Assembly (NCBI GenBank): GCA_016186485.1 | Contig: JACPLN010000007.1 | Coordinates: 33,603-97,602 of the forward strand | Length of the DNA stretch: 64,000 nucleotides | Source of the DNA: Candidatus Nealsonbacteria bacterium | GTDB lineage: Bacteria > Patescibacteriota > Minisyncoccia > Minisyncoccales > UBA6532 | Direction: 5' to 3' | Shown: in pieces, positions 1-64,000 of the stretch | Numbering within the stretch: the stretch's first letter is position 1 | How the letters are laid out: each line of letters starts with the position of its first letter | Position numbers and translations under genes: made by a program | Notes under the pieces: model-generated | The model's database searches: none | Seen by the model: the letters and a program-made list of their open reading frames with translations, nothing else | Told to the model about the DNA's origin: nothing

Positions 1-1
1 G

Positions 2-2326
2 ACCCTAGCCTTATCTTCTCAATCGCCTTCTGCTCAAACCTATGTCATTGGTTCAACCGGCAAGGAATTCACCAGAATTAACCTGACAGCAGGCTCTGGA
101 GAAAACATTACAGTTAGCGGAATCACCTTAACCATCAATTCCAACGTCGCTGGCGGCAACAACGCCACTTCCGGCGCAAAATTGATCAATGTTGAGATGA
201 GAAAGTCGGACAACACCCTATACGGTTCAACAGTTTCAACGCCTGTCGCCACAGCTTCGTTCAATCAAAGCTTGACGATACCGGCTTCAGAAACTGTTAC
301 TTTAAGGGCGTTTGCCGATGTTCCGACTACCAGTTATCCTGTTCCTACTGCCAACATTACTATTGCTGCTACCTCTGACGTAACAGCAACAGGTGTATCC
401 TCAGGAGCGACAATTACGCCGTCCGGCACAGTAACCGGCAACACCATAACCGTTGCTTCCGGTTCTATTACCGTGGCCGCAGCAGCGACCCCGGGAGACC
501 AATCAAGAATTATTGGTGACACGAAGGCAGAATTTGTCGGTTTGGTATTGACCGCAGGGACAGCAGAAGACGTGAGAGTGTCAAGGATAAAACTGACTAC
601 AAGCTCTTCTGGCAACGCAGCTCCTGCCGATGTTTCCAATGTCGCTTTGTACGACGGAAGCACCAGGCTGACTGCAATTAAGAACTTGACTACATCAACC
701 GATTCAGCTAGCGGTAAAGGATTCAACCACCACACGGTAGAATTCACCGCTGGTGATTTCTTGAATTCCATCGGTATTGATCTAACCAAGGGCCAGCAAA
801 AGACAATTACAGTTAAGGGAGACTTGCCTTCAACAGGTCTTTCCAGCAACAAAATTGCTTTTGGTGTCAGTACTACCGACGACATTAACACCACTGGTTT
901 GTTCTCCAATACCAGTCTTACCGAAACCTTTACCACTGGATTAACCGCTGGCGAGTCGGGAGGCGTTAACTACACTTCTGACGCCAGTCCTCTTGCTGCC
1001 GATATCCGCGAGATTACCCTGAATGCTGCCGGCACCATTACTACTGCCGCAGCCGCTGATAATCCCGTAACCAAGATTCAGGCTGTTGGAGGAGAGGGTA
1101 ATACCCTTGCTAACGTATCTCTTATCAAGGTAAACCTTACAGCTTCCTTGGAAGATGTTTACGTCAAGCAAATTGTCGTTGAAAGAGTCGGCGGGACTGG
1201 TTCCGATAATGATTTTGCAGCCATCACTCTTTGGGATGGCGCAACTCAAGTAGGATCCGCCCAGACTCTGGTCAGCGCTTCTTCTACCTTCAATCTTCCT
1301 GCAGGAAGTTACTGGACAATAGCTAAGGGCACAACCAAGACTTTGACCGTTAAAGCATCATTTAATGGTGTTGCTACGGGCAATGGTTACGGCGCAACCC
1401 CTGGAGACGCTCCTCAGTTGAGAATTCATGGCATTGACGTAGAAGGCAAGAGTTCTGGTTCAGACACTGTGGCGGTTGACGGAACAAATGACGCGAACCC
1501 GGCTCTAATAGAAAGAGCTGGCAACGTTCATTATGTTTATAAGTCAAAACCGACCCTTGCTGCATCCAGTCTTCCGAGTACCGTTCTGACAACCGGTGAG
1601 AAAGTGCTCTTCCGCTGGACAGTTGCTGCCGACGCTGGCGGCGCTATCGGTTGGAAGAGAGTCGCATTCAATATTACTGGTTCTCTGGCAGGCAACACCA
1701 TTGGCGCAACAAGCACCATGACATCAGACACCACTCGTATTAACGGTGTCTACACAGTTACCTCCGGAACCGGAATTGGTGTGACCAAGTCCATTGATCA
1801 GTTCAAGGTTTGGGACGTGACCGAAAATCAACAGGTTACTGCCACCACAACTGACGCCAATGGATACAACTTATCCACTAACACTGTCGGAGCGGTTATC
1901 AGGGTTGATTCTGACGGTTCTTCGGGCGCAAACGTGATCTTTGTCGCAAGCGCAGAACAGCAGATAGCAGCCGGAGTCTCAAAGACTTACGAGTTGAGAG
2001 GTAACGTGCTGACATCTCCTTCAGCTGGCGACTCGGTGCTGGTAAGGATTGCCGACCTAACTGGTTCTGGCTCCGTAACCACCACTGATTACAATCATGT
2101 TCGTCTGATTAAGGACGCAGGAGCTGCTAGTATTGCTACTGGTTATCTTTCCGGAGACGCTTCTCTGGTTGACCCATACGCTACTACTACCGCTTCCTTT
2201 GTCTGGACTGACAGATCAGCGCCTCACCTTGGAGACAGCAATACTCATTCAGAAACTACTCTTGATTGGACCAACGACTACAAAGTTGAAGGTCTTCCAA
2301 CCGCTACACTCAGCTTGAGCAAGTAA
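2..2326 (+). CDS. Large secreted Thr/Ser/Ala/Gly-rich surface protein (S-layer/adhesin-like), 5' end cut by window edge
   Basis: The frame of track ORF 182..2326 stays open back to nt 2, so the TTG at 182 is not the true start. No Cys, T/S/G/A-rich. At least 3 modules of about 100 aa share a pattern (..F..L.LTAG..EDV.V..I.L ... V/I-A/T-L-Y/W-DG-S/A-T ... KT-I/L-TVK). A strong intrinsic terminator follows. Confidence 0.8.
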   Translation, partial: TLALSSQSPSAQTYVIGSTGKEFTRINLTAGSGENITVSGITLTINSNVAGGNNATSGAKLINVEMRKSDNTLYGSTVSTPVATASFNQSLTIPASETVTLRAFADVPTTSYPVPTANITIAATSDVTATGVSSGATITPSGTVTGNTITVASGSITVAAAATPGDQSRIIGDTKAEFVGLVLTAGTAEDVRVSRIKLTTSSSGNAAPADVSNVALYDGSTRLTAIKNLTTSTDSASGKGFNHHTVEFTAGDFLNSIGIDLTKGQQKTITVKGDLPSTGLSSNKIAFGVSTTDDINTTGLFSNTSLTETFTTGLTAGESGGVNYTSDASPLAADIREITLNAAGTITTAAAADNPVTKIQAVGGEGNTLANVSLIKVNLTASLEDVYVKQIVVERVGGTGSDNDFAAITLWDGATQVGSAQTLVSASSTFNLPAGSYWTIAKGTTKTLTVKASFNGVATGNGYGATPGDAPQLRIHGIDVEGKSSGSDTVAVDGTNDANPALIERAGNVHYVYKSKPTLAASSLPSTVLTTGEKVLFRWTVAADAGGAIGWKRVAFNITGSLAGNTIGATSTMTSDTTRINGVYTVTSGTGIGVTKSIDQFKVWDVTENQQVTATTTDANGYNLSTNTVGAVIRVDSDGSSGANVIFVASAEQQIAAGVSKTYELRGNVLTSPSAGDSVLVRIADLTGSGSVTTTDYNHVRLIKDAGAASIATGYLSGDASLVDPYATTTASFVWTDRSAPHLGDSNTHSETTLDWTNDYKVEGLPTATLSLSK

Positions 2327-2367
2327 CGATAGATTCGTTTATCTTTTATCCTTTCCTTGTGGGATAC

Positions 2368-2398
2368 GAAAAAGCCGCCCTTCGGGGCGGCTTTTTCC
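2368..2398 (+). terminator. Rho-independent terminator after surface-protein gene 1
   Basis: AAAGCCGCCC-TTCG-GGGCGGCTTT stem (7 GC pairs plus 3 AU pairs) followed by a T-run. Confidence 0.85.
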
Positions 2399-2430
2399 TT
2401 ATTGTATGCCCTGTGGAAAACTCATTGTAG

Positions 2431-2455
2431 TTGACACGTTCTTTTGTGATACAAT
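2431..2455 (+). promoter_or_regulatory. Putative promoter of surface-protein gene 2 (extended -10)
   Basis: TGaTACAAT at 2447-2455. TTGACA at 2431-2436 is only 13 nt upstream (suboptimal spacing). Confidence 0.4.
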
Positions 2456-2500
2456 TAAACAAGGTCATAAAATTAAATATTAATATTAAATACTAAAAAT

Positions 2501-4765
2501 ATGCCAAGCGAAAAAACTATTTTTAAGTTTGCGAGCGTTTTTTTATTAATTAATTTATTCGGCTTTATTTTTCCTGCCGGATTCGCCTTAGCGGGAGCGC
2601 CGGCAAGCGATTTTACTTTGGGCAACATTCCTTCTACGGCTGTTTACTCCAACACCCAGAATGTTTTGCTTGCTGATATAACTCTTCCTCGCAACACAAC
2701 TACCAATGATTCAAGAATTCATCAGGGGGCAAATCAGAGCGCGATTTCTGGCAGTACCTTGAGGACTTTCACTTCCTCAATTTACGCTTTTGCCAGTTCC
2801 ACTGCCCAGGATGACAGTGATTACAACGATCCCGAAGCCGTTATTTGGAGTTCAGACGGCGTTTTGAATGGCACCGCCACCGATATTATTATGACTGCCG
2901 GCGGAGCTGATTTTACCACTACTACCGGCAGGTCAAATACGGGCAAGGCGGCAACCACCACTGCTACTATGACTTTAGGGACAGGAGACGGCTTGAAAAT
3001 AATGATGACTGGATCTACTGCAGTAGATGAAACTTGGGTAACTGGAGATACTATTTGGATTGATGTTGGTGACGATGGCTGGACTACAGCTACCGATGTT
3101 GTATTGGTACAAGGCACTGATATTAATGCTAAAACCATGTATTCAGCTACTCATGTTTGGGTTTCTACCACAGCAGCCAACATTGGTTTTCTTGATTCAA
3201 ACCACGATAAATTCTTCAATTATACCACCGCAGATACTGCTACCACGTCAGAGCCTATTATTAGAACGCAGACTGCCGGTCGAGGCACAGGCTATAAAAT
3301 TGGCACTCAAGGATTTGACTCTATTTTGACTGCTTTTAGCACTACTACTAACGAATACCATGGTATCAGGCAATGGAATCCTAAATGGGTCCAATTGTCC
3401 GGCATTTCTTACGCCCAATCGGGAGACATTAGATACTTTGACGGTTCTGCAGACGGCATTTACACCGGCACCTGGTCAACAACCACTCAGCTAGCAACCA
3501 GCAATGAAGAAGATATTATCAAAGACCTTGATAATTCCGGTTTGTTCCAGGCAGACAGCATAACCGCTATCAGGGTGGTAAATATCGGAACAGCTGGGAA
3601 TACCGATATTGCGAGAATAGAAGCTTGGGAAGATAACGCAACTGCCGGCTGGAGCGGCAAAACAACTCCTGACGAAACCCTTATTGGCAGTTCAGTGAAT
3701 TGGGACAGCAATTTTTCAGTAACCGGGGCAACATATACCACCAGCAGCGACGCAACCAGGAGGATTTTCATCACTGCTGATCTGGATCCCGGAGCGAGAA
3801 GCGGATTTACCATAAAGGTTAGGATTAATGCCAACTATATTACTTTAACCTCAAACAATGACGGGCCGAGCGTGGATAATCTTATTGTCGGCCAGACAAG
3901 AAGCATAATTGTTTCCGGGTCAGCCAGCCCTTCAGCCCCTTCAGCTCCTACGCTGGGAACTCCGGAGGCTATTAGCGCTGGTACAATCCGCTGGAAGTTT
4001 ACTGATAAAGCTACAAACGAAACCGGCTTTAAAGTTTATGACGGCACAAACTATAAGGTGGTGGCTACGGCTTCAGCCAATGCTTCCTATGCTGATGAAA
4101 CCGGACTTTCAGCCGATACCGAATATTCAAAGAGAAGGTTGGTTGCGTATAACGATGGGGGAGATAGTCTTGAGAAAGAGTATTCTCCGGTTCGCACCTT
4201 GTCCGCCGCTGTTCCTGTTACGCCTGCGGTGGAAGTTCCCGCGCCAGCTGTGGTGCCGCCGGTTGCAGAAACCCCGGCAGTAGAAACCCCAGCGGTAGAA
4301 GTCCCGGTAGTAGAAACCCCAGCAGCAGAAGTTAAAATCCCTACAGTTACCTTTGAGAAACCGATTTCCCAATTGACCAAAGCAGAGGTTGAAGCCAAGA
4401 TTGCAGAAATTCTTGATGTTGTCAAAGTCCTTCAACAAATGATTAAAGATCTTAAGGTTGCAGCCATTGAAGGCATCCCTGCGGGTTTCACCTTTGATTC
4501 TAATCTATCCCTTGGTTCTTCAGGAGACGCAGTGAAATATCTCCAGATTGTCTTGAATTCAGATTCTGACACCAAAGTTGCTTCTTCTGGCACTGGTTCT
4601 GCGGGAAACGAAACTACCATCTTTGGATCTTTAACCAAAGCGGCAGTTGTAAAATTCCAGGAAAAATACGTTTCTGAAATTTTAAGCCCCGTAGGATTCA
4701 GCAAAGGAACAGGTTTTGTGGGATCAGCTACGAGAGCAAAACTAAATAAACTGCTAGGGAAGTAA
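2501..4765 (+). CDS. Secreted wall-associated surface protein: signal peptide, Thr-rich region, FN3-like segment, Pro-rich linker, C-terminal peptidoglycan-binding domain
   Basis: N-terminus [35 protein letters not shown]3-like [23 protein letters not shown]...[15 protein letters not shown]. (E-T/V-P-A/V-V)n linker. PG_binding_1-like tail [15 protein letters not shown]...[10 protein letters not shown]...[12 protein letters not shown]. Terminator follows. Confidence 0.8.
4268..4333 (+). repeat. 15-bp in-frame tandem repeat (about 4.4 copies) encoding the (E-T/V-P-A/V-V)n linker
   Basis: GAAACCCCGGCAGTA / GAAACCCCAGCGGTA / GAAGTCCCGGTAGTA / GAAACCCCAGCAGCA / GAAGTT. Confidence 0.9.
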
Positions 4766-4785
4766 AAACTATTTCCTTGTGAAGC

Positions 4786-4818
4786 AAAACCGCCCTGCCG
4801 GGCGGTTTTAGTTTTTCT
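4786..4818 (+). terminator. Rho-independent terminator after surface-protein gene 2
   Basis: AAAACCGCCC-TGCC-GGGCGGTTTT stem followed by AGTTTTTC. Confidence 0.85.
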
Positions 4819-4830
4819 TCAAAGAATTTA

Positions 4831-4859
4831 TTGACAAAGTAATCGCTTTATGCTAGCAT
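4831..4859 (+). promoter_or_regulatory. Strong sigma70-like promoter driving the 4866-5252 unit
   Basis: TTGACA (4831-4836), 17-nt spacer, TGcTAGCAT (extended -10, 4851-4859). Confidence 0.6.
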
Positions 4860-4875
4860 CTTACTAGGTGAAAAA

Positions 4876-5148
4876 TTGAACGTTGAAAACTACGGATATC
4901 CTAAGGGCTACAAAGTAAAGAACATTACGGAGCAGACCAATATCTTGCGTCAGTTATTCCCCGGAATAGGCTACGCTGATGATAAACTGGCCGAGCGTCC
5001 GCTTCCTCCGAACGCCGATGGCAGGTTCTCGAGCGCGCCGCTTTTCAGCTTCTACGACGGCCGGGTCGGGTTCGGCGCCGACTGGGCCAACATCGTCCTC
5101 GGGCACTATGGCTCCGCGTCGGGGTTCGTCTCGCCCTCCTCCGTATAA
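4876..5148 (+). CDS. Hypothetical 90-aa ORF with chimeric composition (possible foreign gene fragment or pseudogene)
   Basis: TTG start 4 nt after AGGTGA. The first 37 codons have GC3 of about 54%; the last 53 codons have GC3 of 87% (46/53, hand count). No recognisable domain. Own promoter and terminator. Confidence 0.3.
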   Translation: MNVENYGYPKGYKVKNITEQTNILRQLFPGIGYADDKLAERPLPPNADGRFSSAPLFSFYDGRVGFGADWANIVLGHYGSASGFVSPSSV

Positions 5149-5187
5149 AAACTACGGACGGGCAGGTAGTAGCCATTCAAATAATTG

Positions 5188-5217
5188 TCCGCCATAGGCG
5201 GATCCGCCTCTGGCGGA
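5188..5217 (+). repeat. Two abutting hairpins with identical 6-bp stems
   Basis: TCCGCC-ATA-GGCGGA immediately followed by TCCGCC-TCT-GGCGGA. Confidence 0.8.
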
Positions 5218-5252
5218 AACTCTTGGGTCTTTTAATCCTTGAGTTCTTTTTT
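5218..5252 (+). terminator. Weak candidate terminator closing the 4866-5252 unit
   Basis: AACTC..GG/CC..GAGTT interrupted stem followed by CTTTTTT. Confidence 0.35.
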
Positions 5253-5280
5253 ATTTAACAAGATTCGCCAAATTATTGGC

Positions 5281-6414
5281 TTATAATAATTTTTCGGTTT
5301 TTTGAACCATTTCTTGGAGTCCAAATCCTTTTTCTATTCTTTCTCTTGCTTTTCCTGCCATTTTTATGGCTTCGCTCGGATGTTCTGAGAGCCAGACTAT
5401 TTTTTCGGCTATTTCCTGAGAATCCCCGGGCTTTATTAAGAATCCGTTTACTCCGTCATTTATAATTTCTGGCAAAGCTCCTACTCTTGTTGCCACAATT
5501 GGAAGTTCTGCCGCCATTGCTTCCAAAATAATCCAGGGGAACCCTTCTTTAAGAGAGGGGAGAACAAAGACATCAAAAGCCTTTAAATATTTATAGGCGT
5601 CAGGAATCCTGCCGGCCAAAAATACTGTACTTTCCAGACCGTGTTTTTTAATTAATGCCTCCAGTTTTTTTCTTTCCCGGCCGTCGCCAATTATCAAACA
5701 AGCAAGATTTGAGGTTTTAGATTTGAGATTTGAGATTGCTTTGATAAGATATTCCAGCCCTTTGGTTTTGTAAAAATTGGCCACCGTGCCAACTACAATA
5801 CCCCAATTGAGGCTTAGTCTTGATCGAGCTTCTTCTTTGGGGAGAAATTCCAGTTTGTTGGCGTCAATTCCGTTGTAGATTTTTACCAGTTTATTTTTTG
5901 GCGCAACCCGGTATTTTAAAGCCAGCCGCAGGTCTTCTTCGTTGTTGACTATAATTACATCTTTCAATAGGGCAGTAAGTTTCTCTGCCAGCAAAATTAA
6001 AAAGTTTAAAATCTGGTTTCTTGGATCTTTGAAGGCCCAGCCGCCGATTCTGTAAATAATTTTTGACCTTTTATACAAATAGCCAGCTATAGATCCCAAA
6101 ATACCCGCAGTAGTGGAGCACAGGAATAAAACATCCGGCCTCTCTTTTTTGAGCAAGCCAACAATTTCAATGATCGCACGAAAAATTGACAAGGGTCCCG
6201 GCGTTCTCTTAAGGTGCCGTAAAGAAATAGTTTTGACATTTGAGGTTTGAAATTTAAAATTTAAACCTTTGTCTCCTTCGCCAGCAGCGATTATAAACTC
6301 GTATTTCTCAGGGCTTATACCCTTTATTAACTCATAAATATATCTTTGCGCCCCGCCAAACTCAGACTGGGTTACCAAAAAGAACACTTTTTTCTTAAGA
6401 TTGACATTCTCCAT
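5281..6414 (-). CDS. Glycosyltransferase, GT4 family (GT-B fold)
   Basis: E-x7-E region VFVLPSLKEGFPWIILEAMAAELPIVATRVGALPEIINDGVNGFLIKPGD. The ORF is open to a TTG at 6438, but the ATG at 6414 gives the usual short N-terminus (MENVNLKKKVFFLVTQ). Confidence 0.85.
   Translation of the reverse strand: MENVNLKKKVFFLVTQSEFGGAQRYIYELIKGISPEKYEFIIAAGEGDKGLNFKFQTSNVKTISLRHLKRTPGPLSIFRAIIEIVGLLKKERPDVLFLCSTTAGILGSIAGYLYKRSKIIYRIGGWAFKDPRNQILNFLILLAEKLTALLKDVIIVNNEEDLRLALKYRVAPKNKLVKIYNGIDANKLEFLPKEEARSRLSLNWGIVVGTVANFYKTKGLEYLIKAISNLKSKTSNLACLIIGDGRERKKLEALIKKHGLESTVFLAGRIPDAYKYLKAFDVFVLPSLKEGFPWIILEAMAAELPIVATRVGALPEIINDGVNGFLIKPGDSQEIAEKIVWLSEHPSEAIKMAGKARERIEKGFGLQEMVQKTEKLL
5705..5739 (-). repeat. 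Imperfect heptanucleotide repeat inside GT4 gene
   Basis: AGATTTG AGGTTTT AGATTTG AGATTTG AGATTGC on the plus strand; encodes SNLKSKTSNLA. Confidence 0.75.
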
Positions 6415-6470
6415 AAGACTTTGTAAAGTATACCGCAAAAATATTTCTTTAACAACGATGATTTCTTTGG

Positions 6471-6499
6471 TTGACTAAGCGCATCTAATAATTTAGATT
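6471..6499 (+). promoter_or_regulatory. Putative promoter of the E1 fusion gene
   Basis: TTGACT, 17-nt spacer, TAGATT. Confidence 0.45.
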
Positions 6500-6530
6500 G
6501 TAATCAGCGTCTTTAACAAGGTGAATAAAA

Positions 6531-8675
6531 ATGCTCCAGATTCTTGATCCAGAAGGGAAAATAGTTGATGGGATGAGGTTTGACGAATTAAAAATGAGCT
6601 CGGAAACTTTGTTTTCCATCTATAAGACAATGCTTTTGACTAGGTTTTTTGAGGAAAGAATGGTTTTAGAGTCAAGACTGGGAAAGTTGCCTCTTTATAT
6701 CTCTCCGAAAGGACAAGAGGCCGCCGAGGTTGCATCGACCTTCGCCATGGATTCAAATGATGTTATTTTATGGTATAAAAGGTCTCAGGGCGCAGCATTC
6801 GCAAGAGGGGTTAGCGTAGAGGGCATGGCAAGATTATTCTACGGATTGAATAGAGCCCAAGAAACAGCAGAATTTCTGAACCGCAGTTTAATGATACCCT
6901 ATAGTCTTGTAGGGATTCATCTTCCTCATGCGGTAGGATATGGTTTGGCTCTCAAAATATTGAAACAGCAAAGAATTGCGGCCGCTTTCTTTGGAGACGG
7001 CGCAACCAGCCAGGGCGCTTTCCATTCCGCTCTCAATTGGGCTAGCATTTTCAAAACCCCAACCGTGTTTATTTGCGAGAATAACCAGTACGCCATTACC
7101 GAATCCAACGCTTTCCAGACCGCAACAAGAACTTTTGCAGAAAAAGCAAACGCTTACAATATGTCTTGGGGCGTGGCTGACGGAAACGATGTTTTTGCCA
7201 TGTATGCTGTCGCGAAGGAAGCCGCCAGAAGAGCCAGGACTCTGTTTGAACCTACATTAATTGAGGCCGTAACTTACCGTATGGATCCCCATACCACGGC
7301 AATAGGCGATATAATCAGCATTTCTGAAGAAGATAAAGAAAGAGCGAAAATAAACGATCCCCTAAGAAGACTGCAGTTATTTTTCATGGGGGAGCAGGCA
7401 AAAAAGAGTTTTGCCATTCAATGGGATTTGGATAAGGATGCGCTGCTGCGAAAAGAAATAGACAGCCAGGTTGCTTCTTCAATTAAGCAAGTAGATCAGT
7501 TGTTTGAGACGGCGCAAAAGGGACCCCTTTTCCAAGAACTGCTTTCTTTAAACAAGCGTTGTTATACAAAGAATATTGACCAGCAAAAGCTGGATGGTTG
7601 TTCGTTTTTTGTCCCAGACGCTATTGCAAATGCCAGTGTTAGAGATGCGATTAATTTCGCCTACTACGACGTAATGAGGGCCGATGACGCCGTTGTTACT
7701 CTTGGAGAGGACGTTGGAATGGCAGGTTCCGTATTCCGCACCGTCGCCCTGCCGGAACTTTTTGTAAAGGAATATCTTGCGGGTTATAGCGATAAAGTTT
7801 TGCAGAAATTTCTGCCTCTGCAGTCAATATTCGGTAAAGATAGGGTTATTGATACGCCCTTAGACGAGCTTGGAATTTGCGGGGTATCCATTGGAATGGC
7901 TCTTGCCGGCTTTCGCCCCATTGCCGAAATCCAGTTTTCAGGATTTGTTTTTGAGGGAGCGGGCCAGATTATTTCTGAAATGGCGAGAATGAAACAAAGA
8001 AGCGAAGGAGAACTGTCTCTTCCTATCATGATTAGGCTTCCTTACGGAGGAGGAAGGTACATAGAACACCACCGCGAATTTGAGGCTCCCCATTTTCTTA
8101 ACAGTCCGGGAATCACCATTGTTTGCCCGTCGCTTGTCCAGGATTTTTACGATCTTTTTTGGGCCTCCGTATTTTCAGGTAAACCGGTGCTCTATTTTGA
8201 AGATAAAAACCTATACAGATCTATTGCGGCGGGAAACTTAAAGAGGCGTGTTCCAGAAAAAACATTGGAACAGTTTGGGGCAAGATTAGCCAAAGAAGGA
8301 AAAGATGTCACTGTTACAGCTTACGGCAGATTGGTATACGATTGCCTTGAAGCGGCTAAAGAACTAGAGAAAGAAAACATATCTTTAGAGGTTATTGACC
8401 TTAGGATCATTTCTCCTTTGGATACTGCTGCAATTCATTCATCTGTGAAAAAAACAGGAAGACTGGTTACGGTTCAAGAAGAGCCCCGTTTCTTCGGCAC
8501 CAGCGCTGAAATTGGGACATCGGTTTTTGAATCAGATGCCTTTTTCAGCTTACGGGCTCCAATTAAGAGGGTTGCTCCGCCATGGGTTTATCATCCCAAT
8601 CATATTATCTGGGATCTTTATATCCCGCAAAAAGAGCAGATCCTGCTGGCGGCGCGGGAAATAATGAAAGCGTAA
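6531..8675 (+). CDS. Fused alpha+beta E1 component of a ThDP-dependent 2-oxoacid (pyruvate/acetoin/branched-chain) dehydrogenase
   Basis: N-terminal half has the ThDP motif GDGATSQGAFHSALNWASIFKTPTVFICENNQYAI. C-terminal half is E1-beta/transketolase-like (VTLGEDVG..., DTPLDELGICGVSIGMALAGFRPIAEIQF, LEVIDLRIISPLD). AAGGTGA RBS. Terminator follows. Confidence 0.85.
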   Translation: MLQILDPEGKIVDGMRFDELKMSSETLFSIYKTMLLTRFFEERMVLESRLGKLPLYISPKGQEAAEVASTFAMDSNDVILWYKRSQGAAFARGVSVEGMARLFYGLNRAQETAEFLNRSLMIPYSLVGIHLPHAVGYGLALKILKQQRIAAAFFGDGATSQGAFHSALNWASIFKTPTVFICENNQYAITESNAFQTATRTFAEKANAYNMSWGVADGNDVFAMYAVAKEAARRARTLFEPTLIEAVTYRMDPHTTAIGDIISISEEDKERAKINDPLRRLQLFFMGEQAKKSFAIQWDLDKDALLRKEIDSQVASSIKQVDQLFETAQKGPLFQELLSLNKRCYTKNIDQQKLDGCSFFVPDAIANASVRDAINFAYYDVMRADDAVVTLGEDVGMAGSVFRTVALPELFVKEYLAGYSDKVLQKFLPLQSIFGKDRVIDTPLDELGICGVSIGMALAGFRPIAEIQFSGFVFEGAGQIISEMARMKQRSEGELSLPIMIRLPYGGGRYIEHHREFEAPHFLNSPGITIVCPSLVQDFYDLFWASVFSGKPVLYFEDKNLYRSIAAGNLKRRVPEKTLEQFGARLAKEGKDVTVTAYGRLVYDCLEAAKELEKENISLEVIDLRIISPLDTAAIHSSVKKTGRLVTVQEEPRFFGTSAEIGTSVFESDAFFSLRAPIKRVAPPWVYHPNHIIWDLYIPQKEQILLAAREIMKA

Positions 8676-8687
8676 TAAAAAAAGAGT

Positions 8688-8717
8688 AAGTCTCGTTTTA
8701 GACGAGACTTTTTATTC
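8688..8717 (+). terminator. Rho-independent terminator after the E1 fusion gene
   Basis: AAGTCTCGT-TTTAG-ACGAGACTT stem followed by TTTTATT. Confidence 0.8.
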
Positions 8718-8719
8718 GC

Positions 8720-8860
8720 GGGGTTGACCCCGTAGTGAATTTTGGACAAGTTTCACTTTACGGAGTAAGTCCAAAATCTACTACCGGGGTTGACCCCGTA
8801 GTGAATTTTGGACAAGTTTCACTTTACGGAGTAAGTCCAAAATCTACTACCGGGGTTGAC
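8720..8860 (+). repeat. Perfect 66-bp tandem direct repeat (2 full copies plus 9 bp), each unit folding into a long imperfect hairpin
   Basis: 8720-8785 is identical to 8786-8851 (GGGGTTGACCCCGTAGTGAATTTTGGACAAGTTTCACTTTACGGAGTAAGTCCAAAATCTACTACC). 8852-8860 repeats GGGGTTGAC. Arms 8728-8747 and 8769-8789 pair over about 19 bp. Confidence 0.95.
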
Positions 8861-8885
8861 TATTTTTTGGAGCTATTTATATAAT
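8856..8885 (+). promoter_or_regulatory. Putative promoter of the ugd-like operon; its -35 is supplied by the third partial repeat
   Basis: TTGACT (8856-8861), 18-nt spacer, TATAAT (8880-8885). Confidence 0.55.
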
Positions 8886-8905
8886 GGATTATGGGGTTTA
8901 TTAAG

Positions 8906-9733
8906 ATGAAAATAGGCATTATGGGCGTTGGAATGGTTGGCGGGTCCATACAGCGCTATTTTGAGCAAAAGAAAGAGGTTAAGCCTTTTTTATATGACCC
9001 GGGCAGAAATCTTGGTTCGGTTGAAGAAGTTAACCAGGCTGACGTTATTTTTGTCTGCGTTCCCACTCCTTATTTAAGAGATGGAAAAGGATTTGATTTG
9101 TCTTATGTTGAAGATGCGTTATCCAAAATAAAGGACGGAAAAATAGTTGTTATTAAATCCACTGTTTTGCCGGGCACTACCGAGGCGTTTCAAACAAAGC
9201 GCCCAAACCACAAAATTCTTTTCAACCCGGAATTTCTTACCGAAGTGACCGCCGACCAGGATATGTCTTATCCCGATCGCCAGATTGTGGGTTACACCGA
9301 AAAGTCATACAATGTTGCCGGCGATATATTGCAAGTTTTGCCAATAGCTCCTCTTGAAAGAATTATGCCGGCCACCGAAGCAGAGATGGTCAAATATTTC
9401 GGCAACACATGGTTTTCAACCAAAGTTACTTTTGCAAACCAAATGTATGACCTATGCCAATCATTGGGCATTGATTACGACAGGGTTATGGAGGCTGCTT
9501 CTGCCGATAAAAGAATCGGCAGGTCTCATCTTGAGGTATGGCACAAGGGGTACAGGGGATACGGCGGCAAATGCCTTCCCAAGGACACCAAAGCTTTTAT
9601 TCAATTTGCCGATTCTAAAGGAGTTGACCTTAGGCTTCATAAAACAGTTGACGCCATAAACGAAGAGCTGATGAAAAAGCAGGGGATTGCGGATCCCGAG
9701 AAATTCAGCAAACGCGATCCCGGAGGCGCATAA
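8906..9733 (+). CDS. UDP-glucose 6-dehydrogenase-family protein, short form lacking the C-terminal UDP-sugar-binding domain
   Basis: Rossmann start MKIGIMGVGMVGGS, NPEFLTEVTADQDM, catalytic-Cys motif YGGKCLPKDTKA (E. coli Ugd has GGYCLPKDTK). The protein ends about 50 aa after the Cys. Confidence 0.7.
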   Translation: MKIGIMGVGMVGGSIQRYFEQKKEVKPFLYDPGRNLGSVEEVNQADVIFVCVPTPYLRDGKGFDLSYVEDALSKIKDGKIVVIKSTVLPGTTEAFQTKRPNHKILFNPEFLTEVTADQDMSYPDRQIVGYTEKSYNVAGDILQVLPIAPLERIMPATEAEMVKYFGNTWFSTKVTFANQMYDLCQSLGIDYDRVMEAASADKRIGRSHLEVWHKGYRGYGGKCLPKDTKAFIQFADSKGVDLRLHKTVDAINEELMKKQGIADPEKFSKRDPGGA

Positions 9734-9749
9734 TTTATATATTTTACTT

Positions 9750-10652
9750 ATGACTAAAGTAATTGTTACCGGCGGAGCCGGTTTTATAGGCTCCCATCTT
9801 GCGGACGCTTTAATAGAAAGGGGTTTTAAAGTGATTATTATAGATAATCTTTCCGGCGGATCTAAGGAAAATATTAATTCCAAAGCCGAATTCCATCAGC
9901 TTGACCTAAGAAACCTGGAAGCGATAAAACCCTTATTTCCAGGGGTAGATTTTGTTTTCCATTTGGCGGCAAAACCGCGTATTCCTCTTTCTATTCAGGA
10001 TCCTATTTCTGCCAACGAGAATAATCTTAATACCACTTTGAATGTTTTGGTAGCCGCAAGGGATGCAGGGGTGAAAAAAGTGGCTTATTCGTCTTCGTCT
10101 TCTGTTTACGGCTGTCAAGATGTTCTGCCCCAGAGAGAAGACATGATTCCAAAACCGCTTAATCCCTACGCTCTTCAGAAATATGTAGGTGAACTTTACT
10201 GCAGGATTTTTTCCGACCTTTACGGCCTTCAAACCGTTTCTGTCAGATACTTCAATGTTTTCGGCCCGAGAGCTCCTCAGGAAGGGGCTTATGCTACTGT
10301 AGTCGGAATATTTCTAAGGAAAAAAGAAAATGGCGAACCTTTAACTATTACCGGGGACGGAACACAAAAAAGAGACTTTACTTATGTGTCTGATGTTGTT
10401 GAGGGCACGATTCTCGCCGCTTTAAAGCCGACAATCGGGGGAGAGGTTATAAATTTGGGAGCTGGCAGAAATTACAGCATAAATCAGCTTGCTCAAATGA
10501 TCGGCGGAGTTACGGTTAATGTTCCTCCGAGGCCAGGCGAAATCATGGAAAGTCTGGCGGATCCATCAAAAGCAAACAGGTTATTAGGATGGAAGCCAAA
10601 ATACAATTTGGAGACCGGCATTGAAGAAATGAAAGAAAAGCATGGCTACTAA
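9750..10652 (+). CDS. NAD-dependent nucleotide-sugar epimerase (extended SDR, WbpP/GalE-like)
   Basis: [30 protein letters not shown] (YxxxK), YFNVFGPR. Confidence 0.8.
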   Translation: MTKVIVTGGAGFIGSHLADALIERGFKVIIIDNLSGGSKENINSKAEFHQLDLRNLEAIKPLFPGVDFVFHLAAKPRIPLSIQDPISANENNLNTTLNVLVAARDAGVKKVAYSSSSSVYGCQDVLPQREDMIPKPLNPYALQKYVGELYCRIFSDLYGLQTVSVRYFNVFGPRAPQEGAYATVVGIFLRKKENGEPLTITGDGTQKRDFTYVSDVVEGTILAALKPTIGGEVINLGAGRNYSINQLAQMIGGVTVNVPPRPGEIMESLADPSKANRLLGWKPKYNLETGIEEMKEKHGY

Positions 10653-11622
10653 CAAAAGAAAGGTATTAATAACAGGGGGCGCCGGATTTATCGGTTCCCA
10701 TCTTGCAGAGAAGCTTCTCCAAAAAGGAGAAGAAGTTTTTGTTATTGACAACCTATCTACCGGCAGAATTGAAAACATATCTCACCTTAGGAAAAACAGG
10801 AACCTTCATTTTATAAAAGACACGATTTTAAACAAAAAAAGAGTGGAAAGGTTGGTAAGCAGGATGAGTCAGGTGTATCATTTGGCGGCAGCGGTTGGAG
10901 TCAAAACCGTGGTGGAAAAACCACTGGAATCTTTCCTGCTTAATCTTCGCGGAACAGAGATAGTTTTGGAAGCGGCTTCAAAGAAAAAAATTCCCGTCCT
11001 TTTGGCTTCAACCTCCGAGGTATACGGCAAAAACAGCAAGCTGCCGTTTAAAGAAGAAGATGACAGGGTTTATGGTTCCGCGCTTCAGAGCCGCTGGGGC
11101 TACGGCATGTCAAAAGGCGGAGATGAGTTTATGGCTTTGGCATATTGCAGGGAAAAAGGCTTGCCCGCGGTAATTGTCAGGATTTTTAACGTAATCGGTC
11201 CAAGGCAGACAGGCGTTTATGGAATGGTTGTCCCGCGCTTCGTAGACCAGGCTTTATCTGGTAATTCCATAACCGTTTACGGAAATGGTTTTCAGACAAG
11301 ATGCTTTGCTTATGTGTCTGATGTTGTTGAGGCATTGATAGCCTTATCTAGCCATCATAAAGCAATAGGCCAGATATTTAACGTGGGTTCAGATGAAGAA
11401 ATTTCCATTAAAGACCTGGCAAAAACCGTAAAAATATTAACCGCCAGCCCTTCAAGGATAACTTTTGTTCCCTACTCAAAAGCATACGGCCAAGATTTTG
11501 TAGATATGGAGCACAGGAAACCGGATATCTCAAAAATCGGGAAGCTCATCGGATACCGTCCGAAAGTGTCTTTGGAGGAATCCCTCAAAATAATTATTAA
11601 CTATTTTAATGCTAAAAAGTAG
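10642..11622 (+). CDS. UDP-glucuronate oxidative decarboxylase, ArnA C-terminal-domain-like SDR
   Basis: [32 protein letters not shown]-terminal YGQDFVDMEHRKPDI matches E. coli ArnA YGKGYQDVEHRKPSI, including the Arg619 position. Confidence 0.6.
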   Translation: MATNKRKVLITGGAGFIGSHLAEKLLQKGEEVFVIDNLSTGRIENISHLRKNRNLHFIKDTILNKKRVERLVSRMSQVYHLAAAVGVKTVVEKPLESFLLNLRGTEIVLEAASKKKIPVLLASTSEVYGKNSKLPFKEEDDRVYGSALQSRWGYGMSKGGDEFMALAYCREKGLPAVIVRIFNVIGPRQTGVYGMVVPRFVDQALSGNSITVYGNGFQTRCFAYVSDVVEALIALSSHHKAIGQIFNVGSDEEISIKDLAKTVKILTASPSRITFVPYSKAYGQDFVDMEHRKPDISKIGKLIGYRPKVSLEESLKIIINYFNAKK

Positions 11623-12343
11623 AATTTGTTTTACTTCGCTTGACCTGGAGCATTTTGGAGACAAGCCCGGAATGGGTTCCCTTGATGGAATTTTAGCAAT
11701 TTTTAGACAATATAATATTCCGGCAACCCTGTTTGTTACAGGGAAAATTTTGAAGGAAAACGCAGACTTAATTAGGGATCTTGCCAAAGATTATGAGATT
11801 TCCTGCCATAGCTATTCCCATCGTTTTTGGAACAAGCTTTCAGAAGAGGAAAGAAACAGCGATTTAGACCAATTTATCATTCTTTACCAAAGTATTTTTG
11901 GGAAAAGGCCAATCGGTTTTCGTTCGCCGTCCCATATTATTGATGAGGCGGCTTTAAAGGCGCTTGAGGAAAAAGGATTTTTGTACGACAGCAGTGTTGT
12001 TCCTCGCTACCCTTTTTTGAAGAAGTACCGCGGATATAAAGGGAAAGCCCCTGTTTTTCCTTACAGGCCTTCTTATAATAACTATAGAAAGGCAGGAGAA
12101 ATGAGTATCCTTGAAATACCGGCGGCGGGTCAGTTGTTTGGAATACCGCTAGCCGGCGCTTGGATTGCCAAGCTGCCGTTTTTAACTTATAAGTTTATGT
12201 TTCAAATCTCAAAACCCCGATTCATTAGTCTTTCTATCCATTCTTGGGATCCTTTGAATAATCTGGATAAGATTTTGGGATTGTTAAAAGGTAGCGGATA
12301 TCAATTTTTAAATGGAGAACAAATTTTTAAAAATTACAAATAA
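11609..12343 (+). CDS. Polysaccharide deacetylase (CE4/NodB-homology; same family as ArnD deformylase)
   Basis: ATLFVTGKIL, HSYSH (H-x-x-x-H), FRSPSH (R-x-P) motifs. Confidence 0.7.
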   Translation: MLKSRICFTSLDLEHFGDKPGMGSLDGILAIFRQYNIPATLFVTGKILKENADLIRDLAKDYEISCHSYSHRFWNKLSEEERNSDLDQFIILYQSIFGKRPIGFRSPSHIIDEAALKALEEKGFLYDSSVVPRYPFLKKYRGYKGKAPVFPYRPSYNNYRKAGEMSILEIPAAGQLFGIPLAGAWIAKLPFLTYKFMFQISKPRFISLSIHSWDPLNNLDKILGLLKGSGYQFLNGEQIFKNYK

Positions 12344-13301
12344 GAATGAATGGCAGGATTTGCTGAACAAGGTCTTTTTAAAGACTTTTTTTCATAATCA
12401 AGACTGGGAAGAGTTTTTGGAAAAGGAGTTTCCCTGGCTGAAATTTGAGCATTATTCATACGGGGATAAAGCTCTTTTGAGTTTAGCCAGGGTTAGGGTT
12501 TTTGGGAAAGAAAAGTTAATTTCTCACCCTTTTTGCGAGTACGGCGGCCCTCTGCCGTTGGTACAAAGTATTGATTGGGCAATCTTTGAAAAGGATTTAT
12601 TAGAAGAATTTAAGGAACCCCTTAGGATTAGATTTCACCCTAAAGTTGTCGGAGGTCTGACCTCCGGCTTCCGACAAGCTGAAATAAACACTTATTTTAT
12701 TGAAGATTTACATATAAAAACAAAAGAGCAGCTTCTTAATTCATTCAGGAAAACACTGCGTCATCTAATATTGGGAAAGCATCCAATTAATATCGGGTTG
12801 TTAGAAAATGATGACGATTTGAAATATTTATACAAGCTTTATGTTCAAACAGCAAAACGCAATATGTTCTTGCCGCGCCCATTTTCTTTTTTTCGTTTTT
12901 TCAGAAATTCAAAAGACGCCAAAATCGTTTTGGCTAGGCATAGAAACAAGGTTATAGCCGGAAGCATTTTCTTGTTTTACGATAAGTTCATTCAATACGC
13001 CTTAAATGCTTCTGATTGGCGTTTCGGAAATTTTTATCCCAACCACTTGATTCTTTGGCAAGAAATTTTTGAGAATGCTGGAGGAAAATACGAGGTATTC
13101 GACCTGGGCGGCACTGGGGTGGGCTCTGAACTGGAAGTTTTTAAGTCCGGCTGGGGAGCGAAAAAATACCCCATTTTTGAGATAAGCAATGTAAAAAAAG
13201 AAGGCCATTTTCGCGGCTCAAAACTGAGAAAAATTTTACCCTTCTTGCCAGACTTCCTTTTCAAAAAACTAAGCTCCCGCTTGCTGAAATATAAACTTTA
13301 A
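12312..13301 (+). CDS. FemAB-like / Acetyltransf_6-type acyl- or aminoacyl-transferase
   Basis: C-terminal GNAT-like core (IAGSIFLFYDKFIQYALNASD ... GGKYEVFDLGGTGVGSELEVFKSGWGAKKYP), typical by eye of the FemAB/BioF2-like acetyltransferase family. Confidence 0.45.
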   Translation: MENKFLKITNKNEWQDLLNKVFLKTFFHNQDWEEFLEKEFPWLKFEHYSYGDKALLSLARVRVFGKEKLISHPFCEYGGPLPLVQSIDWAIFEKDLLEEFKEPLRIRFHPKVVGGLTSGFRQAEINTYFIEDLHIKTKEQLLNSFRKTLRHLILGKHPINIGLLENDDDLKYLYKLYVQTAKRNMFLPRPFSFFRFFRNSKDAKIVLARHRNKVIAGSIFLFYDKFIQYALNASDWRFGNFYPNHLILWQEIFENAGGKYEVFDLGGTGVGSELEVFKSGWGAKKYPIFEISNVKKEGHFRGSKLRKILPFLPDFLFKKLSSRLLKYKL

Positions 13302-13334
13302 GGGCCATTGCTTCCTCCGAGGAAGCAATAGCCC
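13302..13334. terminator. Intergenic hairpin between convergent genes
   Basis: GGGCCATTGCTTCCTC-CGA-GGAAGCAATAGCCC. Flanked by an A-run on the plus strand, so no clean T-tract for the plus-strand gene. Confidence 0.45.
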
Positions 13335-13362
13335 TCGTAAAAAAAGAAGAGCTATAAGCCCT

Positions 13363-13647
13363 TTATTCTTTGGTTAGTAGCGGATCGGCAGCAGGAACAA
13401 CGATAAGGATGTCTGCCTCCATTTGTTCTGTTACCTGTTCGCCCTCCACGGTGTGTATTACTTCTTTTACAAGCCAAGTTCCCTGTTCTAAAGCCCACTT
13501 CGGTAGATAATCCCACAATTTTTTAATATGGGATGCTAGCAATATTTTCTCTCCTTTCTGGACCGGCGTACGAAACTGTATTAGCCTAACCGCAGATGTA
13601 ATTTTAGTAGATCCGTTTGCCCTGAAGAATACATTATATCTATACAT
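13363..13647 (-). CDS. Hypothetical 94-aa protein
   Basis: ORF only; lies 25 nt downstream of the DegT-family gene on the same strand. No recognisable motif. Confidence 0.35.
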   Translation of the reverse strand: MYRYNVFFRANGSTKITSAVRLIQFRTPVQKGEKILLASHIKKLWDYLPKWALEQGTWLVKEVIHTVEGEQVTEQMEADILIVVPAADPLLTKE

Positions 13648-13672
13648 TCTTTTCGTTCGCCTCTGTGAGAGA

Positions 13673-14791
13673 TTATAGAGCGTTTATAGATTTTGTCAAG
13701 GCAAGCGCCATTTTTCTAATGTCTTTTTCGGTGTAGAAGTTTTGGAGGGGGAAATTGATAACTCTTTTGGAGATATCAATCGTGTTCGGGAAACCTGCCA
13801 AATTGAGACTATATTCCTTTTGAACTTCGGGGTTAAAGACTATTGGCGTGTGCCAGATGCGGGTGCAAAAGATATTATGTTTTCTCAACTTTTTAACTAG
13901 CCCGTCCCTGTCTGTGTTTTCTGGAACCAAAGCCGAAAGATATGTAAAAACATTGTTTTGGGAGTCTTGAACCTCAAAACCCAGTTTCTTTAGCTCTGAT
14001 TGAAAAAATAGGGCTAATTTGATACGCTGGGGCAGGACTTTTTCAAAATCATCTAAGAGATTCAAAAAAAGATTCATAGACACTCTGTTTAACAGGCTTG
14101 GCTGCGTTAGTTTCTCTTTTCTTGGAATGGTCTTTGCGATACCAGATCCAAATTGTTTGAAAATATAGGCAAAAATGGAAAAAGAGTTTAAAAGCGATAA
14201 AAAATCCCTGGGGTTAAAGCAGGTTTTTGGTAAATCTTTTGCTTTCATATTCTTTGGCAGGATGGCCATTCCGCCTCGAGATGTGGGGAAGGATTTGTAC
14301 AGGCTGAAAAAAGAAGCGTCGCCGGCATTGCCGGTTTTGTTTCCAAAGCTGTGAGCGCAATCTTCTATAACCAATACTTGGCTGCCAGCGATTTCTCTGA
14401 TTTTTCCTATATTTACCGGCAGGCCGTAGGTGTGGGAAACTAAAATTGATTTTGTTTCCGGGGTAATCTTTTCTTTTAACTCATTTCCGCTAATATTAAA
14501 TGTTTCCTTGTCTGCATCTAAAAAAACAGGGGAAATGTGGTATTGTTTAAATATGGGGTAGAAAACATCGCAGATATAGGCGGGAACCAGCATTTTTGAG
14601 TTTTGGAGGTTAAAACTTTCAATAATAAGCTTAAAAGCGGAACGCCCCATATCTGTAAAGACTATTTCTTTCCCGGGAAACATTCCCTCAAGTTTTTTTA
14701 AGGCAGCAGGATCGGAAGATTTTATAAAAGAAAAAACTACTTTCTTTATGTTGCCAATATTAAATTTTATTTGAGGGTGGACAAAATACAT
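13673..14791 (-). CDS. DegT/DnrJ/EryC1/StrS-family PLP-dependent sugar aminotransferase (ArnB family)
   Basis: VLVIEDCAHSFG ... GDASFFSLYKSFPTSRGG (PLP-Lys context). The start is uncertain; the internal Met at 14683, preceded by GAGGGA, is an alternative. Confidence 0.75.
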   Translation of the reverse strand: MYFVHPQIKFNIGNIKKVVFSFIKSSDPAALKKLEGMFPGKEIVFTDMGRSAFKLIIESFNLQNSKMLVPAYICDVFYPIFKQYHISPVFLDADKETFNISGNELKEKITPETKSILVSHTYGLPVNIGKIREIAGSQVLVIEDCAHSFGNKTGNAGDASFFSLYKSFPTSRGGMAILPKNMKAKDLPKTCFNPRDFLSLLNSFSIFAYIFKQFGSGIAKTIPRKEKLTQPSLLNRVSMNLFLNLLDDFEKVLPQRIKLALFFQSELKKLGFEVQDSQNNVFTYLSALVPENTDRDGLVKKLRKHNIFCTRIWHTPIVFNPEVQKEYSLNLAGFPNTIDISKRVINFPLQNFYTEKDIRKMALALTKSINAL

Positions 14792-15913
14792 ATGAAAATA
14801 TTAATGCCGGTGTTGCATTATTACCCCGTTATCGGGGGCTTGGAAACATGGACGCAAAATATTGCGGAAGGGCTTTCTAACAAAGCCGAGTTTTTTGTTG
14901 TGACGGGAAAGGTATCTGGCCAGCCAAGAGAAGAGTTAAGGAATGGGGTTAGGATAATAAGAACATCGTCTTACTCGCTGAAAAATCTTTCTTATTCTTC
15001 GCCATTTTATATTTTAACAACCCTGCCTTTTATTTTTTTCGCCTCATTATTTCTGATAAAAAAGGAGAAAATCCAGATTTTGCACTGCCAAGGGTTTTTA
15101 AGCTCTTTTTTGGGCTGCCTGCTTTCCAAAATAGCCAATATCCATTATATTATAACAGTTCAGAGGCTGGAAGAAAACAAGGGTTTTTTAAGAAAATTGG
15201 TTTACAGAAACGCAATGGTTTGCATTGCCGCCAGCCATGCCATCAAAGAGTATTTTGAAGAATTGGGCTGCAAAGACGTAGAAGTCATACCGAATGGCAT
15301 AGACCTAGCAAGGTTCAAGAATCTGGATCGGCAAAGATCCAGAAATAAGCTGGGACTAAAAGATGAGTTTGCGGTGATGACAGTGGCCCGCCTTGAAAAG
15401 ATTAAGGGCCTTGAATATTTAATTGGGGCCGCGAAAATTATCAGCAAAAATCCGCCAAATCAGCATAAACCGGTGTTTATAATAATTGGCGACGGGTCAG
15501 AGAGGAAAAATCTTGAGGGCTTGGCGGAAAAACTAGGGGTGGAAGACAGGGTTAAGTTTCTCGGGCCGATTGCCAACGAAAGAATCCCGGAATACTTGGC
15601 TGGGGCCGATTGTTTTGTTCTGCCGTCTTTAAAGGAAGGGTTTGGAATTGCAATTTTGGAAGCTATGGCTGCCGGAGTTCCGGTTGTCGCTACAAATGTT
15701 GGCGGGATAAAAGACATCATTGAAGGCGGAAAAACAGGCATTCTGGTTGAGCCGGAAAATTCTGAAGCCTTAGCTAAGGTAATATCAAAAACTTGTTCTT
15801 CAGGGGAGTTAATTGGCCAACTTGTTAACAACGCCATGGGAGAATTAACGCACTATAGCTGGAATAATGTTTTGGAAAAAGTTTATAAAATTTATCAAAA
15901 AATATCGCAATGA
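14792..15913 (+). CDS. Glycosyltransferase, GT4 family
   Basis: MKILMPVLHYYPVIGGLETW; CFVLPSLKEGFGIAILEAMAAGVPVVATNVGGIKDIIEGGKTGILVEPEN. GAGGGTGG RBS 12 nt upstream of the ATG. Confidence 0.9.
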   Translation: MKILMPVLHYYPVIGGLETWTQNIAEGLSNKAEFFVVTGKVSGQPREELRNGVRIIRTSSYSLKNLSYSSPFYILTTLPFIFFASLFLIKKEKIQILHCQGFLSSFLGCLLSKIANIHYIITVQRLEENKGFLRKLVYRNAMVCIAASHAIKEYFEELGCKDVEVIPNGIDLARFKNLDRQRSRNKLGLKDEFAVMTVARLEKIKGLEYLIGAAKIISKNPPNQHKPVFIIIGDGSERKNLEGLAEKLGVEDRVKFLGPIANERIPEYLAGADCFVLPSLKEGFGIAILEAMAAGVPVVATNVGGIKDIIEGGKTGILVEPENSEALAKVISKTCSSGELIGQLVNNAMGELTHYSWNNVLEKVYKIYQKISQ

Positions 15914-17082
15914 ATATTTTAATTGCCACAGGCATATTTCCGCCGGATATAGGGGGGCCGGCAACATACGTTGAAAAATTCGCTCACGAGCTTAATTTTA
16001 GCGATTTTAAGACAGCGGTTATTACCTATTCCGACAGGGAGCCCGAGCTCGGGTACGAATTTCCGGTAATTAGGATTTCAAGGCGGTATCCCAAAGCAAT
16101 AAGGCATTTTCTCTATTTTTTCAGGCTGTTATTTATGGGAAAAGATTTTGATGTTGTTTTTGCCCAAAATCCTTTCAGCGCCGGATTCCCAGCGGTGATA
16201 GCGGGGAAGATTCTAAGAAAGAAGGTGCTTTTGAAAATAGTCGGTGACGCAGCTTGGGAACATTACATGAATAAAATCCAAAATCCAAAATCCAAAATCC
16301 AAAATTATGATAGTTTAGAAAACTTTCAGACAAAAAAACATGATTTCCTAACAGAGTTAATTAGAAAAACTCAAAAATTCGTCGCTAGGTCTGCTAGTAA
16401 AATCATTGTTCCCAGCCAATATTTAAAGAGATTGGTTTTGGGCTGGGGAATTCCGGAAGGAAAGATTGAGGTTATTTATAACGCAATAGAAAAATCCTCA
16501 ACTTTTCCTATTCCAAAATTTGAAGCTAAAAAAGAGATCGGAGAAGAGAAAAGCATTATCCTTTCTGTGGGCAGGCTTTCTTCTTGGAAAGGATTTGAGG
16601 CCTTGATTGAAATAATGCCGTCTTTAATTAAGGAGAACCCCAATTTGAAACTGATTATCGTCGGTTCTGGCGAGGAAAAGCAAAGATTGGAACTAAAAAT
16701 CAGGGAGTTAAAAATAGAAAATAGCGTTAAGCTGGCCGGACTCGTTCACCATCAAAATATCCCTTTATATTTTAAAGCCGCAGACGTTTTTGTTTTAAAT
16801 TCGGAATACGAAGGCCTGTCTCATACTATTTTGGAAGCAATGCAGTTTGGGGTTCCGGTGGTTTGTTCAAACAAAGGAGGAAATCCGGAGTTGGTGGAGT
16901 CTGGCCACAACGGATTCTTGGCAGAGTATAACAACAAAGATCAGCTAAAAGAAGCCATTTTAAAGATTCTCCAAGACAAAGTTCTTCAGGAAAAGTTTAT
17001 TCAGAATTCTTACTTAAAATTAAGAGATTTTAATTGGGAGAGCTTGGTAGCCAGAACCATTAATATGCTCAAATTGTTATGA
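15910..17082 (+). CDS. Glycosyltransferase, GT4 family (contains heptanucleotide-repeat insert)
   Basis: VFVLNSEYEGLSHTILEAMQFGVPVVCSNKGGNPELVESGHNGFL. ATGA overlap with the upstream gene. Confidence 0.9.
   Translation: MNILIATGIFPPDIGGPATYVEKFAHELNFSDFKTAVITYSDREPELGYEFPVIRISRRYPKAIRHFLYFFRLLFMGKDFDVVFAQNPFSAGFPAVIAGKILRKKVLLKIVGDAAWEHYMNKIQNPKSKIQNYDSLENFQTKKHDFLTELIRKTQKFVARSASKIIVPSQYLKRLVLGWGIPEGKIEVIYNAIEKSSTFPIPKFEAKKEIGEEKSIILSVGRLSSWKGFEALIEIMPSLIKENPNLKLIIVGSGEEKQRLELKIRELKIENSVKLAGLVHHQNIPLYFKAADVFVLNSEYEGLSHTILEAMQFGVPVVCSNKGGNPELVESGHNGFLAEYNNKDQLKEAILKILQDKVLQEKFIQNSYLKLRDFNWESLVARTINMLKLL
16273..16305 (+). repeat. Perfect heptanucleotide tandem repeat (AAAATCC x4 plus AAAAT) inside GT4 gene
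   Basis: Positions 16273-16300 are four exact AAAATCC units; encodes KIQNPKSKIQN. Confidence 0.95.
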
Positions 17083-18065
17083 AAAAAGCGCTGTTTATTG
17101 GAGTAACTAAATACAATTTGGAGGCCGACCGCCATTTGGAAAAGAAGTTCGGAGGGCTGAGCCAGGGGATAAAGCCTTACCTAATAGCAAGAGGCCGGCC
17201 CTTCCATAGTTATTTGTGGGGGACTGATTTTTATCTTTTCCCAAAAGCAGTCTTTTGGCCATTGGCTTTCCTGCTCTCTTTTTATCTGTGCCTTTTTAAA
17301 GGCATTAATACCATTGTGGCCCAATCTCCTTTAACGGAGGGTTTTCTGGGGGCAATTTTAAAGAAGATTTTAAAAAAGGAATTAATCGTGGAAATCCACG
17401 GTGATTGGGGCGTAAGAAAAACGCTTTCTATTATTGCCCCAATTAGCCTTAAGAATGCGGATAAAATTAGAGGAGTTGCGCAATATCTTATTGATAAGGC
17501 AAAGAAATTCGCGCCAAAAAAACCTTACTATTTATTTCCGACTTTCACGGACTTAGACGATTTTTTGGGAGAAAAAGATGTAACTTTTGAAAAGTTTATT
17601 TTATTTGTCGGCAGGGCCCACAAAATCAAAGGAGTAAATTATCTAATAGGGGCTTTTTCAAAAATTGAAAAAGATTTCCCTGATTTTAAATTGGTTTTGG
17701 TTGGAGAGGGTTTGCCGGAAGGAAAGCTGTCTCTGGCGGAGGTGAAAAATAAGATGAAAAAATGCTATTGTTTGGTTGTTCCTTCTTTGTCTGAAGGCTT
17801 GCCAAGGGTTATATTGGAGGCCATGGCTTTGGGAAAGCCAGTTGTAGCCAGCAGGGTTGGGGGCATTCCGGAAGTAATTCAAGACGGAAAGACGGGGTTT
17901 TTATTTGAGCCGGGGAACCAATCCGATTTAACCGAAAAATTAAGGGTTTTGTTGCAGGATTACGACCTTGCCAGGAGAACCGGAGAAGAAGGGAAGCGGT
18001 TTGTCAGGGACAAATTTTCCAACCTGAAATATGTTGAAAATTATCTAAAAATGTTGCAAGATTAA
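17079..18065 (+). CDS. Glycosyltransferase, GT4 family
   Basis: CLVVPSLSEGLPRVILEAMALGKPVVASRVGGIPEVIQDGKTGFLFEPGN. ATGA overlap. Confidence 0.85.
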   Translation: MKKALFIGVTKYNLEADRHLEKKFGGLSQGIKPYLIARGRPFHSYLWGTDFYLFPKAVFWPLAFLLSFYLCLFKGINTIVAQSPLTEGFLGAILKKILKKELIVEIHGDWGVRKTLSIIAPISLKNADKIRGVAQYLIDKAKKFAPKKPYYLFPTFTDLDDFLGEKDVTFEKFILFVGRAHKIKGVNYLIGAFSKIEKDFPDFKLVLVGEGLPEGKLSLAEVKNKMKKCYCLVVPSLSEGLPRVILEAMALGKPVVASRVGGIPEVIQDGKTGFLFEPGNQSDLTEKLRVLLQDYDLARRTGEEGKRFVRDKFSNLKYVENYLKMLQD

Positions 18066-18069
18066 ATGT

Positions 18070-18768
18070 ATGAAGGCAATTATTTTAGCCGGGGGGAGGG
18101 CCACCCGCCTTCCAAATTCGGCAAGAGACATACCAAAAGCTCTGGTTAGGGTAGGCTCAAAAACCATAATAGAGCATCAAATAGACTGGATGAGCCGCCA
18201 GGGGATTTATGATATAAGGCTGGCATTGGGATATATGGCGGATCAAATTATAAATCACCTTGGCAGAAAGTATGAATACGTAATAGAAAAAGAGCCCTTA
18301 GGCACCGGGGGGGCGATTAAGTTCGCTTCTCTTGATCTGACCTCTAATTTTTTAGTTGTTAATGGAGATATTGTTACAAATTTGAATATTAATGGTTTAA
18401 TGGAGTCGTTTCAGCGCTCTCCTTTTCAGAACATAGTTTCTCTTTGCCAGGTTGGGAATCCGGAAAGTTTCGGTTTGGTGAAAATAGACGGCGCAAGGAT
18501 ACTGGAGTTTTTTGAAAAACCAGACCGGGGTTTAATAGAAAGCCAGCCCGCTTATTTTATCAATGCCGGAGTGTACATACTTTCGCCCGATATTTTTAAA
18601 AATATTGAACCGAAATCTTTCTTGATTGAGAAAGAAATATTCCCTATACTTGCCAAAGAAGGAAGGCTGGGAGGGTTTTTACACCAGGGTTTTTGGCAGG
18701 ATTTAGGGACAGAAGAGAGGCTGGCGAGAGTAAGGAAAATGGTTGAAGAGAGGATAATAAGGTTATGA
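18070..18768 (+). CDS. Sugar-1-phosphate nucleotidylyltransferase (mannose-1-P guanylyltransferase-like)
   Basis: MKAIILAGGRATRL ... KALVRVG ... EKEPLGTGGAI signature of the NTP_transferase family. Confidence 0.8.
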   Translation: MKAIILAGGRATRLPNSARDIPKALVRVGSKTIIEHQIDWMSRQGIYDIRLALGYMADQIINHLGRKYEYVIEKEPLGTGGAIKFASLDLTSNFLVVNGDIVTNLNINGLMESFQRSPFQNIVSLCQVGNPESFGLVKIDGARILEFFEKPDRGLIESQPAYFINAGVYILSPDIFKNIEPKSFLIEKEIFPILAKEGRLGGFLHQGFWQDLGTEERLARVRKMVEERIIRL

Positions 18769-19805
18769 GGCTTTTATTCATTACCCAAATAATTGATAAG
18801 GAAGACGATATTTTGGGTTTTATTCACCGCTGGATTGAAAAGCTTTCCATAAATGCAGAGTTTTTAAACGCAATTTGCCTGAAGAAGGGAAGCCATTGCT
18901 TTCCTTCCAATGTAAAAGTTTGGTCTTTGGGGAAAGAAACCGGGGAGTCAAGGATTAAGTATCTTCTTAGGTTTTATAAGTACATTTTTCTTGGGGATTT
19001 GGAATACGATATCGTTTTTATCCACATGAACCCTGTCTACGCGGTTCTCGGAGGACTTTACTGGAAGGCAAGAAGAAAGAAAATCTTTCTTTGGTATAAC
19101 CACCACTACGGAAGCTTGCTAGCAAGGTTGGCTATTTTGATATCAGATAAAGTTTTTTATACATCTCCGTTTTCTTTCGCCGCCAAATTTAAAAAGTCAA
19201 AGATTATGCCCGCCGGCATAGACATAGAGGCCTTCAAGAGAAACAGCGGCGTGAATAGGGCCAAAAACTCAATTCTTTCGGTGGGAAGAATAGCTCCAAT
19301 AAAGAAAATTGATGTTTTGGTCAAAGCGGCAAAATTACTGGATGAGGCAGGGCTTGAGTTTGTCTTAAATATCGTGGGCGAACCCGCTGCCGAAGAAAGG
19401 CCTTATTTCGACGAAGTTAAGAAACTTTCAAGCTCTTTGGCGGTAAAGGGAAAAGTAAAGTTTTTTGGCAAGCTTGCGAATTATAGGACGCCGAGCGTAT
19501 ACAACCAAAATGAGATTTTTGTTAACCTTTCTCCATCCGGCCTTTTTGATAAGGCAATTTTGGAGGCAATGGCCTGCGAAATGTTAACCCTTGTTTCAAG
19601 CAAGGCCTTTGAAAGTGTTTTGCCAAACCAACTGATTTTTAAGGAGGGCGACCCTCGAGACCTGAAGGATAAAATTGCCGGCCTATTTTACGAGATCCCG
19701 GAAGCGAAGCAAGATTTGGGGAGAAAGCTTAGAGACTATGTGATTCAAAATCACAACTTAGACATTTTAATTAATAAATTGACAGATGAGTTTAAAAAAG
19801 CCTAG
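18765..19805 (+). CDS. Glycosyltransferase, GT-B fold (divergent GT4-like)
   Basis: ILSVGRIAPIKK, IVGEPA, degenerate E-x7-E region SGLFDKAILEAMACEM. Confidence 0.65.
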   Translation: MRLLFITQIIDKEDDILGFIHRWIEKLSINAEFLNAICLKKGSHCFPSNVKVWSLGKETGESRIKYLLRFYKYIFLGDLEYDIVFIHMNPVYAVLGGLYWKARRKKIFLWYNHHYGSLLARLAILISDKVFYTSPFSFAAKFKKSKIMPAGIDIEAFKRNSGVNRAKNSILSVGRIAPIKKIDVLVKAAKLLDEAGLEFVLNIVGEPAAEERPYFDEVKKLSSSLAVKGKVKFFGKLANYRTPSVYNQNEIFVNLSPSGLFDKAILEAMACEMLTLVSSKAFESVLPNQLIFKEGDPRDLKDKIAGLFYEIPEAKQDLGRKLRDYVIQNHNLDILINKLTDEFKKA

Positions 19806-20424
19806 AAAAATCTATTTTAGGAGCATGCAAGAGAAGCTTGATATTGTAGCGGGTCTCTTTAAAGACTATTTGAGAGGGGAAGTATTGGATATTGGCTGCG
19901 GAGAGGGCTATTTGCGAAAGTTCGTTGAGGGAAAATATACTGGTTTGGATAAGGATGGCAACCCGGACATCAAAGCGGATATCCGAAACGGTTTAAATCT
20001 TAAAGATATGAGTTTTGATACGGTTTTGGCTCTTGATGTTTTGGAGCATACCGATGACATACACCGTGTTTTTGACAACCTGTGCCGGATTTCCAGACAG
20101 TGGATTATTATTTCCCTGCCTAATATATACGAGTGGAGATTCAGGGCCTATTTTATGTTCGGTAAGGAACTAGATGATCTTTACCGGTTTTCTGAAACGC
20201 CGCCAATAGACAGGCACCGTTGGATAATGTCTTTCAATCAGGCAAAGAATTTCGTGCGTAAAATGTCGGAAAAGAACAATTTTGAAATAGCTAAAGAGAT
20301 GTCCTGCTTTTACAGATACAATAAAATTCTTCCCCGGGTTATAACAAGCATTGGATCTTCTCTTGGTCCAAGATTTCATAACATCTTTGCAAACAGCTAC
20401 TTTGCGTTATTAAAGAGAAGATAA
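19786..20424 (+). CDS. Class I SAM-dependent methyltransferase
   Basis: VLDIGCGEGYL (motif I), FDTVLALDVLEH. Confidence 0.75.
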   Translation: MSLKKPRKIYFRSMQEKLDIVAGLFKDYLRGEVLDIGCGEGYLRKFVEGKYTGLDKDGNPDIKADIRNGLNLKDMSFDTVLALDVLEHTDDIHRVFDNLCRISRQWIIISLPNIYEWRFRAYFMFGKELDDLYRFSETPPIDRHRWIMSFNQAKNFVRKMSEKNNFEIAKEMSCFYRYNKILPRVITSIGSSLGPRFHNIFANSYFALLKRR

Positions 20425-20428
20425 CTTT

Positions 20429-22291
20429 ATGTGCGGCATTAACGGGTTTAATTTTAGAGATGAGGCGTTGATAAAAAAGATGAATGATGTAACTCGTCAC
20501 AGGGGTCCCGATGACGAAGGTTTTTATTTTGACAACAATGTTTCTTTGGGAAATGACCGGCTTTCAATTATTGACCTTTCAGAAAACGCCAGGCAGCCAA
20601 TCTGGAATGAAGATAAAACAAAGTGCGTTGTTTTCAACGGAGAAATATATAATTTTCAGGAGTTAAGAAAGGGGCTGTTAGAAAGAGGGCATAAGTTTAT
20701 TTCTAAATCTGACACCGAGGTTATTTTGCATCTTTACGAAGATAAAAAAGAAAAAACTCCGGAATACCTCAACGGGATTTTTGCCTTTGCCATATACGAT
20801 AAAAACAAAAACGAGCTTTTTCTGGCGAGAGACAGGTCGGGAGTTAAACCCCTCTATTATTATTTTGACCCTTCGACAAGCTCAGGGCAAGCTAAGTTTG
20901 TTTTTTCTTCGGAGATCAAGGCTATTTTGGCCCATGGGATTAAGAGGGAGATTGACGAGGAGGCCCTGGCCCATTATTTCAGGCTTTTTTTTGTTCCCAG
21001 CCCATACACTTTGTTTTCCGGCATTAAAAAATTACCACCGGCCCACTATTTGGTTTATCGCCAGGGCCAAATTTATCTTAAAAAGTATTGGGATTTGGAG
21101 GATTTGCCGGAAATAGAGTCCCCGAAAGAAATCAAAGAGAAACTGCTGTTTTTGATTAAAGACGCTGTTCGCCGCCAGCTGATTTCCGACAGGCCTCTGG
21201 GCATATTTTTGAGCGGCGGCATTGATTCCACTTCTGTTTTGGGAATAGCGGCTGAACTTTCAGCGGGGCCAATCAAGACCTTTTCCGTCGGCTACGATAT
21301 TGAAGAAGGGGATAAATTTAATAGAGATTTTTACCTTGCCAGAGAAACGAGCAAGCATTACGGCACCATTCACCGTGAAGTTTTGGTTACCGACATTGAT
21401 GCGAGAGACAACATAGAAAAGGTTATTTGGCATATGGAAGAACCCGTGCCAAACAGCGTTCAAATCCCAACCTTTATTCTTTCCAAAGAAGCGAAAAAGG
21501 AGGTTGCGGTGGTTTTGGGCGGGGACGGCGGAGATGAAATCTTCGGCGGGTATCCGCGATACCGCTATAACCAATTGATAGAAACATACCAGTTTTTACC
21601 TCTATTCTTAAGAAAAAATGTTTTGCCGAAGTTTTTGGAATTAGTCTTAAAAAAGAAGAATTTGGCTGAAAAGCTAAATACCCCTCGGGGCGTTTCTCGC
21701 TACCTTTTATTTATGGGGGAAAAATCAGAAATATTGTCCCAGGTTTTAAAAGAGGGTTTCCGGAAGAATATAACCGAGGACTTTCTAAGAAAGAACTATC
21801 CTGAAAATAAGTTTAAAGACCCAACCAAATATTTAATGTACCTTGACCTCTTTACCTGGTTGGTTGACGAGTCTTTAATAAGGTCGGACAAAATGACAAT
21901 GGCTGCAAGCCTTGAGGAAAGGGTCCCGATTTTGGACCACAGATTGGTTGAGCTTGCTTTCAGGATTCCAACTAAATACAAGGTCAGAGGAAAGAAAGAC
22001 AACAAATGGATTTTCAGGGAAGCGGTTAAAAAATATTTGCCGCCGCATATTTTGGGGAAAGAAAAGAGGGGATGGTTCCCGCCGGCTTCAAAATGGCTGA
22101 GGCGCGGAATGAAGGATTTTGCCTATTCGGTTCTTTCGCCCGGCTACTGCCAGGATACCCAAGAATACTTTGATTTTTCTCAAATTAGGAAAGTTTTAGA
22201 CGACCACATTAGCAAGAAAAAATACAACCTGGATATAATTTGGTCGTTAATTACTTTCCAGATTTGGTACAAACAATTTATAGAAAAATGA
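20429..22291 (+). CDS. asnB: Asparagine synthase (glutamine-hydrolysing) family amidotransferase
   Basis: N-terminal nucleophile MCGINGF, PP-loop LSGGIDSTS, GGDGGDEIFGGY. Confidence 0.9.
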   Translation: MCGINGFNFRDEALIKKMNDVTRHRGPDDEGFYFDNNVSLGNDRLSIIDLSENARQPIWNEDKTKCVVFNGEIYNFQELRKGLLERGHKFISKSDTEVILHLYEDKKEKTPEYLNGIFAFAIYDKNKNELFLARDRSGVKPLYYYFDPSTSSGQAKFVFSSEIKAILAHGIKREIDEEALAHYFRLFFVPSPYTLFSGIKKLPPAHYLVYRQGQIYLKKYWDLEDLPEIESPKEIKEKLLFLIKDAVRRQLISDRPLGIFLSGGIDSTSVLGIAAELSAGPIKTFSVGYDIEEGDKFNRDFYLARETSKHYGTIHREVLVTDIDARDNIEKVIWHMEEPVPNSVQIPTFILSKEAKKEVAVVLGGDGGDEIFGGYPRYRYNQLIETYQFLPLFLRKNVLPKFLELVLKKKNLAEKLNTPRGVSRYLLFMGEKSEILSQVLKEGFRKNITEDFLRKNYPENKFKDPTKYLMYLDLFTWLVDESLIRSDKMTMAASLEERVPILDHRLVELAFRIPTKYKVRGKKDNKWIFREAVKKYLPPHILGKEKRGWFPPASKWLRRGMKDFAYSVLSPGYCQDTQEYFDFSQIRKVLDDHISKKKYNLDIIWSLITFQIWYKQFIEK

Positions 22292-23406
22292 AGATTATAT
22301 ACATTGCCAACGCCAGATTTCCCACAGAGAAAGCCCATGGCATCCAGATAGCCAAGATGTGCGAGGCCTTTACAGAGGCGGGGAACGAGGTGGAATTAGT
22401 CTTGCCGAGAAGGTTCAATCCCATTAAGGAAGATCCTTTTGAGTATTACGGAATTAAAAGAAATTTTAAGATAACAAGGCTGCCCTGCCTTGATTTGATT
22501 ATTTTGGATAAATACATAGGACATTTGGGGCTTTGGGTTGAATCTTTTACTTTTTTGACTCCGGTTTTTTTCTACACTTTATTTAAGAAGGCAGACATTT
22601 TTTACACTAGAAACGCCTTGCTTTTGCCGCTAGCCCTTTTTAAGAGAAATTTATTTTTTGAGGCGCACACTTTCCCAAAAAAATATTTTTTATACTCCTT
22701 ATTTTTAAAGCGAACGCCCCGATTAATTGTTATTACCCAAAAACTTAAAGATATTTTTGCAGAGCGGGGGGCGGATCCAGAAAAGATTTTGGTGGCTCCG
22801 GACGGAGTTGATTTAGAGAAATTTGATATAAAAGAAACAAAAGAAGAATGCCGAGCGAGGCTGAGCCTCGCTCAAGATAAAAAAATAGTTTTATACACCG
22901 GCCATTTGTATCCCTGGAAAGGTGTCCAGACCCTGGCTGAAGCGTCGCAGTTCTTGCCGGAAGACGTTAAAGTTTATTTCGTCGGCGGCACTACAAAAGA
23001 TAGGGAAGAATTCGCAATGCGCAATGCGCAATTTAAAATTAAGGTGATGGGCCATAGGCCCCATAGCGAGATTCCCTACTGGTTAAAAGCTGCCGATGTT
23101 CTGGTTTTGCCAAATTCCGCTAAAGAAGATATTTCAAAATACTGGACTTCTCCAATGAAGCTTTTTGAATATATGACTTCGAGTCGCCCGATTGTAGCTT
23201 CCGACCTCCCATCGTTTAGAGAGGTGTTAAGCGAAAAGAACTCTATTCTGGCAGAAGCCGACAACCCGGAAAAATTGGCCGCCGGAATTAAAAAAGCCCT
23301 GGATAATCCAGAGCTTTCAAAGAGTATTACAGAAAAGGCTTTCCTAGATGTAAAGCAATATACCTGGGAGGAAAGAGCCAGAAAAATATCAGATAGATTT
23401 TTCTAG
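22288..23406 (+). CDS. Glycosyltransferase, GT-B fold (GT4/GT1-like)
   Basis: MKIIYIANARFPTEKAHGIQ; YTGHLYPWKG; VLVLPNSAKEDISKYWTSPMKLFEYMTSSRPIVASD. ATGA overlap with asnB. Confidence 0.75.
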   Translation: MKIIYIANARFPTEKAHGIQIAKMCEAFTEAGNEVELVLPRRFNPIKEDPFEYYGIKRNFKITRLPCLDLIILDKYIGHLGLWVESFTFLTPVFFYTLFKKADIFYTRNALLLPLALFKRNLFFEAHTFPKKYFLYSLFLKRTPRLIVITQKLKDIFAERGADPEKILVAPDGVDLEKFDIKETKEECRARLSLAQDKKIVLYTGHLYPWKGVQTLAEASQFLPEDVKVYFVGGTTKDREEFAMRNAQFKIKVMGHRPHSEIPYWLKAADVLVLPNSAKEDISKYWTSPMKLFEYMTSSRPIVASDLPSFREVLSEKNSILAEADNPEKLAAGIKKALDNPELSKSITEKAFLDVKQYTWEERARKISDRFF

Positions 23407-24336
23407 AAGCCACACGAGTATGGCTTTTTGGATGTGGAGGCGGTTTTCTGCCTGGTCAAAGATGATGGAGTTTGGATGATCTATGGCATCGCGGGAGATT
23501 TCATATCCTGTGTGGCAGGGCATACAATGCATTATTTTCGCATTTGGAGCATATTTTTCAATAAGTCCAGCATTAAGCTGGTATGGCAAAAGAACTTTTT
23601 TCCTTCTCTCATACTCTTCTTTATATTCCGGTTTAACTTGGCCATTCTCAAAAAACTCCATGTTCATCCAGGTGTCGGTATGGACGAAATTAGCTCCTTT
23701 TAGGGCCTCTTTTAGATTAATAGTTTTTGTTACCAAACCAGTTGCCTTTGCCACATTGTTTAATCCTTTATCAACGCTGTCTTTATCAATTTCCGGAGCA
23801 ACAATCGTAATTGGGATACCCAATTTCGCGCAGGCAAGTTTTAAAGTATTAGAGACGTTGTTTTCAATGCCCAGCCAGACAACCTTTCTTATTTTTTCAA
23901 CGCCTCCAGATTTCTCAGCCATAGTAAGGATATCTCCCAGGGCCTGGCAAGGGTGATATTTTTCGCTGCAAGCGTCAATTACAGGGATCTGGTTGAATGA
24001 GGTTGCTTTTATGACATTTTCCGCCTTTTTAGCCCTAAACATTAAAAGGTCTCCATATCTCATTATTGCCCTAATTTCGTCGCCAAAATCAGCTAAAGAG
24101 AACTGGCTTACCCTGGCATCAAGAAAAATAGCGTGGCCACCGAGTTCGGTCATTGCCGCTTCAAAAGAGAGGCGGGTTCTTGTAGATGTTTTTTGAAAGA
24201 GCATAATCAGGGTTTTATTTTCAAGGAGTTTTTTGGGTTTTCTTTCGCCTCTTTCCCTTTTTAGATTTTCTGCCATTTCAATAATATCAAGAATATCCTG
24301 GTGAGACTGTTCTTTAAGAGATGTCAGATGTCTCAT
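23389..24336 (-). CDS. Ornithine-carbamoyltransferase-family transcarbamylase with non-canonical second-substrate loop
   Basis: Carbamoyl-P motif STRTRLSFE, HPCQ, HCMP, FDQAENRLHIQKA. The canonical D-x-x-x-S-M-G loop reads TDTWMNME. Confidence 0.75.
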   Translation of the reverse strand: MRHLTSLKEQSHQDILDIIEMAENLKRERGERKPKKLLENKTLIMLFQKTSTRTRLSFEAAMTELGGHAIFLDARVSQFSLADFGDEIRAIMRYGDLLMFRAKKAENVIKATSFNQIPVIDACSEKYHPCQALGDILTMAEKSGGVEKIRKVVWLGIENNVSNTLKLACAKLGIPITIVAPEIDKDSVDKGLNNVAKATGLVTKTINLKEALKGANFVHTDTWMNMEFFENGQVKPEYKEEYERRKKVLLPYQLNAGLIEKYAPNAKIMHCMPCHTGYEISRDAIDHPNSIIFDQAENRLHIQKAILVWLLEKSI

Positions 24337-24355
24337 ACTTTATAATTTATCACAG

Positions 24356-24383
24356 TAGACAAAAAGGGCAATTTTTGTATAAT
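24356..24383 (+). promoter_or_regulatory. Putative promoter of the roughly 20-kb uxs-to-methyltransferase operon
   Basis: TAGACA, 16-nt spacer, TATAAT (24378-24383), in the 85-bp divergent gap. Confidence 0.45.
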
Positions 24384-24421
24384 AAAATTGTACACCGATG
24401 GTCTTAAAGACCCTTGTTTTT

Positions 24422-25369
24422 ATGCCAAAGCAAAAAACCATTTTAGTCACCGGGGGAGCCGGATTCATCGGATCTCACCTTTGCAAAAAGCTTCTGGAAT
24501 TAGGCAATAAAGTTATTTGTATTGATAACTTTTTTACCGGCAGCAGGGAAAACATTAAGGATTTTTTGAAAAATCCCAATTTTTCTTTGATAGAGCATGA
24601 TGTAACCGAACCTATTTTTGTTGCCTCTCTAGACCAAATTTATCATTTGGCATGCCCTGCTTCTCCCGTCCACTACCAGTTAAATCCCATTGAGACGGTA
24701 AGAACCAATGTCATCGGCACTGCCAATATGCTGGATTTGGCAAAAAGAGCCGGCGCGAGAATTCTTCAGGCTTCAACCTCCGAGGTTTACGGAAATCCTT
24801 TAGAGCACCCCCAAAACGAGAGTTATTGGGGAAATGTCAACCCAATAGGAATTAGGTCCTGTTACGATGAAGGAAAAAGGGTTGCTGAAACATTATTCTT
24901 GGATTATCACCGCAAAGGCGGAGTTGATATCAGGGTTGTCAGGATATTTAACACTTACGGCCCGAACATGCACAAGAACGACGGCAGGGTGGTATCAAAC
25001 TTTATTGTTCAGGCCCTGAAAGGCGAACCGTTGACCATATATGGTTCCGGAATTCACAGCAGGTCATTCCAATACGTTGACGACCTGATAGAGGGAATGG
25101 TTAAAATGATGGGCAATGAAAACGGTTTTATCGGTCCGGTCAATTTGGGTAATCCCGGTGAATTTACCATAAGGGAATTGGCAGAAACGGTGATAAGATT
25201 GATTCCCGAAAGCAAAAGCAAAATTACTTACCGCAAGCTGCCAGACGACGATCCGGAGCGCAGGCGCCCGGACATTAGTTTGGCAAAAACGAAATTAGGC
25301 TGGGAGCCAAAAGTTCCCCTTGATGAAGGCCTTAAAAAAACAATAGAATATTTTAGGAGAATTGTTTAA
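24422..25369 (+). CDS. uxs: UDP-glucuronate decarboxylase (UDP-xylose synthase)
   Basis: [73 protein letters not shown]. An alternative ATG lies at 24398. Confidence 0.85.
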
Positions 25370-26454
25370 TGGGGATAAAAAACAACAAATATTTAGTTTT
25401 GGCGCTGATTTTTGCCCTTTTTAACGCAGGGGCAATTTTCTTTATTTTTGGGGCCCAGAAATACGGCGATAGCCAGGATTATATAGAAGTTATCAATTGG
25501 TTCAGAGGAGAGCCGTCGCAGATTACCCCATGGAGATTGCTAAGGCCGCTGGGGCCTTTGATGGCTGCACCGTTTGAATTTTTAGGAAAGGGATCCGGTT
25601 TGGTTTTAGAAAACATAATTTTTTATCTGCTTTCGGCCATTCTGATATTTAAAATAACGGAATTAATTTATGGTTTTCGCCGGCAAGCCCTTTTCGCATC
25701 CATTTTTTTTGTTACGGCCACTCCCGTGATTGAATTTGGCCTGTCTTATTTAGTTGATATGGGGGGCTGGTTCTTTTATTTGCTTTCCATCTATTTAACC
25801 CTGCTTTATTTTAAGAACAAAAACGAAAGATTAATTGCAATAAACGGGCTTCTTTCCGGCATCGGGGTTTTTATGAAGGAGACGGCTGGCTTAGGAGTCA
25901 TATTTTTTGGATTAATGGTTTTGTTTTCGGGCAGCCTTAATATCAAAGAAAAAATATTCAAGATAGCGCGTTTCGGAGCATTTTTCTTAGTTCCTTTTGC
26001 CCTCATCCAGGTTTTGATATTCAGGTATTTTCATATAACTTTTTTAGACTGGTATTTAATGGGGACTAGCCGTTTTGGGGAAGGATTGCTTCTGGTGTTT
26101 TTGAGGTATCTGGGCCAGCTTTTTAGGGTCTTGGGAGCGCTTTGGCCGCTTGTTTTAATCGGGATATGGCAGGAATTACGAGAGAAAAACCTAGAAAGGA
26201 TAAAAATATTTCTGGCTCTAATTCCTTCTTCGTTTTCTTTTCTGCTTTGGACTTTTGGGGGAGGAGGGCGAGTAGCCTTTATTTTTGCCCCCCTGGGCAT
26301 TGTTTTGGCCAGCTACGGATTATATGGGCAGAAAAATAAATTAGGGATTGCGTTGTTTTTATCGGCAATGATAATTTTGAATTATTACTTTTCCTTTATT
26401 AATCCGAAAGTTGCTTTTGTAGATGAAATCGCAAAGCTTCTTGGATTATTATAA
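25369..26454 (+). CDS. Polytopic membrane protein (about 10 TM), distant relative of the 30749 and 37584 products; putative GT-C-like
   Basis: Hydrophobic throughout. Early loop LLRPLGPL resembles the RPLY(S/P)F of the two paralogs. TAATG overlap with uxs. Confidence 0.4.
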   Translation: MGIKNNKYLVLALIFALFNAGAIFFIFGAQKYGDSQDYIEVINWFRGEPSQITPWRLLRPLGPLMAAPFEFLGKGSGLVLENIIFYLLSAILIFKITELIYGFRRQALFASIFFVTATPVIEFGLSYLVDMGGWFFYLLSIYLTLLYFKNKNERLIAINGLLSGIGVFMKETAGLGVIFFGLMVLFSGSLNIKEKIFKIARFGAFFLVPFALIQVLIFRYFHITFLDWYLMGTSRFGEGLLLVFLRYLGQLFRVLGALWPLVLIGIWQELREKNLERIKIFLALIPSSFSFLLWTFGGGGRVAFIFAPLGIVLASYGLYGQKNKLGIALFLSAMIILNYYFSFINPKVAFVDEIAKLLGLL

Positions 26455-26479
26455 TTATAATATACTAAAAATATAATAT

Positions 26480-27181
26480 ATGAAACTTTCTGTCGTAATT
26501 CCGGTTTATAACGAGAAAAATACTATTTTGGAATGCCTTAATAAGGTTGAAGACGTTGACCTGGGAGCAATTGAAAAAGAAATTATTATCATTGACGACG
26601 GTTCTACAGACGGCACCAGAGAAATTTTAAAGACCATAGAAAGCAAATACAGGGTGATTTATCACGAAAAGAACCAAGGGAAGGGAATGGCAATCAGAAA
26701 CGGCTTTGGAGCGGCAAAGGGCGACGTTATTTTAATCCAGGACGCAGACTTGGAATATAACCCTTTAAATTACCCCATGCTGATCAAACCAATCTTAGAG
26801 GATCGGGCCGACGTGGTCTACGGATCCAGATTTTTAAACAAAGACTTTCGGCATATTTCTTTGTCTTTTTATCTTGGAAACAAGTTTTTAACTATTTTTT
26901 CCAACTTATTGACGGGACTTAACTTAACCGACATGGAAACCTGCTATAAGGTTTTCAGCAAGAAGGCGCTAGACGAAATTCTGCCCCATCTTACTGCCAA
27001 GCGTTTTGAGATTGAACCGGAGTTGACTGCCCGGATTTCGCAAAAAAGGCACAGATTTTTAGAGGTGGGGCTTTCTTTTATCGGGCGGTCCCGCACCCAT
27101 AAAGAGGGGAAGAAAATAAACTGGAAAGACGGTTTGGCTGCCATGCGGTATATGATAAAATTCAATTTGTTTAGCAGATGA
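26480..27181 (+). CDS. GT2 glycosyltransferase, polyprenyl-phosphate-sugar synthase-like (Dpm1/ArnC/GtrB type)
   Basis: LSVVIPVYNEKNTI, IIIDDGSTDGT, IQDADLEYNP. Confidence 0.8.
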   Translation: MKLSVVIPVYNEKNTILECLNKVEDVDLGAIEKEIIIIDDGSTDGTREILKTIESKYRVIYHEKNQGKGMAIRNGFGAAKGDVILIQDADLEYNPLNYPMLIKPILEDRADVVYGSRFLNKDFRHISLSFYLGNKFLTIFSNLLTGLNLTDMETCYKVFSKKALDEILPHLTAKRFEIEPELTARISQKRHRFLEVGLSFIGRSRTHKEGKKINWKDGLAAMRYMIKFNLFSR

Positions 27182-28107
27182 CGAGCAACTTTTGGAAAAA
27201 TAAAAAGATTTTAGTTACCGGAGCCCAGGGATTCCTGGGAAAGCATTTGGTAAAGAATCTTTTAGAGAATCGCCGGGTTCTTAAAGAAAACCTCTTTTTG
27301 CCCGCAATTGAAGAGCTTGATTTAAGAAGATGGGAAGATTGCAAGTCTGCAGTTGAAAATAAAGATATGGTTATTCACTTGGCCGCAGTTACCGGCAACG
27401 CTGAATTTCATCGGGTAAATCAGGGCAAAACATTTTACGATAATCTTATAATGGGCGTCCAGCTTATGGAGGCAGCAAGGCAGGCCGGAATTAAAAAGTT
27501 CGTATCAATAGGAAGCGTCACCGAGTATCCCAAAAAAGCCCCTTTTCCTTTTAGGGAGGATGGATTGTGGGAGGGCTACCCGGAAGAAATTCACGCGCCA
27601 TACAGTTTCGCTAAAATGATGTTATTGGTTCAAGGAAAAGCCTATCGCCAGCAATATAATTTTAATGCAATCCATTTGTTACTTACCAATATGTTCGGGC
27701 CCGGAACGAGCATGGGTAACGCCGTTATTCCTTCTGTCATAAAAAAAATTAAAGAAGCAAAGGAAGCTAAAAGAGAATTTATTGAGCTTTGGGGAACCGG
27801 AAGGCCGACCAGAGATTTTTTATACGTTGAAGACGCGGTTGAAGGAATTCTGCTTGCCGCAGAAAAGTATGATAAGTCAGAACCGGTAAATATAGGATCC
27901 GGGAAGGAATTATCCATAAAAAGTTTGGCAGATATTATTTGCCGTTTGATGAGCTTTAGCGGCAAAGTCGTTTGGGATGCCTCAAAACCAGACGGCCAGC
28001 CGAGATGGTTAATGGATACAAGCCTTGCCAAAAAAGAATTCGGGTTTGAGGCAAAAACCGCCATTGAAGAAGGCCTGATTAAAACAATTAATTATGAGCA
28101 GCAGTAA
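27178..28107 (+). CDS. GDP-L-fucose-synthase paralog lacking the epimerase acid/base residues (probable plain NDP-4-keto-6-deoxyhexose reductase)
   Basis: About 60% identical by eye to the 34730 product. Keeps YSFAK (YxxxK), but GSVTEYP replaces GTVCAYP/GSSCIYP, and SMGNAVIPS replaces the KSHVIS/NSHVIP segment with a 3-aa deletion. Confidence 0.6.
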   Translation: MTSNFWKNKKILVTGAQGFLGKHLVKNLLENRRVLKENLFLPAIEELDLRRWEDCKSAVENKDMVIHLAAVTGNAEFHRVNQGKTFYDNLIMGVQLMEAARQAGIKKFVSIGSVTEYPKKAPFPFREDGLWEGYPEEIHAPYSFAKMMLLVQGKAYRQQYNFNAIHLLLTNMFGPGTSMGNAVIPSVIKKIKEAKEAKREFIELWGTGRPTRDFLYVEDAVEGILLAAEKYDKSEPVNIGSGKELSIKSLADIICRLMSFSGKVVWDASKPDGQPRWLMDTSLAKKEFGFEAKTAIEEGLIKTINYEQQ

Positions 28108-29344
28108 AAACACAAAGGTTATAACCGCTTGCCGTTCTTGCTTTTCAAAACAGCTTATCCCTATTTTTTCATTGGGGAAATTATGCATTTCAAACTTTAT
28201 AGATCTGCCAAGGGCGAGAGAAATAAAAATGCCCCTGGAATTGGTTCTTTGCAAGAGTTGCTGGCTGCTGCAGCTGAAACATACCATATCTCAAGAACAA
28301 TTATACCGCAATTATTGGTACAGATCCGGCGTTAACAAAACAATGAGAGAAGAGCTTGCCGGCATTTCTTCAAGAGCGCCCAAATTGGTTGACCTTAATA
28401 GGGGAGATTTTGTTTTGGACATAGGAAGCAACGACAGCACGCTGCTGCTTTCTTATAAAAGAAAAGGATTAAGGCTTGTTGGATTTGAGCCGGCCAGAAA
28501 CTTAATGTCTCTTGCCAGAGCCAAAGGCGCGGACATTATCAATGATTTTTTTAACTACGAGGCTTGGAGGAAAAAATTCGGTAAAGCAAAGGCTAAAATT
28601 ATTACGGCAATCGCAATGTTTTATGACTTGGATAATCCAAATAAGTTTGTTGCGGACGCCAGAAAATGCCTTGATGAAAAAGGCGTATTTATAATTCAAA
28701 TGAGTTATTTGCCATCAATGCTTCAGCAAAATGATTTTTCCAACATTTGCCATGAGCATTTAGAATATTATTCTTTGACCTCTCTAAAAAATCTTTTATA
28801 TAGGCACGGTCTTGAGGTTTTTGACGCAGAGCTTAATGACATTAATGGAGGAAGTTTCCGCATTTATATTCAGCATAAAGGATGCAGGCCGATAAGTAAC
28901 CGCGTTAGAAAATTAGAAGAATTTGAAAAGGGACTTGGCCTTTCCAGCAAAAAACCATACAAGGAATTTATTTCCAGGATTCTTGCAGAAAGAGAAAGGC
29001 TGAATAGCTTTATTAAAAGCGAAGCTGAAAGAGGAAAGGATGTTTATGTTTACGGCGCTTCAACCAAGGGCAACACAATTCTGCAGTTTTGCAATTTAAA
29101 ATATCCTTTGATTAAAGCTGCGGCAGACAGGAATCCCATGAAATGGGGCAAAAAAACAGTCGCTACCCTAATCCCAATTATTTCCGAAGAGCAGGCCCGC
29201 AAAGAGCGCCCTGATTATTTCTTGGTTTTGCCCTGGCATTTCCTTAAAGAGTTTATTACCAGGGAAAAAAAATATCTTGAGTCGGGGGGAAAATTTATTA
29301 TACCCTTGCCAAATTTCAAAATTATTAGCCGGGAAGATTTATGA
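28094..29344 (+). CDS. NDP-hexose C-methyltransferase (TylCIII-like) with N-terminal Zn-ribbon
   Basis: CRSC...CKSC ribbon followed by WYRSG, SAM motif VLDIGSNDSTLL, and the C-terminal domain typical of sugar C-methyltransferases (VYVYGASTKGNT...ADRNP.K.GK). Confidence 0.65.
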   Translation: MSSSKNTKVITACRSCFSKQLIPIFSLGKLCISNFIDLPRAREIKMPLELVLCKSCWLLQLKHTISQEQLYRNYWYRSGVNKTMREELAGISSRAPKLVDLNRGDFVLDIGSNDSTLLLSYKRKGLRLVGFEPARNLMSLARAKGADIINDFFNYEAWRKKFGKAKAKIITAIAMFYDLDNPNKFVADARKCLDEKGVFIIQMSYLPSMLQQNDFSNICHEHLEYYSLTSLKNLLYRHGLEVFDAELNDINGGSFRIYIQHKGCRPISNRVRKLEEFEKGLGLSSKKPYKEFISRILAERERLNSFIKSEAERGKDVYVYGASTKGNTILQFCNLKYPLIKAAADRNPMKWGKKTVATLIPIISEEQARKERPDYFLVLPWHFLKEFITREKKYLESGGKFIIPLPNFKIISREDL

Positions 29345-30747
29345 AAGACGTCATTATTATTCCGACTTACAACGAAAGGGAGAATATTAAGAATCTTTTG
29401 GGAACGATTTCTTCGCTTTTTCCGAACGTTCATATTTTGGTTGTTGACGACAATTCGCCCGACCAGACCGCAAACGAGGTTAAAGAGGCCCAAAAGCAAA
29501 TTCCCAATTTAGAACTATTGTTAAGGCCCAAAAAGGAAGGTTTGGGAAGAGCTTACATTTCAGCCTTCCAAAAAGTTTTGGCCTCGGGACAGGTCAGCTC
29601 TTTGTGCACCATGGATGCCGATTTTTCCCACAGCGCCAGATATTTAAAAAATATGTTTTCCGGAATAAGAGAATTTGACGTTGTTGTAGGTTCAAGGTAC
29701 CTGAAGGAGGGGGGAGTCAGCGGATATAAGTTTTTTCGGAGAATGGTAAGTTTGGCGGCAAGCCTTTATTGCAGGATAATGTTCCGTTTGCCCATAGCCG
29801 ACTACACCAGCGGATTTATGTGCATTAGGGCCCCTTTGCTCAGGAAGATTGATTTTAGAAAAATTGACTCTTCGGGATTCGCCTTTTTAATAGAGCTGAA
29901 ATATCTTTTGTGGGAGAGGGGAGCTAAGTTTAAGGAGTTTCCAATAATTCTTGAAAACCGAAGGGAGGGAAAATCGAAAATAGGAACCCCGGTCGTTTTG
30001 GAGGGGATTCTTCTTCCCTGGAAGTTAATCATTAAAAGCTTTTCCAGGAAATTTAAGAGTCTTTCGGGGGTAATTAAAGAAGCCTTGATAAAAAGGGGGA
30101 TATTTTTCATTATTTATCACGGGCCCAGGGTTTTATACCGAAGCTGCATTAAGAAAAGTAAAGATTTCTTCGTTTTTCAGAATAAAAGGTATCAATACCT
30201 TTATCGTTTATACAATTGCACCTGCCTTAATGAAAGGTCTGTTGAGATTCCTCTTGCCCTAAAAGCGTTTGAGGAATACAAGGGAAAGAGAATTCTTGAA
30301 GTTGGCAACGTCCTTTCCCATTATTTCCCCTTTCAGCATGATGTTATAGACAAATACGAAAAGTTTGACGGCGTAATCAATCAAGATGTCGTTGATTTCC
30401 AGCCATTAGAGAAATACGACCTTATTGTGAGCGTTTCAACGCTGGAACACGTAGGGTTTGACGAAGAACCGAAAGACCCTCGGAAGATTTTATTCGCGTT
30501 AGAAAACCTAAAAAGGATTTTGGCCAGGAGGGGTAAAATATTCATTACTTTGTGCCTGGGGTATAACTTAGAAATGGACAAGCTTTTAGAAAAAGGCGCC
30601 ATTAAATTCAGCAAACAATACTTTTTAAAGAGAGTATCAAATGATAATAAATGGAAAGAGGTGAGTCAGGAGGAAGTTAAAGGAATAGGGTACGATCACG
30701 CCGGCTGGACGGCTAGGGGTTTGGTTATCGGCATTATAGAAAATTAA
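29341..30747 (+). CDS. Fusion protein: GT2 polyprenyl-phosphate-sugar synthase-like domain plus C-terminal methyltransferase-like domain
   Basis: N-terminal VIIIPTYNERENI, VVDDNSPDQT, MDADFSH (Dpm1-like). C-terminal RILEVGNVLSHYF ... YDLIVSVSTLEHVGFDE (class I methyltransferase-like). Confidence 0.7.
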   Translation: MKDVIIIPTYNERENIKNLLGTISSLFPNVHILVVDDNSPDQTANEVKEAQKQIPNLELLLRPKKEGLGRAYISAFQKVLASGQVSSLCTMDADFSHSARYLKNMFSGIREFDVVVGSRYLKEGGVSGYKFFRRMVSLAASLYCRIMFRLPIADYTSGFMCIRAPLLRKIDFRKIDSSGFAFLIELKYLLWERGAKFKEFPIILENRREGKSKIGTPVVLEGILLPWKLIIKSFSRKFKSLSGVIKEALIKRGIFFIIYHGPRVLYRSCIKKSKDFFVFQNKRYQYLYRLYNCTCLNERSVEIPLALKAFEEYKGKRILEVGNVLSHYFPFQHDVIDKYEKFDGVINQDVVDFQPLEKYDLIVSVSTLEHVGFDEEPKDPRKILFALENLKRILARRGKIFITLCLGYNLEMDKLLEKGAIKFSKQYFLKRVSNDNKWKEVSQEEVKGIGYDHAGWTARGLVIGIIEN

Positions 30748-30748
30748 A

Positions 30749-31987
30749 ATGAAAAATCTAATTCAAAATAATCGGTTTTTAACGCTTGTCTTGATATCCC
30801 TTTTGTTTTTCCAGCTGATTTACAGCTTTTTATTTCCGGCCGCGGGTTTTAACGATAATTGGCTGCCCGTCGCCGATTATCTTCCAAAGTTTAGGGTTGA
30901 GAGTTCCGACAGCTTTCTTTTAGAAAAAGTTTACCCCTTGATTCCTAGGGGTTATCGTCTGAATAGCGACGTGGGCCATTACCTGGAGCTTGCAAAAGAT
31001 TTTACCCCGGAATATTTTAAGAACCACGTTCTTCTTTCGCGTCCTCTCTATTCGTTTTTAGTTTTTTCTGTTTCTCTGCCCGGCCGTTTTTTCGTAGCGC
31101 CTTCTTACGGAATCATCTTCGGGCTGGCAATCCTGGTTAATTTTATCCTAATGACCTTTGCGGTTCTGCTGTTTTTCGGGCTTTTAAAGAAGATATTTTC
31201 TTTGAAGACGGCATTTTTGTCTTCGGTTTTGCTCATTTTTTCTCCTTTCAGCCACGCTTCCATTTTGCAGCCGAGGGCCGAGATTCTGACTGTTTTTAGC
31301 GTAGTTGCGAGCGCCTATCTTCTTTACAATTACGCCAAAAAACCTTCAACCTTTAAACTCGCAGTTTTCTCTTTGGTCATCGGAGTTTTTATGCTGGCAA
31401 AAATGTTTTTTGCCTTGCCTCTTTTCATCATCCTTTTAGCGGTTTACTTAAGGCGCTATAAAGAGGGGTTTGCCTTTTTTGTAATCCACTTGATTCCATT
31501 TTTTCTCTGGTATCTTTTTGTAACCCAGGTCTGGAGAATTCCTTTTTACATCCACGAAATCCAATATTATGGAGAAGAGATGTGGATATTTAAGATATTT
31601 CAGCTGCCATGGCAGCAAACATACAAATTATTGTTGGAGTCCCTGCCCAATTTTATTAAGGGCCTGATTTACAGTTTTCTTTTGATTCCTGTTATTTTCT
31701 CTGTAATTGGCCTCCGGCGTTTAAGGGTTTCTTTGGGAAATATTCTTTATTTGGGCCCGATTTTCTCGGTTTTTCTTCTTTCTCTCTTTACGAATACCTA
31801 TTATCCCCGCATCATATTTTTGTTGTTCCCCATTATTTATCCCACCTGCGTTTTAGGGATAGACAGGGCAGCTAATTTCTTTAAAAACTACCAATCCTGG
31901 CTTTACCCAATTTTTTATGTCGCCGCCGTCGGATTCATAATAGTTATTTCAAACATTAATATTTATCAGATCTTTTACTACCTGTGA
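30749..31987 (+). CDS. Polytopic membrane protein, paralog A of an uncharacterised GT-C-like family
   Basis: Aligns along its whole length with the 37584 product (SRPLYSFLVF / NRPLYPFFIF, LLIFSPFSHA / LFIFSPFVHT, YLRRYKEG / YFRRYKEG). Confidence 0.5.
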   Translation: MKNLIQNNRFLTLVLISLLFFQLIYSFLFPAAGFNDNWLPVADYLPKFRVESSDSFLLEKVYPLIPRGYRLNSDVGHYLELAKDFTPEYFKNHVLLSRPLYSFLVFSVSLPGRFFVAPSYGIIFGLAILVNFILMTFAVLLFFGLLKKIFSLKTAFLSSVLLIFSPFSHASILQPRAEILTVFSVVASAYLLYNYAKKPSTFKLAVFSLVIGVFMLAKMFFALPLFIILLAVYLRRYKEGFAFFVIHLIPFFLWYLFVTQVWRIPFYIHEIQYYGEEMWIFKIFQLPWQQTYKLLLESLPNFIKGLIYSFLLIPVIFSVIGLRRLRVSLGNILYLGPIFSVFLLSLFTNTYYPRIIFLLFPIIYPTCVLGIDRAANFFKNYQSWLYPIFYVAAVGFIIVISNINIYQIFYYL

Positions 31988-33666
31988 TAAAAGATAAATT
32001 TACATTAATTCTGATAGCCGTTATTGTCCTTGGTTTTTTGCTGCGCTTTTGGGGTTTTCAGTTTGAATACCTATTTAATTCTATTGACGACGAAAGCTAT
32101 CAAGGCGCTTGCCTCTTGAGAATGATACAAAATAAAAGTCTTGACCCGAACGGCTGTCCAAACCCATATCCGGCCCTATTCGTCTTAATTCATTTTCCTA
32201 GCGTTATTATTGGTTTATTTGCTTTGTTGTTAAAGGCTAATTTTGATCTAGATGTTTTTAGGGGGATTATAGCGGTTTATCCGTTTTCAATTCTGCCCGC
32301 AATAAGGTTATTTTCAATAATTGCAGGTGCCTCCCAGATTTTTTTGATTTATAAAATAACCAAATCATTGTTTGGATCCTCAACTAAAGGATTAATTGCC
32401 GCTATATTTATGGCTGTCAGCCTAATGCCGGTTCAGATGTCGCACTGGGGGCGGCCCTGGACCCTTTCTTTGTTTTTTACCCTTTTAACCCTGTATTCTG
32501 GCATACAGATTTACAAGACCGGGGAAAGGAAGCATTATATTTTAAGCGCAATTTTTGCTTCATCTGGAATCGGCATCCATTATAGCGGGTTCTTTGCCGC
32601 TGTTTTTATTGCTTTCGGCCATTTTTTCAGGAAAATTAAAACGCAATTTAGAGGCAATAAAAATTTTTACTTGGCGGTCTTTCTGACTATTTTATTTTCT
32701 GCCCTTTGGATATTTTTAAACAGAACGGAGGTTTATAACGAGTTTTTGGGGTCCGATGGATATTCTAACTACTATTATCAAGGGTCGGGCATTGCGCAAT
32801 ATTTTTCTAACGCATTTTTATTCTTAAAGCATTTTGCCGCTTTTGATCCGGTGGTTTTCCTGCTATATGCTGCCGCCTTGTTAATTAATTTCCGAAAACT
32901 GTTTACTTTTGAATATTTATTTTTAACACTCTTTTTTATTTTTTATTTAGCTTTCATGGTATTTGCGAGCCTGGGAACCTATAGTCGATGGTCTTTGCCG
33001 CTGATCGCCGTTTCTTTGCCCATAGTCGCCGATTTCCTGGGAGATCTTAAAACCAGGTTTAAAGCCCGGTTTTCTTATGGCATCTTAATCGTTTTTCTTT
33101 TATTACCTTCGTTATTTTTTTCAGCAACCTGGGACTATATGTTAAATTTGCCGAATACCCGTTTTGCGGCCAAGGATTGGATAGAAAAAAACCTGCCGAT
33201 AAATTCTAAGGTCCTGTTTTTAGACGAAACCTCTGTTTTGGCTGAGAGTCAAGAGGGCGCCAAGTACCTTAATGAAGCGCTTTCTGGAATTCGCCCTCCA
33301 AATCCCCGTTATTTATATTTAGCAGAACGCGGCCAAAATGTTTTTCCGGGATACCAAGCAGTTACCAATCGTCAGTTCCTTGACAATAGAAGCTATTTTG
33401 AATCCCAGCCATTTGATTACTATGTTTTGTCTTACAGCAACGAGAGCGAATACCAAGAAAAAGTTAATTTAATTCCGGATCAAAAGGAATTAGAATTGAT
33501 AAAGGAAATTTTGCCTTTTGACCAGTCCGTCGGCGAGGCAGGTAAAAAAAGGCGGGAATCATTTGACCCAGAGCAGGGTTTTTCCATAGAATATCTAGAA
33601 ATCCTCAGAAATATTAGGATGACCGGCCCCACCATTGAAATTTACAGGAAAATCATTAAGATATAA
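31984..33666 (+). CDS. GT-C fold glycosyltransferase (ArnT/PMT, GT39/GT83-like)
   Basis: GTG start overlapping the upstream stop. N-terminal TM then acidic first loop [10 protein letters not shown]. About 11 TM plus a soluble C-terminal domain. Confidence 0.55.
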
Positions 33667-33670
33667 CTAT

Positions 33671-34729
33671 ATGGCAAAAAAAGCGCTTATAACGGGTATT
33701 ACGGGCCAAGACGGAAGTTATCTTGCCGAACTTTTGCTGTCTTTAGGCTATGAAACCCATGGCATCATTAGACGGGCAAGCACTTTTAATACCTCAAGAA
33801 TAGACCACCTTATTGAAGCAGATAAAAAATTGCCCGGCAGCCTTTTCTTGCACTACGGAGACATGGTTGACGCTACCGGCCTTATCCCGCTAATTCAGAA
33901 AATCCAGCCAGACGAGGTCTATAATTTAGCCGCCCAATCTCATGTAAAGGTATCTTTTGAAACCGCAGAATATACCTCAAATGCCGACGGCCTCGGAACC
34001 CTAAGGGTTTTAGAGGCTATTCGGCTTTTAAACCTGACCCAGAAAACCAAATTTTATCAAGCCTCAACAAGCGAATTATTTGGCAGGGTTCGGGAAATAC
34101 CTCAAACGGAAAGCACCGCTTTTTACCCCAGGAGCCCTTATGCCGTAGCCAAACTTTACGCTTTTTGGATAACGAAGAATTACAGAGAGGCGTACAACTT
34201 TTTTACCTGCAACGGAATACTTTTTAATCATGAAAGCCCGAGACGCGGCGAAACTTTTGTTACCAGAAAGATAACCAGGGGGATAGCCAGAATTAAAGCG
34301 GGCTTGGATAATAAAATTTACTTGGGCAATCTTGAGGCCAAAAGGGATTGGGGTTTTGCCCCGGAATACGTGGAAACAATGTGGAAAATGCTCCAGCAAG
34401 ACAATCCGGATGACTATGTGGTGGCAACCGCTGAACAGCACTCAGTAAGGGAATTTTTGGAAGAGGCTTTTAGGTATGCAGGTTTTGATTCTTGGGAAAA
34501 GCATGTTGAAACCGATTCCAGATATTTGAGGCCAACCGAAGCAGATGATTTACTGGGAAATCCCCTAAAAGCAAAAGAAAAATTAGGCTGGGAGCCGAAA
34601 ATAAAATTTAGAGAGCTTGTTAGGATTATGATAGACGCCGATTTTAGAAAATTGGGTTTAGCGGTCCCCGGCGATGGTGATAAAATTCTAAAAGAAAAAT
34701 TCCCCAATCGCTGGTGGTCGGGAGACTAA
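33671..34729 (+). CDS. gmd: GDP-mannose 4,6-dehydratase
   Basis: [70 protein letters not shown]. Confidence 0.95.
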
Positions 34730-35683
34730 ATGATTGACCTTGCAAAAAAGAAAATTTTGCTGACGGGGGCTCAGGGATTTTTGGGAAAGCATTTAGTCAA
34801 GAATCTTTTGGAGAAAAGAAAACTCCCAAAAGAAAATTTATTTTTGCCGAGTTTTGAAGAACTTGATTTGAGAAAATGGGAAGATTGCCAAAGAGCTGTT
34901 CTTGGGCAGGATATGGTTATTCATCTGGCAGCAATGGTTGGAGGAATAGGCCTGAATAAGGAAAGGCCGGGCGAACTTTTTTATAACAACATCGTAATGG
35001 GAGCCCATCTTATGGAGGCAGCAAGGCAGGCCAAAGTAGAGAAATTCGTGGCAATCGGGACGGTTTGCGCCTACCCAAAGCTTACTCCGATTCCCTTTAA
35101 AGAGGAAAACCTCTGGGACGGCTATCCGGAAGAAACCAACGCTCCATATGGATTAGCGAAAAAAATGCTTTTGGTTCAGGCCCAGGCATATCGCAAGCAA
35201 TACGGATTCAACGCTATTTACTTGCTTCCTGTCAACATGTATGGATCGGGGGACAGCTTTGAACCCCAAAAGTCCCACGTGATCTCCGCCCTTATTAGAA
35301 AAATATATGAAGCTAAGAGAGACGGCAAAAACCATATTGAGGCCTGGGGAACGGGGAGCGCAACCAGGGAGTTCCTTTATGTGGAAGACGGGGCAGAAGG
35401 AATTATTTTGGCTGCCGAAAGGTACGATAAGCAAGACCCCATTAATCTGGGCTCCTCAATAGAAATTTCAATCAAGGATCTGGCGGAAAAAATTTGCAAA
35501 CTAATGGGCTTTAAAGGAGAAATCAGATGGGATAAAAGCAAGCCAGATGGTCAGCCAAGGCGCAAACTTGACGTTTCCAGAGCAAAAAAAGAATTCGGTT
35601 TTACAGCCAGCATTCCCTTTGACGAGGGCCTTAAAAAAACAATAGATTGGTTCTCGGCAAACGCTAAAGAAATCTGCGAATAA
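34730..35683 (+). CDS. fcl: GDP-L-fucose synthase (GDP-4-keto-6-deoxymannose 3,5-epimerase/4-reductase)
   Basis: Directly follows gmd. GTVCAYP (Cys109 equivalent), YGLAK (YxxxK), KSHVISALIRK (His179 equivalent), SKPDGQPRRKLD. Confidence 0.85.
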   Translation: MIDLAKKKILLTGAQGFLGKHLVKNLLEKRKLPKENLFLPSFEELDLRKWEDCQRAVLGQDMVIHLAAMVGGIGLNKERPGELFYNNIVMGAHLMEAARQAKVEKFVAIGTVCAYPKLTPIPFKEENLWDGYPEETNAPYGLAKKMLLVQAQAYRKQYGFNAIYLLPVNMYGSGDSFEPQKSHVISALIRKIYEAKRDGKNHIEAWGTGSATREFLYVEDGAEGIILAAERYDKQDPINLGSSIEISIKDLAEKICKLMGFKGEIRWDKSKPDGQPRRKLDVSRAKKEFGFTASIPFDEGLKKTIDWFSANAKEICE

Positions 35684-35695
35684 AACAAAAATAAA

Positions 35696-36349
35696 ATGAA
35701 AGTATCCGTACTTATTCCGACTTTTAACGAAGTAAATAATATCGGAAAGGTTCTTGATGAAATTCCGAAAGATTCGGTTAGCGAAGTGCTTATTATAGAC
35801 GGCCATTCTAATGATGGCACCGTTGAGATGGTAAAGAAGTTAGGCTACCCCGTTATTTTTCAGAAGAATAAAGGTTTTGGTTCGGCTGTTTCAGAGGGGA
35901 TGCAGGCTATCGGGGGCGAAGTGGCGGTTTTGATTAATGGGGATTACTCTCAAAACCCAAAAGATATTCCCTTGCTTTTAAAAAAGATTGAAGAGGGGTA
36001 TGACTTTGTAATGGCTTCAAGGTATCTGCCAGGATCCGGTTCCGCTGACGACACCGTCTTGCATTATTTGGGGAACAGGCTATTTACGCATCTTTGCAAC
36101 TTTATTCACGGTTCCCATTATTCCGATACTCTTTATTTCTTTTTTGCCGTAAAGAAACGCGTTTTTGAAAAAATAAAAGTAGAGTCTCCCGGGTTTGAAT
36201 ATTGCATGGAGCTGCCTATTAAAATTCATAAAGCGGGTTTTAAGATCGCCCAGATCCCTTCTTTTGAAAGAAAAAGGACCACGGGCCAGGCAAAGGTTAA
36301 AGCTTTCAGCGACGGATGGAAAATTCTTAAAGCGATATTCAAGCACTAG
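35696..36349 (+). CDS. GT2 glycosyltransferase, polyprenyl-phosphate-sugar synthase-like
   Basis: VSVLIPTFNEVNNI, IIDGHSNDGT, INGDYSQNP. Confidence 0.75.
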   Translation: MKVSVLIPTFNEVNNIGKVLDEIPKDSVSEVLIIDGHSNDGTVEMVKKLGYPVIFQKNKGFGSAVSEGMQAIGGEVAVLINGDYSQNPKDIPLLLKKIEEGYDFVMASRYLPGSGSADDTVLHYLGNRLFTHLCNFIHGSHYSDTLYFFFAVKKRVFEKIKVESPGFEYCMELPIKIHKAGFKIAQIPSFERKRTTGQAKVKAFSDGWKILKAIFKH

Positions 36350-36350
36350 C

Positions 36351-37196
36351 ATGACTTTAGCTGTTTTTTTGGATAATCTCTTTTCTTTTTTAACCGAAAA
36401 CCGCTTATCAAGAATGTTTTTAAGGTTTTTGCAGGGCCTGGTGAGGTTTCCCAAAGACGTTGGAATTAGGATTGAAAACAATGTTTTCTATGCCAGAACT
36501 CTTGATAGGGTCGTTGCCTTGTATCTAAGGAAGTTTTTTTTCTCCAAGTCCTTTGAGGCAAATCTTTTTAGGTCGGTTTTAAGGCAGGGAATGCGGGTTA
36601 TTGATGTCGGGGCAAATTTCGGGTATTACACCGTTGTTTCAGCGGATTTTATTGGCAGGGAGGGCAGGGTGTTTGCTTTTGAACCGGATCCAGGAAACTT
36701 CTCTTTGCTTTTGAAGAATATAGATGTTAATGGATGCGAAAATGTTGAAGCTTTAAATTTAGCGATTTCAGATAAACCTGGCAAAACCACGCTTTTTTTG
36801 TCAAAAGAACATCATGGCGACCACAGGATTTATGACAACCACGAGGGTAGAAAGGCAATAAACGTTGAAGCTACAGCCCTGGACATTTTTTTTGATAAAA
36901 ATCCAAAAGCGGATATAATAAAAGTAGACGTTCAGGGGGCCGAGGCCAAAGTTTTTAGCGGCATGAAAATGCTGATAGAGAAAAATCCCCAAGTTCTTGT
37001 TTTCACCGAATTTTGGCCAAAGGGGTTAAGGCAAGCCGGGGTTTCCCCAAAAGACTTTTTGAACCAAATACAGGATTTGGGCTTTTCAATAAGCATTATT
37101 GACGAAGCGGCAAAATCCCTGAAAACCTCTACGATTGACGGCGTTCTTAAAGCAAGCGAGAAAGCCCCATATCTTAATTTATTTTTAAAGAAGTAA
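36351..37196 (+). CDS. FkbM-family methyltransferase
   Basis: VIDVGANFGYYTV, VFAFEPDPGNFSLLLKNI, IIKVDVQGAE. Track ORF 36195 is a 5' extension overlapping the previous gene; the ATG at 36351 follows its stop by 1 nt. Confidence 0.8.
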   Translation: MTLAVFLDNLFSFLTENRLSRMFLRFLQGLVRFPKDVGIRIENNVFYARTLDRVVALYLRKFFFSKSFEANLFRSVLRQGMRVIDVGANFGYYTVVSADFIGREGRVFAFEPDPGNFSLLLKNIDVNGCENVEALNLAISDKPGKTTLFLSKEHHGDHRIYDNHEGRKAINVEATALDIFFDKNPKADIIKVDVQGAEAKVFSGMKMLIEKNPQVLVFTEFWPKGLRQAGVSPKDFLNQIQDLGFSISIIDEAAKSLKTSTIDGVLKASEKAPYLNLFLKK

Positions 37197-37204
37197 TACC
37201 AAAA

Positions 37205-37582
37205 ATGCCTCTTAGGTTTTTATTAATATTTCTTTCCGTTTTGGTTACGGTTACTGCCCAGCTTTTTATCAAAATGGGAGTTGTATCGCTGGGAAAGTTT
37301 TCTATTTCCTTTGGCAGTCTTCCGGACTTGATTTTAAGGGTGTTGCAGAATATTTGGATAATGGGTGGCCTAATTCTGTTTGGATTAAGTTTTGCATTGT
37401 GGATTTTAATATTGTCCAGACTCCAGTTGAATGTTATTTATCCCGTAATAGTAAGCCTTAATTTTTCCCTGATAGCGATAGTCTCCTGGTTCTTATTCAA
37501 AGAATATCTGTCTTTGGTCCAGGTTTTAGGAATCATCATTATCATTTTTGGCGTATTTTTGGTTTTACCAAAGGGAGTATAG
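37205..37582 (+). CDS. Small 4-TM SMR/EamA-like membrane protein (ArnE/ArnF-like polyprenyl-P-sugar flippase candidate)
   Basis: 125 aa with four hydrophobic segments. Lies between a GT2/methyltransferase pair and GT-C-like membrane proteins. Confidence 0.55.
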   Translation: MPLRFLLIFLSVLVTVTAQLFIKMGVVSLGKFSISFGSLPDLILRVLQNIWIMGGLILFGLSFALWILILSRLQLNVIYPVIVSLNFSLIAIVSWFLFKEYLSLVQVLGIIIIIFGVFLVLPKGV

Positions 37583-37583
37583 T

Positions 37584-38849
37584 ATGAAAAAGAGATTTTA
37601 TATCCCTCTTTTAATCTCCTTTTCTCTTTTGCAATTTGTTTCCGGTCTTTTTTATCCGGTTTCGCTCTCCAACCCGGATTGGTATCCTTTAACGTCTTAT
37701 CTGCAGAATGAAAAAATCATTTTGCCTTTTTCATCCGACTACCGTTTCCTTGAAGACGGCTGGGGATACCTGGAATCAGCCAGGAATTTTCCGGAAGAGC
37801 TTGGAAAACGCTTTACCGTTAATCGTCCGCTCTATCCGTTTTTTATTTTCCTTGCTTCCCTGCCTTTCTCTTTTTTTGGCTCTCCGTCACCCGGTCTGAT
37901 TTTTAGCCTGGCTATAGCGATTAATCTTGTTTTGTTGTGCCTCGCGTCTATTTTGTTTTATTCCCTTCTAAAGAACCTGTTTTCTTCAAGGGTGGCGCTG
38001 CTTTCTTCTTTCCTTTTTATTTTTTCTCCTTTTGTCCATACTCTTTTAGTTCAGCCATTAGCCGAAATCTTAATGGCTTTTTTAGCAGTGATTTTTGCCT
38101 GTTTTATTTATGATTATTTCAAGAAACCCTCTCTTTTAAAATTGATAACTTATTCTTTGATAGTCGGAATTCTTTTATTGGGCAAGGTTTTTTTTGCCTT
38201 TTCTCTTTTTGTTGTTTTCTTAGCCCTTTATTTCAGGCGCTATAAAGAAGGAGCTATTTTTACCATTGTTCATTTGATCCCTTTAGCGCTTTGGTATTTA
38301 TTGGTTACGCGGATTTGGCAAATTCCTTACCAGACAGCCGAAGTAGGGCATTGGGGAATGGGTGTTTGGATTCTTGAAATACTCAGTTCGCCGCGGCTTG
38401 AAACAGCCAAAGCCTTTTTGAGGTCCGTCCCTTATTTCCTAACCGCTTTATTTTATGGTTTCTTCATTATCCCTGTTGTTTTTTCTTTTTTTGGCCTTCA
38501 AAGATTTCCATTTAGATCAAGAAAAATAATTTATTTTTGTTCAATTGTTTCGGTTTTCATTCTCGGTTTTGTAGCGAATGTCTATGCCTATCGCCATGCC
38601 TTTTTGGTTTTCCCGGTTATTTACCCTGCCGCGGTCTTAGGAATGGAAAGGGCAGGAGCTTTTTTTGGCAAAGATAAAAAATGGCTGCGGTCTTTGTTTT
38701 TGGCGGTTATAATCGGTGTTTTGGTTTTCGCTTCAAACATCAATTTCTCAAAGATTTTCGGATTTAACTATTACGGCCTGGTTCATTGGACCCAGTGGCC
38801 ATTGCCGGGTTTTTTGGAAAATATCTTTAAATCGTTAAACGGCTATTAA
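37584..38849 (+). CDS. Polytopic membrane protein, paralog B of the uncharacterised GT-C-like family
   Basis: AAGGGAG RBS. Full-length similarity to the 30749 product (see that entry). Confidence 0.5.
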   Translation: MKKRFYIPLLISFSLLQFVSGLFYPVSLSNPDWYPLTSYLQNEKIILPFSSDYRFLEDGWGYLESARNFPEELGKRFTVNRPLYPFFIFLASLPFSFFGSPSPGLIFSLAIAINLVLLCLASILFYSLLKNLFSSRVALLSSFLFIFSPFVHTLLVQPLAEILMAFLAVIFACFIYDYFKKPSLLKLITYSLIVGILLLGKVFFAFSLFVVFLALYFRRYKEGAIFTIVHLIPLALWYLLVTRIWQIPYQTAEVGHWGMGVWILEILSSPRLETAKAFLRSVPYFLTALFYGFFIIPVVFSFFGLQRFPFRSRKIIYFCSIVSVFILGFVANVYAYRHAFLVFPVIYPAAVLGMERAGAFFGKDKKWLRSLFLAVIIGVLVFASNINFSKIFGFNYYGLVHWTQWPLPGFLENIFKSLNGY

Positions 38850-38859
38850 TTTTACAAAT

Positions 38860-40584
38860 ATGACAAGGGCCTTGGAGATTATAAAAAACCATAAAGCAGC
38901 TTTTATCTTAGCCGTTTTGACCGGCATTATCGTAGCTTCCCCCCAGATTTATTTTCCTTATGAAAATAGAGAAACCTACAAAGGAATTTTCTATACCTGC
39001 ACCGATAACGAGTCTTTTTATTTCAGCAGAGTCCGGGAGGTAAAAGATGGCTATCCTGGGTTGGGCAGCGCGATTTTCCAGGACGGGAAAGAAGATCCCT
39101 ATTTGCAGTCCCCGTTTGGAGAGATTTTAACAGGATTCTTGGGGAAGATTTTATTTTTAGGGATAAACAATACTATTTTATTAGCCAGGTTTCTTTTTCC
39201 TTTTTTGGTCTTTTTGCTGCTATACGGTTTTGTTTTCTCTTTTACAAAAAGGAGGTTATTCGCCCTATCTGCTTCCTCGGCCCTTCTTCTTGGCAACAGC
39301 CTTTTTACCCGTCATGTTATCCCGACTTTATTGCGGGGAGAAGCTTTGGGCACCACCTTTTTGGACTTTTTTCGTCCGGTTCAGCCCCAGACAAATCTTC
39401 TTTTTTTCTTCGCTTTCCTTTTCTTTTTCTGGCTGTTTTTTGAAAAAAAGCAGTGGCGGTGGGGAGGCGTTAGCGCCTTGATATTTGGCCTTTCTTTTTA
39501 CGTTTACCCCTATACCTGGACTTTTCTTTCCGCTTTTTTGGGGGTTTTGATAATCATCCTTTTCTTCAAAAGGAGGCTTCGGGACGCAAAGAAAATAGCT
39601 CTTATGGCTTTGACCGGAATAATTATCGCCATTCCATATTTTTTAAACTTATACCGGGCTCTTTTGCACCCCTATTTCACAGACGCCACGAGGAGGTTTG
39701 GCATAATTGAGGGCCGCCCGCTGATTATTGGATTTTTGCTGCCCGCGCTTTTCATTATTTTTTTGCTATTCTTTCCGAAAAAATGGAAAGAACAATTTGT
39801 CTTTTCTTTAGCCCTGCTTTTATCCCCGTTTTTGGTTTTGAACCAGCAGCTGATAACCGGTAAGACCATGGCTACCGGCCACTATCATTGGTTTATCAGC
39901 CGCCCAATAGCCCTTGTTTTTTTGATAATTATTCTTTTCTATCAGGCAGGGCGCATAAATGCAAAAATACCGAAAATATTAGCGGTTTTTATAATCGGAA
40001 TGAGTATTTATGCCGGCATAAACATTCAGGCCGCTTCCTATGAGGAATGCAAAGATCAAATTCTAAGCGAGCAAAGATATGCTCCAATTATCCAATGGTT
40101 AGATAAAAACGCCAATAAGGGGGAAGTAGTTCTTGCAGATTCCGACCCTTCAAACTTTATTTCCATATACACACCATTAAATCTTTTTTACGCTTCTCCT
40201 GCCCATTATTATCTTTCGGCCCCAGATGAAAGGGTGCTTGAAAGCATATTTTTATTTTATAGGCTGGAGGGGCTGGCGGGGAGAGAAGCTAAAGAATTTT
40301 TCCTGCAAGATAAAGAGAGAGAGTATATTTCAAGAAGCGTTTACAATGAATATTATAAGGAAAAGCTGGGCGATACGGCAGCCATTCCCGATGAGGTTAT
40401 CATTTCTTTCGCTGAAAAATATAAGAAGTTTTTGCTGGTTCCATTAGAAAAAATCCTTAAAAGGTACAAAGTAAATTATGTGGTTTGGGATAAGAAAAAA
40501 CACCCTTTTTGGCAACTGGACCAATACCAATTCTTAAAGCCAGCTTACGAGATTGAAGACTTCAAAATTTATATCATTAAATGA
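38860..40584 (+). CDS. Large polytopic membrane protein with soluble C-terminal domain (GT-C-like)
   Basis: N-terminal TM then acidic loop CTDNESFYFSRVREV. At least 10 TM, then a roughly 170-aa hydrophilic tail. Confidence 0.45.
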   Translation: MTRALEIIKNHKAAFILAVLTGIIVASPQIYFPYENRETYKGIFYTCTDNESFYFSRVREVKDGYPGLGSAIFQDGKEDPYLQSPFGEILTGFLGKILFLGINNTILLARFLFPFLVFLLLYGFVFSFTKRRLFALSASSALLLGNSLFTRHVIPTLLRGEALGTTFLDFFRPVQPQTNLLFFFAFLFFFWLFFEKKQWRWGGVSALIFGLSFYVYPYTWTFLSAFLGVLIIILFFKRRLRDAKKIALMALTGIIIAIPYFLNLYRALLHPYFTDATRRFGIIEGRPLIIGFLLPALFIIFLLFFPKKWKEQFVFSLALLLSPFLVLNQQLITGKTMATGHYHWFISRPIALVFLIIILFYQAGRINAKIPKILAVFIIGMSIYAGINIQAASYEECKDQILSEQRYAPIIQWLDKNANKGEVVLADSDPSNFISIYTPLNLFYASPAHYYLSAPDERVLESIFLFYRLEGLAGREAKEFFLQDKEREYISRSVYNEYYKEKLGDTAAIPDEVIISFAEKYKKFLLVPLEKILKRYKVNYVVWDKKKHPFWQLDQYQFLKPAYEIEDFKIYIIK

Positions 40585-41669
40585 AGAAAATTTTAATTAT
40601 TACCAATAATTTAGAGGGGAGGGATGGATGGAGCAGGGTGTCTTTGGATTTTAGCGAAGAACTTAAAAGACAGGGGAACGAAATTTTATACCTGACCTCA
40701 AAGGAAATAGGGGAACCCTCAAAATATTTTTCTAACCCTCTTTCCCCCTTTTTTGCAGCAAAGATAATAGAAAAAGCAGTTTCTGGGTTTTCTCCCGACG
40801 TAATTCATTTTATGGTAGAGCCCTATGCCCTTTGCCTGCCATTTTTAAAAACAGGTGGAGCAAAAGTTTTCTTAACCGTCCACGGAACCTATTCTGTCAT
40901 CCCGGCCCTTTTCGGTTTTTCTTTTAGAAAAGCTATTCTAAGCTATCTTTCAAAAAAATATCTCAATAGGCTTGATGGCATTGTTGCCGTAAGCAATTAC
41001 ACTAAAAATCATCTCTTAAAATATTATCCGGATTTAAGGGATAAGGTTAGGGTGATAACCAACGGGATAGACCTTAAAAAGCACAAACCAATTGATTACG
41101 ACCAGAAACAAAAAAATCAAATCAAAAAAGTGCTTTTTGTCGGAGAGGTTAAAAAAAGGAAGGGGATCCTGGAGGCAATGGAAGCCCTTAATTATTACAG
41201 AAAGGAATTTTCAGACAATTTTATTTATGATATAGTGGGCAAGGCAAGGGAAGAGGATGAATACCGCAAAGATATTTTAAGAAAGGCAAAGGAGTATGGT
41301 TTGGAAAATAAGGTGTTTTTCCGGGGCGAGGCGTCGGATGAATCGCTGGAAGATTATTATCTAAGGTCAGATCTGCTGCTAATGACCTCTTTAAACACCG
41401 GCAATTATTTTGAGGGGTTTGGACTGGTATTTTTGGAAGCGGCTGCCAAGGGAACTCCTGGCATAGGATCCAGGGATTCGGGGTGCCAGGAAGCTATTTT
41501 AGACGGTAAAACCGGATATTTAGCGGAGTGGAGAGATCCGAAAGACATCGCAGAGAAAATGGATTTAATTTTAAATAAAAACGCAATTCAGCCAAAAATC
41601 TGCGTTGAATGGGCGAAACAAAACGATATTAGCATAAAAGCAAAAGAACTTATTAATTTATATGAATGA
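40581..41669 (+). CDS. Glycosyltransferase, GT4 family
   Basis: FVGEVKKRKG; FEGFGLVFLEAAAKGTPGIGSRDSGCQEAILDGKTGYL. Confidence 0.85.
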   Translation: MKKILIITNNLEGRDGWSRVSLDFSEELKRQGNEILYLTSKEIGEPSKYFSNPLSPFFAAKIIEKAVSGFSPDVIHFMVEPYALCLPFLKTGGAKVFLTVHGTYSVIPALFGFSFRKAILSYLSKKYLNRLDGIVAVSNYTKNHLLKYYPDLRDKVRVITNGIDLKKHKPIDYDQKQKNQIKKVLFVGEVKKRKGILEAMEALNYYRKEFSDNFIYDIVGKAREEDEYRKDILRKAKEYGLENKVFFRGEASDESLEDYYLRSDLLLMTSLNTGNYFEGFGLVFLEAAAKGTPGIGSRDSGCQEAILDGKTGYLAEWRDPKDIAEKMDLILNKNAIQPKICVEWAKQNDISIKAKELINLYE

Positions 41670-42504
41670 AGAAAAAAAGCCGCAAAGGCAGGAAGAAATC
41701 AAAGAATTTTATCGGCATTTTGGAGACGATATTTCAGATAAGAGGCTTGATTCTCCCTATCCTTTAAGGAAATTCTGCCACAGGATGCGCTATCTGAATC
41801 ATTTAAGCCATATTAAGGCTTCGGATAAGATTCTGGAACTGGGATGCGGAGAAGGAATTTTCACCGTTCTGGCGGCGAAAAAGGGGGCAAGAGTTGTAGC
41901 CACGGATATTTCCAGGCCTAACCTGGAAAAATCTCGGATGCTGGCGCAGAAAGAAAGCGTTTTAGACAGGATAGAATTTATGGAAGCAGACATTGAAAAC
42001 CTGCCATTCAAAGATAACTCTTTTGATTTGGTGGTAGCTTCCCATGTTTTGGAGCATATTCCCAATTTTGAGAAAGGTTTGTCTGAGATTTATAGAGTAA
42101 CTAAAGACAAGGCCCTAATCGCTCTTCCTACTTGTTTAGGCCCTTGCGCCTGGCCCATTTTGGGCAAAAGCTGGTCTGGATATTGGAAGTTTAGCAGGGG
42201 CTCTTTTCCCGCTTTGCTAAGGGGATTTTTTAAAGTTATACTCGGAATCTTGGAGGGAAAAGACGGCATTGAAGAAGGCGGGTACGGAGGGAAAGAGGGC
42301 ATTCCCCACAAATACTATTATCCCTGGGCAATAAAGAAGAAAGTAAAAAAAGCCGGTTTCAAAATCATTCTTTATGAACCCGATTCTCTTTGCCTGCCCT
42401 ACTTGAGTTTTCTAATACCGGTCCTTAGCTTTCTAAACTCTTTTAGGGGAAACCCAATATTTCGCTATTCCGGCCAGTGGAGCCATATGCTTTTGCAAAA
42501 GTAA
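41662..42504 (+). CDS. Class I SAM-dependent methyltransferase
   Basis: ILELGCGEGIF, VVATDIS, FDLVVASHVLEHI. Confidence 0.8.
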   Translation: MNEEKKPQRQEEIKEFYRHFGDDISDKRLDSPYPLRKFCHRMRYLNHLSHIKASDKILELGCGEGIFTVLAAKKGARVVATDISRPNLEKSRMLAQKESVLDRIEFMEADIENLPFKDNSFDLVVASHVLEHIPNFEKGLSEIYRVTKDKALIALPTCLGPCAWPILGKSWSGYWKFSRGSFPALLRGFFKVILGILEGKDGIEEGGYGGKEGIPHKYYYPWAIKKKVKKAGFKIILYEPDSLCLPYLSFLIPVLSFLNSFRGNPIFRYSGQWSHMLLQK

Positions 42505-42505
42505 A

Positions 42506-43486
42506 ATGAAAATCAGTTTTTTAATTCACCATTTGGAAGTAAAAGGAGGAAGCCGAAGAATTATTGAGCTTTCCAACCATCTTATTAACAGAGGGCATGG
42601 GGTTGTCATTTTTTGCGGAGATGGTTCTCCCGTTGATTGGATGAAATGCGAAGCCGAGATTAAGCCCGAAAGAGAGGTTTTGAGTTTTACTCACGAGGTT
42701 CTTGTTTTAGCCAACCGGAATCGTTACCCTTTGTTTAAAAAGGCAAGGGCCTTGTTGAAGGTTTTTTATGTTCTGCTTTTGAATGAAAACGAGAAAAAGT
42801 ACCTTCTGGGCTTTCACCCGACTTTAATCTTGCCGACAAAAAAGTATGCCAAATGGCTTAGGGAAATTTTCAGCGACAAAAAGATTTTAGCGCTTTCAAA
42901 TTCCACCGGCTTAAAGGATGAGCTGGAAAGCTACGGAGTTAATTCGCTTTTGCTTTTGGGCGGTATAAATCGGGAAATGTTTTATCCTATAGACAGACCG
43001 AAAGTCTTTCAGTGGAAGATTTTAACTACCGGAGACCCAGAATGGTGGAAGGGCAAGGATATTGTTGAAAGGGCAGTATCTATTGCGAGGAACATTCAGC
43101 CAGAAATTAGCATTGATACTTATTATGGAAAGGGTATTTCCCAAGAGAAAATGGCGGAGGTTTACAATTCTGCCGATATTTTTGTTGATGCCCAATTGTA
43201 CGGCGGCTGGAATAACCCGGTTGCAGAAGCCATGGCCTGCAGGGTTCCGGTTGTCTGCGCAGATGGCACAAGCGTTAAAGATTTGGCTTTCAATGAAAAG
43301 ACCGCCCTCGTAGTTCCTTCAAAAGACCCCAAAGCTCTGGCAGAGGCGATTCTAAGATTGGGAAAAGACGAAGGGCTAAGGCAGAGATTAATAGACGCCG
43401 CTTTCAATAACGTTATTCAATTCACTTGGGAGAAAAGCGCAGAAAATTTAGAAAAGATTATTAAAGACCGCTTAAATAAATTATGA
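42506..43486 (+). CDS. Glycosyltransferase, GT-B fold (GT4-like)
   Basis: IFVDAQLYGGWNNPVAEAMACRVPVVCADGTSVKDLAFNEKTALVV. Confidence 0.75.
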   Translation: MKISFLIHHLEVKGGSRRIIELSNHLINRGHGVVIFCGDGSPVDWMKCEAEIKPEREVLSFTHEVLVLANRNRYPLFKKARALLKVFYVLLLNENEKKYLLGFHPTLILPTKKYAKWLREIFSDKKILALSNSTGLKDELESYGVNSLLLLGGINREMFYPIDRPKVFQWKILTTGDPEWWKGKDIVERAVSIARNIQPEISIDTYYGKGISQEKMAEVYNSADIFVDAQLYGGWNNPVAEAMACRVPVVCADGTSVKDLAFNEKTALVVPSKDPKALAEAILRLGKDEGLRQRLIDAAFNNVIQFTWEKSAENLEKIIKDRLNKL

Positions 43487-44034
43487 AAACCTATTTATAC
43501 AGATTATGGCGTAAAATACTTAGACTTCTTATAGCGATTCGGGGCGATAGATATGGATTGATGCGTTGGGATGTCTTAATAAAGATTATCCAAGATAATC
43601 ATTACACGAAAATTGCTGAAATCGGCGTTGATAAAGGAGAAACCACCAAACATATTCTTAAAAATTGTAAACTAGATTCTTACTATTTAATTGACCCCAT
43701 CTTTTCAGATTCAGCCAGAAAAATAATCAGAAAACCAGCCGTATTTTTGCAGATGAAATCTGAAGAAGCGGTAAAACAGTTTTTAGATGAATCACTTGAT
43801 TTGGTATTTATAGATGCAGACCATTCCTACGAAGAGGTGAAAAAAGATATAGAGTTTTGGCTTCCTAAAATTCGTAAGGGGGGGGTCTTAACAGGACATG
43901 ATTACGATTACCCAAGACATCCTGACGTCAAAAAAGCGGTTGATGAAGTGCTGGGTAGGGTTGATACGGTCATAATAGAATACAAAAGAGGAACAAATAG
44001 GCACAATAACCTTTTTTACTACAAAAAGAGTTAG
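43483..44034 (+). CDS. Class I SAM-dependent methyltransferase (Methyltransf_24-like)
   Basis: IAEIGVDKGETT, DLVFIDADHSYEEVKKDIEFWLPKIRKGGVLTGHDY. Confidence 0.65.
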   Translation: MKTYLYRLWRKILRLLIAIRGDRYGLMRWDVLIKIIQDNHYTKIAEIGVDKGETTKHILKNCKLDSYYLIDPIFSDSARKIIRKPAVFLQMKSEEAVKQFLDESLDLVFIDADHSYEEVKKDIEFWLPKIRKGGVLTGHDYDYPRHPDVKKAVDEVLGRVDTVIIEYKRGTNRHNNLFYYKKS

Positions 44035-45443
44035 ATGATTGCAGTAGATTTGAAGGTTGCCAGGGCTTCTTCCCTCGCTTTTCTGTAAAAATCTTTGTCG
44101 GATAGAAACCTATCTAGGAGCGAAATCAGCTCTTTTTTTGTTTTGACGGAGAGGGGGAAATTTGGCACGGAAAAGTGCTTCTGGGCTATTTCCGGCGTTG
44201 TTTCCAAGGAGATTATTGTTGGTATCCCAAGGTAAAGAAGCTGCATAGTCAACGTTGTTCTTGGATTGAGCATTATTGCCAAATCCATATCTTTCTGTTT
44301 ATCCAGACCCCAGCGCTCTTTCACATGTTCTAAGAAGTCGTACTCTTTTGCCAGTTTGTCGTATTCTTCGTGCCAGTCCAAAAGCGCGTGCGACTTTATG
44401 TAAACCGAGACACCTTTTCCTTTTAAGAAATCGCAAATTTCCCTAATGTATTCAACTATTTTATCTTTATCCCCGAAAGGCACCTCCAGGTTTTCTTCCA
44501 TAGTCGTGGCAATAATAACGTTTTTTATTTTCTCCCTTATCTTATTATCCAGCTGAGGGTTTTTTTTAAAGCGTTCTGGCACCAGAGGAATGGTTTTTAC
44601 TCCGGGGTTTTTAGATCTGGCGTCGTTTTCCTGGAATTTAGTCCAGATATAATATTGGTCGGGTTTAAAAAATCTGTGCTTGTTAAAATCAAATGGAGAG
44701 CCGTGGGGATAGATTATTTGGGAAAATCCGAAAAGCCTGCTCCATAGCGAAAATGAGTTTCCCAATATATTATCTACGTCAGAAAAGACCACAGAACCAA
44801 TAGATTTATCTTTAGAAATTGTTTTTAAAATAGTCCGGATTCTTGCCGAAACAAAAGTTTGGTAAGAAAGGTATCCCAGGAAGTCAAAAAGGCTTGGGCC
44901 GGGCGCCGTTTTCTTTTTCAAAAACCTATAAATTTTGAATACGGTTATTGTATTGCCAATCCAGAATTTAAGAGATGGCCAAGGTTTTTTTATTACCGCA
45001 AAACCCTCGTCTCTCTTTAGGTTACCCTTCCAATCCACCACCGTTCCAATATTGATTTCTTTCATGAGATCTTGAAGCTGAAAAGCCCTTTTTAAGTCAA
45101 ATCCGTAGCTTAATACGGCAGATTTCTTGCCAGTTCTTTTTGGGACAATGTCATCATTAAAATATTTTTGGTCTAAATCCCACAATTCAGGATTAATTTC
45201 ATTAAAACCGATATATCGAGAACCAAATTTCCATTCATTAAAATTTCTGGGAGGAAACCTCACCCCGATTTTAGCTGACGGCGTTTTTGAGGGGTTGTCT
45301 TTGTTCCAAATCAGGGCAAAGAACAGGAAGATGAGCTCTCTTTTTATGCTTCCGAGAAAATATCGTTCCCCCCGGTTTCTCAAAGCGGAGAACAGTTCTC
45401 CGTAAAGAGTTAAAGCCGCTTCGTAGGTGTTTAGTTTAGTCAT
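44031..45443 (-). CDS. Uncharacterised 470-aa protein, last gene of the CMP-ulosonate operon; possible GT-B-like (TagF/KpsS-type) transferase
   Basis: No canonical motif. The C-terminal half alternates beta/alpha-like segments (VIIATTME..., VYIKSHALLDW, LGIPTIIS), reminiscent of capsule/teichoic-type transferases. Its stop overlaps the convergent stop (TTAG). Confidence 0.25.
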   Translation of the reverse strand: MTKLNTYEAALTLYGELFSALRNRGERYFLGSIKRELIFLFFALIWNKDNPSKTPSAKIGVRFPPRNFNEWKFGSRYIGFNEINPELWDLDQKYFNDDIVPKRTGKKSAVLSYGFDLKRAFQLQDLMKEINIGTVVDWKGNLKRDEGFAVIKKPWPSLKFWIGNTITVFKIYRFLKKKTAPGPSLFDFLGYLSYQTFVSARIRTILKTISKDKSIGSVVFSDVDNILGNSFSLWSRLFGFSQIIYPHGSPFDFNKHRFFKPDQYYIWTKFQENDARSKNPGVKTIPLVPERFKKNPQLDNKIREKIKNVIIATTMEENLEVPFGDKDKIVEYIREICDFLKGKGVSVYIKSHALLDWHEEYDKLAKEYDFLEHVKERWGLDKQKDMDLAIMLNPRTTLTMQLLYLGIPTIISLETTPEIAQKHFSVPNFPLSVKTKKELISLLDRFLSDKDFYRKAREEALATFKSTAII

Positions 45444-46084
45444 AAGAATTTCTCTAGTTCAAATAAATTATGGATTAATCCGTTTGTTTTCAACCCCTTA
45501 AACATATTATCTTTGCCGATTCTTCCGATAAATCTTATTTTGGCTTCCTTTGCTCCTTCAAAATCTTCAACGGCGTCTCCAACCATTAAAGCCTCTTCCG
45601 GTAAAAATTTATATTCCTCTAAAAGTTGCAGACAAAGCTGACCCTTTTTTCTTGGAGATCCCAAAACATCTCTAAAAAATCTGTCTATTCCTTTTGCTTT
45701 TACAATATATTTCATTTCTTTTTCTGGCGTTCCGGAAGCAACGAAGAAAGAAAAAGTTTTATAATACTTTTCTAAAAATTCATATGCTCCTGGAACGAAA
45801 GGGGATTTTATTACTTCTTTCAGGGTAAAATCAGAAAACTTTTCAGCTAATTTTTCTTCCTTTTCTTTGGAATAGGGGAGTTTGAGGATATCCCGGTGGA
45901 TTGTCTTGAACTTTTCAAAGCGAGAAAGGCCGCCGTGGGCCCTGTGCAATTTAACGATTTCATTGAGATGTTCTGGATAATCTTTGAATAAAAAAATAAA
46001 GGCCTTTTCTTTGATGCCCATTGATTCCACAATCACTCCATCAAAGTCAAAAATTATCGCCCTAGTTTTCGGTGAAGAAGCCAT
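45440..46084 (-). CDS. HAD-superfamily phosphatase (subfamily I, phosphoglycolate phosphatase/beta-PGM-like)
   Basis: AIIFDFDGVIVES (DxDG nucleophile motif), ASGT, MVGDAVED. Confidence 0.8.
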   Translation of the reverse strand: MASSPKTRAIIFDFDGVIVESMGIKEKAFIFLFKDYPEHLNEIVKLHRAHGGLSRFEKFKTIHRDILKLPYSKEKEEKLAEKFSDFTLKEVIKSPFVPGAYEFLEKYYKTFSFFVASGTPEKEMKYIVKAKGIDRFFRDVLGSPRKKGQLCLQLLEEYKFLPEEALMVGDAVEDFEGAKEAKIRFIGRIGKDNMFKGLKTNGLIHNLFELEKFL

Positions 46085-46979
46085 CTTCTTTTCTGTGGGG
46101 AGAATATTTTTTGTAGAGCTCTTTGGTTAAGTCTAATATGCCTTGGCCAAAATCTACGTAATTGTTGCTGTATATTCGTTTTGCAAGCTTGGGAGAAAAA
46201 TGGTAAGGAGAAATTTCGTAGTGGCCGGTAAGGGTGGCTTGGGGGAGATATTCTAACTCAATTTTATTGCCAAACATTTCTTTGATAAGTCTTAAAGCAT
46301 CTTTTACTTTGATTGGCTGGTTTCCGGTAATAATGACGTGCTGGTTTTTGTATTCGTCGTTTAAAATATCGCAGCTTAATCTGGCTGCGTCGTAAACGTG
46401 AATATAATCTCTTAGTTCTTCGCCCAACCCCGGGCGGCTTATTTTTCCTTCCGCAATCGCCTGCTTTATTGCCCTGTGTATCCAATTGGTTTCGTCGGCT
46501 CTGGGCCCGTACAATGAGCCAAAACGCAGGATTGTGTAGGGGAGGCCGTGAACTTCGTTGTAATTTTCTATAAGCAATTCCGAGGCCTGTTTTGAGCTTC
46601 GGTAAAAAGATCCGGCGTTGCTGTATACATAAATGGTGCTGGCAAAAACGAATCTTTTAACGTTCTCTCGCTTTGTGGCCTCCAGAATTACGGCATTGCC
46701 CAGGATATTTGTCTTTACGGTTTCTAACGGATTTTCTTTGGCCTTGTCCAGGTCGGCAATGGCGGCAAAATTATATGCTATTTGGCAGCCCTTAATGGCT
46801 TCCCCAACTTTTTTTTGGTCGGCAATATCGCCGATAACCATAGTTTGGTCTTCTTTAATATAGGGTGATTTTTTCAGATCAAAAACAACCACACCATACC
46901 CTCTTTTGGTAAGTTCGTCAGCCACATGGCTTCCAAGAAATCCCGCTCCGCCGAAAACAACAGCTTTTTCTTTGCTCAT
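46062..46979 (-). CDS. NAD-dependent epimerase/dehydratase (SDR)
   Basis: AVVFGGAGFLGSHVADEL, YRSSKQASE (YxxxK). Confidence 0.8.
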   Translation of the reverse strand: MSKEKAVVFGGAGFLGSHVADELTKRGYGVVVFDLKKSPYIKEDQTMVIGDIADQKKVGEAIKGCQIAYNFAAIADLDKAKENPLETVKTNILGNAVILEATKRENVKRFVFASTIYVYSNAGSFYRSSKQASELLIENYNEVHGLPYTILRFGSLYGPRADETNWIHRAIKQAIAEGKISRPGLGEELRDYIHVYDAARLSCDILNDEYKNQHVIITGNQPIKVKDALRLIKEMFGNKIELEYLPQATLTGHYEISPYHFSPKLAKRIYSNNYVDFGQGILDLTKELYKKYSPHRKEDGFFTEN

Positions 46980-47890
46980 ATAGTTTTTATATTTAAACCG
47001 TCTAAGAGGTTTATAACCGCCTGTTTTTCCATTTCTATCCTTGCCTCTTTGGCGTAAGAACCGATGTGGGCGGTTAGCACCACATTGTCCAATTCCCTTA
47101 ATTTTCCTTTATATGGCTCTTCCGAAGGAGTGTCAATAGCCGCTAAGGATAATTTCCCCGACTTTAACGCTTCATAAAGCGCATTCTCGTCAATTAAATT
47201 GCCTCGCGCCGCGTTAATCAAGAAAGCGCCGTTTTTCATTTTGGCAATAGCTTTTTCGTCTATCGGGCAACCTGCTTCTCCCGGTAAATGTAAAGTTATG
47301 ATATCAGAGCTGGTTAGCAGTTTTTCTAATGATACCATTTTTTGTCCTAGATTTTCAGGTTGCGGAGCAATATCGTATGCTAAAATATTTACTCCGAAGG
47401 GCTTTAAAAGCCGGCAGACCGATTTGCCAATTCTTCCAAGACCGATTATTCCGACCGTCTTTCCGGCCAATAATTCGCCGGTAAGTTTTGGCCACTGACC
47501 TTGCTTGATCTCCCGGTCGTTTTGTGGAATCTTTCTTAGGCAGCTGATAATCAACCCTAACGTTAATTCTGCCACTGCTTGAGTTGGCGCTTCGGGCGTG
47601 TTGTAGACCTTGATGCCCAGTTCCTTTGCGGCTTTCAAGTCCACGCTATCCATGCCTACGCCGCAGCGGGAAATAGCTTTAAGATTTTTTAATTTTTCCA
47701 GAACGTCTCTGCTTAAAGGTTCGGTTCCTGCAATAATCCCTACGGTGTCTATTGCCAGTTCTACAATCTCTTTTTTTTCTAGTTTCCGGCCGTAAGGATT
47801 TAATTTGAATTCCAAGCCCGCTCTTTTTAAGATTTCTAGTGGTTCAGAATCAAACTCTCCAAATGTGCTTGTGGAAATTAAAACCTTCAT
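46976..47890 (-). CDS. D-isomer-specific 2-hydroxyacid dehydrogenase (SerA/GhrB-like)
   Basis: GKTVGIIGLGRIGKSV NAD motif, INAARGNLIDE, LTAHIGSY (Arg/Glu/His triad context). Confidence 0.85.
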   Translation of the reverse strand: MKVLISTSTFGEFDSEPLEILKRAGLEFKLNPYGRKLEKKEIVELAIDTVGIIAGTEPLSRDVLEKLKNLKAISRCGVGMDSVDLKAAKELGIKVYNTPEAPTQAVAELTLGLIISCLRKIPQNDREIKQGQWPKLTGELLAGKTVGIIGLGRIGKSVCRLLKPFGVNILAYDIAPQPENLGQKMVSLEKLLTSSDIITLHLPGEAGCPIDEKAIAKMKNGAFLINAARGNLIDENALYEALKSGKLSLAAIDTPSEEPYKGKLRELDNVVLTAHIGSYAKEARIEMEKQAVINLLDGLNIKTI

Positions 47891-48657
47891 TTTTTATAAG
47901 ATTTGACCAATTGGTCGTTTGCCATTTGTTTTTCTACCCTTTCTAAGTCCTTTGGGGTATCAACGCAGTAGGTATCAAAGTTTTCAAGAACCATTTTCAC
48001 TTTATAGCCGTGTTCCAAAATCCGATTCATATCAATTGACTCAACGATTTCTAAATGAGAAGGCTCTAACTCCTCAAACTTTAAGAGAAAATCTCTTGTG
48101 AAGGGTATGATGCAAACTTGTTTTAACATTTTCACTTCTTTGGCTCCTTTCTTCCAAGAGGGAATCGGCTCGCGGGAAAAATAAATCGCGAAATTATTCT
48201 TATCCACCACCACTTTCGGGCAATTAGGGTCGTCATGCTCTTCCCTGCTTTTAATCGGAGCCATTAAATTCACTACTTTAATTGATGGATTTTCCAACAT
48301 TGGCTCTAAAGCCAAATCAATCATTTCGGGAAACACCATCGGTTCATCTCCCTGGATCATGACCGCGGCATCAACTTTTTTGCCGGTTTCCGACTCAATT
48401 TTGAGCATTGCTTCAGAACACCTGCTGGAAGCTCTTTCGTGTTTGTCACTTGTCATTACGGCTTTTGCGCCGATAGATTTAGCGTAGTCGGCTATTTCTT
48501 GGTCGCAAGTGGCGATATATACTTCGTTAAGGGACTTTGCCATCTTGCTCCTGAAATAAACGTGACCCACCATTGGTATGCCCAAAATCTTAGCTAATGG
48601 TTTTCCCGGAAACCGGGAGGACCCCATCCTCGCAGGAATAATGCCAATTATATTCAT
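47887..48657 (-). CDS. kdsB: 3-deoxy-manno-octulosonate cytidylyltransferase-like CMP-ulosonate synthetase
   Basis: IIPARMGSSRFPGKPL, IQGDEPM, YFSREPIP, VDTPKDLERV, colinear with E. coli KdsB (IIPARYASTRLPGKPL, VQGDEPM, YFSRATIP, VDTPEDLERV). Confidence 0.8.
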   Translation of the reverse strand: MNIIGIIPARMGSSRFPGKPLAKILGIPMVGHVYFRSKMAKSLNEVYIATCDQEIADYAKSIGAKAVMTSDKHERASSRCSEAMLKIESETGKKVDAAVMIQGDEPMVFPEMIDLALEPMLENPSIKVVNLMAPIKSREEHDDPNCPKVVVDKNNFAIYFSREPIPSWKKGAKEVKMLKQVCIIPFTRDFLLKFEELEPSHLEIVESIDMNRILEHGYKVKMVLENFDTYCVDTPKDLERVEKQMANDQLVKSYKK

Positions 48658-48744
48658 ATTGTTATATTGTTTTATATTAATAAAACCCTGACCTTTTCTA
48701 CTCTTTCATTGTTTTATAAACCACCGATTTTGTCAATGAAGAGC

Positions 48745-48772
48745 TTGACTTTTTAAGAAAGACTATTACACT
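48745..48772 (+). promoter_or_regulatory. Putative promoter of aldolase gene 48792
   Basis: TTGACT, 16-nt spacer, TACACT. Confidence 0.35.
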
Positions 48773-48791
48773 ACAAAAGAGTGAATGAACA

Positions 48792-49700
48792 ATGGGAGAA
48801 GGAGAGATAGCGGGAGAAAGAGGAAATTATTTGCAGAATGTTACAGCTAAGATAAAAAAAGATTTGGCGGTCGGCAATCCCGTTGTAGGAACGATGTTTA
48901 TAGAAAAGGAAGGGATAGATAGGCTTGACGATCCCCTTGCTTTAGCCAAGAAATTGGGATACCGGTTCGTCATAATTGACTGCGAACATCAATTATATAA
49001 TCCAGAAACATTGGCTGGTTATGCCAAGCGGGCTCACCAAGTGGGGATCTCAATCTGGATAAGACCTGCCCAGCTAAACGAAACACCAATAAGCAGATAC
49101 GCTGACAGAGGATTTAGCGGATTCTTGGTAGCAAACGCCATTAGCCGTATTCGACTTTCCAAGATAATTGACCAAGCATACTTTCATCCCATAGTTGACG
49201 ATCGAGCCTACATCAGGAGAGGGTATTCCATCGGGCCCCTTTTACTGGATGGGCAAAGATTTGAAAATTTTGCCGAAGAAATTGATTATGTGAATAGAAA
49301 CATGATTGTTGTAGTTCAGACCGAACATCCTCGGGGGATAGTTAATTTAGAAGAGATGCTATCTAGAGAAGGGGTTGATGGGTCAGTCATAGGTATGAAT
49401 GATTTGTCTATAAACTTAGCCCGTTTATCAAAGAGATTAGAAGTGCTTGAAAAGCCAAAGGATGAGATGTACAAAGACGAGGGACTAAAGAGGGCTTTCC
49501 AAGACATCGCCGCTGTATCGGAGAAAACCGGCAAACCAGCCGGAGTTCATATTGTGAGGGTAAACCAGCTGAAACTCATCAGATTGTTTGTAGACGAGTT
49601 GAGCTATCGGCTAATGGTACTCGGCACAGAAGCCAATTTCTTTGATGAGCGAATGCTTAAAGCAAAAGAATATATTGAAAGCAAAAACAAAAGGCTTTGA
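48792..49700 (+). CDS. HpcH/HpaI-family class II (pyruvate-type) aldolase, divergent
   Basis: GYRFVIIDCEHQ, VVVQTEHPRGIVNLEEMLSREGVDGSVIGMNDLS. Bidirectional terminator follows. Confidence 0.65.
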   Translation: MGEGEIAGERGNYLQNVTAKIKKDLAVGNPVVGTMFIEKEGIDRLDDPLALAKKLGYRFVIIDCEHQLYNPETLAGYAKRAHQVGISIWIRPAQLNETPISRYADRGFSGFLVANAISRIRLSKIIDQAYFHPIVDDRAYIRRGYSIGPLLLDGQRFENFAEEIDYVNRNMIVVVQTEHPRGIVNLEEMLSREGVDGSVIGMNDLSINLARLSKRLEVLEKPKDEMYKDEGLKRAFQDIAAVSEKTGKPAGVHIVRVNQLKLIRLFVDELSYRLMVLGTEANFFDERMLKAKEYIESKNKRL

Positions 49701-49725
49701 TTGTAATAATCAAGGCTATTTTTTA
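49693..49725. terminator. Bidirectional terminator between the two convergent aldolase genes
   Basis: GGCTTTGATT-GTAAT-AATCAAGGCT stem, T-run (TATTTTTT) on the plus side and TTTTGTTTTT on the minus side. Confidence 0.7.
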
Positions 49726-49738
49726 GGCGAGGATATTA

Positions 49739-50509
49739 TTATCTTATTCTTAAATTATTAAGAGATTCTAATAACTTTTTGCAGTTGGTTCCCAAAAATA
49801 AAGTGTCTAAACTGAAGCCAAGGAATCTGTAGCCCTCGTTTATTTTTTGTTTTAAAGCGTCGGCGTCCGGAGGAACGACATGGAAGCCGGCGGTTTTGTT
49901 TAGTTTTTTGGCTGTTGCCGTTACTTTCTCCAGGGCCTCTTTTACCCTTTGGTCTTCAAATTGGCCGGGAATTCCCAAAGATCCCGAAAGGTCGTAGGGG
50001 CCGACGATGAAACTATCAACCCCTTCTACTTTTAAAATTTCCTCTAAGTTTTCAACTGCCTTAATGTGTTCTATTTGGACAATTACTATACTTTCATTCA
50101 CAAGCCAATTTTTATATTGTTCAAACCCCAATCCATACCCTTGGGCTCTGGCCAAACCCACTCCTCTTTTGCCATGCGGCGGGTATTTAACTGCCTCAAC
50201 TGCTTTTATTGCCTCTTCTCTGCTGTTGACCATCGGCACTATTACGCCGTGGGCCCCGGCATCCATCACTCTTTTTATTAAATAAGGATTATTCTCACCA
50301 ACCCTCACCAGAGGAGTGCAGCCGGATAGCTCAATTACCTTAATTAAGTTCTGGGCATCTCTTAAATCAATGGCGCTATGCTCCATATCAATGGTCAGCC
50401 AATCAAAACCTGCCTTCGCCATAATTTCAGCGATGCTGGTATGCCCTAAAGTAATCCAAGAGCCAATGGTTAGCTTATTTTGCCTTAAAGCTTCCTTAAG
50501 AAACGCCAT
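49739..50509 (-). CDS. HpcH/HpaI-family class II aldolase (2-keto-3-deoxy-acid aldolase)
   Basis: TIGSWITLGHTSIAEIMAKAGFDWLTIDMEHS, PLVRV, VIVPMVNS, VQIEHIKAVENLEEIL.VEGVDSFIVGPYDLS. Confidence 0.85.
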   Translation of the reverse strand: MAFLKEALRQNKLTIGSWITLGHTSIAEIMAKAGFDWLTIDMEHSAIDLRDAQNLIKVIELSGCTPLVRVGENNPYLIKRVMDAGAHGVIVPMVNSREEAIKAVEAVKYPPHGKRGVGLARAQGYGLGFEQYKNWLVNESIVIVQIEHIKAVENLEEILKVEGVDSFIVGPYDLSGSLGIPGQFEDQRVKEALEKVTATAKKLNKTAGFHVVPPDADALKQKINEGYRFLGFSLDTLFLGTNCKKLLESLNNLRIR

Positions 50510-50563
50510 AGTTTGATGGTAGCAATTTCCCCAAATAAATCAAGCTATGCTAGGATAAGATAA

Positions 50564-50605
50564 ATCCTCCCACCTTTCCCAGGGTATTTTGAAGGGTGGG
50601 AGGAT
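50564..50605. other. Perfect 11-bp inverted repeat in a divergent intergenic region
   Basis: ATCCTCCCACC - 20 nt - GGTGGGAGGAT. Confidence 0.8.
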
Positions 50606-50662
50606 AAACGGACTACGGCTAAATTTAAAAGACCGCCAGAAGAGATTCAGGAGAATTTCCTG

Positions 50663-50691
50663 TTGACAACTAAGGGGCAAAAGGAGATAAT
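50663..50691 (+). promoter_or_regulatory. Putative promoter of the histidine-phosphatase/HIT genes
   Basis: TTGACA, 17-nt spacer, GATAAT. Confidence 0.5.
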
Positions 50692-50706
50692 AGTGGGTAG
50701 AAATAA

Positions 50707-51294
50707 ATGATCTTTAAGAATTCAAATAGGAAAATTATTCTTGTGCGGCACGGAGAAACAGAATGGAATCGTGAGGGCAGGCATCAGGGGCACCTAGACT
50801 CTCCGCTTACGGAAAAAGGTCAAAAACAGGTCTATATTCTTTCTGAGAAGATTAAAGAAAGCGGCTTAGCAATAGATTGTATTGTTAGTTCTGATCTGGG
50901 CCGGGCCCGTCAAACAGCGGAGATTTTAAAAGAAGAACTTAATATTGACTGTATTAAGTTTACTCCCGCTTTTCGAGAACGCAATTATGGTCTTCTGCAA
51001 GGAATGCTTTTATCCGAGATCCAAGAAAAATATCCGGATCTTGTTGGGCCCAAAGGAGAGTCTTTGCGCAATGCGCCAGAGGTTCCATCGGGTGAGGCCC
51101 TTAAAAATTTTACAAAGAGAGTAATGTTGGGAATGAGATCCCTAAGGGATCTTAAATTTCGGCATAATCTTATCTTGGTAACACATTACGGAACCGCATC
51201 TCTTATCTTGGCTAGTTTGGGCATAAAATTGGTTGGTCGGTCTTTCTTAGAAGACCCAAGATTATTTTTGACCATAGATCTTGACAAAGTTTAA
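50707..51294 (+). CDS. Histidine phosphatase family protein (phosphoglycerate-mutase-like)
   Basis: IILVRHGETEWN (RHG motif), SSDLGRARQTAE, LVTHYG. Confidence 0.85.
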   Translation: MIFKNSNRKIILVRHGETEWNREGRHQGHLDSPLTEKGQKQVYILSEKIKESGLAIDCIVSSDLGRARQTAEILKEELNIDCIKFTPAFRERNYGLLQGMLLSEIQEKYPDLVGPKGESLRNAPEVPSGEALKNFTKRVMLGMRSLRDLKFRHNLILVTHYGTASLILASLGIKLVGRSFLEDPRLFLTIDLDKV

Positions 51295-51327
51295 TTAGTG
51301 TTTAAAATGAGGCACAGGTGAATATGA

Positions 51328-51738
51328 TTGGCGGAGTTTCCTAAACCGAAGCCAGGATCCGTATTCTACGAAGACGAGAAGTGTTACGCCTGTTTAGCTT
51401 TCCAGAGAAAAAACGTTAAGGGAAAAACAATAGTTGCCTGGAAAGCGGATGTTGAAGACCTGAACGATCTTTCCGAAAAAGATTACCAGCATCTTATGAA
51501 AGTGGTTTACGTGGTCAGGCTAGCGCTCAAAATTGTCTACAGAACCGATAACGTATACGTTGCCTGCCTTAACGAAGCAAAACATGTGCACTGGCACCTT
51601 TTCCCTCGTTGTCGTGGCGGAATCGAAGGGTTTGAATTAATGACTCAGCCCCAAGAAGACTTGCCAGAAGAGGATCTCAAGAAAGTTCCTGGGTTGAAAC
51701 TATTAACAGAAAAATACGCAAGACTAAGACGGTGGTAA
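51328..51738 (+). CDS. HIT (histidine triad) family protein
   Basis: TTG start 6 nt after AGGTGA. HVHWHLFPR histidine-triad motif. Confidence 0.7.
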   Translation: MAEFPKPKPGSVFYEDEKCYACLAFQRKNVKGKTIVAWKADVEDLNDLSEKDYQHLMKVVYVVRLALKIVYRTDNVYVACLNEAKHVHWHLFPRCRGGIEGFELMTQPQEDLPEEDLKKVPGLKLLTEKYARLRRW

Positions 51739-51789
51739 CCAAACCATCGCCTTTTTTGTTCCTCCGGCAAAAGAAAAATATTAAACTAA

Positions 51790-51818
51790 TTGGACAAGAG
51801 AAATAATTTTTGTATAAT
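51790..51818 (+). promoter_or_regulatory. Putative promoter of the carbamoyltransferase module
   Basis: TTGGAC, 17-nt spacer, TATAAT preceded by TG. Confidence 0.5.
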
Positions 51819-51851
51819 TAAGCCAAGATTCGGGCATTTTTATTTAGTCTA

Positions 51852-52070
51852 ATGAAAGAAACAATAAAAAAAATCTGGGGAAAATGGAAAGGGGTTACTA
51901 GGGTTTGGGGCGTATTCAATTCCTATATAATCCTAACCCTTTTTTATTTTTTGATTATAGGGCCAGTAGCAATAGTTCGGAAATTAATAAAATTAAGGCA
52001 AACGCCCCAAAACAGCTACTGGATCAAAAAAGAAGAAAGCGACCCCGAAAGCTATAAACACCAGTTTTAA
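51852..52070 (+). CDS. Small membrane protein, possibly a short SxtJ-like protein
   Basis: 72 aa with one TM (WGVFNSYIILTLFYFLIIGPVAIV). Ends 2 nt before the carbamoyltransferase ATG. Resemblance to the C-terminal half of SxtJ-type proteins is from memory only. Confidence 0.4.
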   Translation: MKETIKKIWGKWKGVTRVWGVFNSYIILTLFYFLIIGPVAIVRKLIKLRQTPQNSYWIKKEESDPESYKHQF

Positions 52071-52072
52071 AT

Positions 52073-53788
52073 ATGTCTTACGTTTTGGGTATTTCATGCT
52101 TTTACCACGATGCTGCAGTTTGTCTTTTGAAAGATGGCAAGATTTTGGCCTGTGCCCAAGAGGAACGTTTCACCAGAGAGAAGCACGACGATGATTTTCC
52201 CGTTAACGCCGTAAATTACTGTCTTTCGGAAGCCGGGATTGATATTTCTAAGGTGGACCACGTTGGTTTTTACGAAAAGCCCCTTTTAAAGTTTGAAAGG
52301 ATTCTTGAAAGCTATATTGATTATTTTCCAAAGAGCTATAAAGTTTTCGTTTTGGCAATTTCCACCTGGCTTAGAAAAAAGCTTTGGATGAAAGAAGTTA
52401 TAAAAAAGGAGCTTGGCTATAAAAGAGATATCTATTTTATAGAACACCACTTGTCGCATGCCGCCAGCTCTTTTTTGGTTTCTCCTTTTGAAGAATCTGC
52501 CATTTTAACCGTAGACGGAGTTGGGGAGTGGGCAACGGCAACCCTGGGAACGGGCAAGGGAAACGATATTAAAACACTGAAAGAGATTCATTGGCCGCAG
52601 TCTTTAGGCATGTTTTACAGCGCCTTTACTTATTACCTGGGTTTTAAAGTTAACGACGCCGAATACAAAGTAATGGGAGCGGCTCCCTACGGAAGGCCGG
52701 TTTATGCCGATTTGATTAAAAAAGAACTGATAGAAATCAAAGATGACGGCAGTTTTAAGCTAAACCTTGATTATTTTGAATATCACTACGGCTTAAAAAT
52801 GGTTGGCAGAAAGTTTGAGAAATTATTCGGTCATCCCATAAGAGATTCTAAAAACAAGATGGAAGATTTTCACTGGGACGTTGCCGCGTCTCTCCAGGAA
52901 GTTACAAACGAGGTTATGGTAAAGATGGCAAATAATTTATATAAGGAAACCGGTTTGAAAAATATTTGTTTGGCGGGAGGGGTGGCTTTAAACTGCGTAG
53001 CAAATTCCAAGATTTTGGAGCAGACTCCTTTTGAGAACATGTTTATACAGCCTGCTGCCGGAGACGCGGGAGGAGCCCTCGGAGTAGCCCTTTATATTGA
53101 CAACGTAATTTTGAAAAACGGCAGGAGAACCCAATTCGCCAATTCATTTTTGGGTCCGGAGTTTTCAAACGAAGAAATAAGGAGGTTTCTTAAAGAGAAA
53201 AACATAGCTTTTGAAGAATTATCTAATGATGAATTGATAAAGAAAACGGCAGAGCTGATTTTCCAGCAGAAAGTCGTTGGCTGGTTCCAGGGGAGAATGG
53301 AATGGGGTCCTAGGGCCCTGGGCAACCGCAGCATATTGGCAGACGCCAGAAATAAAGAGAATTGGCAAAGGGTCAATTTAAAGATAAAGTTTAGGGAAAG
53401 CTTCCGCCCCTTCGCCCCCGTAGTTTTAGAGGAAGATGCCCAAGATTATTTTAATGTTCCCAAAAATGTTTATGGAGGCATAACTCCGGCGGCTTTTATG
53501 CTTTTAATCGCTAATGTTAAAAAGGAAAAACAGCAGGAAATTCCTGCCGTCACTCATGTTGATGGAAGCGCCAGATTGCAAACAATTTCAAGAAAGCAGA
53601 ATCCTCTTTATTACGACCTAATCAAAGAATTCAAAAATATGACCGGTTGCCCAATCTTAATTAATACTTCTTTTAACATGGCTGGGGAACCTATCGTCTG
53701 TTCTCCGGAAGACGCCTTTAACTGCTTTACAAAAACCCAGATAGACGTTTTGATAATGAATAATTTCTTAATAGACAAAAATGCATGA
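52073..53788 (+). CDS. NodU/CmcH-family O-carbamoyltransferase
   Basis: MSYVLGISCFYHDAAVCLLKDGKILACAQEERFTREKHD, IEHHLSHAASSF, LAGGVALNC, GPRALGNRSILADAR, INTSFN. Confidence 0.95.
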   Translation: MSYVLGISCFYHDAAVCLLKDGKILACAQEERFTREKHDDDFPVNAVNYCLSEAGIDISKVDHVGFYEKPLLKFERILESYIDYFPKSYKVFVLAISTWLRKKLWMKEVIKKELGYKRDIYFIEHHLSHAASSFLVSPFEESAILTVDGVGEWATATLGTGKGNDIKTLKEIHWPQSLGMFYSAFTYYLGFKVNDAEYKVMGAAPYGRPVYADLIKKELIEIKDDGSFKLNLDYFEYHYGLKMVGRKFEKLFGHPIRDSKNKMEDFHWDVAASLQEVTNEVMVKMANNLYKETGLKNICLAGGVALNCVANSKILEQTPFENMFIQPAAGDAGGALGVALYIDNVILKNGRRTQFANSFLGPEFSNEEIRRFLKEKNIAFEELSNDELIKKTAELIFQQKVVGWFQGRMEWGPRALGNRSILADARNKENWQRVNLKIKFRESFRPFAPVVLEEDAQDYFNVPKNVYGGITPAAFMLLIANVKKEKQQEIPAVTHVDGSARLQTISRKQNPLYYDLIKEFKNMTGCPILINTSFNMAGEPIVCSPEDAFNCFTKTQIDVLIMNNFLIDKNA

Positions 53789-54771
53789 ATCTAATGATTA
53801 AACACGGCGGTATTTTTATTTGCCCCTTATGCGAGGGCCCTTTAAGTGTTTATGGAGACCGTTGCCAAACACGGTGCTCTAAGTGCAATCAGGTTTTCGC
53901 GTCTGAAAACAGCATTCCTCTTTTGTTCTGGCCCCAAAAATGGGAAGGTTCCGGGGCAGACGTTACGGATGCCATAAAATCGTTCTATGAGAAAACCCCT
54001 TTTCCCAATTACGAAGACTTGGATTCTAGCTACAGCTTGAGAGAAAAAGCCAAGAAAGGGATTTTCGCACGTTTGCTTGACGAACAAATTCCTTACGGGT
54101 CCATGGTCTTGGAGGCTGGCTGCGGAACTGGGCAGTTGAGCAACTTTTTGGGCATGACATACGGAAGATCTGTTTTTGCCACCGACATTTGCCTTAATTC
54201 TTTAAAGCTGGGTCAGGAGTTCAAAGAGAAGAATAAAATTGAAAACGTTGCTTTTCTCCAAATGAATCTATTTAAACCTGTATTCAAACAAGGCATTTTT
54301 GACTTGGTAATATGCAACGGCGTGCTGCACCATACGGCAAATCCATTTTTGGGCTTCCAATCAATATCAAGGCTTGTTAAAAAAGGAGGATACATTATAG
54401 TGGGCCTTTACAATGCTTGGGGCAGAATCCCCACAGACATCAGGCGTTTTATCTTTTCGTTTTCCGGAAACAATTTCAAATTCCTTGACCCCCGCCTTAG
54501 AACCAAAGATGTAAGCGAGACAAGAAAGAATACTTGGTTCCAGGACCAGTATAAGAATCCCCATGAGTCTAAACATACGATTGGAGAGGTGTTGAATTGG
54601 TTTGATAAATCAGGATTTGAATTTGTTAATTCCATACCCAAACTTACATCAAGGTTATTTGAGCCAACCGCGAGAGGGAATTGGCTTGACCATTTATTTT
54701 TGCAGTTTGAAATACTTGTAAGCTTCGGCAAAGAAGGAGGGTTTTTTATTATGATTGGCAAGAAGAAATAA
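53785..54771 (+). CDS. Class I SAM-dependent methyltransferase with N-terminal Zn-ribbon
   Basis: CPLCEGPL...CSKCNQVF ribbon. VLEAGCGTGQLSNFL, FDLVICNGVLHH. Confidence 0.85.
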   Translation: MNLMIKHGGIFICPLCEGPLSVYGDRCQTRCSKCNQVFASENSIPLLFWPQKWEGSGADVTDAIKSFYEKTPFPNYEDLDSSYSLREKAKKGIFARLLDEQIPYGSMVLEAGCGTGQLSNFLGMTYGRSVFATDICLNSLKLGQEFKEKNKIENVAFLQMNLFKPVFKQGIFDLVICNGVLHHTANPFLGFQSISRLVKKGGYIIVGLYNAWGRIPTDIRRFIFSFSGNNFKFLDPRLRTKDVSETRKNTWFQDQYKNPHESKHTIGEVLNWFDKSGFEFVNSIPKLTSRLFEPTARGNWLDHLFLQFEILVSFGKEGGFFIMIGKKK

Positions 54772-54783
54772 TAATTTAATATT

Positions 54784-55941
54784 ATGAAAATAAATAATGC
54801 ATTAGCAAACCTTGGTCTTCTTTTCGCTTCCCTAATTTTTACCTTTATAATCCTTGAGGTTCTCGTTAGGATTTTTTTCCCCGCGCCCCGCTCCCCCAAT
54901 GTTTTTGACCCCGTTATCGGCTACAAATACCGGCCTAACTCCGAAGTGAGTTTTTTTGTTCAGGGTAAAGAGGTAAAAAACAAGGTTAATTCTATCGGCT
55001 TTTTGGATGAAAACCATTCTTTTGAAAAGCCAGGGGAAACATATAGAGTTGTTTTTATTGGAGATTCTTATGTGGAGTCAACCAACGTGCTTCGCGAGAA
55101 CACTTTCCCGAAGATTTTTGAAAGAGAGATGAATGAGGTTTTTAGCAGTAGAGTTAAGTCTATTAGAGTTAATTTTGAGGCAATAAATCTGGGAATGAAT
55201 GGGTTCGGGACAGCGCACGAATATCTGACCCTAAAAGAATATGGTTTGAAATTTTCTCCGGATTTGGTCATTCTGGTCTTTTCCGATAACGACTTGATGA
55301 ATAATTTCGCAGGGTTTACCACAAATATAGATCCGGCTTTTGATATAATTGAGGGCCGACTGCAGCAGGTAAGATTCCCCACCCCTTTAAAGGGAGGAGG
55401 TTTTAGGGAATTTGTCTCTTCCAATTTTCAGCTGCCTCGGTTTTTGGTTCAGAAATTAAGCAAAATCTCCTTTTTCAGGAATTTCTTTACCGACTTGAAC
55501 CTCATAAGCGCCGTTAAAGAAAGAGAAGGAGAGGCAATACCCTTCAGTTATAAAATGTACAGCCCGGAATTCCAAAAAGACACCGAAAGGCAGTGGGAAA
55601 TAACAAAAGCCCTTATTTCTCAAACTAAATCCGTTGCAGAAGAGAGCGGTGCTTTATTTAAGGTAGTGCTTTTGGCAAGCAAAGAAAACAAGAAAGAGAA
55701 AGAAGATTTGCTCAAGACTTACCCGGGGCTAAAAAGCGTAGATTTTTATATACCCCAAAAAATACTAAGCAGATATTTTGAAGAGCAAGGGATAAATTAT
55801 GTTGATATGCGTCCTTATGTTTCAGAAACAGAGGAACCCTTGAATTATCCAGTTGAGGACGGCGGGCACTATAATTTAGCGGGCCATCGGCTGGTCGCCA
55901 AAGCAATTTTGGATTATATTGAATGGAAGAGCGGACACTAA
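54784..55941 (+). CDS. Membrane-anchored SGNH/GDSL-type hydrolase or acyl-esterase
   Basis: N-terminal TM (LGLLFASLIFTFIILEVLV). Block I VVFIGDSYVES (GDS). C-terminal GGHYNLAGH. Confidence 0.6.
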   Translation: MKINNALANLGLLFASLIFTFIILEVLVRIFFPAPRSPNVFDPVIGYKYRPNSEVSFFVQGKEVKNKVNSIGFLDENHSFEKPGETYRVVFIGDSYVESTNVLRENTFPKIFEREMNEVFSSRVKSIRVNFEAINLGMNGFGTAHEYLTLKEYGLKFSPDLVILVFSDNDLMNNFAGFTTNIDPAFDIIEGRLQQVRFPTPLKGGGFREFVSSNFQLPRFLVQKLSKISFFRNFFTDLNLISAVKEREGEAIPFSYKMYSPEFQKDTERQWEITKALISQTKSVAEESGALFKVVLLASKENKKEKEDLLKTYPGLKSVDFYIPQKILSRYFEEQGINYVDMRPYVSETEEPLNYPVEDGGHYNLAGHRLVAKAILDYIEWKSGH

Positions 55942-55947
55942 AATAAT

Positions 55948-56121
55948 ATGCTTAAAGGTTTTTTAGAAAAATTGGCGATATTCGGAGAGTTGTGGAGTTT
56001 CTTTAAGGTTAGGAAGAAATGGTGGCTTTTCCCCGTGGTTTTGCTTCTTGTGCTATTTGGCATGCTGATAGTCTTTGCCGAATGGTCGGCTCTCGGTCCC
56101 TTCATCTACACCATCTTTTAA
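55948..56121 (+). CDS. 57-aa membrane mini-protein, DUF5989 / SxtK-like (not in supplied ORF track)
   Basis: ATG 55948 to TAA 56119-56121, hand-translated: MLKGFLEKLAIFGELWSFFKVRKKWWLFPVVLLLVLFGMLIVFAEWSALGPFIYTIF. The pattern (ELW.F.K.RKKWWL.P, TM, APFIYT.F end) matches my memory of the DUF5989 family that accompanies carbamoyltransferases. Confidence 0.65.
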   Translation: MLKGFLEKLAIFGELWSFFKVRKKWWLFPVVLLLVLFGMLIVFAEWSALGPFIYTIF

Positions 56122-56131
56122 GTAAGAGGTA

Positions 56132-56159
56132 TGGACAAAAAGTTTTGGTTTACTATAAT
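56132..56159 (+). promoter_or_regulatory. Putative promoter of the pse operon
   Basis: TGGACA, 16-nt spacer, TATAAT (56154-56159). Confidence 0.45.
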
Positions 56160-56176
56160 AGATTCAGTTAAAATAA

Positions 56177-57151
56177 ATGTCCATTTTAACCGGCAAGACA
56201 ATTTTGGTGACCGGGGGAACAGGGTCTTTTGGAAGAAAGTTTGTTGAGCTGGCCTTGAAAAATGACAACCCTAAAGTAATAAGGGTGTTTTCCCGGGACG
56301 AACTTAAGCAGTTTGAAATGAATCAGGAGTTTCAAGACGACAGGCTCCGTTTTTTTGTTGGCGACGTCAGGGATAAAGAAAGGCTGTTTCGGGCAATGAA
56401 TGATGTTGATATCGTCATTCACGCCGCTGCCCTGAAACAGGTTCCTTCCTGCGAATATAACCCGCTGGAGGCGGTGAAAACTAATATTTTCGGCGCTCAG
56501 AATGCGGTTGATGCGGCCATAGATAACAAGGTGGAGAGATTAATGTTTTTGAGCTCGGATAAAGCCGTTAACCCGGTTAACCTCTACGGGGCCACAAAGT
56601 TATGCGCCGAGAAAATTTTTATCCAAGGTAACGTTTACGTTGGAAATCGGCCTACAAAGATAAGCGTTGTTAGGTATGGAAACGTGGTAGGCAGCCGGGG
56701 GAGCGTCATTCCTCTGTTTGTTTCCCAAAAAAGCAAAGGGGTTATTACCCTGACCGATGAAAGGATGACTAGGTTTTGGATTACCCAAGGCCAGGCGGTG
56801 AATTTCATTATCGGCTGCATTGAGAAAATGAAAGGAGGAGAAATTTTTGTGCCCAAAATTCCCAGCATGAAAATTGTGGATTTGGCTAAAGTCATTGCCC
56901 CGGAGGCCCGCTTCCAAACAATCGGCATTAGGCCCGGAGAAAAAATAAGCGAAGTTCTTTTAACTTCGGAGGAAGCGAGAAGAACCAAAGAGTTTGAAAC
57001 ATATTTTATCGTCCAGCCGGAGTTTGCTTTTTGGGAGGAGTACAAGCTAAATGAGGGGAAGAATTTACCGGATGATTTTAAGTACGCTTCAGACACAAAT
57101 GACCAATGGCTTGGCCAAGAGGACCTCAGAAAGATAATTCGCGAGATATGA
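56177..57151 (+). CDS. pseB: UDP-N-acetylglucosamine 4,6-dehydratase (inverting), PseB/FlaA1
   Basis: [79 protein letters not shown]. Confidence 0.95.
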   Translation: MSILTGKTILVTGGTGSFGRKFVELALKNDNPKVIRVFSRDELKQFEMNQEFQDDRLRFFVGDVRDKERLFRAMNDVDIVIHAAALKQVPSCEYNPLEAVKTNIFGAQNAVDAAIDNKVERLMFLSSDKAVNPVNLYGATKLCAEKIFIQGNVYVGNRPTKISVVRYGNVVGSRGSVIPLFVSQKSKGVITLTDERMTRFWITQGQAVNFIIGCIEKMKGGEIFVPKIPSMKIVDLAKVIAPEARFQTIGIRPGEKISEVLLTSEEARRTKEFETYFIVQPEFAFWEEYKLNEGKNLPDDFKYASDTNDQWLGQEDLRKIIREI

Positions 57152-58287
57152 AGAAATTTATTCCCTACAGCCATCAGTGGATTAATGAAGAAGATATCAA
57201 AGAGGTGGTCGGAGTTTTAAGGTCAGATTGGATAACCCAAGGGTCAAAAGTGGAGGAGTTTGAAAAACTGCTGGCTAAATACTGCAAAGCAAAGTACGCG
57301 CTAGCTGTTTCTTCCGGAACCGCCGCTTTGCATTTGGCATATCTGGCGGCAGGAATAAAACCGGGAGATGAAGTAGTTACCACTCCTTTAACGTTCGCAG
57401 CCACCTCAAACTGCCTTGTGCACTGCGGAGGAAAACCGGTATTTTCCGATGTTGAAGAAGACACTTTGAATATTAACCCTGAGCTAGTTGAGGGGTTGAT
57501 CTCCCATAAAACAAGGGCCATATCTGTCGTTGATTTTGCCGGGCACCCCTGCAACTTGGACGAAATTAAAAAAACAGCAAGAAAACACAGCCTTTTAGTG
57601 ATTGAAGACGCATCCCACGCTTTGGGGGCAGAGTACAAAAGAAGGAGGGTCGGAGCTTTGGCGGATTTGACCGTTTTCAGCTTTCATCCGGTGAAATTAA
57701 TAACTTCCGGAGAGGGAGGGGCCGTATTGACCGACAGGAAGGATTTTTACGAAAAGATGAAAACCTTGCGGAACCACGGAATAGTTAAGAGACCGGAGAA
57801 AGGCGGCTGGTATTACGAAATAGAAAGTCCGGGATTCAACTACAGGATTACCGATATTCAGTCCGCTTTGGCTGTTTCCCAGATGAAGAATCTGGAAAAG
57901 TTTTTAAGAAGAAGGAGAGAAATAGCGAATTTTTACAATAAAGCTTTTGGCTCTGTTAAAGAGTTGACCTTGCCTGTCCAGAAATCTTACGCAAAATCGG
58001 CTTGGCACATTTATCCCGTCAGATTGAATTTAGAGAAGCTTAGGGCCGGCCGAAGAAAGATTTTTGAAGCCTTTCAAAAAGAAGGCCTGGGCGTACAGGT
58101 CCACTATATGCCCCTTCACCTCCACCCTTATTATAAAAAGAGGTTTGGCTATAAACTTGGGGATTTTCCTGTCGCTGAAAAGTATTACCAAAGGGCGATT
58201 ACCCTGCCTTTGTTTCCCAGGATGACAAGAGAAGAGGCGCAACAAGTGGTAAAAACAGTAAAAAAGGCAATAATTTTTTATAAATAA
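57148..58287 (+). CDS. pseC: UDP-4-amino-4,6-dideoxy-N-acetyl-beta-L-altrosamine transaminase, PseC (DegT family)
   Basis: ATGA overlap with pseB. IPYSHQWINEEDIKEV..VLRSDWITQG, SSGTAALHLA, FSFHPVKLITSGEGG. Confidence 0.9.
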   Translation: MKKFIPYSHQWINEEDIKEVVGVLRSDWITQGSKVEEFEKLLAKYCKAKYALAVSSGTAALHLAYLAAGIKPGDEVVTTPLTFAATSNCLVHCGGKPVFSDVEEDTLNINPELVEGLISHKTRAISVVDFAGHPCNLDEIKKTARKHSLLVIEDASHALGAEYKRRRVGALADLTVFSFHPVKLITSGEGGAVLTDRKDFYEKMKTLRNHGIVKRPEKGGWYYEIESPGFNYRITDIQSALAVSQMKNLEKFLRRRREIANFYNKAFGSVKELTLPVQKSYAKSAWHIYPVRLNLEKLRAGRRKIFEAFQKEGLGVQVHYMPLHLHPYYKKRFGYKLGDFPVAEKYYQRAITLPLFPRMTREEAQQVVKTVKKAIIFYK

Positions 58288-58288
58288 A

Positions 58289-59446
58289 ATGGAAAAACCC
58301 TCTCCGGAAGAACAATTAAAAAGATGCAGAAAATGCGTGATGCCGGAGACCTGGGAGTCAATCAATTTTGACAATCAGGGAGTTTGCAATGTCTGCCATA
58401 ATATTGAAATTAAAAGAGAAAAAATTGATTGGGCAAAGAAGAGAGAAGAATTCGTTGAGCTGTTAAAAGAATACAGAGGCAAGGGGCAGTATGACTGTAT
58501 GGTGCCGTTCTCTGGCGGAAAAGATTCAACTTACACCGTCTATACGCTCGTCAGGGATTTTCACTTAAAACCATTGGTGGTCAGTTTTGACCACGGATTT
58601 TACCGTCCAAAAACCCAGGACAACAGGGTGAAAACCCTGAAGCAATTGGGGGTTGATTTTCTTTCTTTCAGGCCGAACTGGCAAGTGGTAAAAAAGGTGA
58701 TGATGGAGTCTTTGAAAAGAAAAGGGGATTTTTGCTGGCATTGCCATACCGGCGTCTATGCTTATCCAATGCAAATTGCCGTGAAGTTTAACATCCCTTT
58801 GATTATCTGGGGCCAGGCAAAGGGGGAGTACGAAGGCTATTTCAAGTACAATGAAGATGCTAATATTGACGAAGAACTTTTTAACAGATACACCAATTTG
58901 GGAATAAATGCCGAGGATATGGTTGGAATGATTGACGGAGTCACAATGAGGGATTTGGAGCCTTTCAAATATCCCAGCAAGGAAGAATTGAGCAGAATTA
59001 AATGCTGTTCTGTCGGCTTAGGAGCTTTTATTCCCTGGGATGTTAAAAAACAGGCTGAAATCATAGAGAAAGAGCTTGGGTGGCAGGAAGACGAAGTAGA
59101 AGGCATTCCGCCGGGCTACGGCTATGAAAAAGTTGAGTGCATGATGCAGGGCGTCAGGGATTATTTGAAATATATCAAAAGGGGTTTGGGAAGAACCGCC
59201 CATCTCGCCAGCATTGATATAAGGGACGGCAGAATGACCAGAGAGGAAGGAATGAAGTTGATTAAAAAATATGACGGTTTGAGACCGGCCAGCCTGGATG
59301 TTTTTCTCAAGTTTTTAGACATTACGGAAGAAGAATTTATGGAAATTGCCCTTTCCCACCAGGTAGCTCCCCATAAGCACGATCCCTCAAAAGTAAAAAG
59401 AGGCAAGAAATTATGGGACCAAGATTTATGGGAGCAAACGCCATAA
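58289..59446 (+). CDS. wbuX: N-acetyl-sugar amidotransferase (WbuX/WbpG/PseA-type PP-loop enzyme)
   Basis: CRKCVMPETW..INFDNQGVCNVC, PP-loop VPFSGGKDSTY, CWHCHTG. Confidence 0.8.
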   Translation: MEKPSPEEQLKRCRKCVMPETWESINFDNQGVCNVCHNIEIKREKIDWAKKREEFVELLKEYRGKGQYDCMVPFSGGKDSTYTVYTLVRDFHLKPLVVSFDHGFYRPKTQDNRVKTLKQLGVDFLSFRPNWQVVKKVMMESLKRKGDFCWHCHTGVYAYPMQIAVKFNIPLIIWGQAKGEYEGYFKYNEDANIDEELFNRYTNLGINAEDMVGMIDGVTMRDLEPFKYPSKEELSRIKCCSVGLGAFIPWDVKKQAEIIEKELGWQEDEVEGIPPGYGYEKVECMMQGVRDYLKYIKRGLGRTAHLASIDIRDGRMTREEGMKLIKKYDGLRPASLDVFLKFLDITEEEFMEIALSHQVAPHKHDPSKVKRGKKLWDQDLWEQTP

Positions 59447-60210
59447 TGCTTAAAAAGCGGATAATTCCTTTATTGCTGTTAAAGGGCGGCAGATGCGTAA
59501 AAGGAGTGAATTTTTCCAACCATAGGGATGTTGGGCACCCGGTTACGAACGCCAGAATATATCAGCATCAGGGAGCAGACGAGCTGATATTTTTAGATAT
59601 TGAAGCTGAAAACGAGAAAAGGCGCATTGACGATGGTCTTGTTGAAAAAGTGAGCCAAGAATGCTTTATGCCATTTTGCGCCGGAGGAGGAATAAAGACC
59701 GTTGAAGATATCAGAAATCTTTTACGGGCCGGCGCGGACAAGGTTGCCATTAACACCCAAGCACTCAAAAACCCAGGATTTATTGCTAAGGCCGCAGAAA
59801 GTTTTGGCAGCCAATGCATTGTCGTTTCAATCGATTATAAACTGAATAAAATAGGCAGAAATGAGGTTTTTGTTTCCAGCGGCAAAGAGCCTACGGGTAA
59901 AGACCCAATTTTATGGGCAAAAGAAGCAAGGGGTCTTGGGGCCGGCGAAATCCTTTTAACCAATATTGACAGGGAAGGCACGAGAAAAGGTTATGACCTT
60001 GAAATTCTCCAAAAGGTTTCCGACTCTTTAAATATTCCGGTGATAGCTTCCGGAGGAGCGGGAACCCTGGAAGACCTGATGAAAGCGATAACAAACGGTC
60101 ATGCTTCAGCAGTTTCCCTTGGGACTATTTTGCACTTTACCGACCAGAACGTTATAAAAGCGAGAAATTATTTGTACACCCATAGCGTTAACGTTAGAAT
60201 TTATGAGTGA
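59446..60210 (+). CDS. wbuZ: HisF-like glycosyl-amidation-associated cyclase subunit (WbuZ type)
   Basis: RIIPLLLLKGGRCVKGVNF, GADELIFLDI, AGGGIKTVEDI..LL.AGADKVAINT, ASGGAG. TAATG overlap with the upstream gene. Confidence 0.8.
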   Translation: MLKKRIIPLLLLKGGRCVKGVNFSNHRDVGHPVTNARIYQHQGADELIFLDIEAENEKRRIDDGLVEKVSQECFMPFCAGGGIKTVEDIRNLLRAGADKVAINTQALKNPGFIAKAAESFGSQCIVVSIDYKLNKIGRNEVFVSSGKEPTGKDPILWAKEARGLGAGEILLTNIDREGTRKGYDLEILQKVSDSLNIPVIASGGAGTLEDLMKAITNGHASAVSLGTILHFTDQNVIKARNYLYTHSVNVRIYE

Positions 60211-60661
60211 GGTTTTAATAAGAAAAACAAATTTTTTTGATATAGAATTCCTTTGGTATTTAAGGAATCGGCCAGATGTCTATAAGTATTCCAGAAATAC
60301 AAGGCCCGTTTCCTGGAAAGAGCACATTGACTTTATTTTGCCAGTCGTTATGGGAATGACAAACAAAGAACTTTTTATTATTGAAAAAGATAAAAAACCC
60401 GCAGGTCAGATCCGTTTTGATTATAAAAAGGGAAAAGAAGCGGAAATCAGCATTTCTTTATTAAGGGAATTTAGGGGGCGGGGAATGGCCCAAATAGCGT
60501 TTAAAAAAGCGATTGCCTTATTGAAAAAGAATAAAAAAGCCAAAACTATTTTAGCCCAGGTTCATGAGAAAAATAAATCTTCTTTAAAGTTTTTTAAGAA
60601 ATTAGGCTTTAAGAAAAAGAAGAAAAACGGTATTTGGTTTGAGTATTTCCTAAGACTTTAG
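60203..60661 (+). CDS. GNAT N-acetyltransferase (PseH candidate)
   Basis: REFRGRGMAQIAF (GNAT motif A), 152 aa, position within the pse cluster. Confidence 0.6.
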   Translation: MSEVLIRKTNFFDIEFLWYLRNRPDVYKYSRNTRPVSWKEHIDFILPVVMGMTNKELFIIEKDKKPAGQIRFDYKKGKEAEISISLLREFRGRGMAQIAFKKAIALLKKNKKAKTILAQVHEKNKSSLKFFKKLGFKKKKKNGIWFEYFLRL

Positions 60662-60697
60662 AAAAAACTGGCGAGATCCGATCTCGTCAGTTTTGAT
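60662..60697. terminator. Bidirectional terminator between the GNAT gene and the antisense membrane gene
   Basis: ACTGGCGAGATC / GATCTCGTCAGT stem flanked by AAAAAA upstream and TTTTGATTT downstream. Confidence 0.75.
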
Positions 60698-61579
60698 TTA
60701 GGGGTTCTGCTTTTTTCGATAGTACTCATAGTTAAAATAGTATAAATAGAAGAGAGCGTTGCCTACCAAAACATTAAAACTCAAGCCGGCGTTCCTAATC
60801 CACCAGTTCGGATCCATAAGCCCTCCTTCAATACGAAGCATAATACTTAACCAGAATAGCAGTACTAGCGTATTAGAGAAAAGTGCCTTTAGAAAGAAGC
60901 TGCGCGGATAGCCAGACCACTTTATTTGGATAGTAGCGATGTCGAGCATAATTGTTCTGGCGACAATGAACATTGCAACAATAGCGGTTGTAAATTCAAG
61001 CCCCCAACCCCAACCTAAAACATTTTGATCAAGAGAACGAATATATCCCGCAATTAAACCTAGTCCGATGGCAGCCATGGCCATCGTTATTCCGGTTATT
61101 TTCTCCTCCAGAGTAATTTTCCAGCGCCGCTTTAATCCAACACCAATCTGCCAACCGATGATTGCCAGCAGCGATAATTGGAGTACAAACCAAAGAATAG
61201 TTACTCCGCCAATCATCCACGCGCCAATGTTAACACCAATAAGCATTACCCAGTGAATAAAGTAGTAAATCCTTGCTTTAATATTAATCTCTCCCCCTTT
61301 TTGTATGGACGAAAGAAGGTCAAACTGACCAGAAATAACAGCTAGTATCCCAATTGCCGGCAGCCAGTAAGCAATCGACAGGAAGAGTTGAATGTTGTTT
61401 TCAAATGAGCCTCTCTGCACGAGGAGTACAACCGGTACTAATATTGCCAGAGTGATCCAATAAACTAATCCTAAACCCCTTTTAATGTGCTCTAACAATT
61501 TACCTAATTCCTCTCCGATGATTTTACTACAGTTTTTCTTTTTTGACAAGGGGAGATATTTTTGATAGTTTAAATTCAT
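60698..61579 (-). CDS. Uncharacterised polytopic membrane protein (about 8 TM), antisense to the pse operon
   Basis: ORF with long hydrophobic segments. Shares a bidirectional terminator with the GNAT gene. No recognisable motif. Confidence 0.5.
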   Translation of the reverse strand: MNLNYQKYLPLSKKKNCSKIIGEELGKLLEHIKRGLGLVYWITLAILVPVVLLVQRGSFENNIQLFLSIAYWLPAIGILAVISGQFDLLSSIQKGGEINIKARIYYFIHWVMLIGVNIGAWMIGGVTILWFVLQLSLLAIIGWQIGVGLKRRWKITLEEKITGITMAMAAIGLGLIAGYIRSLDQNVLGWGWGLEFTTAIVAMFIVARTIMLDIATIQIKWSGYPRSFFLKALFSNTLVLLFWLSIMLRIEGGLMDPNWWIRNAGLSFNVLVGNALFYLYYFNYEYYRKKQNP

Positions 61580-61590
61580 AATATCATAAT

Positions 61591-62673
61591 ATGAATGACC
61601 ATCCTGTTATACAAATAGTGGGAAGGAAGATTGGGTTGGATTACCCCTGTTTTGTTGTTGCTGAAATGTCGGGCAATCACCAGCAGAAATTTGAGGAAGC
61701 AGAAGCGATTTTAAGGGCGGCGGCGAAAGCTGGAGCCGACGCCGTCAAACTTCAACACTATTTGCCAGAAACCATGACTTTAGATTCTAAGAAAGAATGG
61801 TTTGTGGTTAGGTCAGACAAGAAAGATACCCCCGAAGCCTGGGCGGGCCAGCCGCTCTTTGACCTTTACAAGATCGCTTACACCCCCTGGGATTGGTACC
61901 CTAAGTTGAAAAAAGTTTCTGATGAGTTAGGGATTATTCTTTTTTCCACTCCTTTTGACGCTACCGCGGTTGATTATCTTGAAAAGCACGGCGCCCCTTG
62001 CTATAAAATTGCTTCTTACGAAGCGACCGATATTCCTCTTTTGGCGAAGGCAGCAAAGACAAAGAAGCCAGTGATTATATCGGTAGGCTTTGCCTCCCGA
62101 AGGGAGGTAGACGAAGCAGTTAAAACCTTGAGAGAAAATGGAGCCAAAGAGATCGCGGTTCTCCATTGCGTGACCGGGTATTCTGGAAGTCCAAAAGACG
62201 AAGAAATGAATCTTAGGACTATTCGCGACATTAGAGAGAGGTTCGGGGTTGTTAGCGGTTTTTCAAACAACAACGCCGGCATTGATACATCGGTAACCGC
62301 TGCCATTGCGGGAGCCTCCATTTTAGAACAGCATCTAACCTTAGAAAGAGCTAAGGGAGCCATTGATTCTGCTTTTTCCATTGAGCCGGATGAATTGACA
62401 GAGATGGTCAGGCGCATTCGCCGGGCAGAGAAAATGTTGGGAATAGTTCACTACGGCACTCAAAGCCCCACAGAAGAAAAAAACAAACATTTCCGCCGCA
62501 GCCTTTGGGCGGTAAAAAACATTAAAAAGGGGGAGGGATTAACTAAAGAAAATGTCAGGGTTTTAAGACCCCAAGTCGGCCTTTTGCCGAAGTTCTACAA
62601 CGAGGTTTTGGGCAAAACTGCAGCCAAAGATATTGAGGCCGTTACCCCGCTTACCAAAGACTTAATTGCTTAA
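61591..62673 (+). CDS. pseI: PseI/NeuB-family nonulosonate synthase with altered metal-ligand motif
   Basis: CFVVAEMSGNHQQ, AGADAVKLQ, YKIASYE, C-terminal SAF-like domain (FRRSLWAVKNIKKGEGLTKENVRVLRP). The canonical G-x-S-D-H motif reads GFSNNNAG; the second His (EQH) is retained 21 residues later. Confidence 0.75.
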   Translation: MNDHPVIQIVGRKIGLDYPCFVVAEMSGNHQQKFEEAEAILRAAAKAGADAVKLQHYLPETMTLDSKKEWFVVRSDKKDTPEAWAGQPLFDLYKIAYTPWDWYPKLKKVSDELGIILFSTPFDATAVDYLEKHGAPCYKIASYEATDIPLLAKAAKTKKPVIISVGFASRREVDEAVKTLRENGAKEIAVLHCVTGYSGSPKDEEMNLRTIRDIRERFGVVSGFSNNNAGIDTSVTAAIAGASILEQHLTLERAKGAIDSAFSIEPDELTEMVRRIRRAEKMLGIVHYGTQSPTEEKNKHFRRSLWAVKNIKKGEGLTKENVRVLRPQVGLLPKFYNEVLGKTAAKDIEAVTPLTKDLIA

Positions 62674-62674
62674 A

Positions 62675-63730
62675 ATGCCCCATCAAATCTTAAGATTGGT
62701 TAAAGAGCTGAAAAAAGAGAAACCGGAAAAAGCCGATGCAATTATTTGGCTTCAGGGCGATAGATATGACCGCGCGATGAAGGTTTTTAATCTTTTCAAA
62801 GGTGGTTTTGCTCCAAAGATATTGATTTCGGGGAATAGTAAGCTGGAAACGAGACGAGGAGAAGATCATATTAATCTTGAAGCCATGGTTGAATGGCTGA
62901 AGAAAAAAGGAATAGGACCGGATAAAATTTTATTTGACAGCAATTCTTTCAATACCAAAGATCAGGCCAGAAACTCGCTAAAGCTAGCCAAGAGACTAAA
63001 TTGGAAAAAGATTATTTTGGTTGGATCTCTTTATTATCAGCCAAGAGCTTTCTTAACGTTTTTGAAAGAAAGCAAAAGAATTGGCTGGAAAGGAAAATTA
63101 ATAAATCAACCCGCCCAGCTTAATTTAAATAAGATAGCTTCTAGCAGGGATAAGAAAGCTAAAGAATTGATTCCCCAAGAGATAATAAAGGTTATAAAAT
63201 ATGGAATAAACGAAATAAATGGAAAGCGAGTTTATTTGAAACCCCTGACTGCAAAGCAGGCCACAAAACGATATTGCAGCTGGATAAACGATCCAGAAGT
63301 TAACCGCTGGCTGGTCGTGAAAAGTACTACCGTAGAAAAGTTAAGGAAATATATAAAAGAAAAAAACAGTGATCAAAATTGCCTACTTTTGGGCATATTT
63401 TTGAATGAGAACGGTAAGCATATAGGAAACGTCAAGCTAGAGCCCATAGAGTTTGATAAAAAGAAGGCGATGCTTGGGATAATGATAGGCGAGAAGTCCT
63501 GCTGGGGTCAGGGCCTGGGTTCTGAAGCCGTGAGATTGCTGTCTGATTTCGCTTTCAAAGAGCTGGGGTTAAAAGAAATATATCTTGGCGTTGACCCGGA
63601 AAACAAGAGAGGAATTAAGTTTTATGAAAGATTGGGTTTTGAGTACGTAGGCACAAGGACCATAAAGGTTCCTTACGAAGGAAAAATAATTGAAGTGACA
63701 GAGTACGGCATGTCTATTTTTGCAAAATAA
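62675..63730 (+). CDS. Fusion protein: DUF218/YdcF-like domain plus GNAT (RimJ/RimL-like) N-acetyltransferase domain
   Basis: N-terminal ADAIIWLQGDRYDR...ILISG...NTKDQA...ILVGSLYYQPRA. C-terminal WGQGLGSEAVRLL...GVDPENKRGIKFYERLGFE. The ORF is also open from a TTG at 62666. Confidence 0.6.
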   Translation: MPHQILRLVKELKKEKPEKADAIIWLQGDRYDRAMKVFNLFKGGFAPKILISGNSKLETRRGEDHINLEAMVEWLKKKGIGPDKILFDSNSFNTKDQARNSLKLAKRLNWKKIILVGSLYYQPRAFLTFLKESKRIGWKGKLINQPAQLNLNKIASSRDKKAKELIPQEIIKVIKYGINEINGKRVYLKPLTAKQATKRYCSWINDPEVNRWLVVKSTTVEKLRKYIKEKNSDQNCLLLGIFLNENGKHIGNVKLEPIEFDKKKAMLGIMIGEKSCWGQGLGSEAVRLLSDFAFKELGLKEIYLGVDPENKRGIKFYERLGFEYVGTRTIKVPYEGKIIEVTEYGMSIFAK

Positions 63731-63734
63731 TAAA

Positions 63735-64000
63735 ATGAGAAACTTTAATAGAACCAATATTTTTTTCAAAAAGGCCAGGAAGATTATTCCTTTATCTTCG
63801 CAAACCTTCAGCAAAAGCTATTTGGTGTACACTTTGGGCCGCGCTCCGCTTTTTATTGAGAGAGGAGAAGGCGCTTATGTTTGGGATATAGACGGCAACA
63901 AATATCTGGATATGATAAGCGCTTTATTGCCTGTTATTTTGGGGTATCAATATCCCGCCGTTGATAGGGCAATTGAAAAGCAGTTAAAAAAAGGAATTAT
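63735..64000 (+). CDS. Class III aminotransferase (glutamate-1-semialdehyde aminomutase-like), 3' end cut by window edge
   Basis: Hand translation MRNFNRTNIFFKKARKIIPLSSQTFSKSYL...RGEGAYVWDIDGNKYLDMISALLPVILGYQYPAVD, typical of the N-terminus of class III PLP aminotransferases. Confidence 0.6.
   Translation, partial: MRNFNRTNIFFKKARKIIPLSSQTFSKSYLVYTLGRAPLFIERGEGAYVWDIDGNKYLDMISALLPVILGYQYPAVDRAIEKQLKKGI

Follow-up and report, generated by a model that had tools for sequence, protein, structure and literature searches.

The 64-kb window, the whole stretch of DNA from the tiny, uncultured Candidatus Nealsonbacteria (CPR/Patescibacteria) analyzed here, contains an array of 19 co-directional ORFs on the + strand, which runs from 24398/24422 to 44034 and is bounded on both sides by strand switches. 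The array and its flanking features are:

23389-24336, - strand: carbamoyltransferase gene, divergent from the array (left boundary)
24356..24383, + strand: promoter-like site upstream of g1, TAGACA-16-TATAAT (11/12 consensus positions; a consensus match only)
24422..25369, + strand: g1, UDP-glucuronate decarboxylase (UXS, makes UDP-xylose); matches human UXS1 and the SDR/GDP_Man_Dehyd Pfam families
25369..26454, + strand: g2, 361-aa GT-C of the PMT_2 family (PF13231 35.1 bits, gathering score 26.1)
26480..27181, + strand: g3, GT2a, candidate Dpm1/ArnC-like polyprenyl-phosphate glycosyltransferase (Glycos_transf_2 129 bits; no TM segment)
27178..28107, + strand: g4, Fcl paralog (Fcl model 203 bits; 61% identical to g10)
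28094..29344, + strand: g5, NDP-4-keto-6-deoxyhexose 3-C-methyltransferase, TcaB9/mycarose-type (Methyltransf_13, _23, _14 architecture)
29341..30747, + strand: g6, GT2b, fusion of a Dpm1-like GT2 domain (residues 1-226) with a C-terminal domain resembling class I methyltransferases
30749..31987, + strand: g7, 412-aa GT-C of a small Patescibacteria family (AlphaFold2 pLDDT 89, with Foldseek)
31984..33666, + strand: g8, 560-aa GT-C of the PMT_2 family (PF13231 40.7 bits against a gathering score of 26.1), ending in a soluble C-terminal domain
33671..34729, + strand: g9, GDP-mannose 4,6-dehydratase (Gmd; TIGR01472, GDP_Man_Dehyd)
34730..35683, + strand: g10, GDP-L-fucose synthase-type 3,5-epimerase/4-reductase (Fcl); matches GDP-L-fucose synthases at 3e-57, full length
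35696..36349, + strand: g11, GT2c, candidate Dpm1/AglJ-like polyprenyl-phosphate glycosyltransferase (AglJ 143 bits; no TM segment)
36351..37196, + strand: g12, FkbM-family methyltransferase (PF05050 74 bits; TIGR01444 107 bits, cut-off 37.7)
37205..37582, + strand: g13, 125-aa, 4-TM SMR-family protein, candidate lipid-linked-sugar flippase (Multi_Drug_Res 24.4 bits, gathering score 23.7)
37584..38849, + strand: g14, 421-aa GT-C, paralog of g7 (42% identity over 404 aa, E 7e-103)
38860..40584, + strand: g15, 574-aa GT-C with a C-terminal soluble domain at about 420-574 (AlphaFold2 pLDDT 95, with Foldseek)
40581..41669, + strand: g16, GT4 (GT-B) glycosyltransferase (Glycos_transf_1, Glyco_transf_4)
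41662..42504, + strand: g17, class I SAM methyltransferase (Methyltransf_11 94 bits)
42506..43486, + strand: g18, GT4 glycosyltransferase (Glycos_transf_1 63 bits)
43483..44034, + strand: g19, Methyltransf_24 family methyltransferase (PF13578 69.6 bits)
44031, - strand: convergent gene overlapping the last stop codon of the array (right boundary)

An alternative start exists for g1 at 24398; g12 starts at 36351, not inside a TTG-extended ORF, and 37584 is the most likely start of g14. Each gene class named in the original prediction was verified in the array, and its description of 24422-44034 as an operon of abutting or overlapping genes without internal terminators was borne out. Neighboring ORFs, all on one strand, overlap by as much as 14 nt (-14) or lie up to 25 nt apart (+25), with ATGA, GTGA and TAATG among the overlaps; terminator-like hairpins are not enriched in the array over shuffled sequences (26 observed vs 27.9 ± 5.5 expected), and all its intergenic gaps are too short for such a hairpin. 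The near-consensus TAGACA-16-TATAAT site is the top + strand match in the scanned region. With this layout, the array is most likely a single transcription unit. The window as a whole is a glycan island adjoining two Thr-rich surface protein genes, the first of which extends past the window start.

The nucleotide-sugar enzymes outline the sugars that the operon may supply. Decarboxylase g1, which matches human UXS1 over its full length (E 1e-124, 419 bits), would provide UDP-xylose, and g9, scoring 527 bits against TIGR01472 (equivalog cut-off 415) and 469 bits against GDP_Man_Dehyd, would make GDP-4-keto-6-deoxymannose. This product would be converted to GDP-L-fucose or a close 6-deoxyhexose by g10, which keeps the catalytic Cys (GTVCAYP) and His (KSHV) and reaches 282 bits with the Fcl model, below the equivalog cut-off of 500. 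Its paralog g4 lacks these epimerase acid/base residues, with Thr at the Cys position and Ala at the His position, and is probably a 4-ketoreductase only; retention of both residues in g10 and their loss in g4 would be consistent with g4 reducing an intermediate that is already 3-C-methylated. The relatives of g5 include the D-mycarose 3-C-methyltransferase 4rv9 (5e-66) and TcaB9 and KijD1 (~1e-42), and g5 and g4 together could turn the Gmd product into GDP-3-C-methyl-6-deoxyhexose. Further methyl groups may be added at some stage by g12, g17, g19 and the C-terminal domain of g6, which shows weak Methyltransf_12/23 matches at residues 321-405.

None of the three GT2s has a TM segment. For each of them, the nearest solved relative is the Pyrococcus Dol-P-Man synthase, which uses a GDP-sugar, and ArnC comes next. 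The top solved relatives of g3 are this synthase (1.4e-18) and ArnC (5e-13), and its NCBIfam matches are AglJ, PgfS, ArnC and PpgS-like. Residues 1-226 of g6 match the synthase at 1.2e-27, with the next match at 1e-4, and g11 matches it at 1.5e-18 over residues 1-203 and scores 82 bits with a Dol-P hexose transferase model. These relationships suggest that all three peripheral, Dpm1-like enzymes load polyprenyl phosphate, one sugar each. Every GT2 match to a named equivalog model falls under its curated cut-off.

We conclude that all five polytopic membrane proteins are GT-C glycosyltransferases, on the basis of Pfam PMT_2 matches for two (g2 and g8), AlphaFold2 models searched with Foldseek for two (g7 and g15) and 42% paralogy for one (g14). 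None of the five resembles Wzy, WaaL or a transporter, the outcome that would have counted against the original prediction. In the PDB, the best 32 Foldseek matches of g7 are all GT-C-type enzymes, 31 of them at probability 1.0. For the g15 model, a probability of 1.0 is reached by PglB, AftA, STT3, DPY19 and ArnT, with E values as low as 1.4e-6, and the relatives found at this probability for the modeled proteins comprise STT3, PglB, ArnT, ALG9, Pmt4, AftA and Emb. The g7 family counts 34 representatives among 1.84 billion at a cut-off of E<=1e-30; aligned together with g14, it shows invariant D74, R98 and P99, and the D..Y..RPL loop of g2, a protein with ~8 TM segments, aligns with D74/R98-P99. 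The g8 family is rare (~10 close homologues), and that of g15 has no Pfam model and only unannotated homologues. The original prediction had pointed to acidic first-loop motifs in two of the proteins. DDESY is indeed found in g8, where D36-E37, just after TM1, is invariant in the family; DNESFY does occur in g15, yet conservation in that family falls on other residues than those quoted: E60 is the invariant acidic one, D63 is nearly invariant and K77 is invariant too.

Gmd, Fcl, GT2, GT4 and methyltransferase genes also give the locus the look of an O-antigen or capsule cluster, as if it made a polysaccharide by the conventional Wzx/Wzy or ABC route, with polymerases, ligases or transporters as its membrane proteins and GT2s that elongate the glycan. 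Such a locus is largely refuted, and we give it hardly any credence: MFS and other transporters stay below 0.2 in the Foldseek searches of g7 and g15, against 1.0 for GT-C folds; two of the membrane proteins exceed the PMT_2 gathering score; the GT2s lie nearest DPMS and ArnC; and domain searches of the window returned no Wzy_C, Polysacc_synt or ABC domain. More broadly, Wzx, Wzy, WaaL, ABC, WecA and WbaP domains were looked for across the 64 kb and none was found, and the only other polytopic membrane protein there is an uncharacterized 293-aa ORF.

The candidate flippase g13 is the sole SMR protein within the window, and its top NCBIfam match is ArnF (47.5 bits, short of the cut-off of 99). 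With one SMR for three GT2 and five GT-C genes, the operon contains the components of the repeated GT2, flippase and GT-C modules originally described, but their repetition holds only loosely.

The proposed co-occurrence check of the GT2-SMR-membrane protein trio was run on a non-redundant set of 22 GT-C homologues of g7/g14. A Dpm1-like GT2 lies within 1.5 kb of 16 of them, an SMR gene sits beside the GT2 and GT-C genes in 11/22, and a nucleotide-sugar-modifying gene occurs within 4.5 kb in 21/22; the GT2-(SMR)-GT-C trio recurs in ~20 independent Patescibacteria loci. GT2 subtypes, moreover, keep specific company. The g11 type follows an Fcl-type gene in six loci (L002, L005, L006, L007, L009, L028), a Gmd-like 601-aa ORF in L012, and elsewhere a ColD + ColC-like pair (ColD/colitose-type pathway). 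The g6 type is always directly downstream of a g5-type C-methyltransferase (L004, L010, L022, L024, L026, L029). The g3 type is preceded by an NDP-glucose 4,6-dehydratase and a reductase or stands beside g2, and g2-type GT-Cs adjoin it in L004, L010, L011, L017, L022 and L032. In the operon itself, the proposed partner is Fcl for g11, the C-methyltransferase for g6, and UXS together with g2 for g3.

One-to-one pairing across genomes supports, but does not prove, polyprenyl-phosphate-linked deoxyhexose donors; it strengthens this part of the original prediction, with donor identity still at the level of inference. That all donors are 6-deoxyhexoses needs qualification, since the first module adjoins UXS and may involve a pentose (xylose). 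The three-component mechanism could also be right with ordinary lipid-linked donors (Man, Glc, GlcNAc, Gal). Cytoplasmic GT4 or other Leloir enzymes would then use the operon's deoxy- and C-methyl sugars for a separate glycan. GT4 genes, two in the operon and seven further in the window, could consume GDP- and UDP-sugars in the cytoplasm, and the sub-threshold GT2 scores leave room for such donors. To our knowledge, the Dpm1 relatives characterized to date use Man, Glc, GlcNAc, GalNAc, Ara4FN or GalA. We nevertheless consider this version unlikely, because each GT2 subtype pairs with the adjacent upstream deoxysugar gene in many genomes, often in a GT4-free module, and several related loci are compact cassettes holding only a sugar pathway, GT2, SMR and GT-C.

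The operon holds no GT2 dedicated to the GT-Cs g8 and g15, a point against the multi-module three-component reading. The top fold matches of g15 (PglB, AftA, STT3) include oligosaccharyltransferases, making en bloc transfer possible; some GT-Cs, these two especially, might thus act like oligosaccharyltransferases or polymerases, transferring or extending lipid-linked oligosaccharides built by GT4s and GT2s, for example onto Thr-rich surface proteins. The g15-GT4-MT block, kept in L003 and L006, and the location of the island beside the two Thr-rich protein genes would suit this. We judge it improbable, as the window lacks an initiating phosphoglycosyltransferase, Wzx or ABC exporter, no WWDxG-type motif was found in g15 (a conserved WD only), and g15 in other genomes directly follows a different ~320-aa GT2 and a PF03706 or GtrA-like protein, the mono-sugar trio pattern. 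In L040, a g8 homologue lies one gene (radical SAM) downstream of a g7-type GT-C.

From the genes present, their folds and families, the layout of the operon and its synteny conserved across genomes, all observed here, we infer, with somewhat more confidence than doubt, that the operon is a multi-module version of a three-component extracytoplasmic glycosylation pathway in which (methylated) deoxysugars are loaded onto lipid, flipped and attached at the surface. The five GT-Cs and the recurrence of the trio support this core of the original prediction. After loading by the GT2s, g13 would flip the lipid-linked monosaccharides, and GT-Cs of four families (g2, g7/g14, g8, g15) would transfer them outside to a surface acceptor, which might be a glycolipid, a glycopolymer of the wall or a surface protein rich in Ser/Thr; the Thr-rich proteins encoded ~20 kb away are only candidates. 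In the open literature searched, we found no description of polyprenyl-phosphate-linked deoxyhexose donors, and the three-component machinery, known as such, is described there neither for these sugars nor for the group of Candidatus Nealsonbacteria. Compared with known three-component systems, the machinery is of the same type, whereas here the GT2s adjoin pathways for deoxy and methylated sugars.

The nineteen plus-strand genes recovered by ORF scanning (g1–g19, numbered 5′ to 3′) span positions 24398/24422 to 44034 of the window. With refined start codons, the spacing at the 18 junctions lies between −14 and +25 nt, with ATGA, GTGA or TAATG overlaps at several of them, and all intergenic gaps are too short for a terminator. 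Strand switches flank the array, with a divergent minus-strand aspartate/ornithine carbamoyltransferase gene (23389–24336) on the 5′ side and, on the 3′ side, a convergent minus-strand gene that overlaps the last operon stop codon (44031). These junctions and flanks confirm the original prediction of a 19-gene operon-like array, and terminator-like hairpins are not enriched within it (26, against 27.9 ± 5.5 in shuffled sequences). Judged from sequence, the operon-like architecture is real. The promoter-like site and those genes assigned directly from database matches are:

24356–24383, + strand: promoter-like site, near-consensus TAGACA-16-TATAAT (consensus match)
starts 24398/24422, + strand: g1, UDP-glucuronate decarboxylase (UXS; human UXS1, E 1e-124)
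g12: FkbM methyltransferase (Pfam)
g13: SMR protein with four transmembrane (TM) segments (PF00893, 24.4 bits; gathering score 23.7)
g16 and g18: GT4 glycosyltransferases (Pfam)
g17: class I methyltransferase (Pfam)
g19: Methyltransf_24 methyltransferase (Pfam)

Proteins identical to ones encoded here are found in a Candidatus Nealsonbacteria MAG at NCBI, which puts the source in the CPR/Patescibacteria. By its predicted gene content, the whole 64 kb of the window is a glycan-biosynthesis island. Outside the operon it holds seven further GT4 genes, and it also encodes SDRs, aminotransferases, an AsnB-like amidotransferase, nucleotidyltransferases and a carbamoyltransferase. The only polytopic membrane ORFs in the entire window are g2, g7, g8, g14, g15, the SMR gene g13 and one unknown 293-aa protein (60698–61579, − strand), which has ~6 TM segments and no Pfam match even at E 0.1. 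Domains of Wzx, Wzy, WaaL, ABC permeases, WecA or WbaP were found nowhere in the window, and a tRNA scan of it returned neither tRNA nor tmRNA genes. A 470-aa soluble ORF (44031–45443, − strand), whose stop overlaps that of g19, likewise has no Pfam match even at E 0.1. A second long co-directional array (8891–23406, + strand), interrupted by one minus-strand DegT gene (13673–14791), comprises five GT4 genes, two SDRs, a polysaccharide deacetylase, a FemAB/GNAT-like gene, an NTP-transferase, a methyltransferase and an AsnB-type amidotransferase; neither an initiating phosphoglycosyltransferase nor an exporter was found in it. In addition, a nonulosonic-acid (pseudaminic/legionaminic-type) gene set occupies 56177–63730 (+ strand), with its CMP-sugar cytidylyltransferase at 47887–48657 (− strand). 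Its plus-strand members include a PseB-like Polysacc_synt_2 dehydratase, a DegT aminotransferase, a HisF-like protein, GNATs, NeuB with a SAF domain, a DUF218+GNAT fusion and a 385-aa protein whose PP-loop matches are faint.

Of the three GT2 proteins, neither g3 (233 aa) nor g11 (217 aa) has a TM segment, nor do residues 1–226 of g6, the C-terminus of which bears an additional methyltransferase-like domain. The best solved relative of g3, g11 and g6 is the Pyrococcus furiosus Dol-P-Man synthase (5mlz; 1.4e-18, 1.5e-18 and 1.2e-27, respectively); ArnC ranks second for g11 and appears among the following matches of g3 and g6. In NCBIfam they match AglJ, Dol-P hexose transferase, PpgS, ArnC and PgfS, all below the equivalog cut-offs, with AglJ and Dol-P hexose transferase best for g11 and PgfS among the matches of g3 and g11. 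Together, these relatives place all three in the clade of polyprenyl-phosphate glycosyltransferases (Dpm1/GtrB/ArnC).

The five membrane proteins were assigned to GT-C by different routes: g2 and g8 by Pfam PMT_2 (PF13231) alone, g7 and g15 by AF2 models and Foldseek, and g14 by its paralogy with g7 (42% identity). Both g2 (35.1 bits) and g8 (40.7 bits) pass the PMT_2 gathering score of 26.1; the match is weak for g7 and g15 and absent for g14. The g7 model (70 homologues in the alignment, pLDDT 89) returned only GT-C-type proteins among its top 32 Foldseek matches, 31 of them at probability 1.0, including STT3, ALG9, ArnT, AglB, PglB, Pmt4, Emb and AftA. The g15 model (pLDDT 95) matched PglB, AftA, STT3, DPY19 and ArnT at probability 1.0. 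For both models, transporters, including MFS proteins, scored below 0.2. Acidic residues of loop 1 are conserved in three of the families: the g7 family has a single invariant Asp, D74, together with R98-P99; in g8, D36-E37 are invariant across 13 sequences; and g15 has an invariant E60 with a nearly invariant D63. By PMT_2 match, model or paralogy, the membrane proteins thus combine a GT-C fold with a conserved acidic loop-1 residue, as in three-component systems. The C-terminal domain of g15 is soluble, and its residues ~540–551 contain W543-D544, nearly invariant across the family; with PglB and STT3 as top fold matches, this WD loosely resembles the oligosaccharyltransferase WWDxG but is a different motif.

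Three other identities were weighed and rejected. The original prediction had named Wzy, ligase or transporter folds as outcomes that would count against it; the operon proteins have no Wzy, WaaL, O-antigen ligase or transporter Pfam matches, and the g7 and g15 models match GT-C folds at 1.0. Membership of the GT39 PMTs is implied by the NCBI name of g7 and g8, 'glycosyltransferase family 39 protein', and the loop-1 Asp-Glu motif of GT39 PMTs is present in g8 only; the single PMT-related domain matched is PF13231, with no match to PF02366, MIR or PF16192 (PMT_4TMC) at E ≤ 0.01 in the operon membrane proteins. GT83 (ArnT) appears at fold level only, ranking below STT3 and PglB, and none of the five proteins matched an NCBIfam ArnT model.

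Searched as single sequences, g2 and g8 gave no match among solved structures, and a g8-family profile found Pmt1 alone, at E 0.95. In profile–profile comparison, the four families (g2, g7/g14, g8 and g15) show weak mutual similarity (45–66% probability), and we treat them as separate families sharing one fold. The g7 family is small, 1.84 billion entries having yielded 34 representatives at E ≤ 1e-30, and the g8 family is rarer still; no g15 homologue carried a Pfam domain or a name. One g7 homologue with 47% identity (P0091) is attributed by NCBI to a Nanoarchaeota (DPANN) MAG, which could reflect CPR–DPANN gene sharing or a binning error. The remaining membrane component, g13, has ArnF as its best NCBIfam match (47.5 bits, cut-off 99) and would supply the small multi-TM flippase of a three-component system.

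Among the soluble enzymes encoded between these genes, g9 is Gmd (TIGR01472, 527 bits, exceeding the equivalog cut-off of 415). g10 is of the GDP-L-fucose synthase type: it aligns full length with solved enzymes (3e-57), has an SDR fold and retains both epimerisation residues, Cys and His, its NCBIfam score of 282 bits lying below the equivalog cut-off of 500. The corresponding 3,5-epimerisation acid/base pair of E. coli Fcl/GMER is C109/H179. In g4, an Fcl paralog 61% identical to g10, Thr and Ala occupy these positions and the acid/base pair is lost; g4 is probably a reductase without epimerase activity, and its substitutions agree with reduction of a 3-C-methylated 4-keto intermediate as its sole reaction. 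The adjacent g5 is a predicted sugar 3-C-methyltransferase with three domains above gathering score (PF08421, PF13489 and PF08484), corresponding to the Zn-binding N-domain, SAM domain and C-methyltransferase C-terminal domain of the TcaB9/TylC3/MtfC type. It aligns full length with 4rv9 (5e-66) and matches TcaB9 at 1e-42, in line with the NDP-hexose 3-C-methyltransferases. Elsewhere in the window, an ORF of the UDP-glucose/GDP-mannose dehydrogenase family (8891–9733) is short (~280–290 aa) and has no match to the C-terminal UDP-binding domain, which matters because UXS (g1) requires UDP-glucuronate. A tandem duplication of ~65 nt, seen as a repeated translated string, lies in the intergenic region 5′ of this ORF (~8700–8830).

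We compared the window with 39 related loci (L002–L040) taken from GTDB genomes, metagenomes and assemblies, and used the window proteins to annotate every locus of 5 kb or longer. Among 22 non-redundant g7/g14-type GT-C genes, 16 have a Dpm1-like GT2 on the same strand within 1.5 kb, 11 have an SMR gene, and in 21 a gene for nucleotide-sugar modification lies no more than 4.5 kb away; the genetic linkage of GT2, SMR and GT-C is conserved. Moreover, GT2 subtype correlates with the gene directly upstream. Fcl lies directly 5′ of the g11-type GT2 in the window, L005, L006, L007, L009 and L028, its place being taken by a Gmd-like 601-aa ORF in L012 and by a Gmd, ColD-like and ColC-like set in L002. 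The 3-C-methyltransferase is always 5′ of the g6-type GT2 (window, L004, L010, L022, L024, L026 and L029). The g3-type GT2 either adjoins a g2-type GT-C or lies 3′ of an NDP-glucose 4,6-dehydratase-like gene and a reductase; in the latter context a g7-type GT-C follows downstream, with an SMR gene between the two in L008, L014 and L025 (also L013). Four alternative deoxyhexose pathways are therefore genetically fused to one GT2–SMR–GT-C core. This fusion, a guilt-by-association argument, is the strongest one for deoxysugars as the putative GT2 substrates.

The L002 set forms a colitose-type cassette (510–5961) of Gmd, a ColD-like PMP-dependent 3-dehydratase, a ColC/Fcl-like reductase, GT2, SMR and GT-C, and L040 (1891–6280) has the same DegT–SDR–GT2–SMR–GT-C order by Pfam. 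Perosamine synthase was rejected for the L002 DegT-like gene, since solved structures favor ColD (2gms, 6e-54) over perosamine synthase (1e-28). A lipid-linked 3,6-dideoxyhexose is a possible product of these two cassettes. g15-family genes elsewhere are preceded by a ~320-aa GT2 (PF10111-type; L002 8132–11716, L003 7348–11719 and L040 10886–13781) and by a second partner, which is an LPG_synthase_TM (PF03706) protein in some cases and a 70-aa GtrA-like protein in others, each an alternative flippase candidate. The window g15 lacks the ~320-aa GT2 and both partners; the block of g15, GT4 and methyltransferase is kept in the window, L003 and L006. Finally, several genes for B12-binding radical SAM proteins that resemble class B methylases lie among the GT-C, GT2 and SMR genes of the Patescibacteria loci L002 (11713–18727), L003 (13739–15118) and L040 (6284–19474), in place of which the window has SAM-dependent methyltransferases, suggesting alternative methylation routes for the same glycans.

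We propose three modules with one SMR protein in common, in each of which polyprenyl phosphate would be loaded with a sugar, flipped and used by a GT-C enzyme for transfer outside the membrane. Module M1 (g1, g2 and g3) would handle xylose or another sugar; M2 (g4–g7, possibly g8), GDP-3-C-methyl-6-deoxyhexose; and M3 (g9–g14, possibly g15), a fucose-type sugar, maybe O-methylated. We hold this general three-component mechanism to be very probable. The original prediction of lipid-linked deoxyhexoses is supported in part and gains strength from the synteny, in which GT2 subtype tracks pathway; for the donors to be deoxysugars is, in our judgment, slightly favored. Chances are about even for the broader reading that CPR/Patescibacteria use polyprenyl-phosphate-linked deoxyhexoses as extracytoplasmic donors, made by GDP-sugar-dependent Dpm1-like GT2s, and consumed by GT-Cs of two previously unclassified families (g7/g14 and the Pfam-less g15), with sugar pathway, GT2, SMR and GT-C forming exchangeable cassettes by which these episymbiotic bacteria vary their surface. 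Its candidate sugars are an L-fucose type, 3-C-methyl-6-deoxyhexose, a colitose-type 3,6-dideoxyhexose and an NDP-glucose-derived 6-deoxyhexose.

That the acceptor is a protein seems doubtful. Two Thr/Ser/Ala/Gly-rich proteins (2–2326 and 2501–4765, + strand; 13–15% Thr, no Pfam match) are tied to the operon by proximity alone. The first is truncated by the start of the window; the second opens with an N-terminal signal/TM segment and carries a Pro-rich linker of the PAVE type and a C-terminus that by eye is peptidoglycan-binding domain-like. It is plausible that they are wall-anchored surface or S-layer-like proteins.

CPR bacteria lead a host-attached life and are biochemically almost uncharacterised. 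If true, the proposal would give a first mechanistic handle on construction of their cell surface, widen lipid-monophosphate donor chemistry by a deoxyhexose/C-methyl-deoxyhexose class and define new GT-C families with testable substrates. That one GT2–SMR–GT-C core is joined to different sugar pathways points to a means by which surface glycans could be diversified, and this could bear on host recognition and phage evasion. Heterologous reconstitution is realistic, because the GT2s are small and soluble or peripheral and the GT-Cs compact.

Among known systems, ArnC/ArnE-ArnF/ArnT likewise combines sugar tailoring, a GT2, an SMR-family flippase and a GT-C in one operon, and its members recur in our searches, ArnF as the best match of g13, ArnC among the top solved relatives of the GT2s and ArnT among the folds. 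However, ArnC has TM helices, which the window GT2s lack; ArnE-ArnF is a heterodimer pair, whereas the operon has a single SMR gene; and the window GT-Cs are not ArnT orthologues, matching only the broad PMT_2 family. The Arn sugar pathway is ArnA/ArnB, in contrast to Gmd, Fcl and a C-methyltransferase, and the window operon unites three GT2 and five GT-C genes. Arn also modifies lipid A with Ara4N, whereas the CPR host here is monoderm-like and lacks lipid A.

Likeness to the Dpm1/Pf DPMS/Ppm1 + PMT (GT39) and AglD/AglJ-AglR-AglS systems lies in the GT2s, whose closest solved relative is the GDP-sugar-using Pf DPMS, with AglJ and Dol-P hexose transferase topping the NCBIfam list of g11, and in the invariant loop-1 Asp-Glu of g8, typical of PMTs. 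Human DPM1 and the Ppm1 catalytic domain are TM-less GT2s, as are g3, g6 and g11. The window GT-Cs fall outside GT39 because the PMT (PF02366), MIR and PMT_4TMC domains are absent, and Pmt1 was reached by the g8 profile only at E 0.95. DPMS uses mannose, whereas the neighboring GDP-sugars of the operon are 4,6-dehydratase products.

GtrA/GtrB/GtrC, CsbB-GtcA-YfhO, GacI/J/K/L and GtrB-PgtC2/Pgf follow the same three-part logic (PMC8035078, PMC12041528). The streptococcal GtrB-PgtC2/Pgf systems O-glycosylate Ser/Thr-rich extracytoplasmic protein regions (PMC8035078, PMC12041528), which parallels the original suggestion of the Thr-rich proteins as candidate acceptors. Unlike the window operon, these systems use UDP-Glc, UDP-GlcNAc or UDP-GalNAc as donors, GtrA/GtcA or Wzx-like flippases rather than an SMR candidate, and GT-Cs of YfhO and GtrC types that differ from the window families; each locus has a single module, the operon several.

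Pentofuranose systems (GT136) offer a three-component precedent for unusual sugars (Kelly et al, 2024; PMC11127046). As proposed for the operon, tailoring enzymes vary the lipid-linked donor there and in mycobacterial DPA/Emb/Aft; extra extracytoplasmic domains on the GT-Cs are a further likeness, and AftA and Emb are among the window fold matches. The donors, pentofuranoses and not deoxyhexoses, derive from PRPP via a UbiA-like synthase instead of a GT2 and nucleotide sugar, and flipping is by a MATE protein, with SMR taking this role in mycobacteria. Haloferax Dol-P-rhamnose was rejected as a precedent, as rhamnose is there added onto DolP already bearing a trisaccharide (Kaminski et al, 2013). 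Recognised lipid-monophosphate GT-C donors comprise Man, Glc, Gal, GlcNAc/GalNAc, GalA, Ara4N and pentofuranoses (PMC11127046, PMC8035078). The open-access literature returned no polyprenyl-P-fucose or -rhamnose donor, CPR GT-C system or Nealsonbacteria glycosyltransferase, which is weak negative evidence. The operon is distinguished from all these systems by its TM-less GDP-sugar-type GT2s, deoxy- and C-methyl-sugar pathways, multiple modules, new GT-C families and CPR host.

Follow-up and report, generated by a model that had tools for sequence, protein, structure and literature searches.

The locus analysed here lies in a 64,000-nucleotide stretch of the genome of a Candidatus Nealsonbacteria bacterium, hereafter the window, and all its features are on the forward (+) strand. 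Two overlapping genes encode FclX (P0001; 27178–28107), a 309-residue extended SDR of the Fcl family, and a sugar C-methyltransferase of the TylC3/TcaB9/MtmC type (P0002; 28094–29344). They are followed by a Dpm1/ArnC-like GT2 glycosyltransferase (29341–30747), a polytopic membrane protein (30749–31987), a GT-C (PMT_2) glycosyltransferase (31984–33666), Gmd (33635–34729) and a canonical Fcl (P0003; 34730–35683); a Gmd, a TylCIII-like methyltransferase and an Fcl-type enzyme are all contained within 27178–35683. The canonical Fcl carries the motifs GTVCAYP, YGLAK and KSHVIS, with Cys113/His183 and a Thr/Tyr/Lys triad, and groups with the canonical Fcl of other genomes. The GT2 protein matches Pfam Glycos_transf_2 and PpgS/AglJ-like NCBIfam models over residues 1–225 and has a C-terminal extension of about 240 residues, in which neither a Pfam domain nor a match to the small SAM methyltransferases that flank the C-methyltransferase elsewhere was found. 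The membrane protein has 11 hydrophobic segments and a weak PMT_2 (GT-C-like) match (E 6e-4), and the GT-C protein has a PMT_2 match at 3.6e-10. Further upstream, a sugar-1-phosphate nucleotidyltransferase (18070–18768; Pfam NTP_transferase) is tentatively assigned as a mannose-1-phosphate guanylyltransferase, its top NCBIfam match being man1P_GTase at 122 bits, under the cut-off of 440.

FclX is predicted to be an NADPH-dependent GDP-(C-methyl)-4-keto-6-deoxyhexose 4-reductase that lacks the Cys/His epimerase dyad of the GDP-L-fucose synthases. Its NADP motif (TGAQGFLG, residues 14–21) follows the GxxGxxG Rossmann pattern, and its reduction triad Ser113/Tyr142/Lys146, the latter two within YSFAK (142–146), aligns to the triad of the solved enzymes. 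Where the epimerase base lies in GDP-L-fucose synthases (Cys109 in Escherichia coli GMER, Cys116 in human GFS), FclX has Thr115 (codon 27520–27522) within the motif GSVTEYP (112–118). Where the epimerase acid lies (His179 in E. coli, His186 in human), it has Ala182 (codon 27721–27723) within GNAVIPS (180–186), preceded by a three-residue deletion. BLASTP of the two paralogs, which are 61% identical, pairs Thr115 with Cys113 and Ala182 with His183, with the three-residue gap immediately ahead. The same substitutions appear in HMMER alignments to the solved GDP-fucose synthases 7ll6, 8du0 and human 4bkp, and are reproduced by a 121-sequence MAFFT alignment. The initial annotation had read GSVTEYP and YSFAK, a 3-aa deletion and no His in FclX, and both epimerase residues in the Fcl at 34730; both readings are borne out, and the alignments with characterised GDP-fucose synthases place no Cys/His pair at the catalytic positions of FclX. 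FclX scores 165 bits against Pfam Epimerase and 203 bits against the NCBIfam GDP-L-fucose synthase equivalog (NF047922; EC 1.1.1.271; cut-off 500), which is a weak criterion by itself, since the canonical paralog likewise falls short at 282 bits. The structure model of FclX has a mean pLDDT of 79, and the two stretches below 50 (residues 71–83 and 115–144) are the substrate loops bearing His78, Thr115 and His139.

The absence of the dyad had been described as a loss in this paralog. The residues are indeed absent, but the tree points to an older, conserved subfamily rather than to a local loss. Among the best 121 database homologs, 27 carry Thr in place of the Cys and 25 carry Tyr in place of the His, and all 15 non-Cys proteins from 80 loci in GTDB genomes form one clade (SH-aLRT 97). 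A recent local duplication followed by decay was rejected, as the tree places FclX among the FclX proteins of other lineages and the canonical Fcl of the window among canonical Fcl proteins. FclX is, by its sequence, a member of one conserved clade, and not a product of private decay. Within this clade, which spans several lineages and has 68 invariant columns among 27 members, the triad is invariant, whereas the Cys site holds Thr, Ala or Val and the His site is variable (Tyr, Phe, Gly, Ala or Leu), with the window FclX having Ala where most members have Tyr. Compared to 92 canonical homologs, the clade signature is V72T, N78H, T113S, C115T, N139H, P169L, H182Y and E213D. Asn79 and Asn140 line the sugar pocket in human GFS (PMC12362431); the clade has swapped these two pocket Asn residues for His (78 and 139). 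Furthermore, Ser at the Cys site (C116S) of human GFS still allows weak C3 proton abstraction (PMC12362431). The two pocket His residues may therefore leave some room for residual epimerase chemistry, and a full absence of epimerase activity is a prediction.

The protein encoded at 28094 shows the three-domain architecture of its family, with Methyltransf_13 (PF08421) at residues 13–71, Methyltransf_23 (PF13489) at 84–242 and Methyltransf_14 (PF08484) at 250–406. Its best solved relatives are MtmC, a D-mycarose 3-C-methyltransferase (E 5e-66), and TcaB9 (1e-42). Cys13/16/53/56, LDIGSND (108–114), GFEPA (130–134) and Glu221-His222 align with both, and we take these residues, following the literature on TcaB9, to be the four-Cys zinc site, SAM motif I with its acidic residue, and the active-site Glu-His. 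The assignment as a Zn-ribbon C-methyltransferase of the type acting on NDP-4-ketohexoses is hereby confirmed by domains, solved relatives, zinc site and SAM motif. The predicted substrate is GDP-4-keto-6-deoxy-D-mannose.

The case for a GDP-linked substrate comes from the gene context. Gmd (TIGR01472, 527 bits, cut-off 415) is the sole NDP-hexose 4,6-dehydratase above a cut-off in the genome, and fusion with a Gmd-like domain is seen in 72 of the 120 best long C-methyltransferase homologs; two fusions that were checked (P0127 and L053) both score above the Gmd cut-off. Gmd is present in all 16 sampled Patescibacteria genomes with a C-methyltransferase ortholog, compared to 129 of 401 overall. 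A dTDP route was rejected for this genome (98% complete), in which no dTDP-glucose 4,6-dehydratase was found, the top score being 156 against a cut-off of 365 bits.

The two genes overlap by 14 nucleotides (28094–28107), with the C-methyltransferase ATG at 28094 and the FclX stop codon TAA at 28105–28107. The proposed translational coupling holds in so far as this overlap is real, but it is not specific to the pair, since the whole operon is tightly packed, with ATGA overlaps also at the adjoining junctions (27178 and 29341). Comparison across genomes links the two genes. A C-methyltransferase at least 45% identical to that of the window occurs in seven of 12 FclX loci, but in just four of 68 loci with a Cys-type Fcl alone. 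Of the FclX genes in the 12 loci, five are directly followed by a C-methyltransferase gene, in four cases at an identity of at least 55%. Three further FclX genomes have a 56–60% identical ortholog elsewhere, so that a close ortholog is present in 10 of the 12 other FclX genomes, against a background of 16 of 400 sampled Patescibacteria genomes (~4%). One FclX genome (G402) gave no C-methyltransferase match in a genome search. The converse association, a C-methyltransferase always accompanied by FclX, was rejected: none of the 16 Patescibacteria ortholog loci has an adjoining Fcl-like gene, and only two of these genomes (G250 and G354) have one at all, canonical in both; any Fcl-like gene is found in 17 of 401 sampled genomes. 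FclX may thus be one of several possible finishing enzymes and no obligate partner, as most ortholog genomes are without an Fcl-like gene. In addition, canonical Cys/His Fcl domains are fused to or adjoin the C-methyltransferase in P0125, P0217, P0237 and L064, which means that the canonical Fcl of the window could also process the methylated intermediate. In 10 of 16 Patescibacteria loci, the C-methyltransferase ortholog has a homolog of the N-terminal part of the GT2 protein as its neighbour, in many cases together with PMT_2 GT-C genes, and GT-C genes similar to that at 31984 flank such orthologs in other genomes.

On balance, we lean towards a reading in which Gmd, GDP-sugar C-methylation and a non-epimerising 4-reduction by FclX form the tailoring core of a GDP-linked branched deoxysugar pathway. 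Gmd would convert GDP-D-mannose to GDP-4-keto-6-deoxy-D-mannose, to which the C-methyltransferase would add a methyl group from SAM by way of the acidity beside the 4-keto group, C3 being the likelier site, as in the solved relatives. FclX would then, as we infer, use its triad and NAD(P)H to reduce the 4-keto group, presumably without C3/C5 epimerisation in view of the missing Cys/His dyad and the remodelled sugar pocket, giving a GDP-6-deoxy-C-methyl-D-hexose. The GT2 enzyme is predicted to be the polyprenyl-phosphate sugar synthase for this branched sugar and would probably move it onto polyprenyl phosphate, and the GT-C proteins encoded at 30749 and 31984 are candidate users of the lipid-linked sugar outside the membrane. 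The canonical Fcl would in parallel produce GDP-L-fucose for its own GT2/GT-C set. This order of Gmd, C-methylation and non-epimerising reduction on GDP had been suggested before, and it finds support in the Gmd fusions, the constant presence of Gmd beside the orthologs, the missing dTDP-glucose dehydratase, the co-occurrence of FclX with the C-methyltransferase and the precedent of DdahC (PMC7949155). Virenose, in contrast, does not survive as the simplest product: D-virenose (gulo) needs C2 epimerisation and L-virenose C5 epimerisation, so the simplest products would be 6-deoxy-3-C-methyl-D-manno, -talo, -altro or -ido hexoses. That this is a new GDP-linked branched 6-deoxyhexose pathway that occurs widely among CPR bacteria and small archaea, in many cases with Gmd::methyltransferase fusions, and with polyprenyl-phosphate loading by the Dpm1-like enzyme and GT-C attachment outside the membrane, we put at an even chance.

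Other readings concern mainly the role of FclX. It is unlikely, though to be reckoned with, that FclX still epimerises, for example at C5 only, by means of other residues such as His78, His139 or, as a weak base, Thr115. This would, with the same small likelihood, lead to a branched sugar of the L series or one inverted at C5, for instance a hexose resembling L-virenose or vinelose. The two clade-conserved Asn-to-His changes in the pocket and the residual activity of the human C116S variant fit such a role, and the Tyr at the His site of most clade members could donate a proton. Thr makes a poor base, however, and the residue at the His site varies within the clade, being Ala in the window. 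Moreover, DdahC (Thr/His) has no epimerase activity and gains none in the T110C mutant (PMC7949155), and the canonical Fcl is also kept in nine of 12 FclX loci, which points to a different job for FclX. At the other extreme, a decayed and catalytically dead FclX would account for the two missing catalytic residues of the parent enzyme and the low equivalog score. This is hardly credible given an intact frame, GxxGxxG motif and triad, the conservation of the clade across lineages, and a canonical paralog that also scores below the cut-off.

We consider it rather improbable that the role of FclX is unconnected with the methyltransferase, FclX being an Rmd/Tld-like reductase that turns the unmethylated Gmd product into GDP-D-rhamnose or GDP-6-deoxy-D-talose. 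Reduction of the methylated intermediate would then fall to the canonical Fcl or to the methyltransferase. The latter has a parallel in MtmC, the closest solved relative of the window enzyme, which is reported to be a bifunctional ketoreductase-methyltransferase. The presence of Gmd in 11 of 12 FclX loci, the many C-methyltransferase genomes without any Fcl-like gene and the one FclX genome without a methyltransferase match agree with such an independent role. The enrichment of close methyltransferase orthologs in FclX genomes and the recurrence of the adjacent order FclX then C-methyltransferase in several lineages argue against this role, as a dependence on the methyltransferase is not expected of a plain rhamnose or talose synthase. 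The methyl group may, with still lower probability, be placed at C5 instead of C3 within the same pathway, yielding a 5-C-methyl (gem-dimethyl) 6-deoxyhexose. Epimerisation at C5 would lose its meaning in such a sugar, and this would account for the relaxed dyad. The 4-keto group has C3 and C5 as its two alpha carbons, methylation at either is in keeping with the loss of the two epimerase residues, and NovU, from noviose synthesis, is a C5-methylating member of the same family. The solved relatives matched (MtmC, TcaB9 and KijD1-type) are nonetheless all 3-C-methyltransferases, and the model for Coxiella likewise assumes C3 (PMC3539893). Finally, all biochemically studied members of the family act on dTDP-sugars (PDB titles; PMC3539893) and the window holds three UXS/ArnA/GalE-like SDRs, so a dTDP- or UDP-linked 4-keto sugar, with a coincidental placement among GDP-pathway genes, has to be considered. 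It is very improbable in view of the missing dTDP-glucose 4,6-dehydratase, the Gmd fusions and the Gmd found in every ortholog genome.

The preferred reading, a C-methylating GDP pathway finished by a non-epimerising FclX, can be compared to several known systems. GDP-L-fucose synthases (Fcl/GMER/GFS; 1E6U, 4BKP) are the best solved relatives of FclX (E 2e-45 to 1e-35) and share the extended-SDR family, NADP motif, triad and Gmd context, whereas FclX differs in having Thr/Ala for Cys/His, His/His for the pocket Asn pair and a C-methyltransferase partner. Campylobacter jejuni DdahC (Thr110/His180) and MlghC (Tyr108/Arg180) are Fcl homologs shown by experiment to be reductases without epimerase activity (PMC7949155). 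DdahC shares with FclX the Thr at the Cys site, the Fcl fold and the kept triad. However, both C. jejuni enzymes act on heptoses, as GDP-4-keto-6-deoxyheptose C4 reductases that follow the cupin epimerases DdahB and MlghB (PMC7949155), and have no link to C-methylation; no cupin domain was found in the Pfam results for the genes of the FclX operon. The C. jejuni chains 7anh, 7anc, 7m13, 7cxt and 8ewu match FclX at E 1e-26 to 1e-29, weaker than the true fucose synthases, and the dyad was thus lost independently.

The C-methyltransferase shares three domains, the four-Cys zinc site, the SAM motif and Glu-His with TylC3, EryBIII, TcaB9, MtmC and KijD1, whose chemistry needs a 4-keto sugar. The characterised enzymes of this type act on dTDP-sugars in actinomycete antibiotic pathways, while fusions and co-occurrence connect the clade of the window enzyme with Gmd, and its genes lie in operons for surface glycans in CPR bacteria and small archaea. 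The closest parallel is the in silico GDP route to virenose in Coxiella burnetii, with CBU_0689 as Gmd, CBU_0691 as TylCIII-like enzyme and CBU_0688 as GMER (PMC3539893). The same three enzyme families would make a 6-deoxy-3-C-methylhexose from GDP-mannose, on in silico grounds in both cases. The Coxiella Fcl-type enzyme is reported with C109/H179 and proposed to epimerise (PMC3539893), unlike FclX, and the window has a Cys-less paralog beside a canonical Fcl. Furthermore, its sugar seems to be routed through polyprenyl-phosphate and GT-C enzymes, as opposed to the Coxiella O-antigen.

No paper characterising a GDP-dependent sugar C-methyltransferase or the Thr-type Fcl clade was found in the open-access literature, which is weak evidence of absence. 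If the proposed pathway is true, ultrasmall microbes that depend on hosts would have a new surface sugar, and its C-methyltransferase would be the first sugar C-methyltransferase that is GDP-dependent. Such a clade would carry branched-sugar chemistry from the dTDP-sugars of antibiotic producers to primary surface glycans, and would make the long-hypothesised GDP route to virenose-type sugars accessible through its enzymes. The Cys-less Fcl clade, with the dyad lost and two pocket Asn residues turned to His, would be a natural experiment in the conversion of a bifunctional epimerase/reductase to a pure reductase. The identity of an unusual cell-coat sugar also bears on how CPR episymbionts meet their hosts. 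About 40 kb of the 687-kb genome is devoted to glycan genes.

FclX (P0001, 27178–28107, + strand), a GDP-L-fucose synthase-like protein of 309 aa, matches the Pfam Epimerase family, and its best NCBIfam model is GDP-L-fucose synthase (203 bits versus a cut-off of 500). It is 61% identical to the canonical Fcl of the window (P0003, 34730–35683) and has kept the nucleotide motif TGAQGFLG at 14–21 as well as the triad Ser113/Tyr142/Lys146. At the epimerase dyad, Cys113 and His183 of P0003 correspond to Thr115 and Ala182 of FclX, with a 3-residue gap immediately ahead of Ala182. Alignments with three solved GDP-fucose synthases, one of them the human enzyme (GFS), and a 121-sequence alignment show the same two substitutions. 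Neither site receives a Cys or His in any alignment, confirming the initial annotation that FclX lacks both epimerase residues. In the structure model of FclX, the substrate loops are unreliable.

The missing dyad is not a private loss of this protein but characterizes a conserved subfamily, as indicated by homolog counts and phylogeny. In the 121 best-scoring homologs from the protein collection, the Cys site is Thr in 27 cases and the His site Tyr in 25. A scan of GTDB with one genome per species yielded 80 loci with 94 Fcl-like proteins, 14 of which lack the Cys. In a tree built without the columns around the Cys and His sites, all 15 non-Cys proteins, the FclX of the window included, fall into one group (SH-aLRT 97) that also takes in one long-branch row, and the non-Cys label requires two changes versus a mean of 14 with shuffled labels. 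The canonical Fcl of the window clusters with canonical Fcl from other genomes, and the duplication separating FclX and Fcl is therefore old. Two genomes each carry a neighbouring pair of distinct Cys-less Fcl-like genes (L086:5968–8851 and L114:2428–4442), with a canonical Fcl between the two in L086; the clade has thus diversified further.

Within the FclX clade the triad is invariant, while the Cys site is occupied by Thr, rarely Ala or Val, and the His site by Tyr, Phe, Gly, Ala or Leu, a pattern that would be expected if the acid/base role had been given up. Besides the dyad changes, the clade differs from 92 canonical homologs by V72T, N78H, T113S, N139H, P169L and E213D. In human GFS, the sugar pocket is formed as Asn79 and Asn140 move in (PMC12362431). 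FclX His139 lies opposite Asn140 in a direct alignment; the column of His78 is Asn in all canonical homologs, with the pairwise HMMER alignment being off by one residue there. As N78H and N139H replace pocket asparagines in addition to the dyad loss, the sugar pocket of FclX is, judged by sequence, rebuilt as well as disarmed. The human GFS variants C116A and H186A are inactive (PMC12362431), so that a working FclX must presumably have a pocket adapted to an unepimerised substrate, with which the signature changes agree. Experimental precedent for a reductase-only FclX is provided by the Fcl homologs DdahC (Thr110/His180) and MlghC (Tyr108/Arg180) of Campylobacter jejuni, which reduce without epimerising; the DdahC T110C mutant did not gain epimerase activity (PMC7949155).

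The adjacent gene product P0002 (28094–29344, + strand) contains the three Pfam domains of TylC3-type C-methyltransferases. Among solved proteins it is most similar to MtmC (5e-66), TcaB9 (1e-42) and another sugar 3-C-methyltransferase (1e-40), with which all four zinc cysteines (13, 16, 53 and 56), the SAM motif LDIGSND + GFEPA and the Glu221-His222 pair align. Its assignment as a SAM-dependent C-methyltransferase is thus upheld at the sequence level by the SAM-binding motif. Intein/Hint domains (PF14528, PF14890) lie within the enzyme in some 28 of the 120 best-matching long homologs (e.g. P0126, P0128–P0130, P0135, P0138, P0142 and P0148); inteins thus seem frequent in the clade.

The proposed GDP precursor is supported by gene fusions and genome content. 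At locus L053, a GDP-mannose 4,6-dehydratase (Gmd) domain (531 bits against a cut-off of 415) and the methyltransferase domains share one open reading frame of 785 aa. A Gmd-like domain is present in 72 of the best 120 long P0002 homologs, C-terminal in 58 and N-terminal in 14, with methyltransferase parts 41–58% identical to P0002. For five such fusions compared with NCBIfam, Gmd is the sole family matched by the dehydratase domain (E 1e-40 or better), two of the five passing the Gmd cut-off. Gmd occurs in 16/16 sampled genomes with a P0002 ortholog versus 129/401 overall, and in the genome of the window at 526 bits; a dTDP-glucose 4,6-dehydratase was not found in this 98% complete genome (best 156 bits versus a cut-off of 365). 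Taken together, these observations make GDP-4-keto-6-deoxy-D-mannose, with high probability, the substrate of the P0002 clade. None of the conclusions draws on genome G154, which occurred among the Gmd results and is marked unpublished. Further fusion partners of the C-methyltransferase are DegT-type aminotransferases, FkbM methyltransferases, GT4 glycosyltransferases and a radical-SAM domain (among P0131, P0133, P0136, P0143, P0150, P0163–P0168, P0188 and P0217), and one 1116-aa protein combines DegT, C-methyltransferase and Fcl. This range of partners suggests that GDP-linked branched sugars, amino as well as deoxy, form a whole family.

C-methyltransferases with 45% or higher identity to P0002 occur at 7/12 GTDB loci that encode a non-Cys Fcl-like protein versus 4/68 loci with Cys-type Fcl only, and one of these four (L071) actually contains a split FclX. 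At the 12 loci, five FclX genes are immediately followed by a C-methyltransferase gene, the arrangement of the window (55–63% identical to P0002 for four, 33% for the one in L114). Three more FclX genomes encode a P0002 ortholog elsewhere (56–60% identical), bringing the FclX genomes with a close ortholog to 10/12; one of the others has a distant homolog only, and in another a genome search found none. The background is 16/400 sampled Patescibacteria genomes with a P0002 ortholog (at least 40% identity), although these counts are descriptive and not statistical tests, as the genomes are related to one another. Gmd is present at 11/12 FclX loci and canonical Fcl at 9/12. Any Fcl-like gene occurs in just 17/401 sampled genomes, and the FclX type is absent from all 15 of these 17 that were read. 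The dependence thus appears to be one-way, of FclX on a P0002-type methyltransferase and not the reverse, and FclX seems to be one optional means of finishing what the methyltransferase makes. In L071 (8841–9900), the FclX-type gene (GSATEYP) lies in two frames, which may reflect a frameshift or assembly error, and adjoins canonical Fcl and the C-methyltransferase. Since Gmd is found in 129 and an Fcl-like gene in only 17 of the 401 genomes, the Gmd product in CPR must mostly be channelled into sugars other than fucose.

In the proposed pathway, Gmd would produce the 4-keto sugar, P0002 would deprotonate it beside the keto group and transfer the SAM methyl, and FclX would reduce C4. Methylation is predicted at C3 as in all solved relatives, with C5 being chemically possible. 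FclX should spare C5 and give a D-series sugar, because the methylated C3 has no proton and FclX has no acid/base pair. Retention at C3 would lead to the manno (evalose) or talo series and inversion, as cited for TylC3 (PMC3539893), to the altro or ido series. Of the evalose/virenose class originally suggested, the manno (evalose) series would fit, but virenose needs an extra epimerisation: D-virenose (gulo) would require a C2 epimerase and L-virenose C5 epimerisation. The nearest published proposal, made in silico for Coxiella burnetii (CBU_0689, CBU_0691 and CBU_0688), would lead to virenose by a GDP route in which the Fcl-type enzyme, unlike FclX, keeps the dyad, C109/H179 being reported as conserved (PMC3539893); only its GDP-mannose steps are described as characterised (PMC3204966). 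In three P0002-type fusions (P0125, P0217 and P0237), an Fcl-like domain of the canonical Cys/His type takes the place of Gmd, and in L064 (Acetothermia) canonical Fcl lies directly ahead of the methyltransferase. The methylated intermediate seems to be finished in at least two ways, by FclX or, following the Coxiella proposal, by an epimerase/reductase. The FclX/P0002 pathway is assembled from known enzyme kinds and draws its support from comparative genomics; it would be new in combination, as searches of the open-access literature yielded no publication describing a GDP-dependent sugar C-methyltransferase or the Thr-type Fcl clade.

The source genome (687 kb) belongs to the Patescibacteria (CPR), and the nearest loci are labelled Saccharibacteria. 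Glycan genes fill roughly 8.9–49 kb of the window, with three similar gene sets around FclX/P0002: a UXS/ArnA-like SDR, GT-C and GT2 (24398–27181); FclX, the C-methyltransferase, a C-terminally extended GT2 and two GT-C-like membrane proteins (27178–33666); and Gmd, Fcl, GT2, an FkbM methyltransferase, an ArnF-like small protein and two membrane proteins (33635–40584). The 14-nt overlap of the FclX and P0002 ORFs, from which translational coupling had been concluded, is real but not specific to the pair: both neighbouring junctions (27178 and 29341) are ATGA overlaps and the whole operon is tightly packed. The GT2 proteins of the window resemble Dpm1/ArnC/AglJ-type polyprenyl-phosphate sugar synthases. 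A GT2 like that at 29341 adjoins the methyltransferase ortholog in 10/16 Patescibacteria loci, where it is often accompanied by GT-C genes of the PMT_2 type and by further SAM methyltransferases. This family resemblance suggests that the product might be moved to polyprenyl phosphate and then used outside the membrane. The C-terminal extension of about 240 aa in the GT2 at 29341–30747 has no Pfam match or hydrophobic segment and is unlike the SAM methyltransferases flanking C-methyltransferase orthologs elsewhere. The fucose module encodes, after its GT2 and FkbM methyltransferase, a 125-aa protein resembling the ArnF flippase subunit (37205–37582; 47.5 bits, under the cut-off of 99). The Gmd ORF, which ends at 34729, is listed with a TTG start at 33635, overlapping the preceding GT-C gene; as its homologs start aligning at residue 13–15, the ATG at 33671 is more likely the true start.
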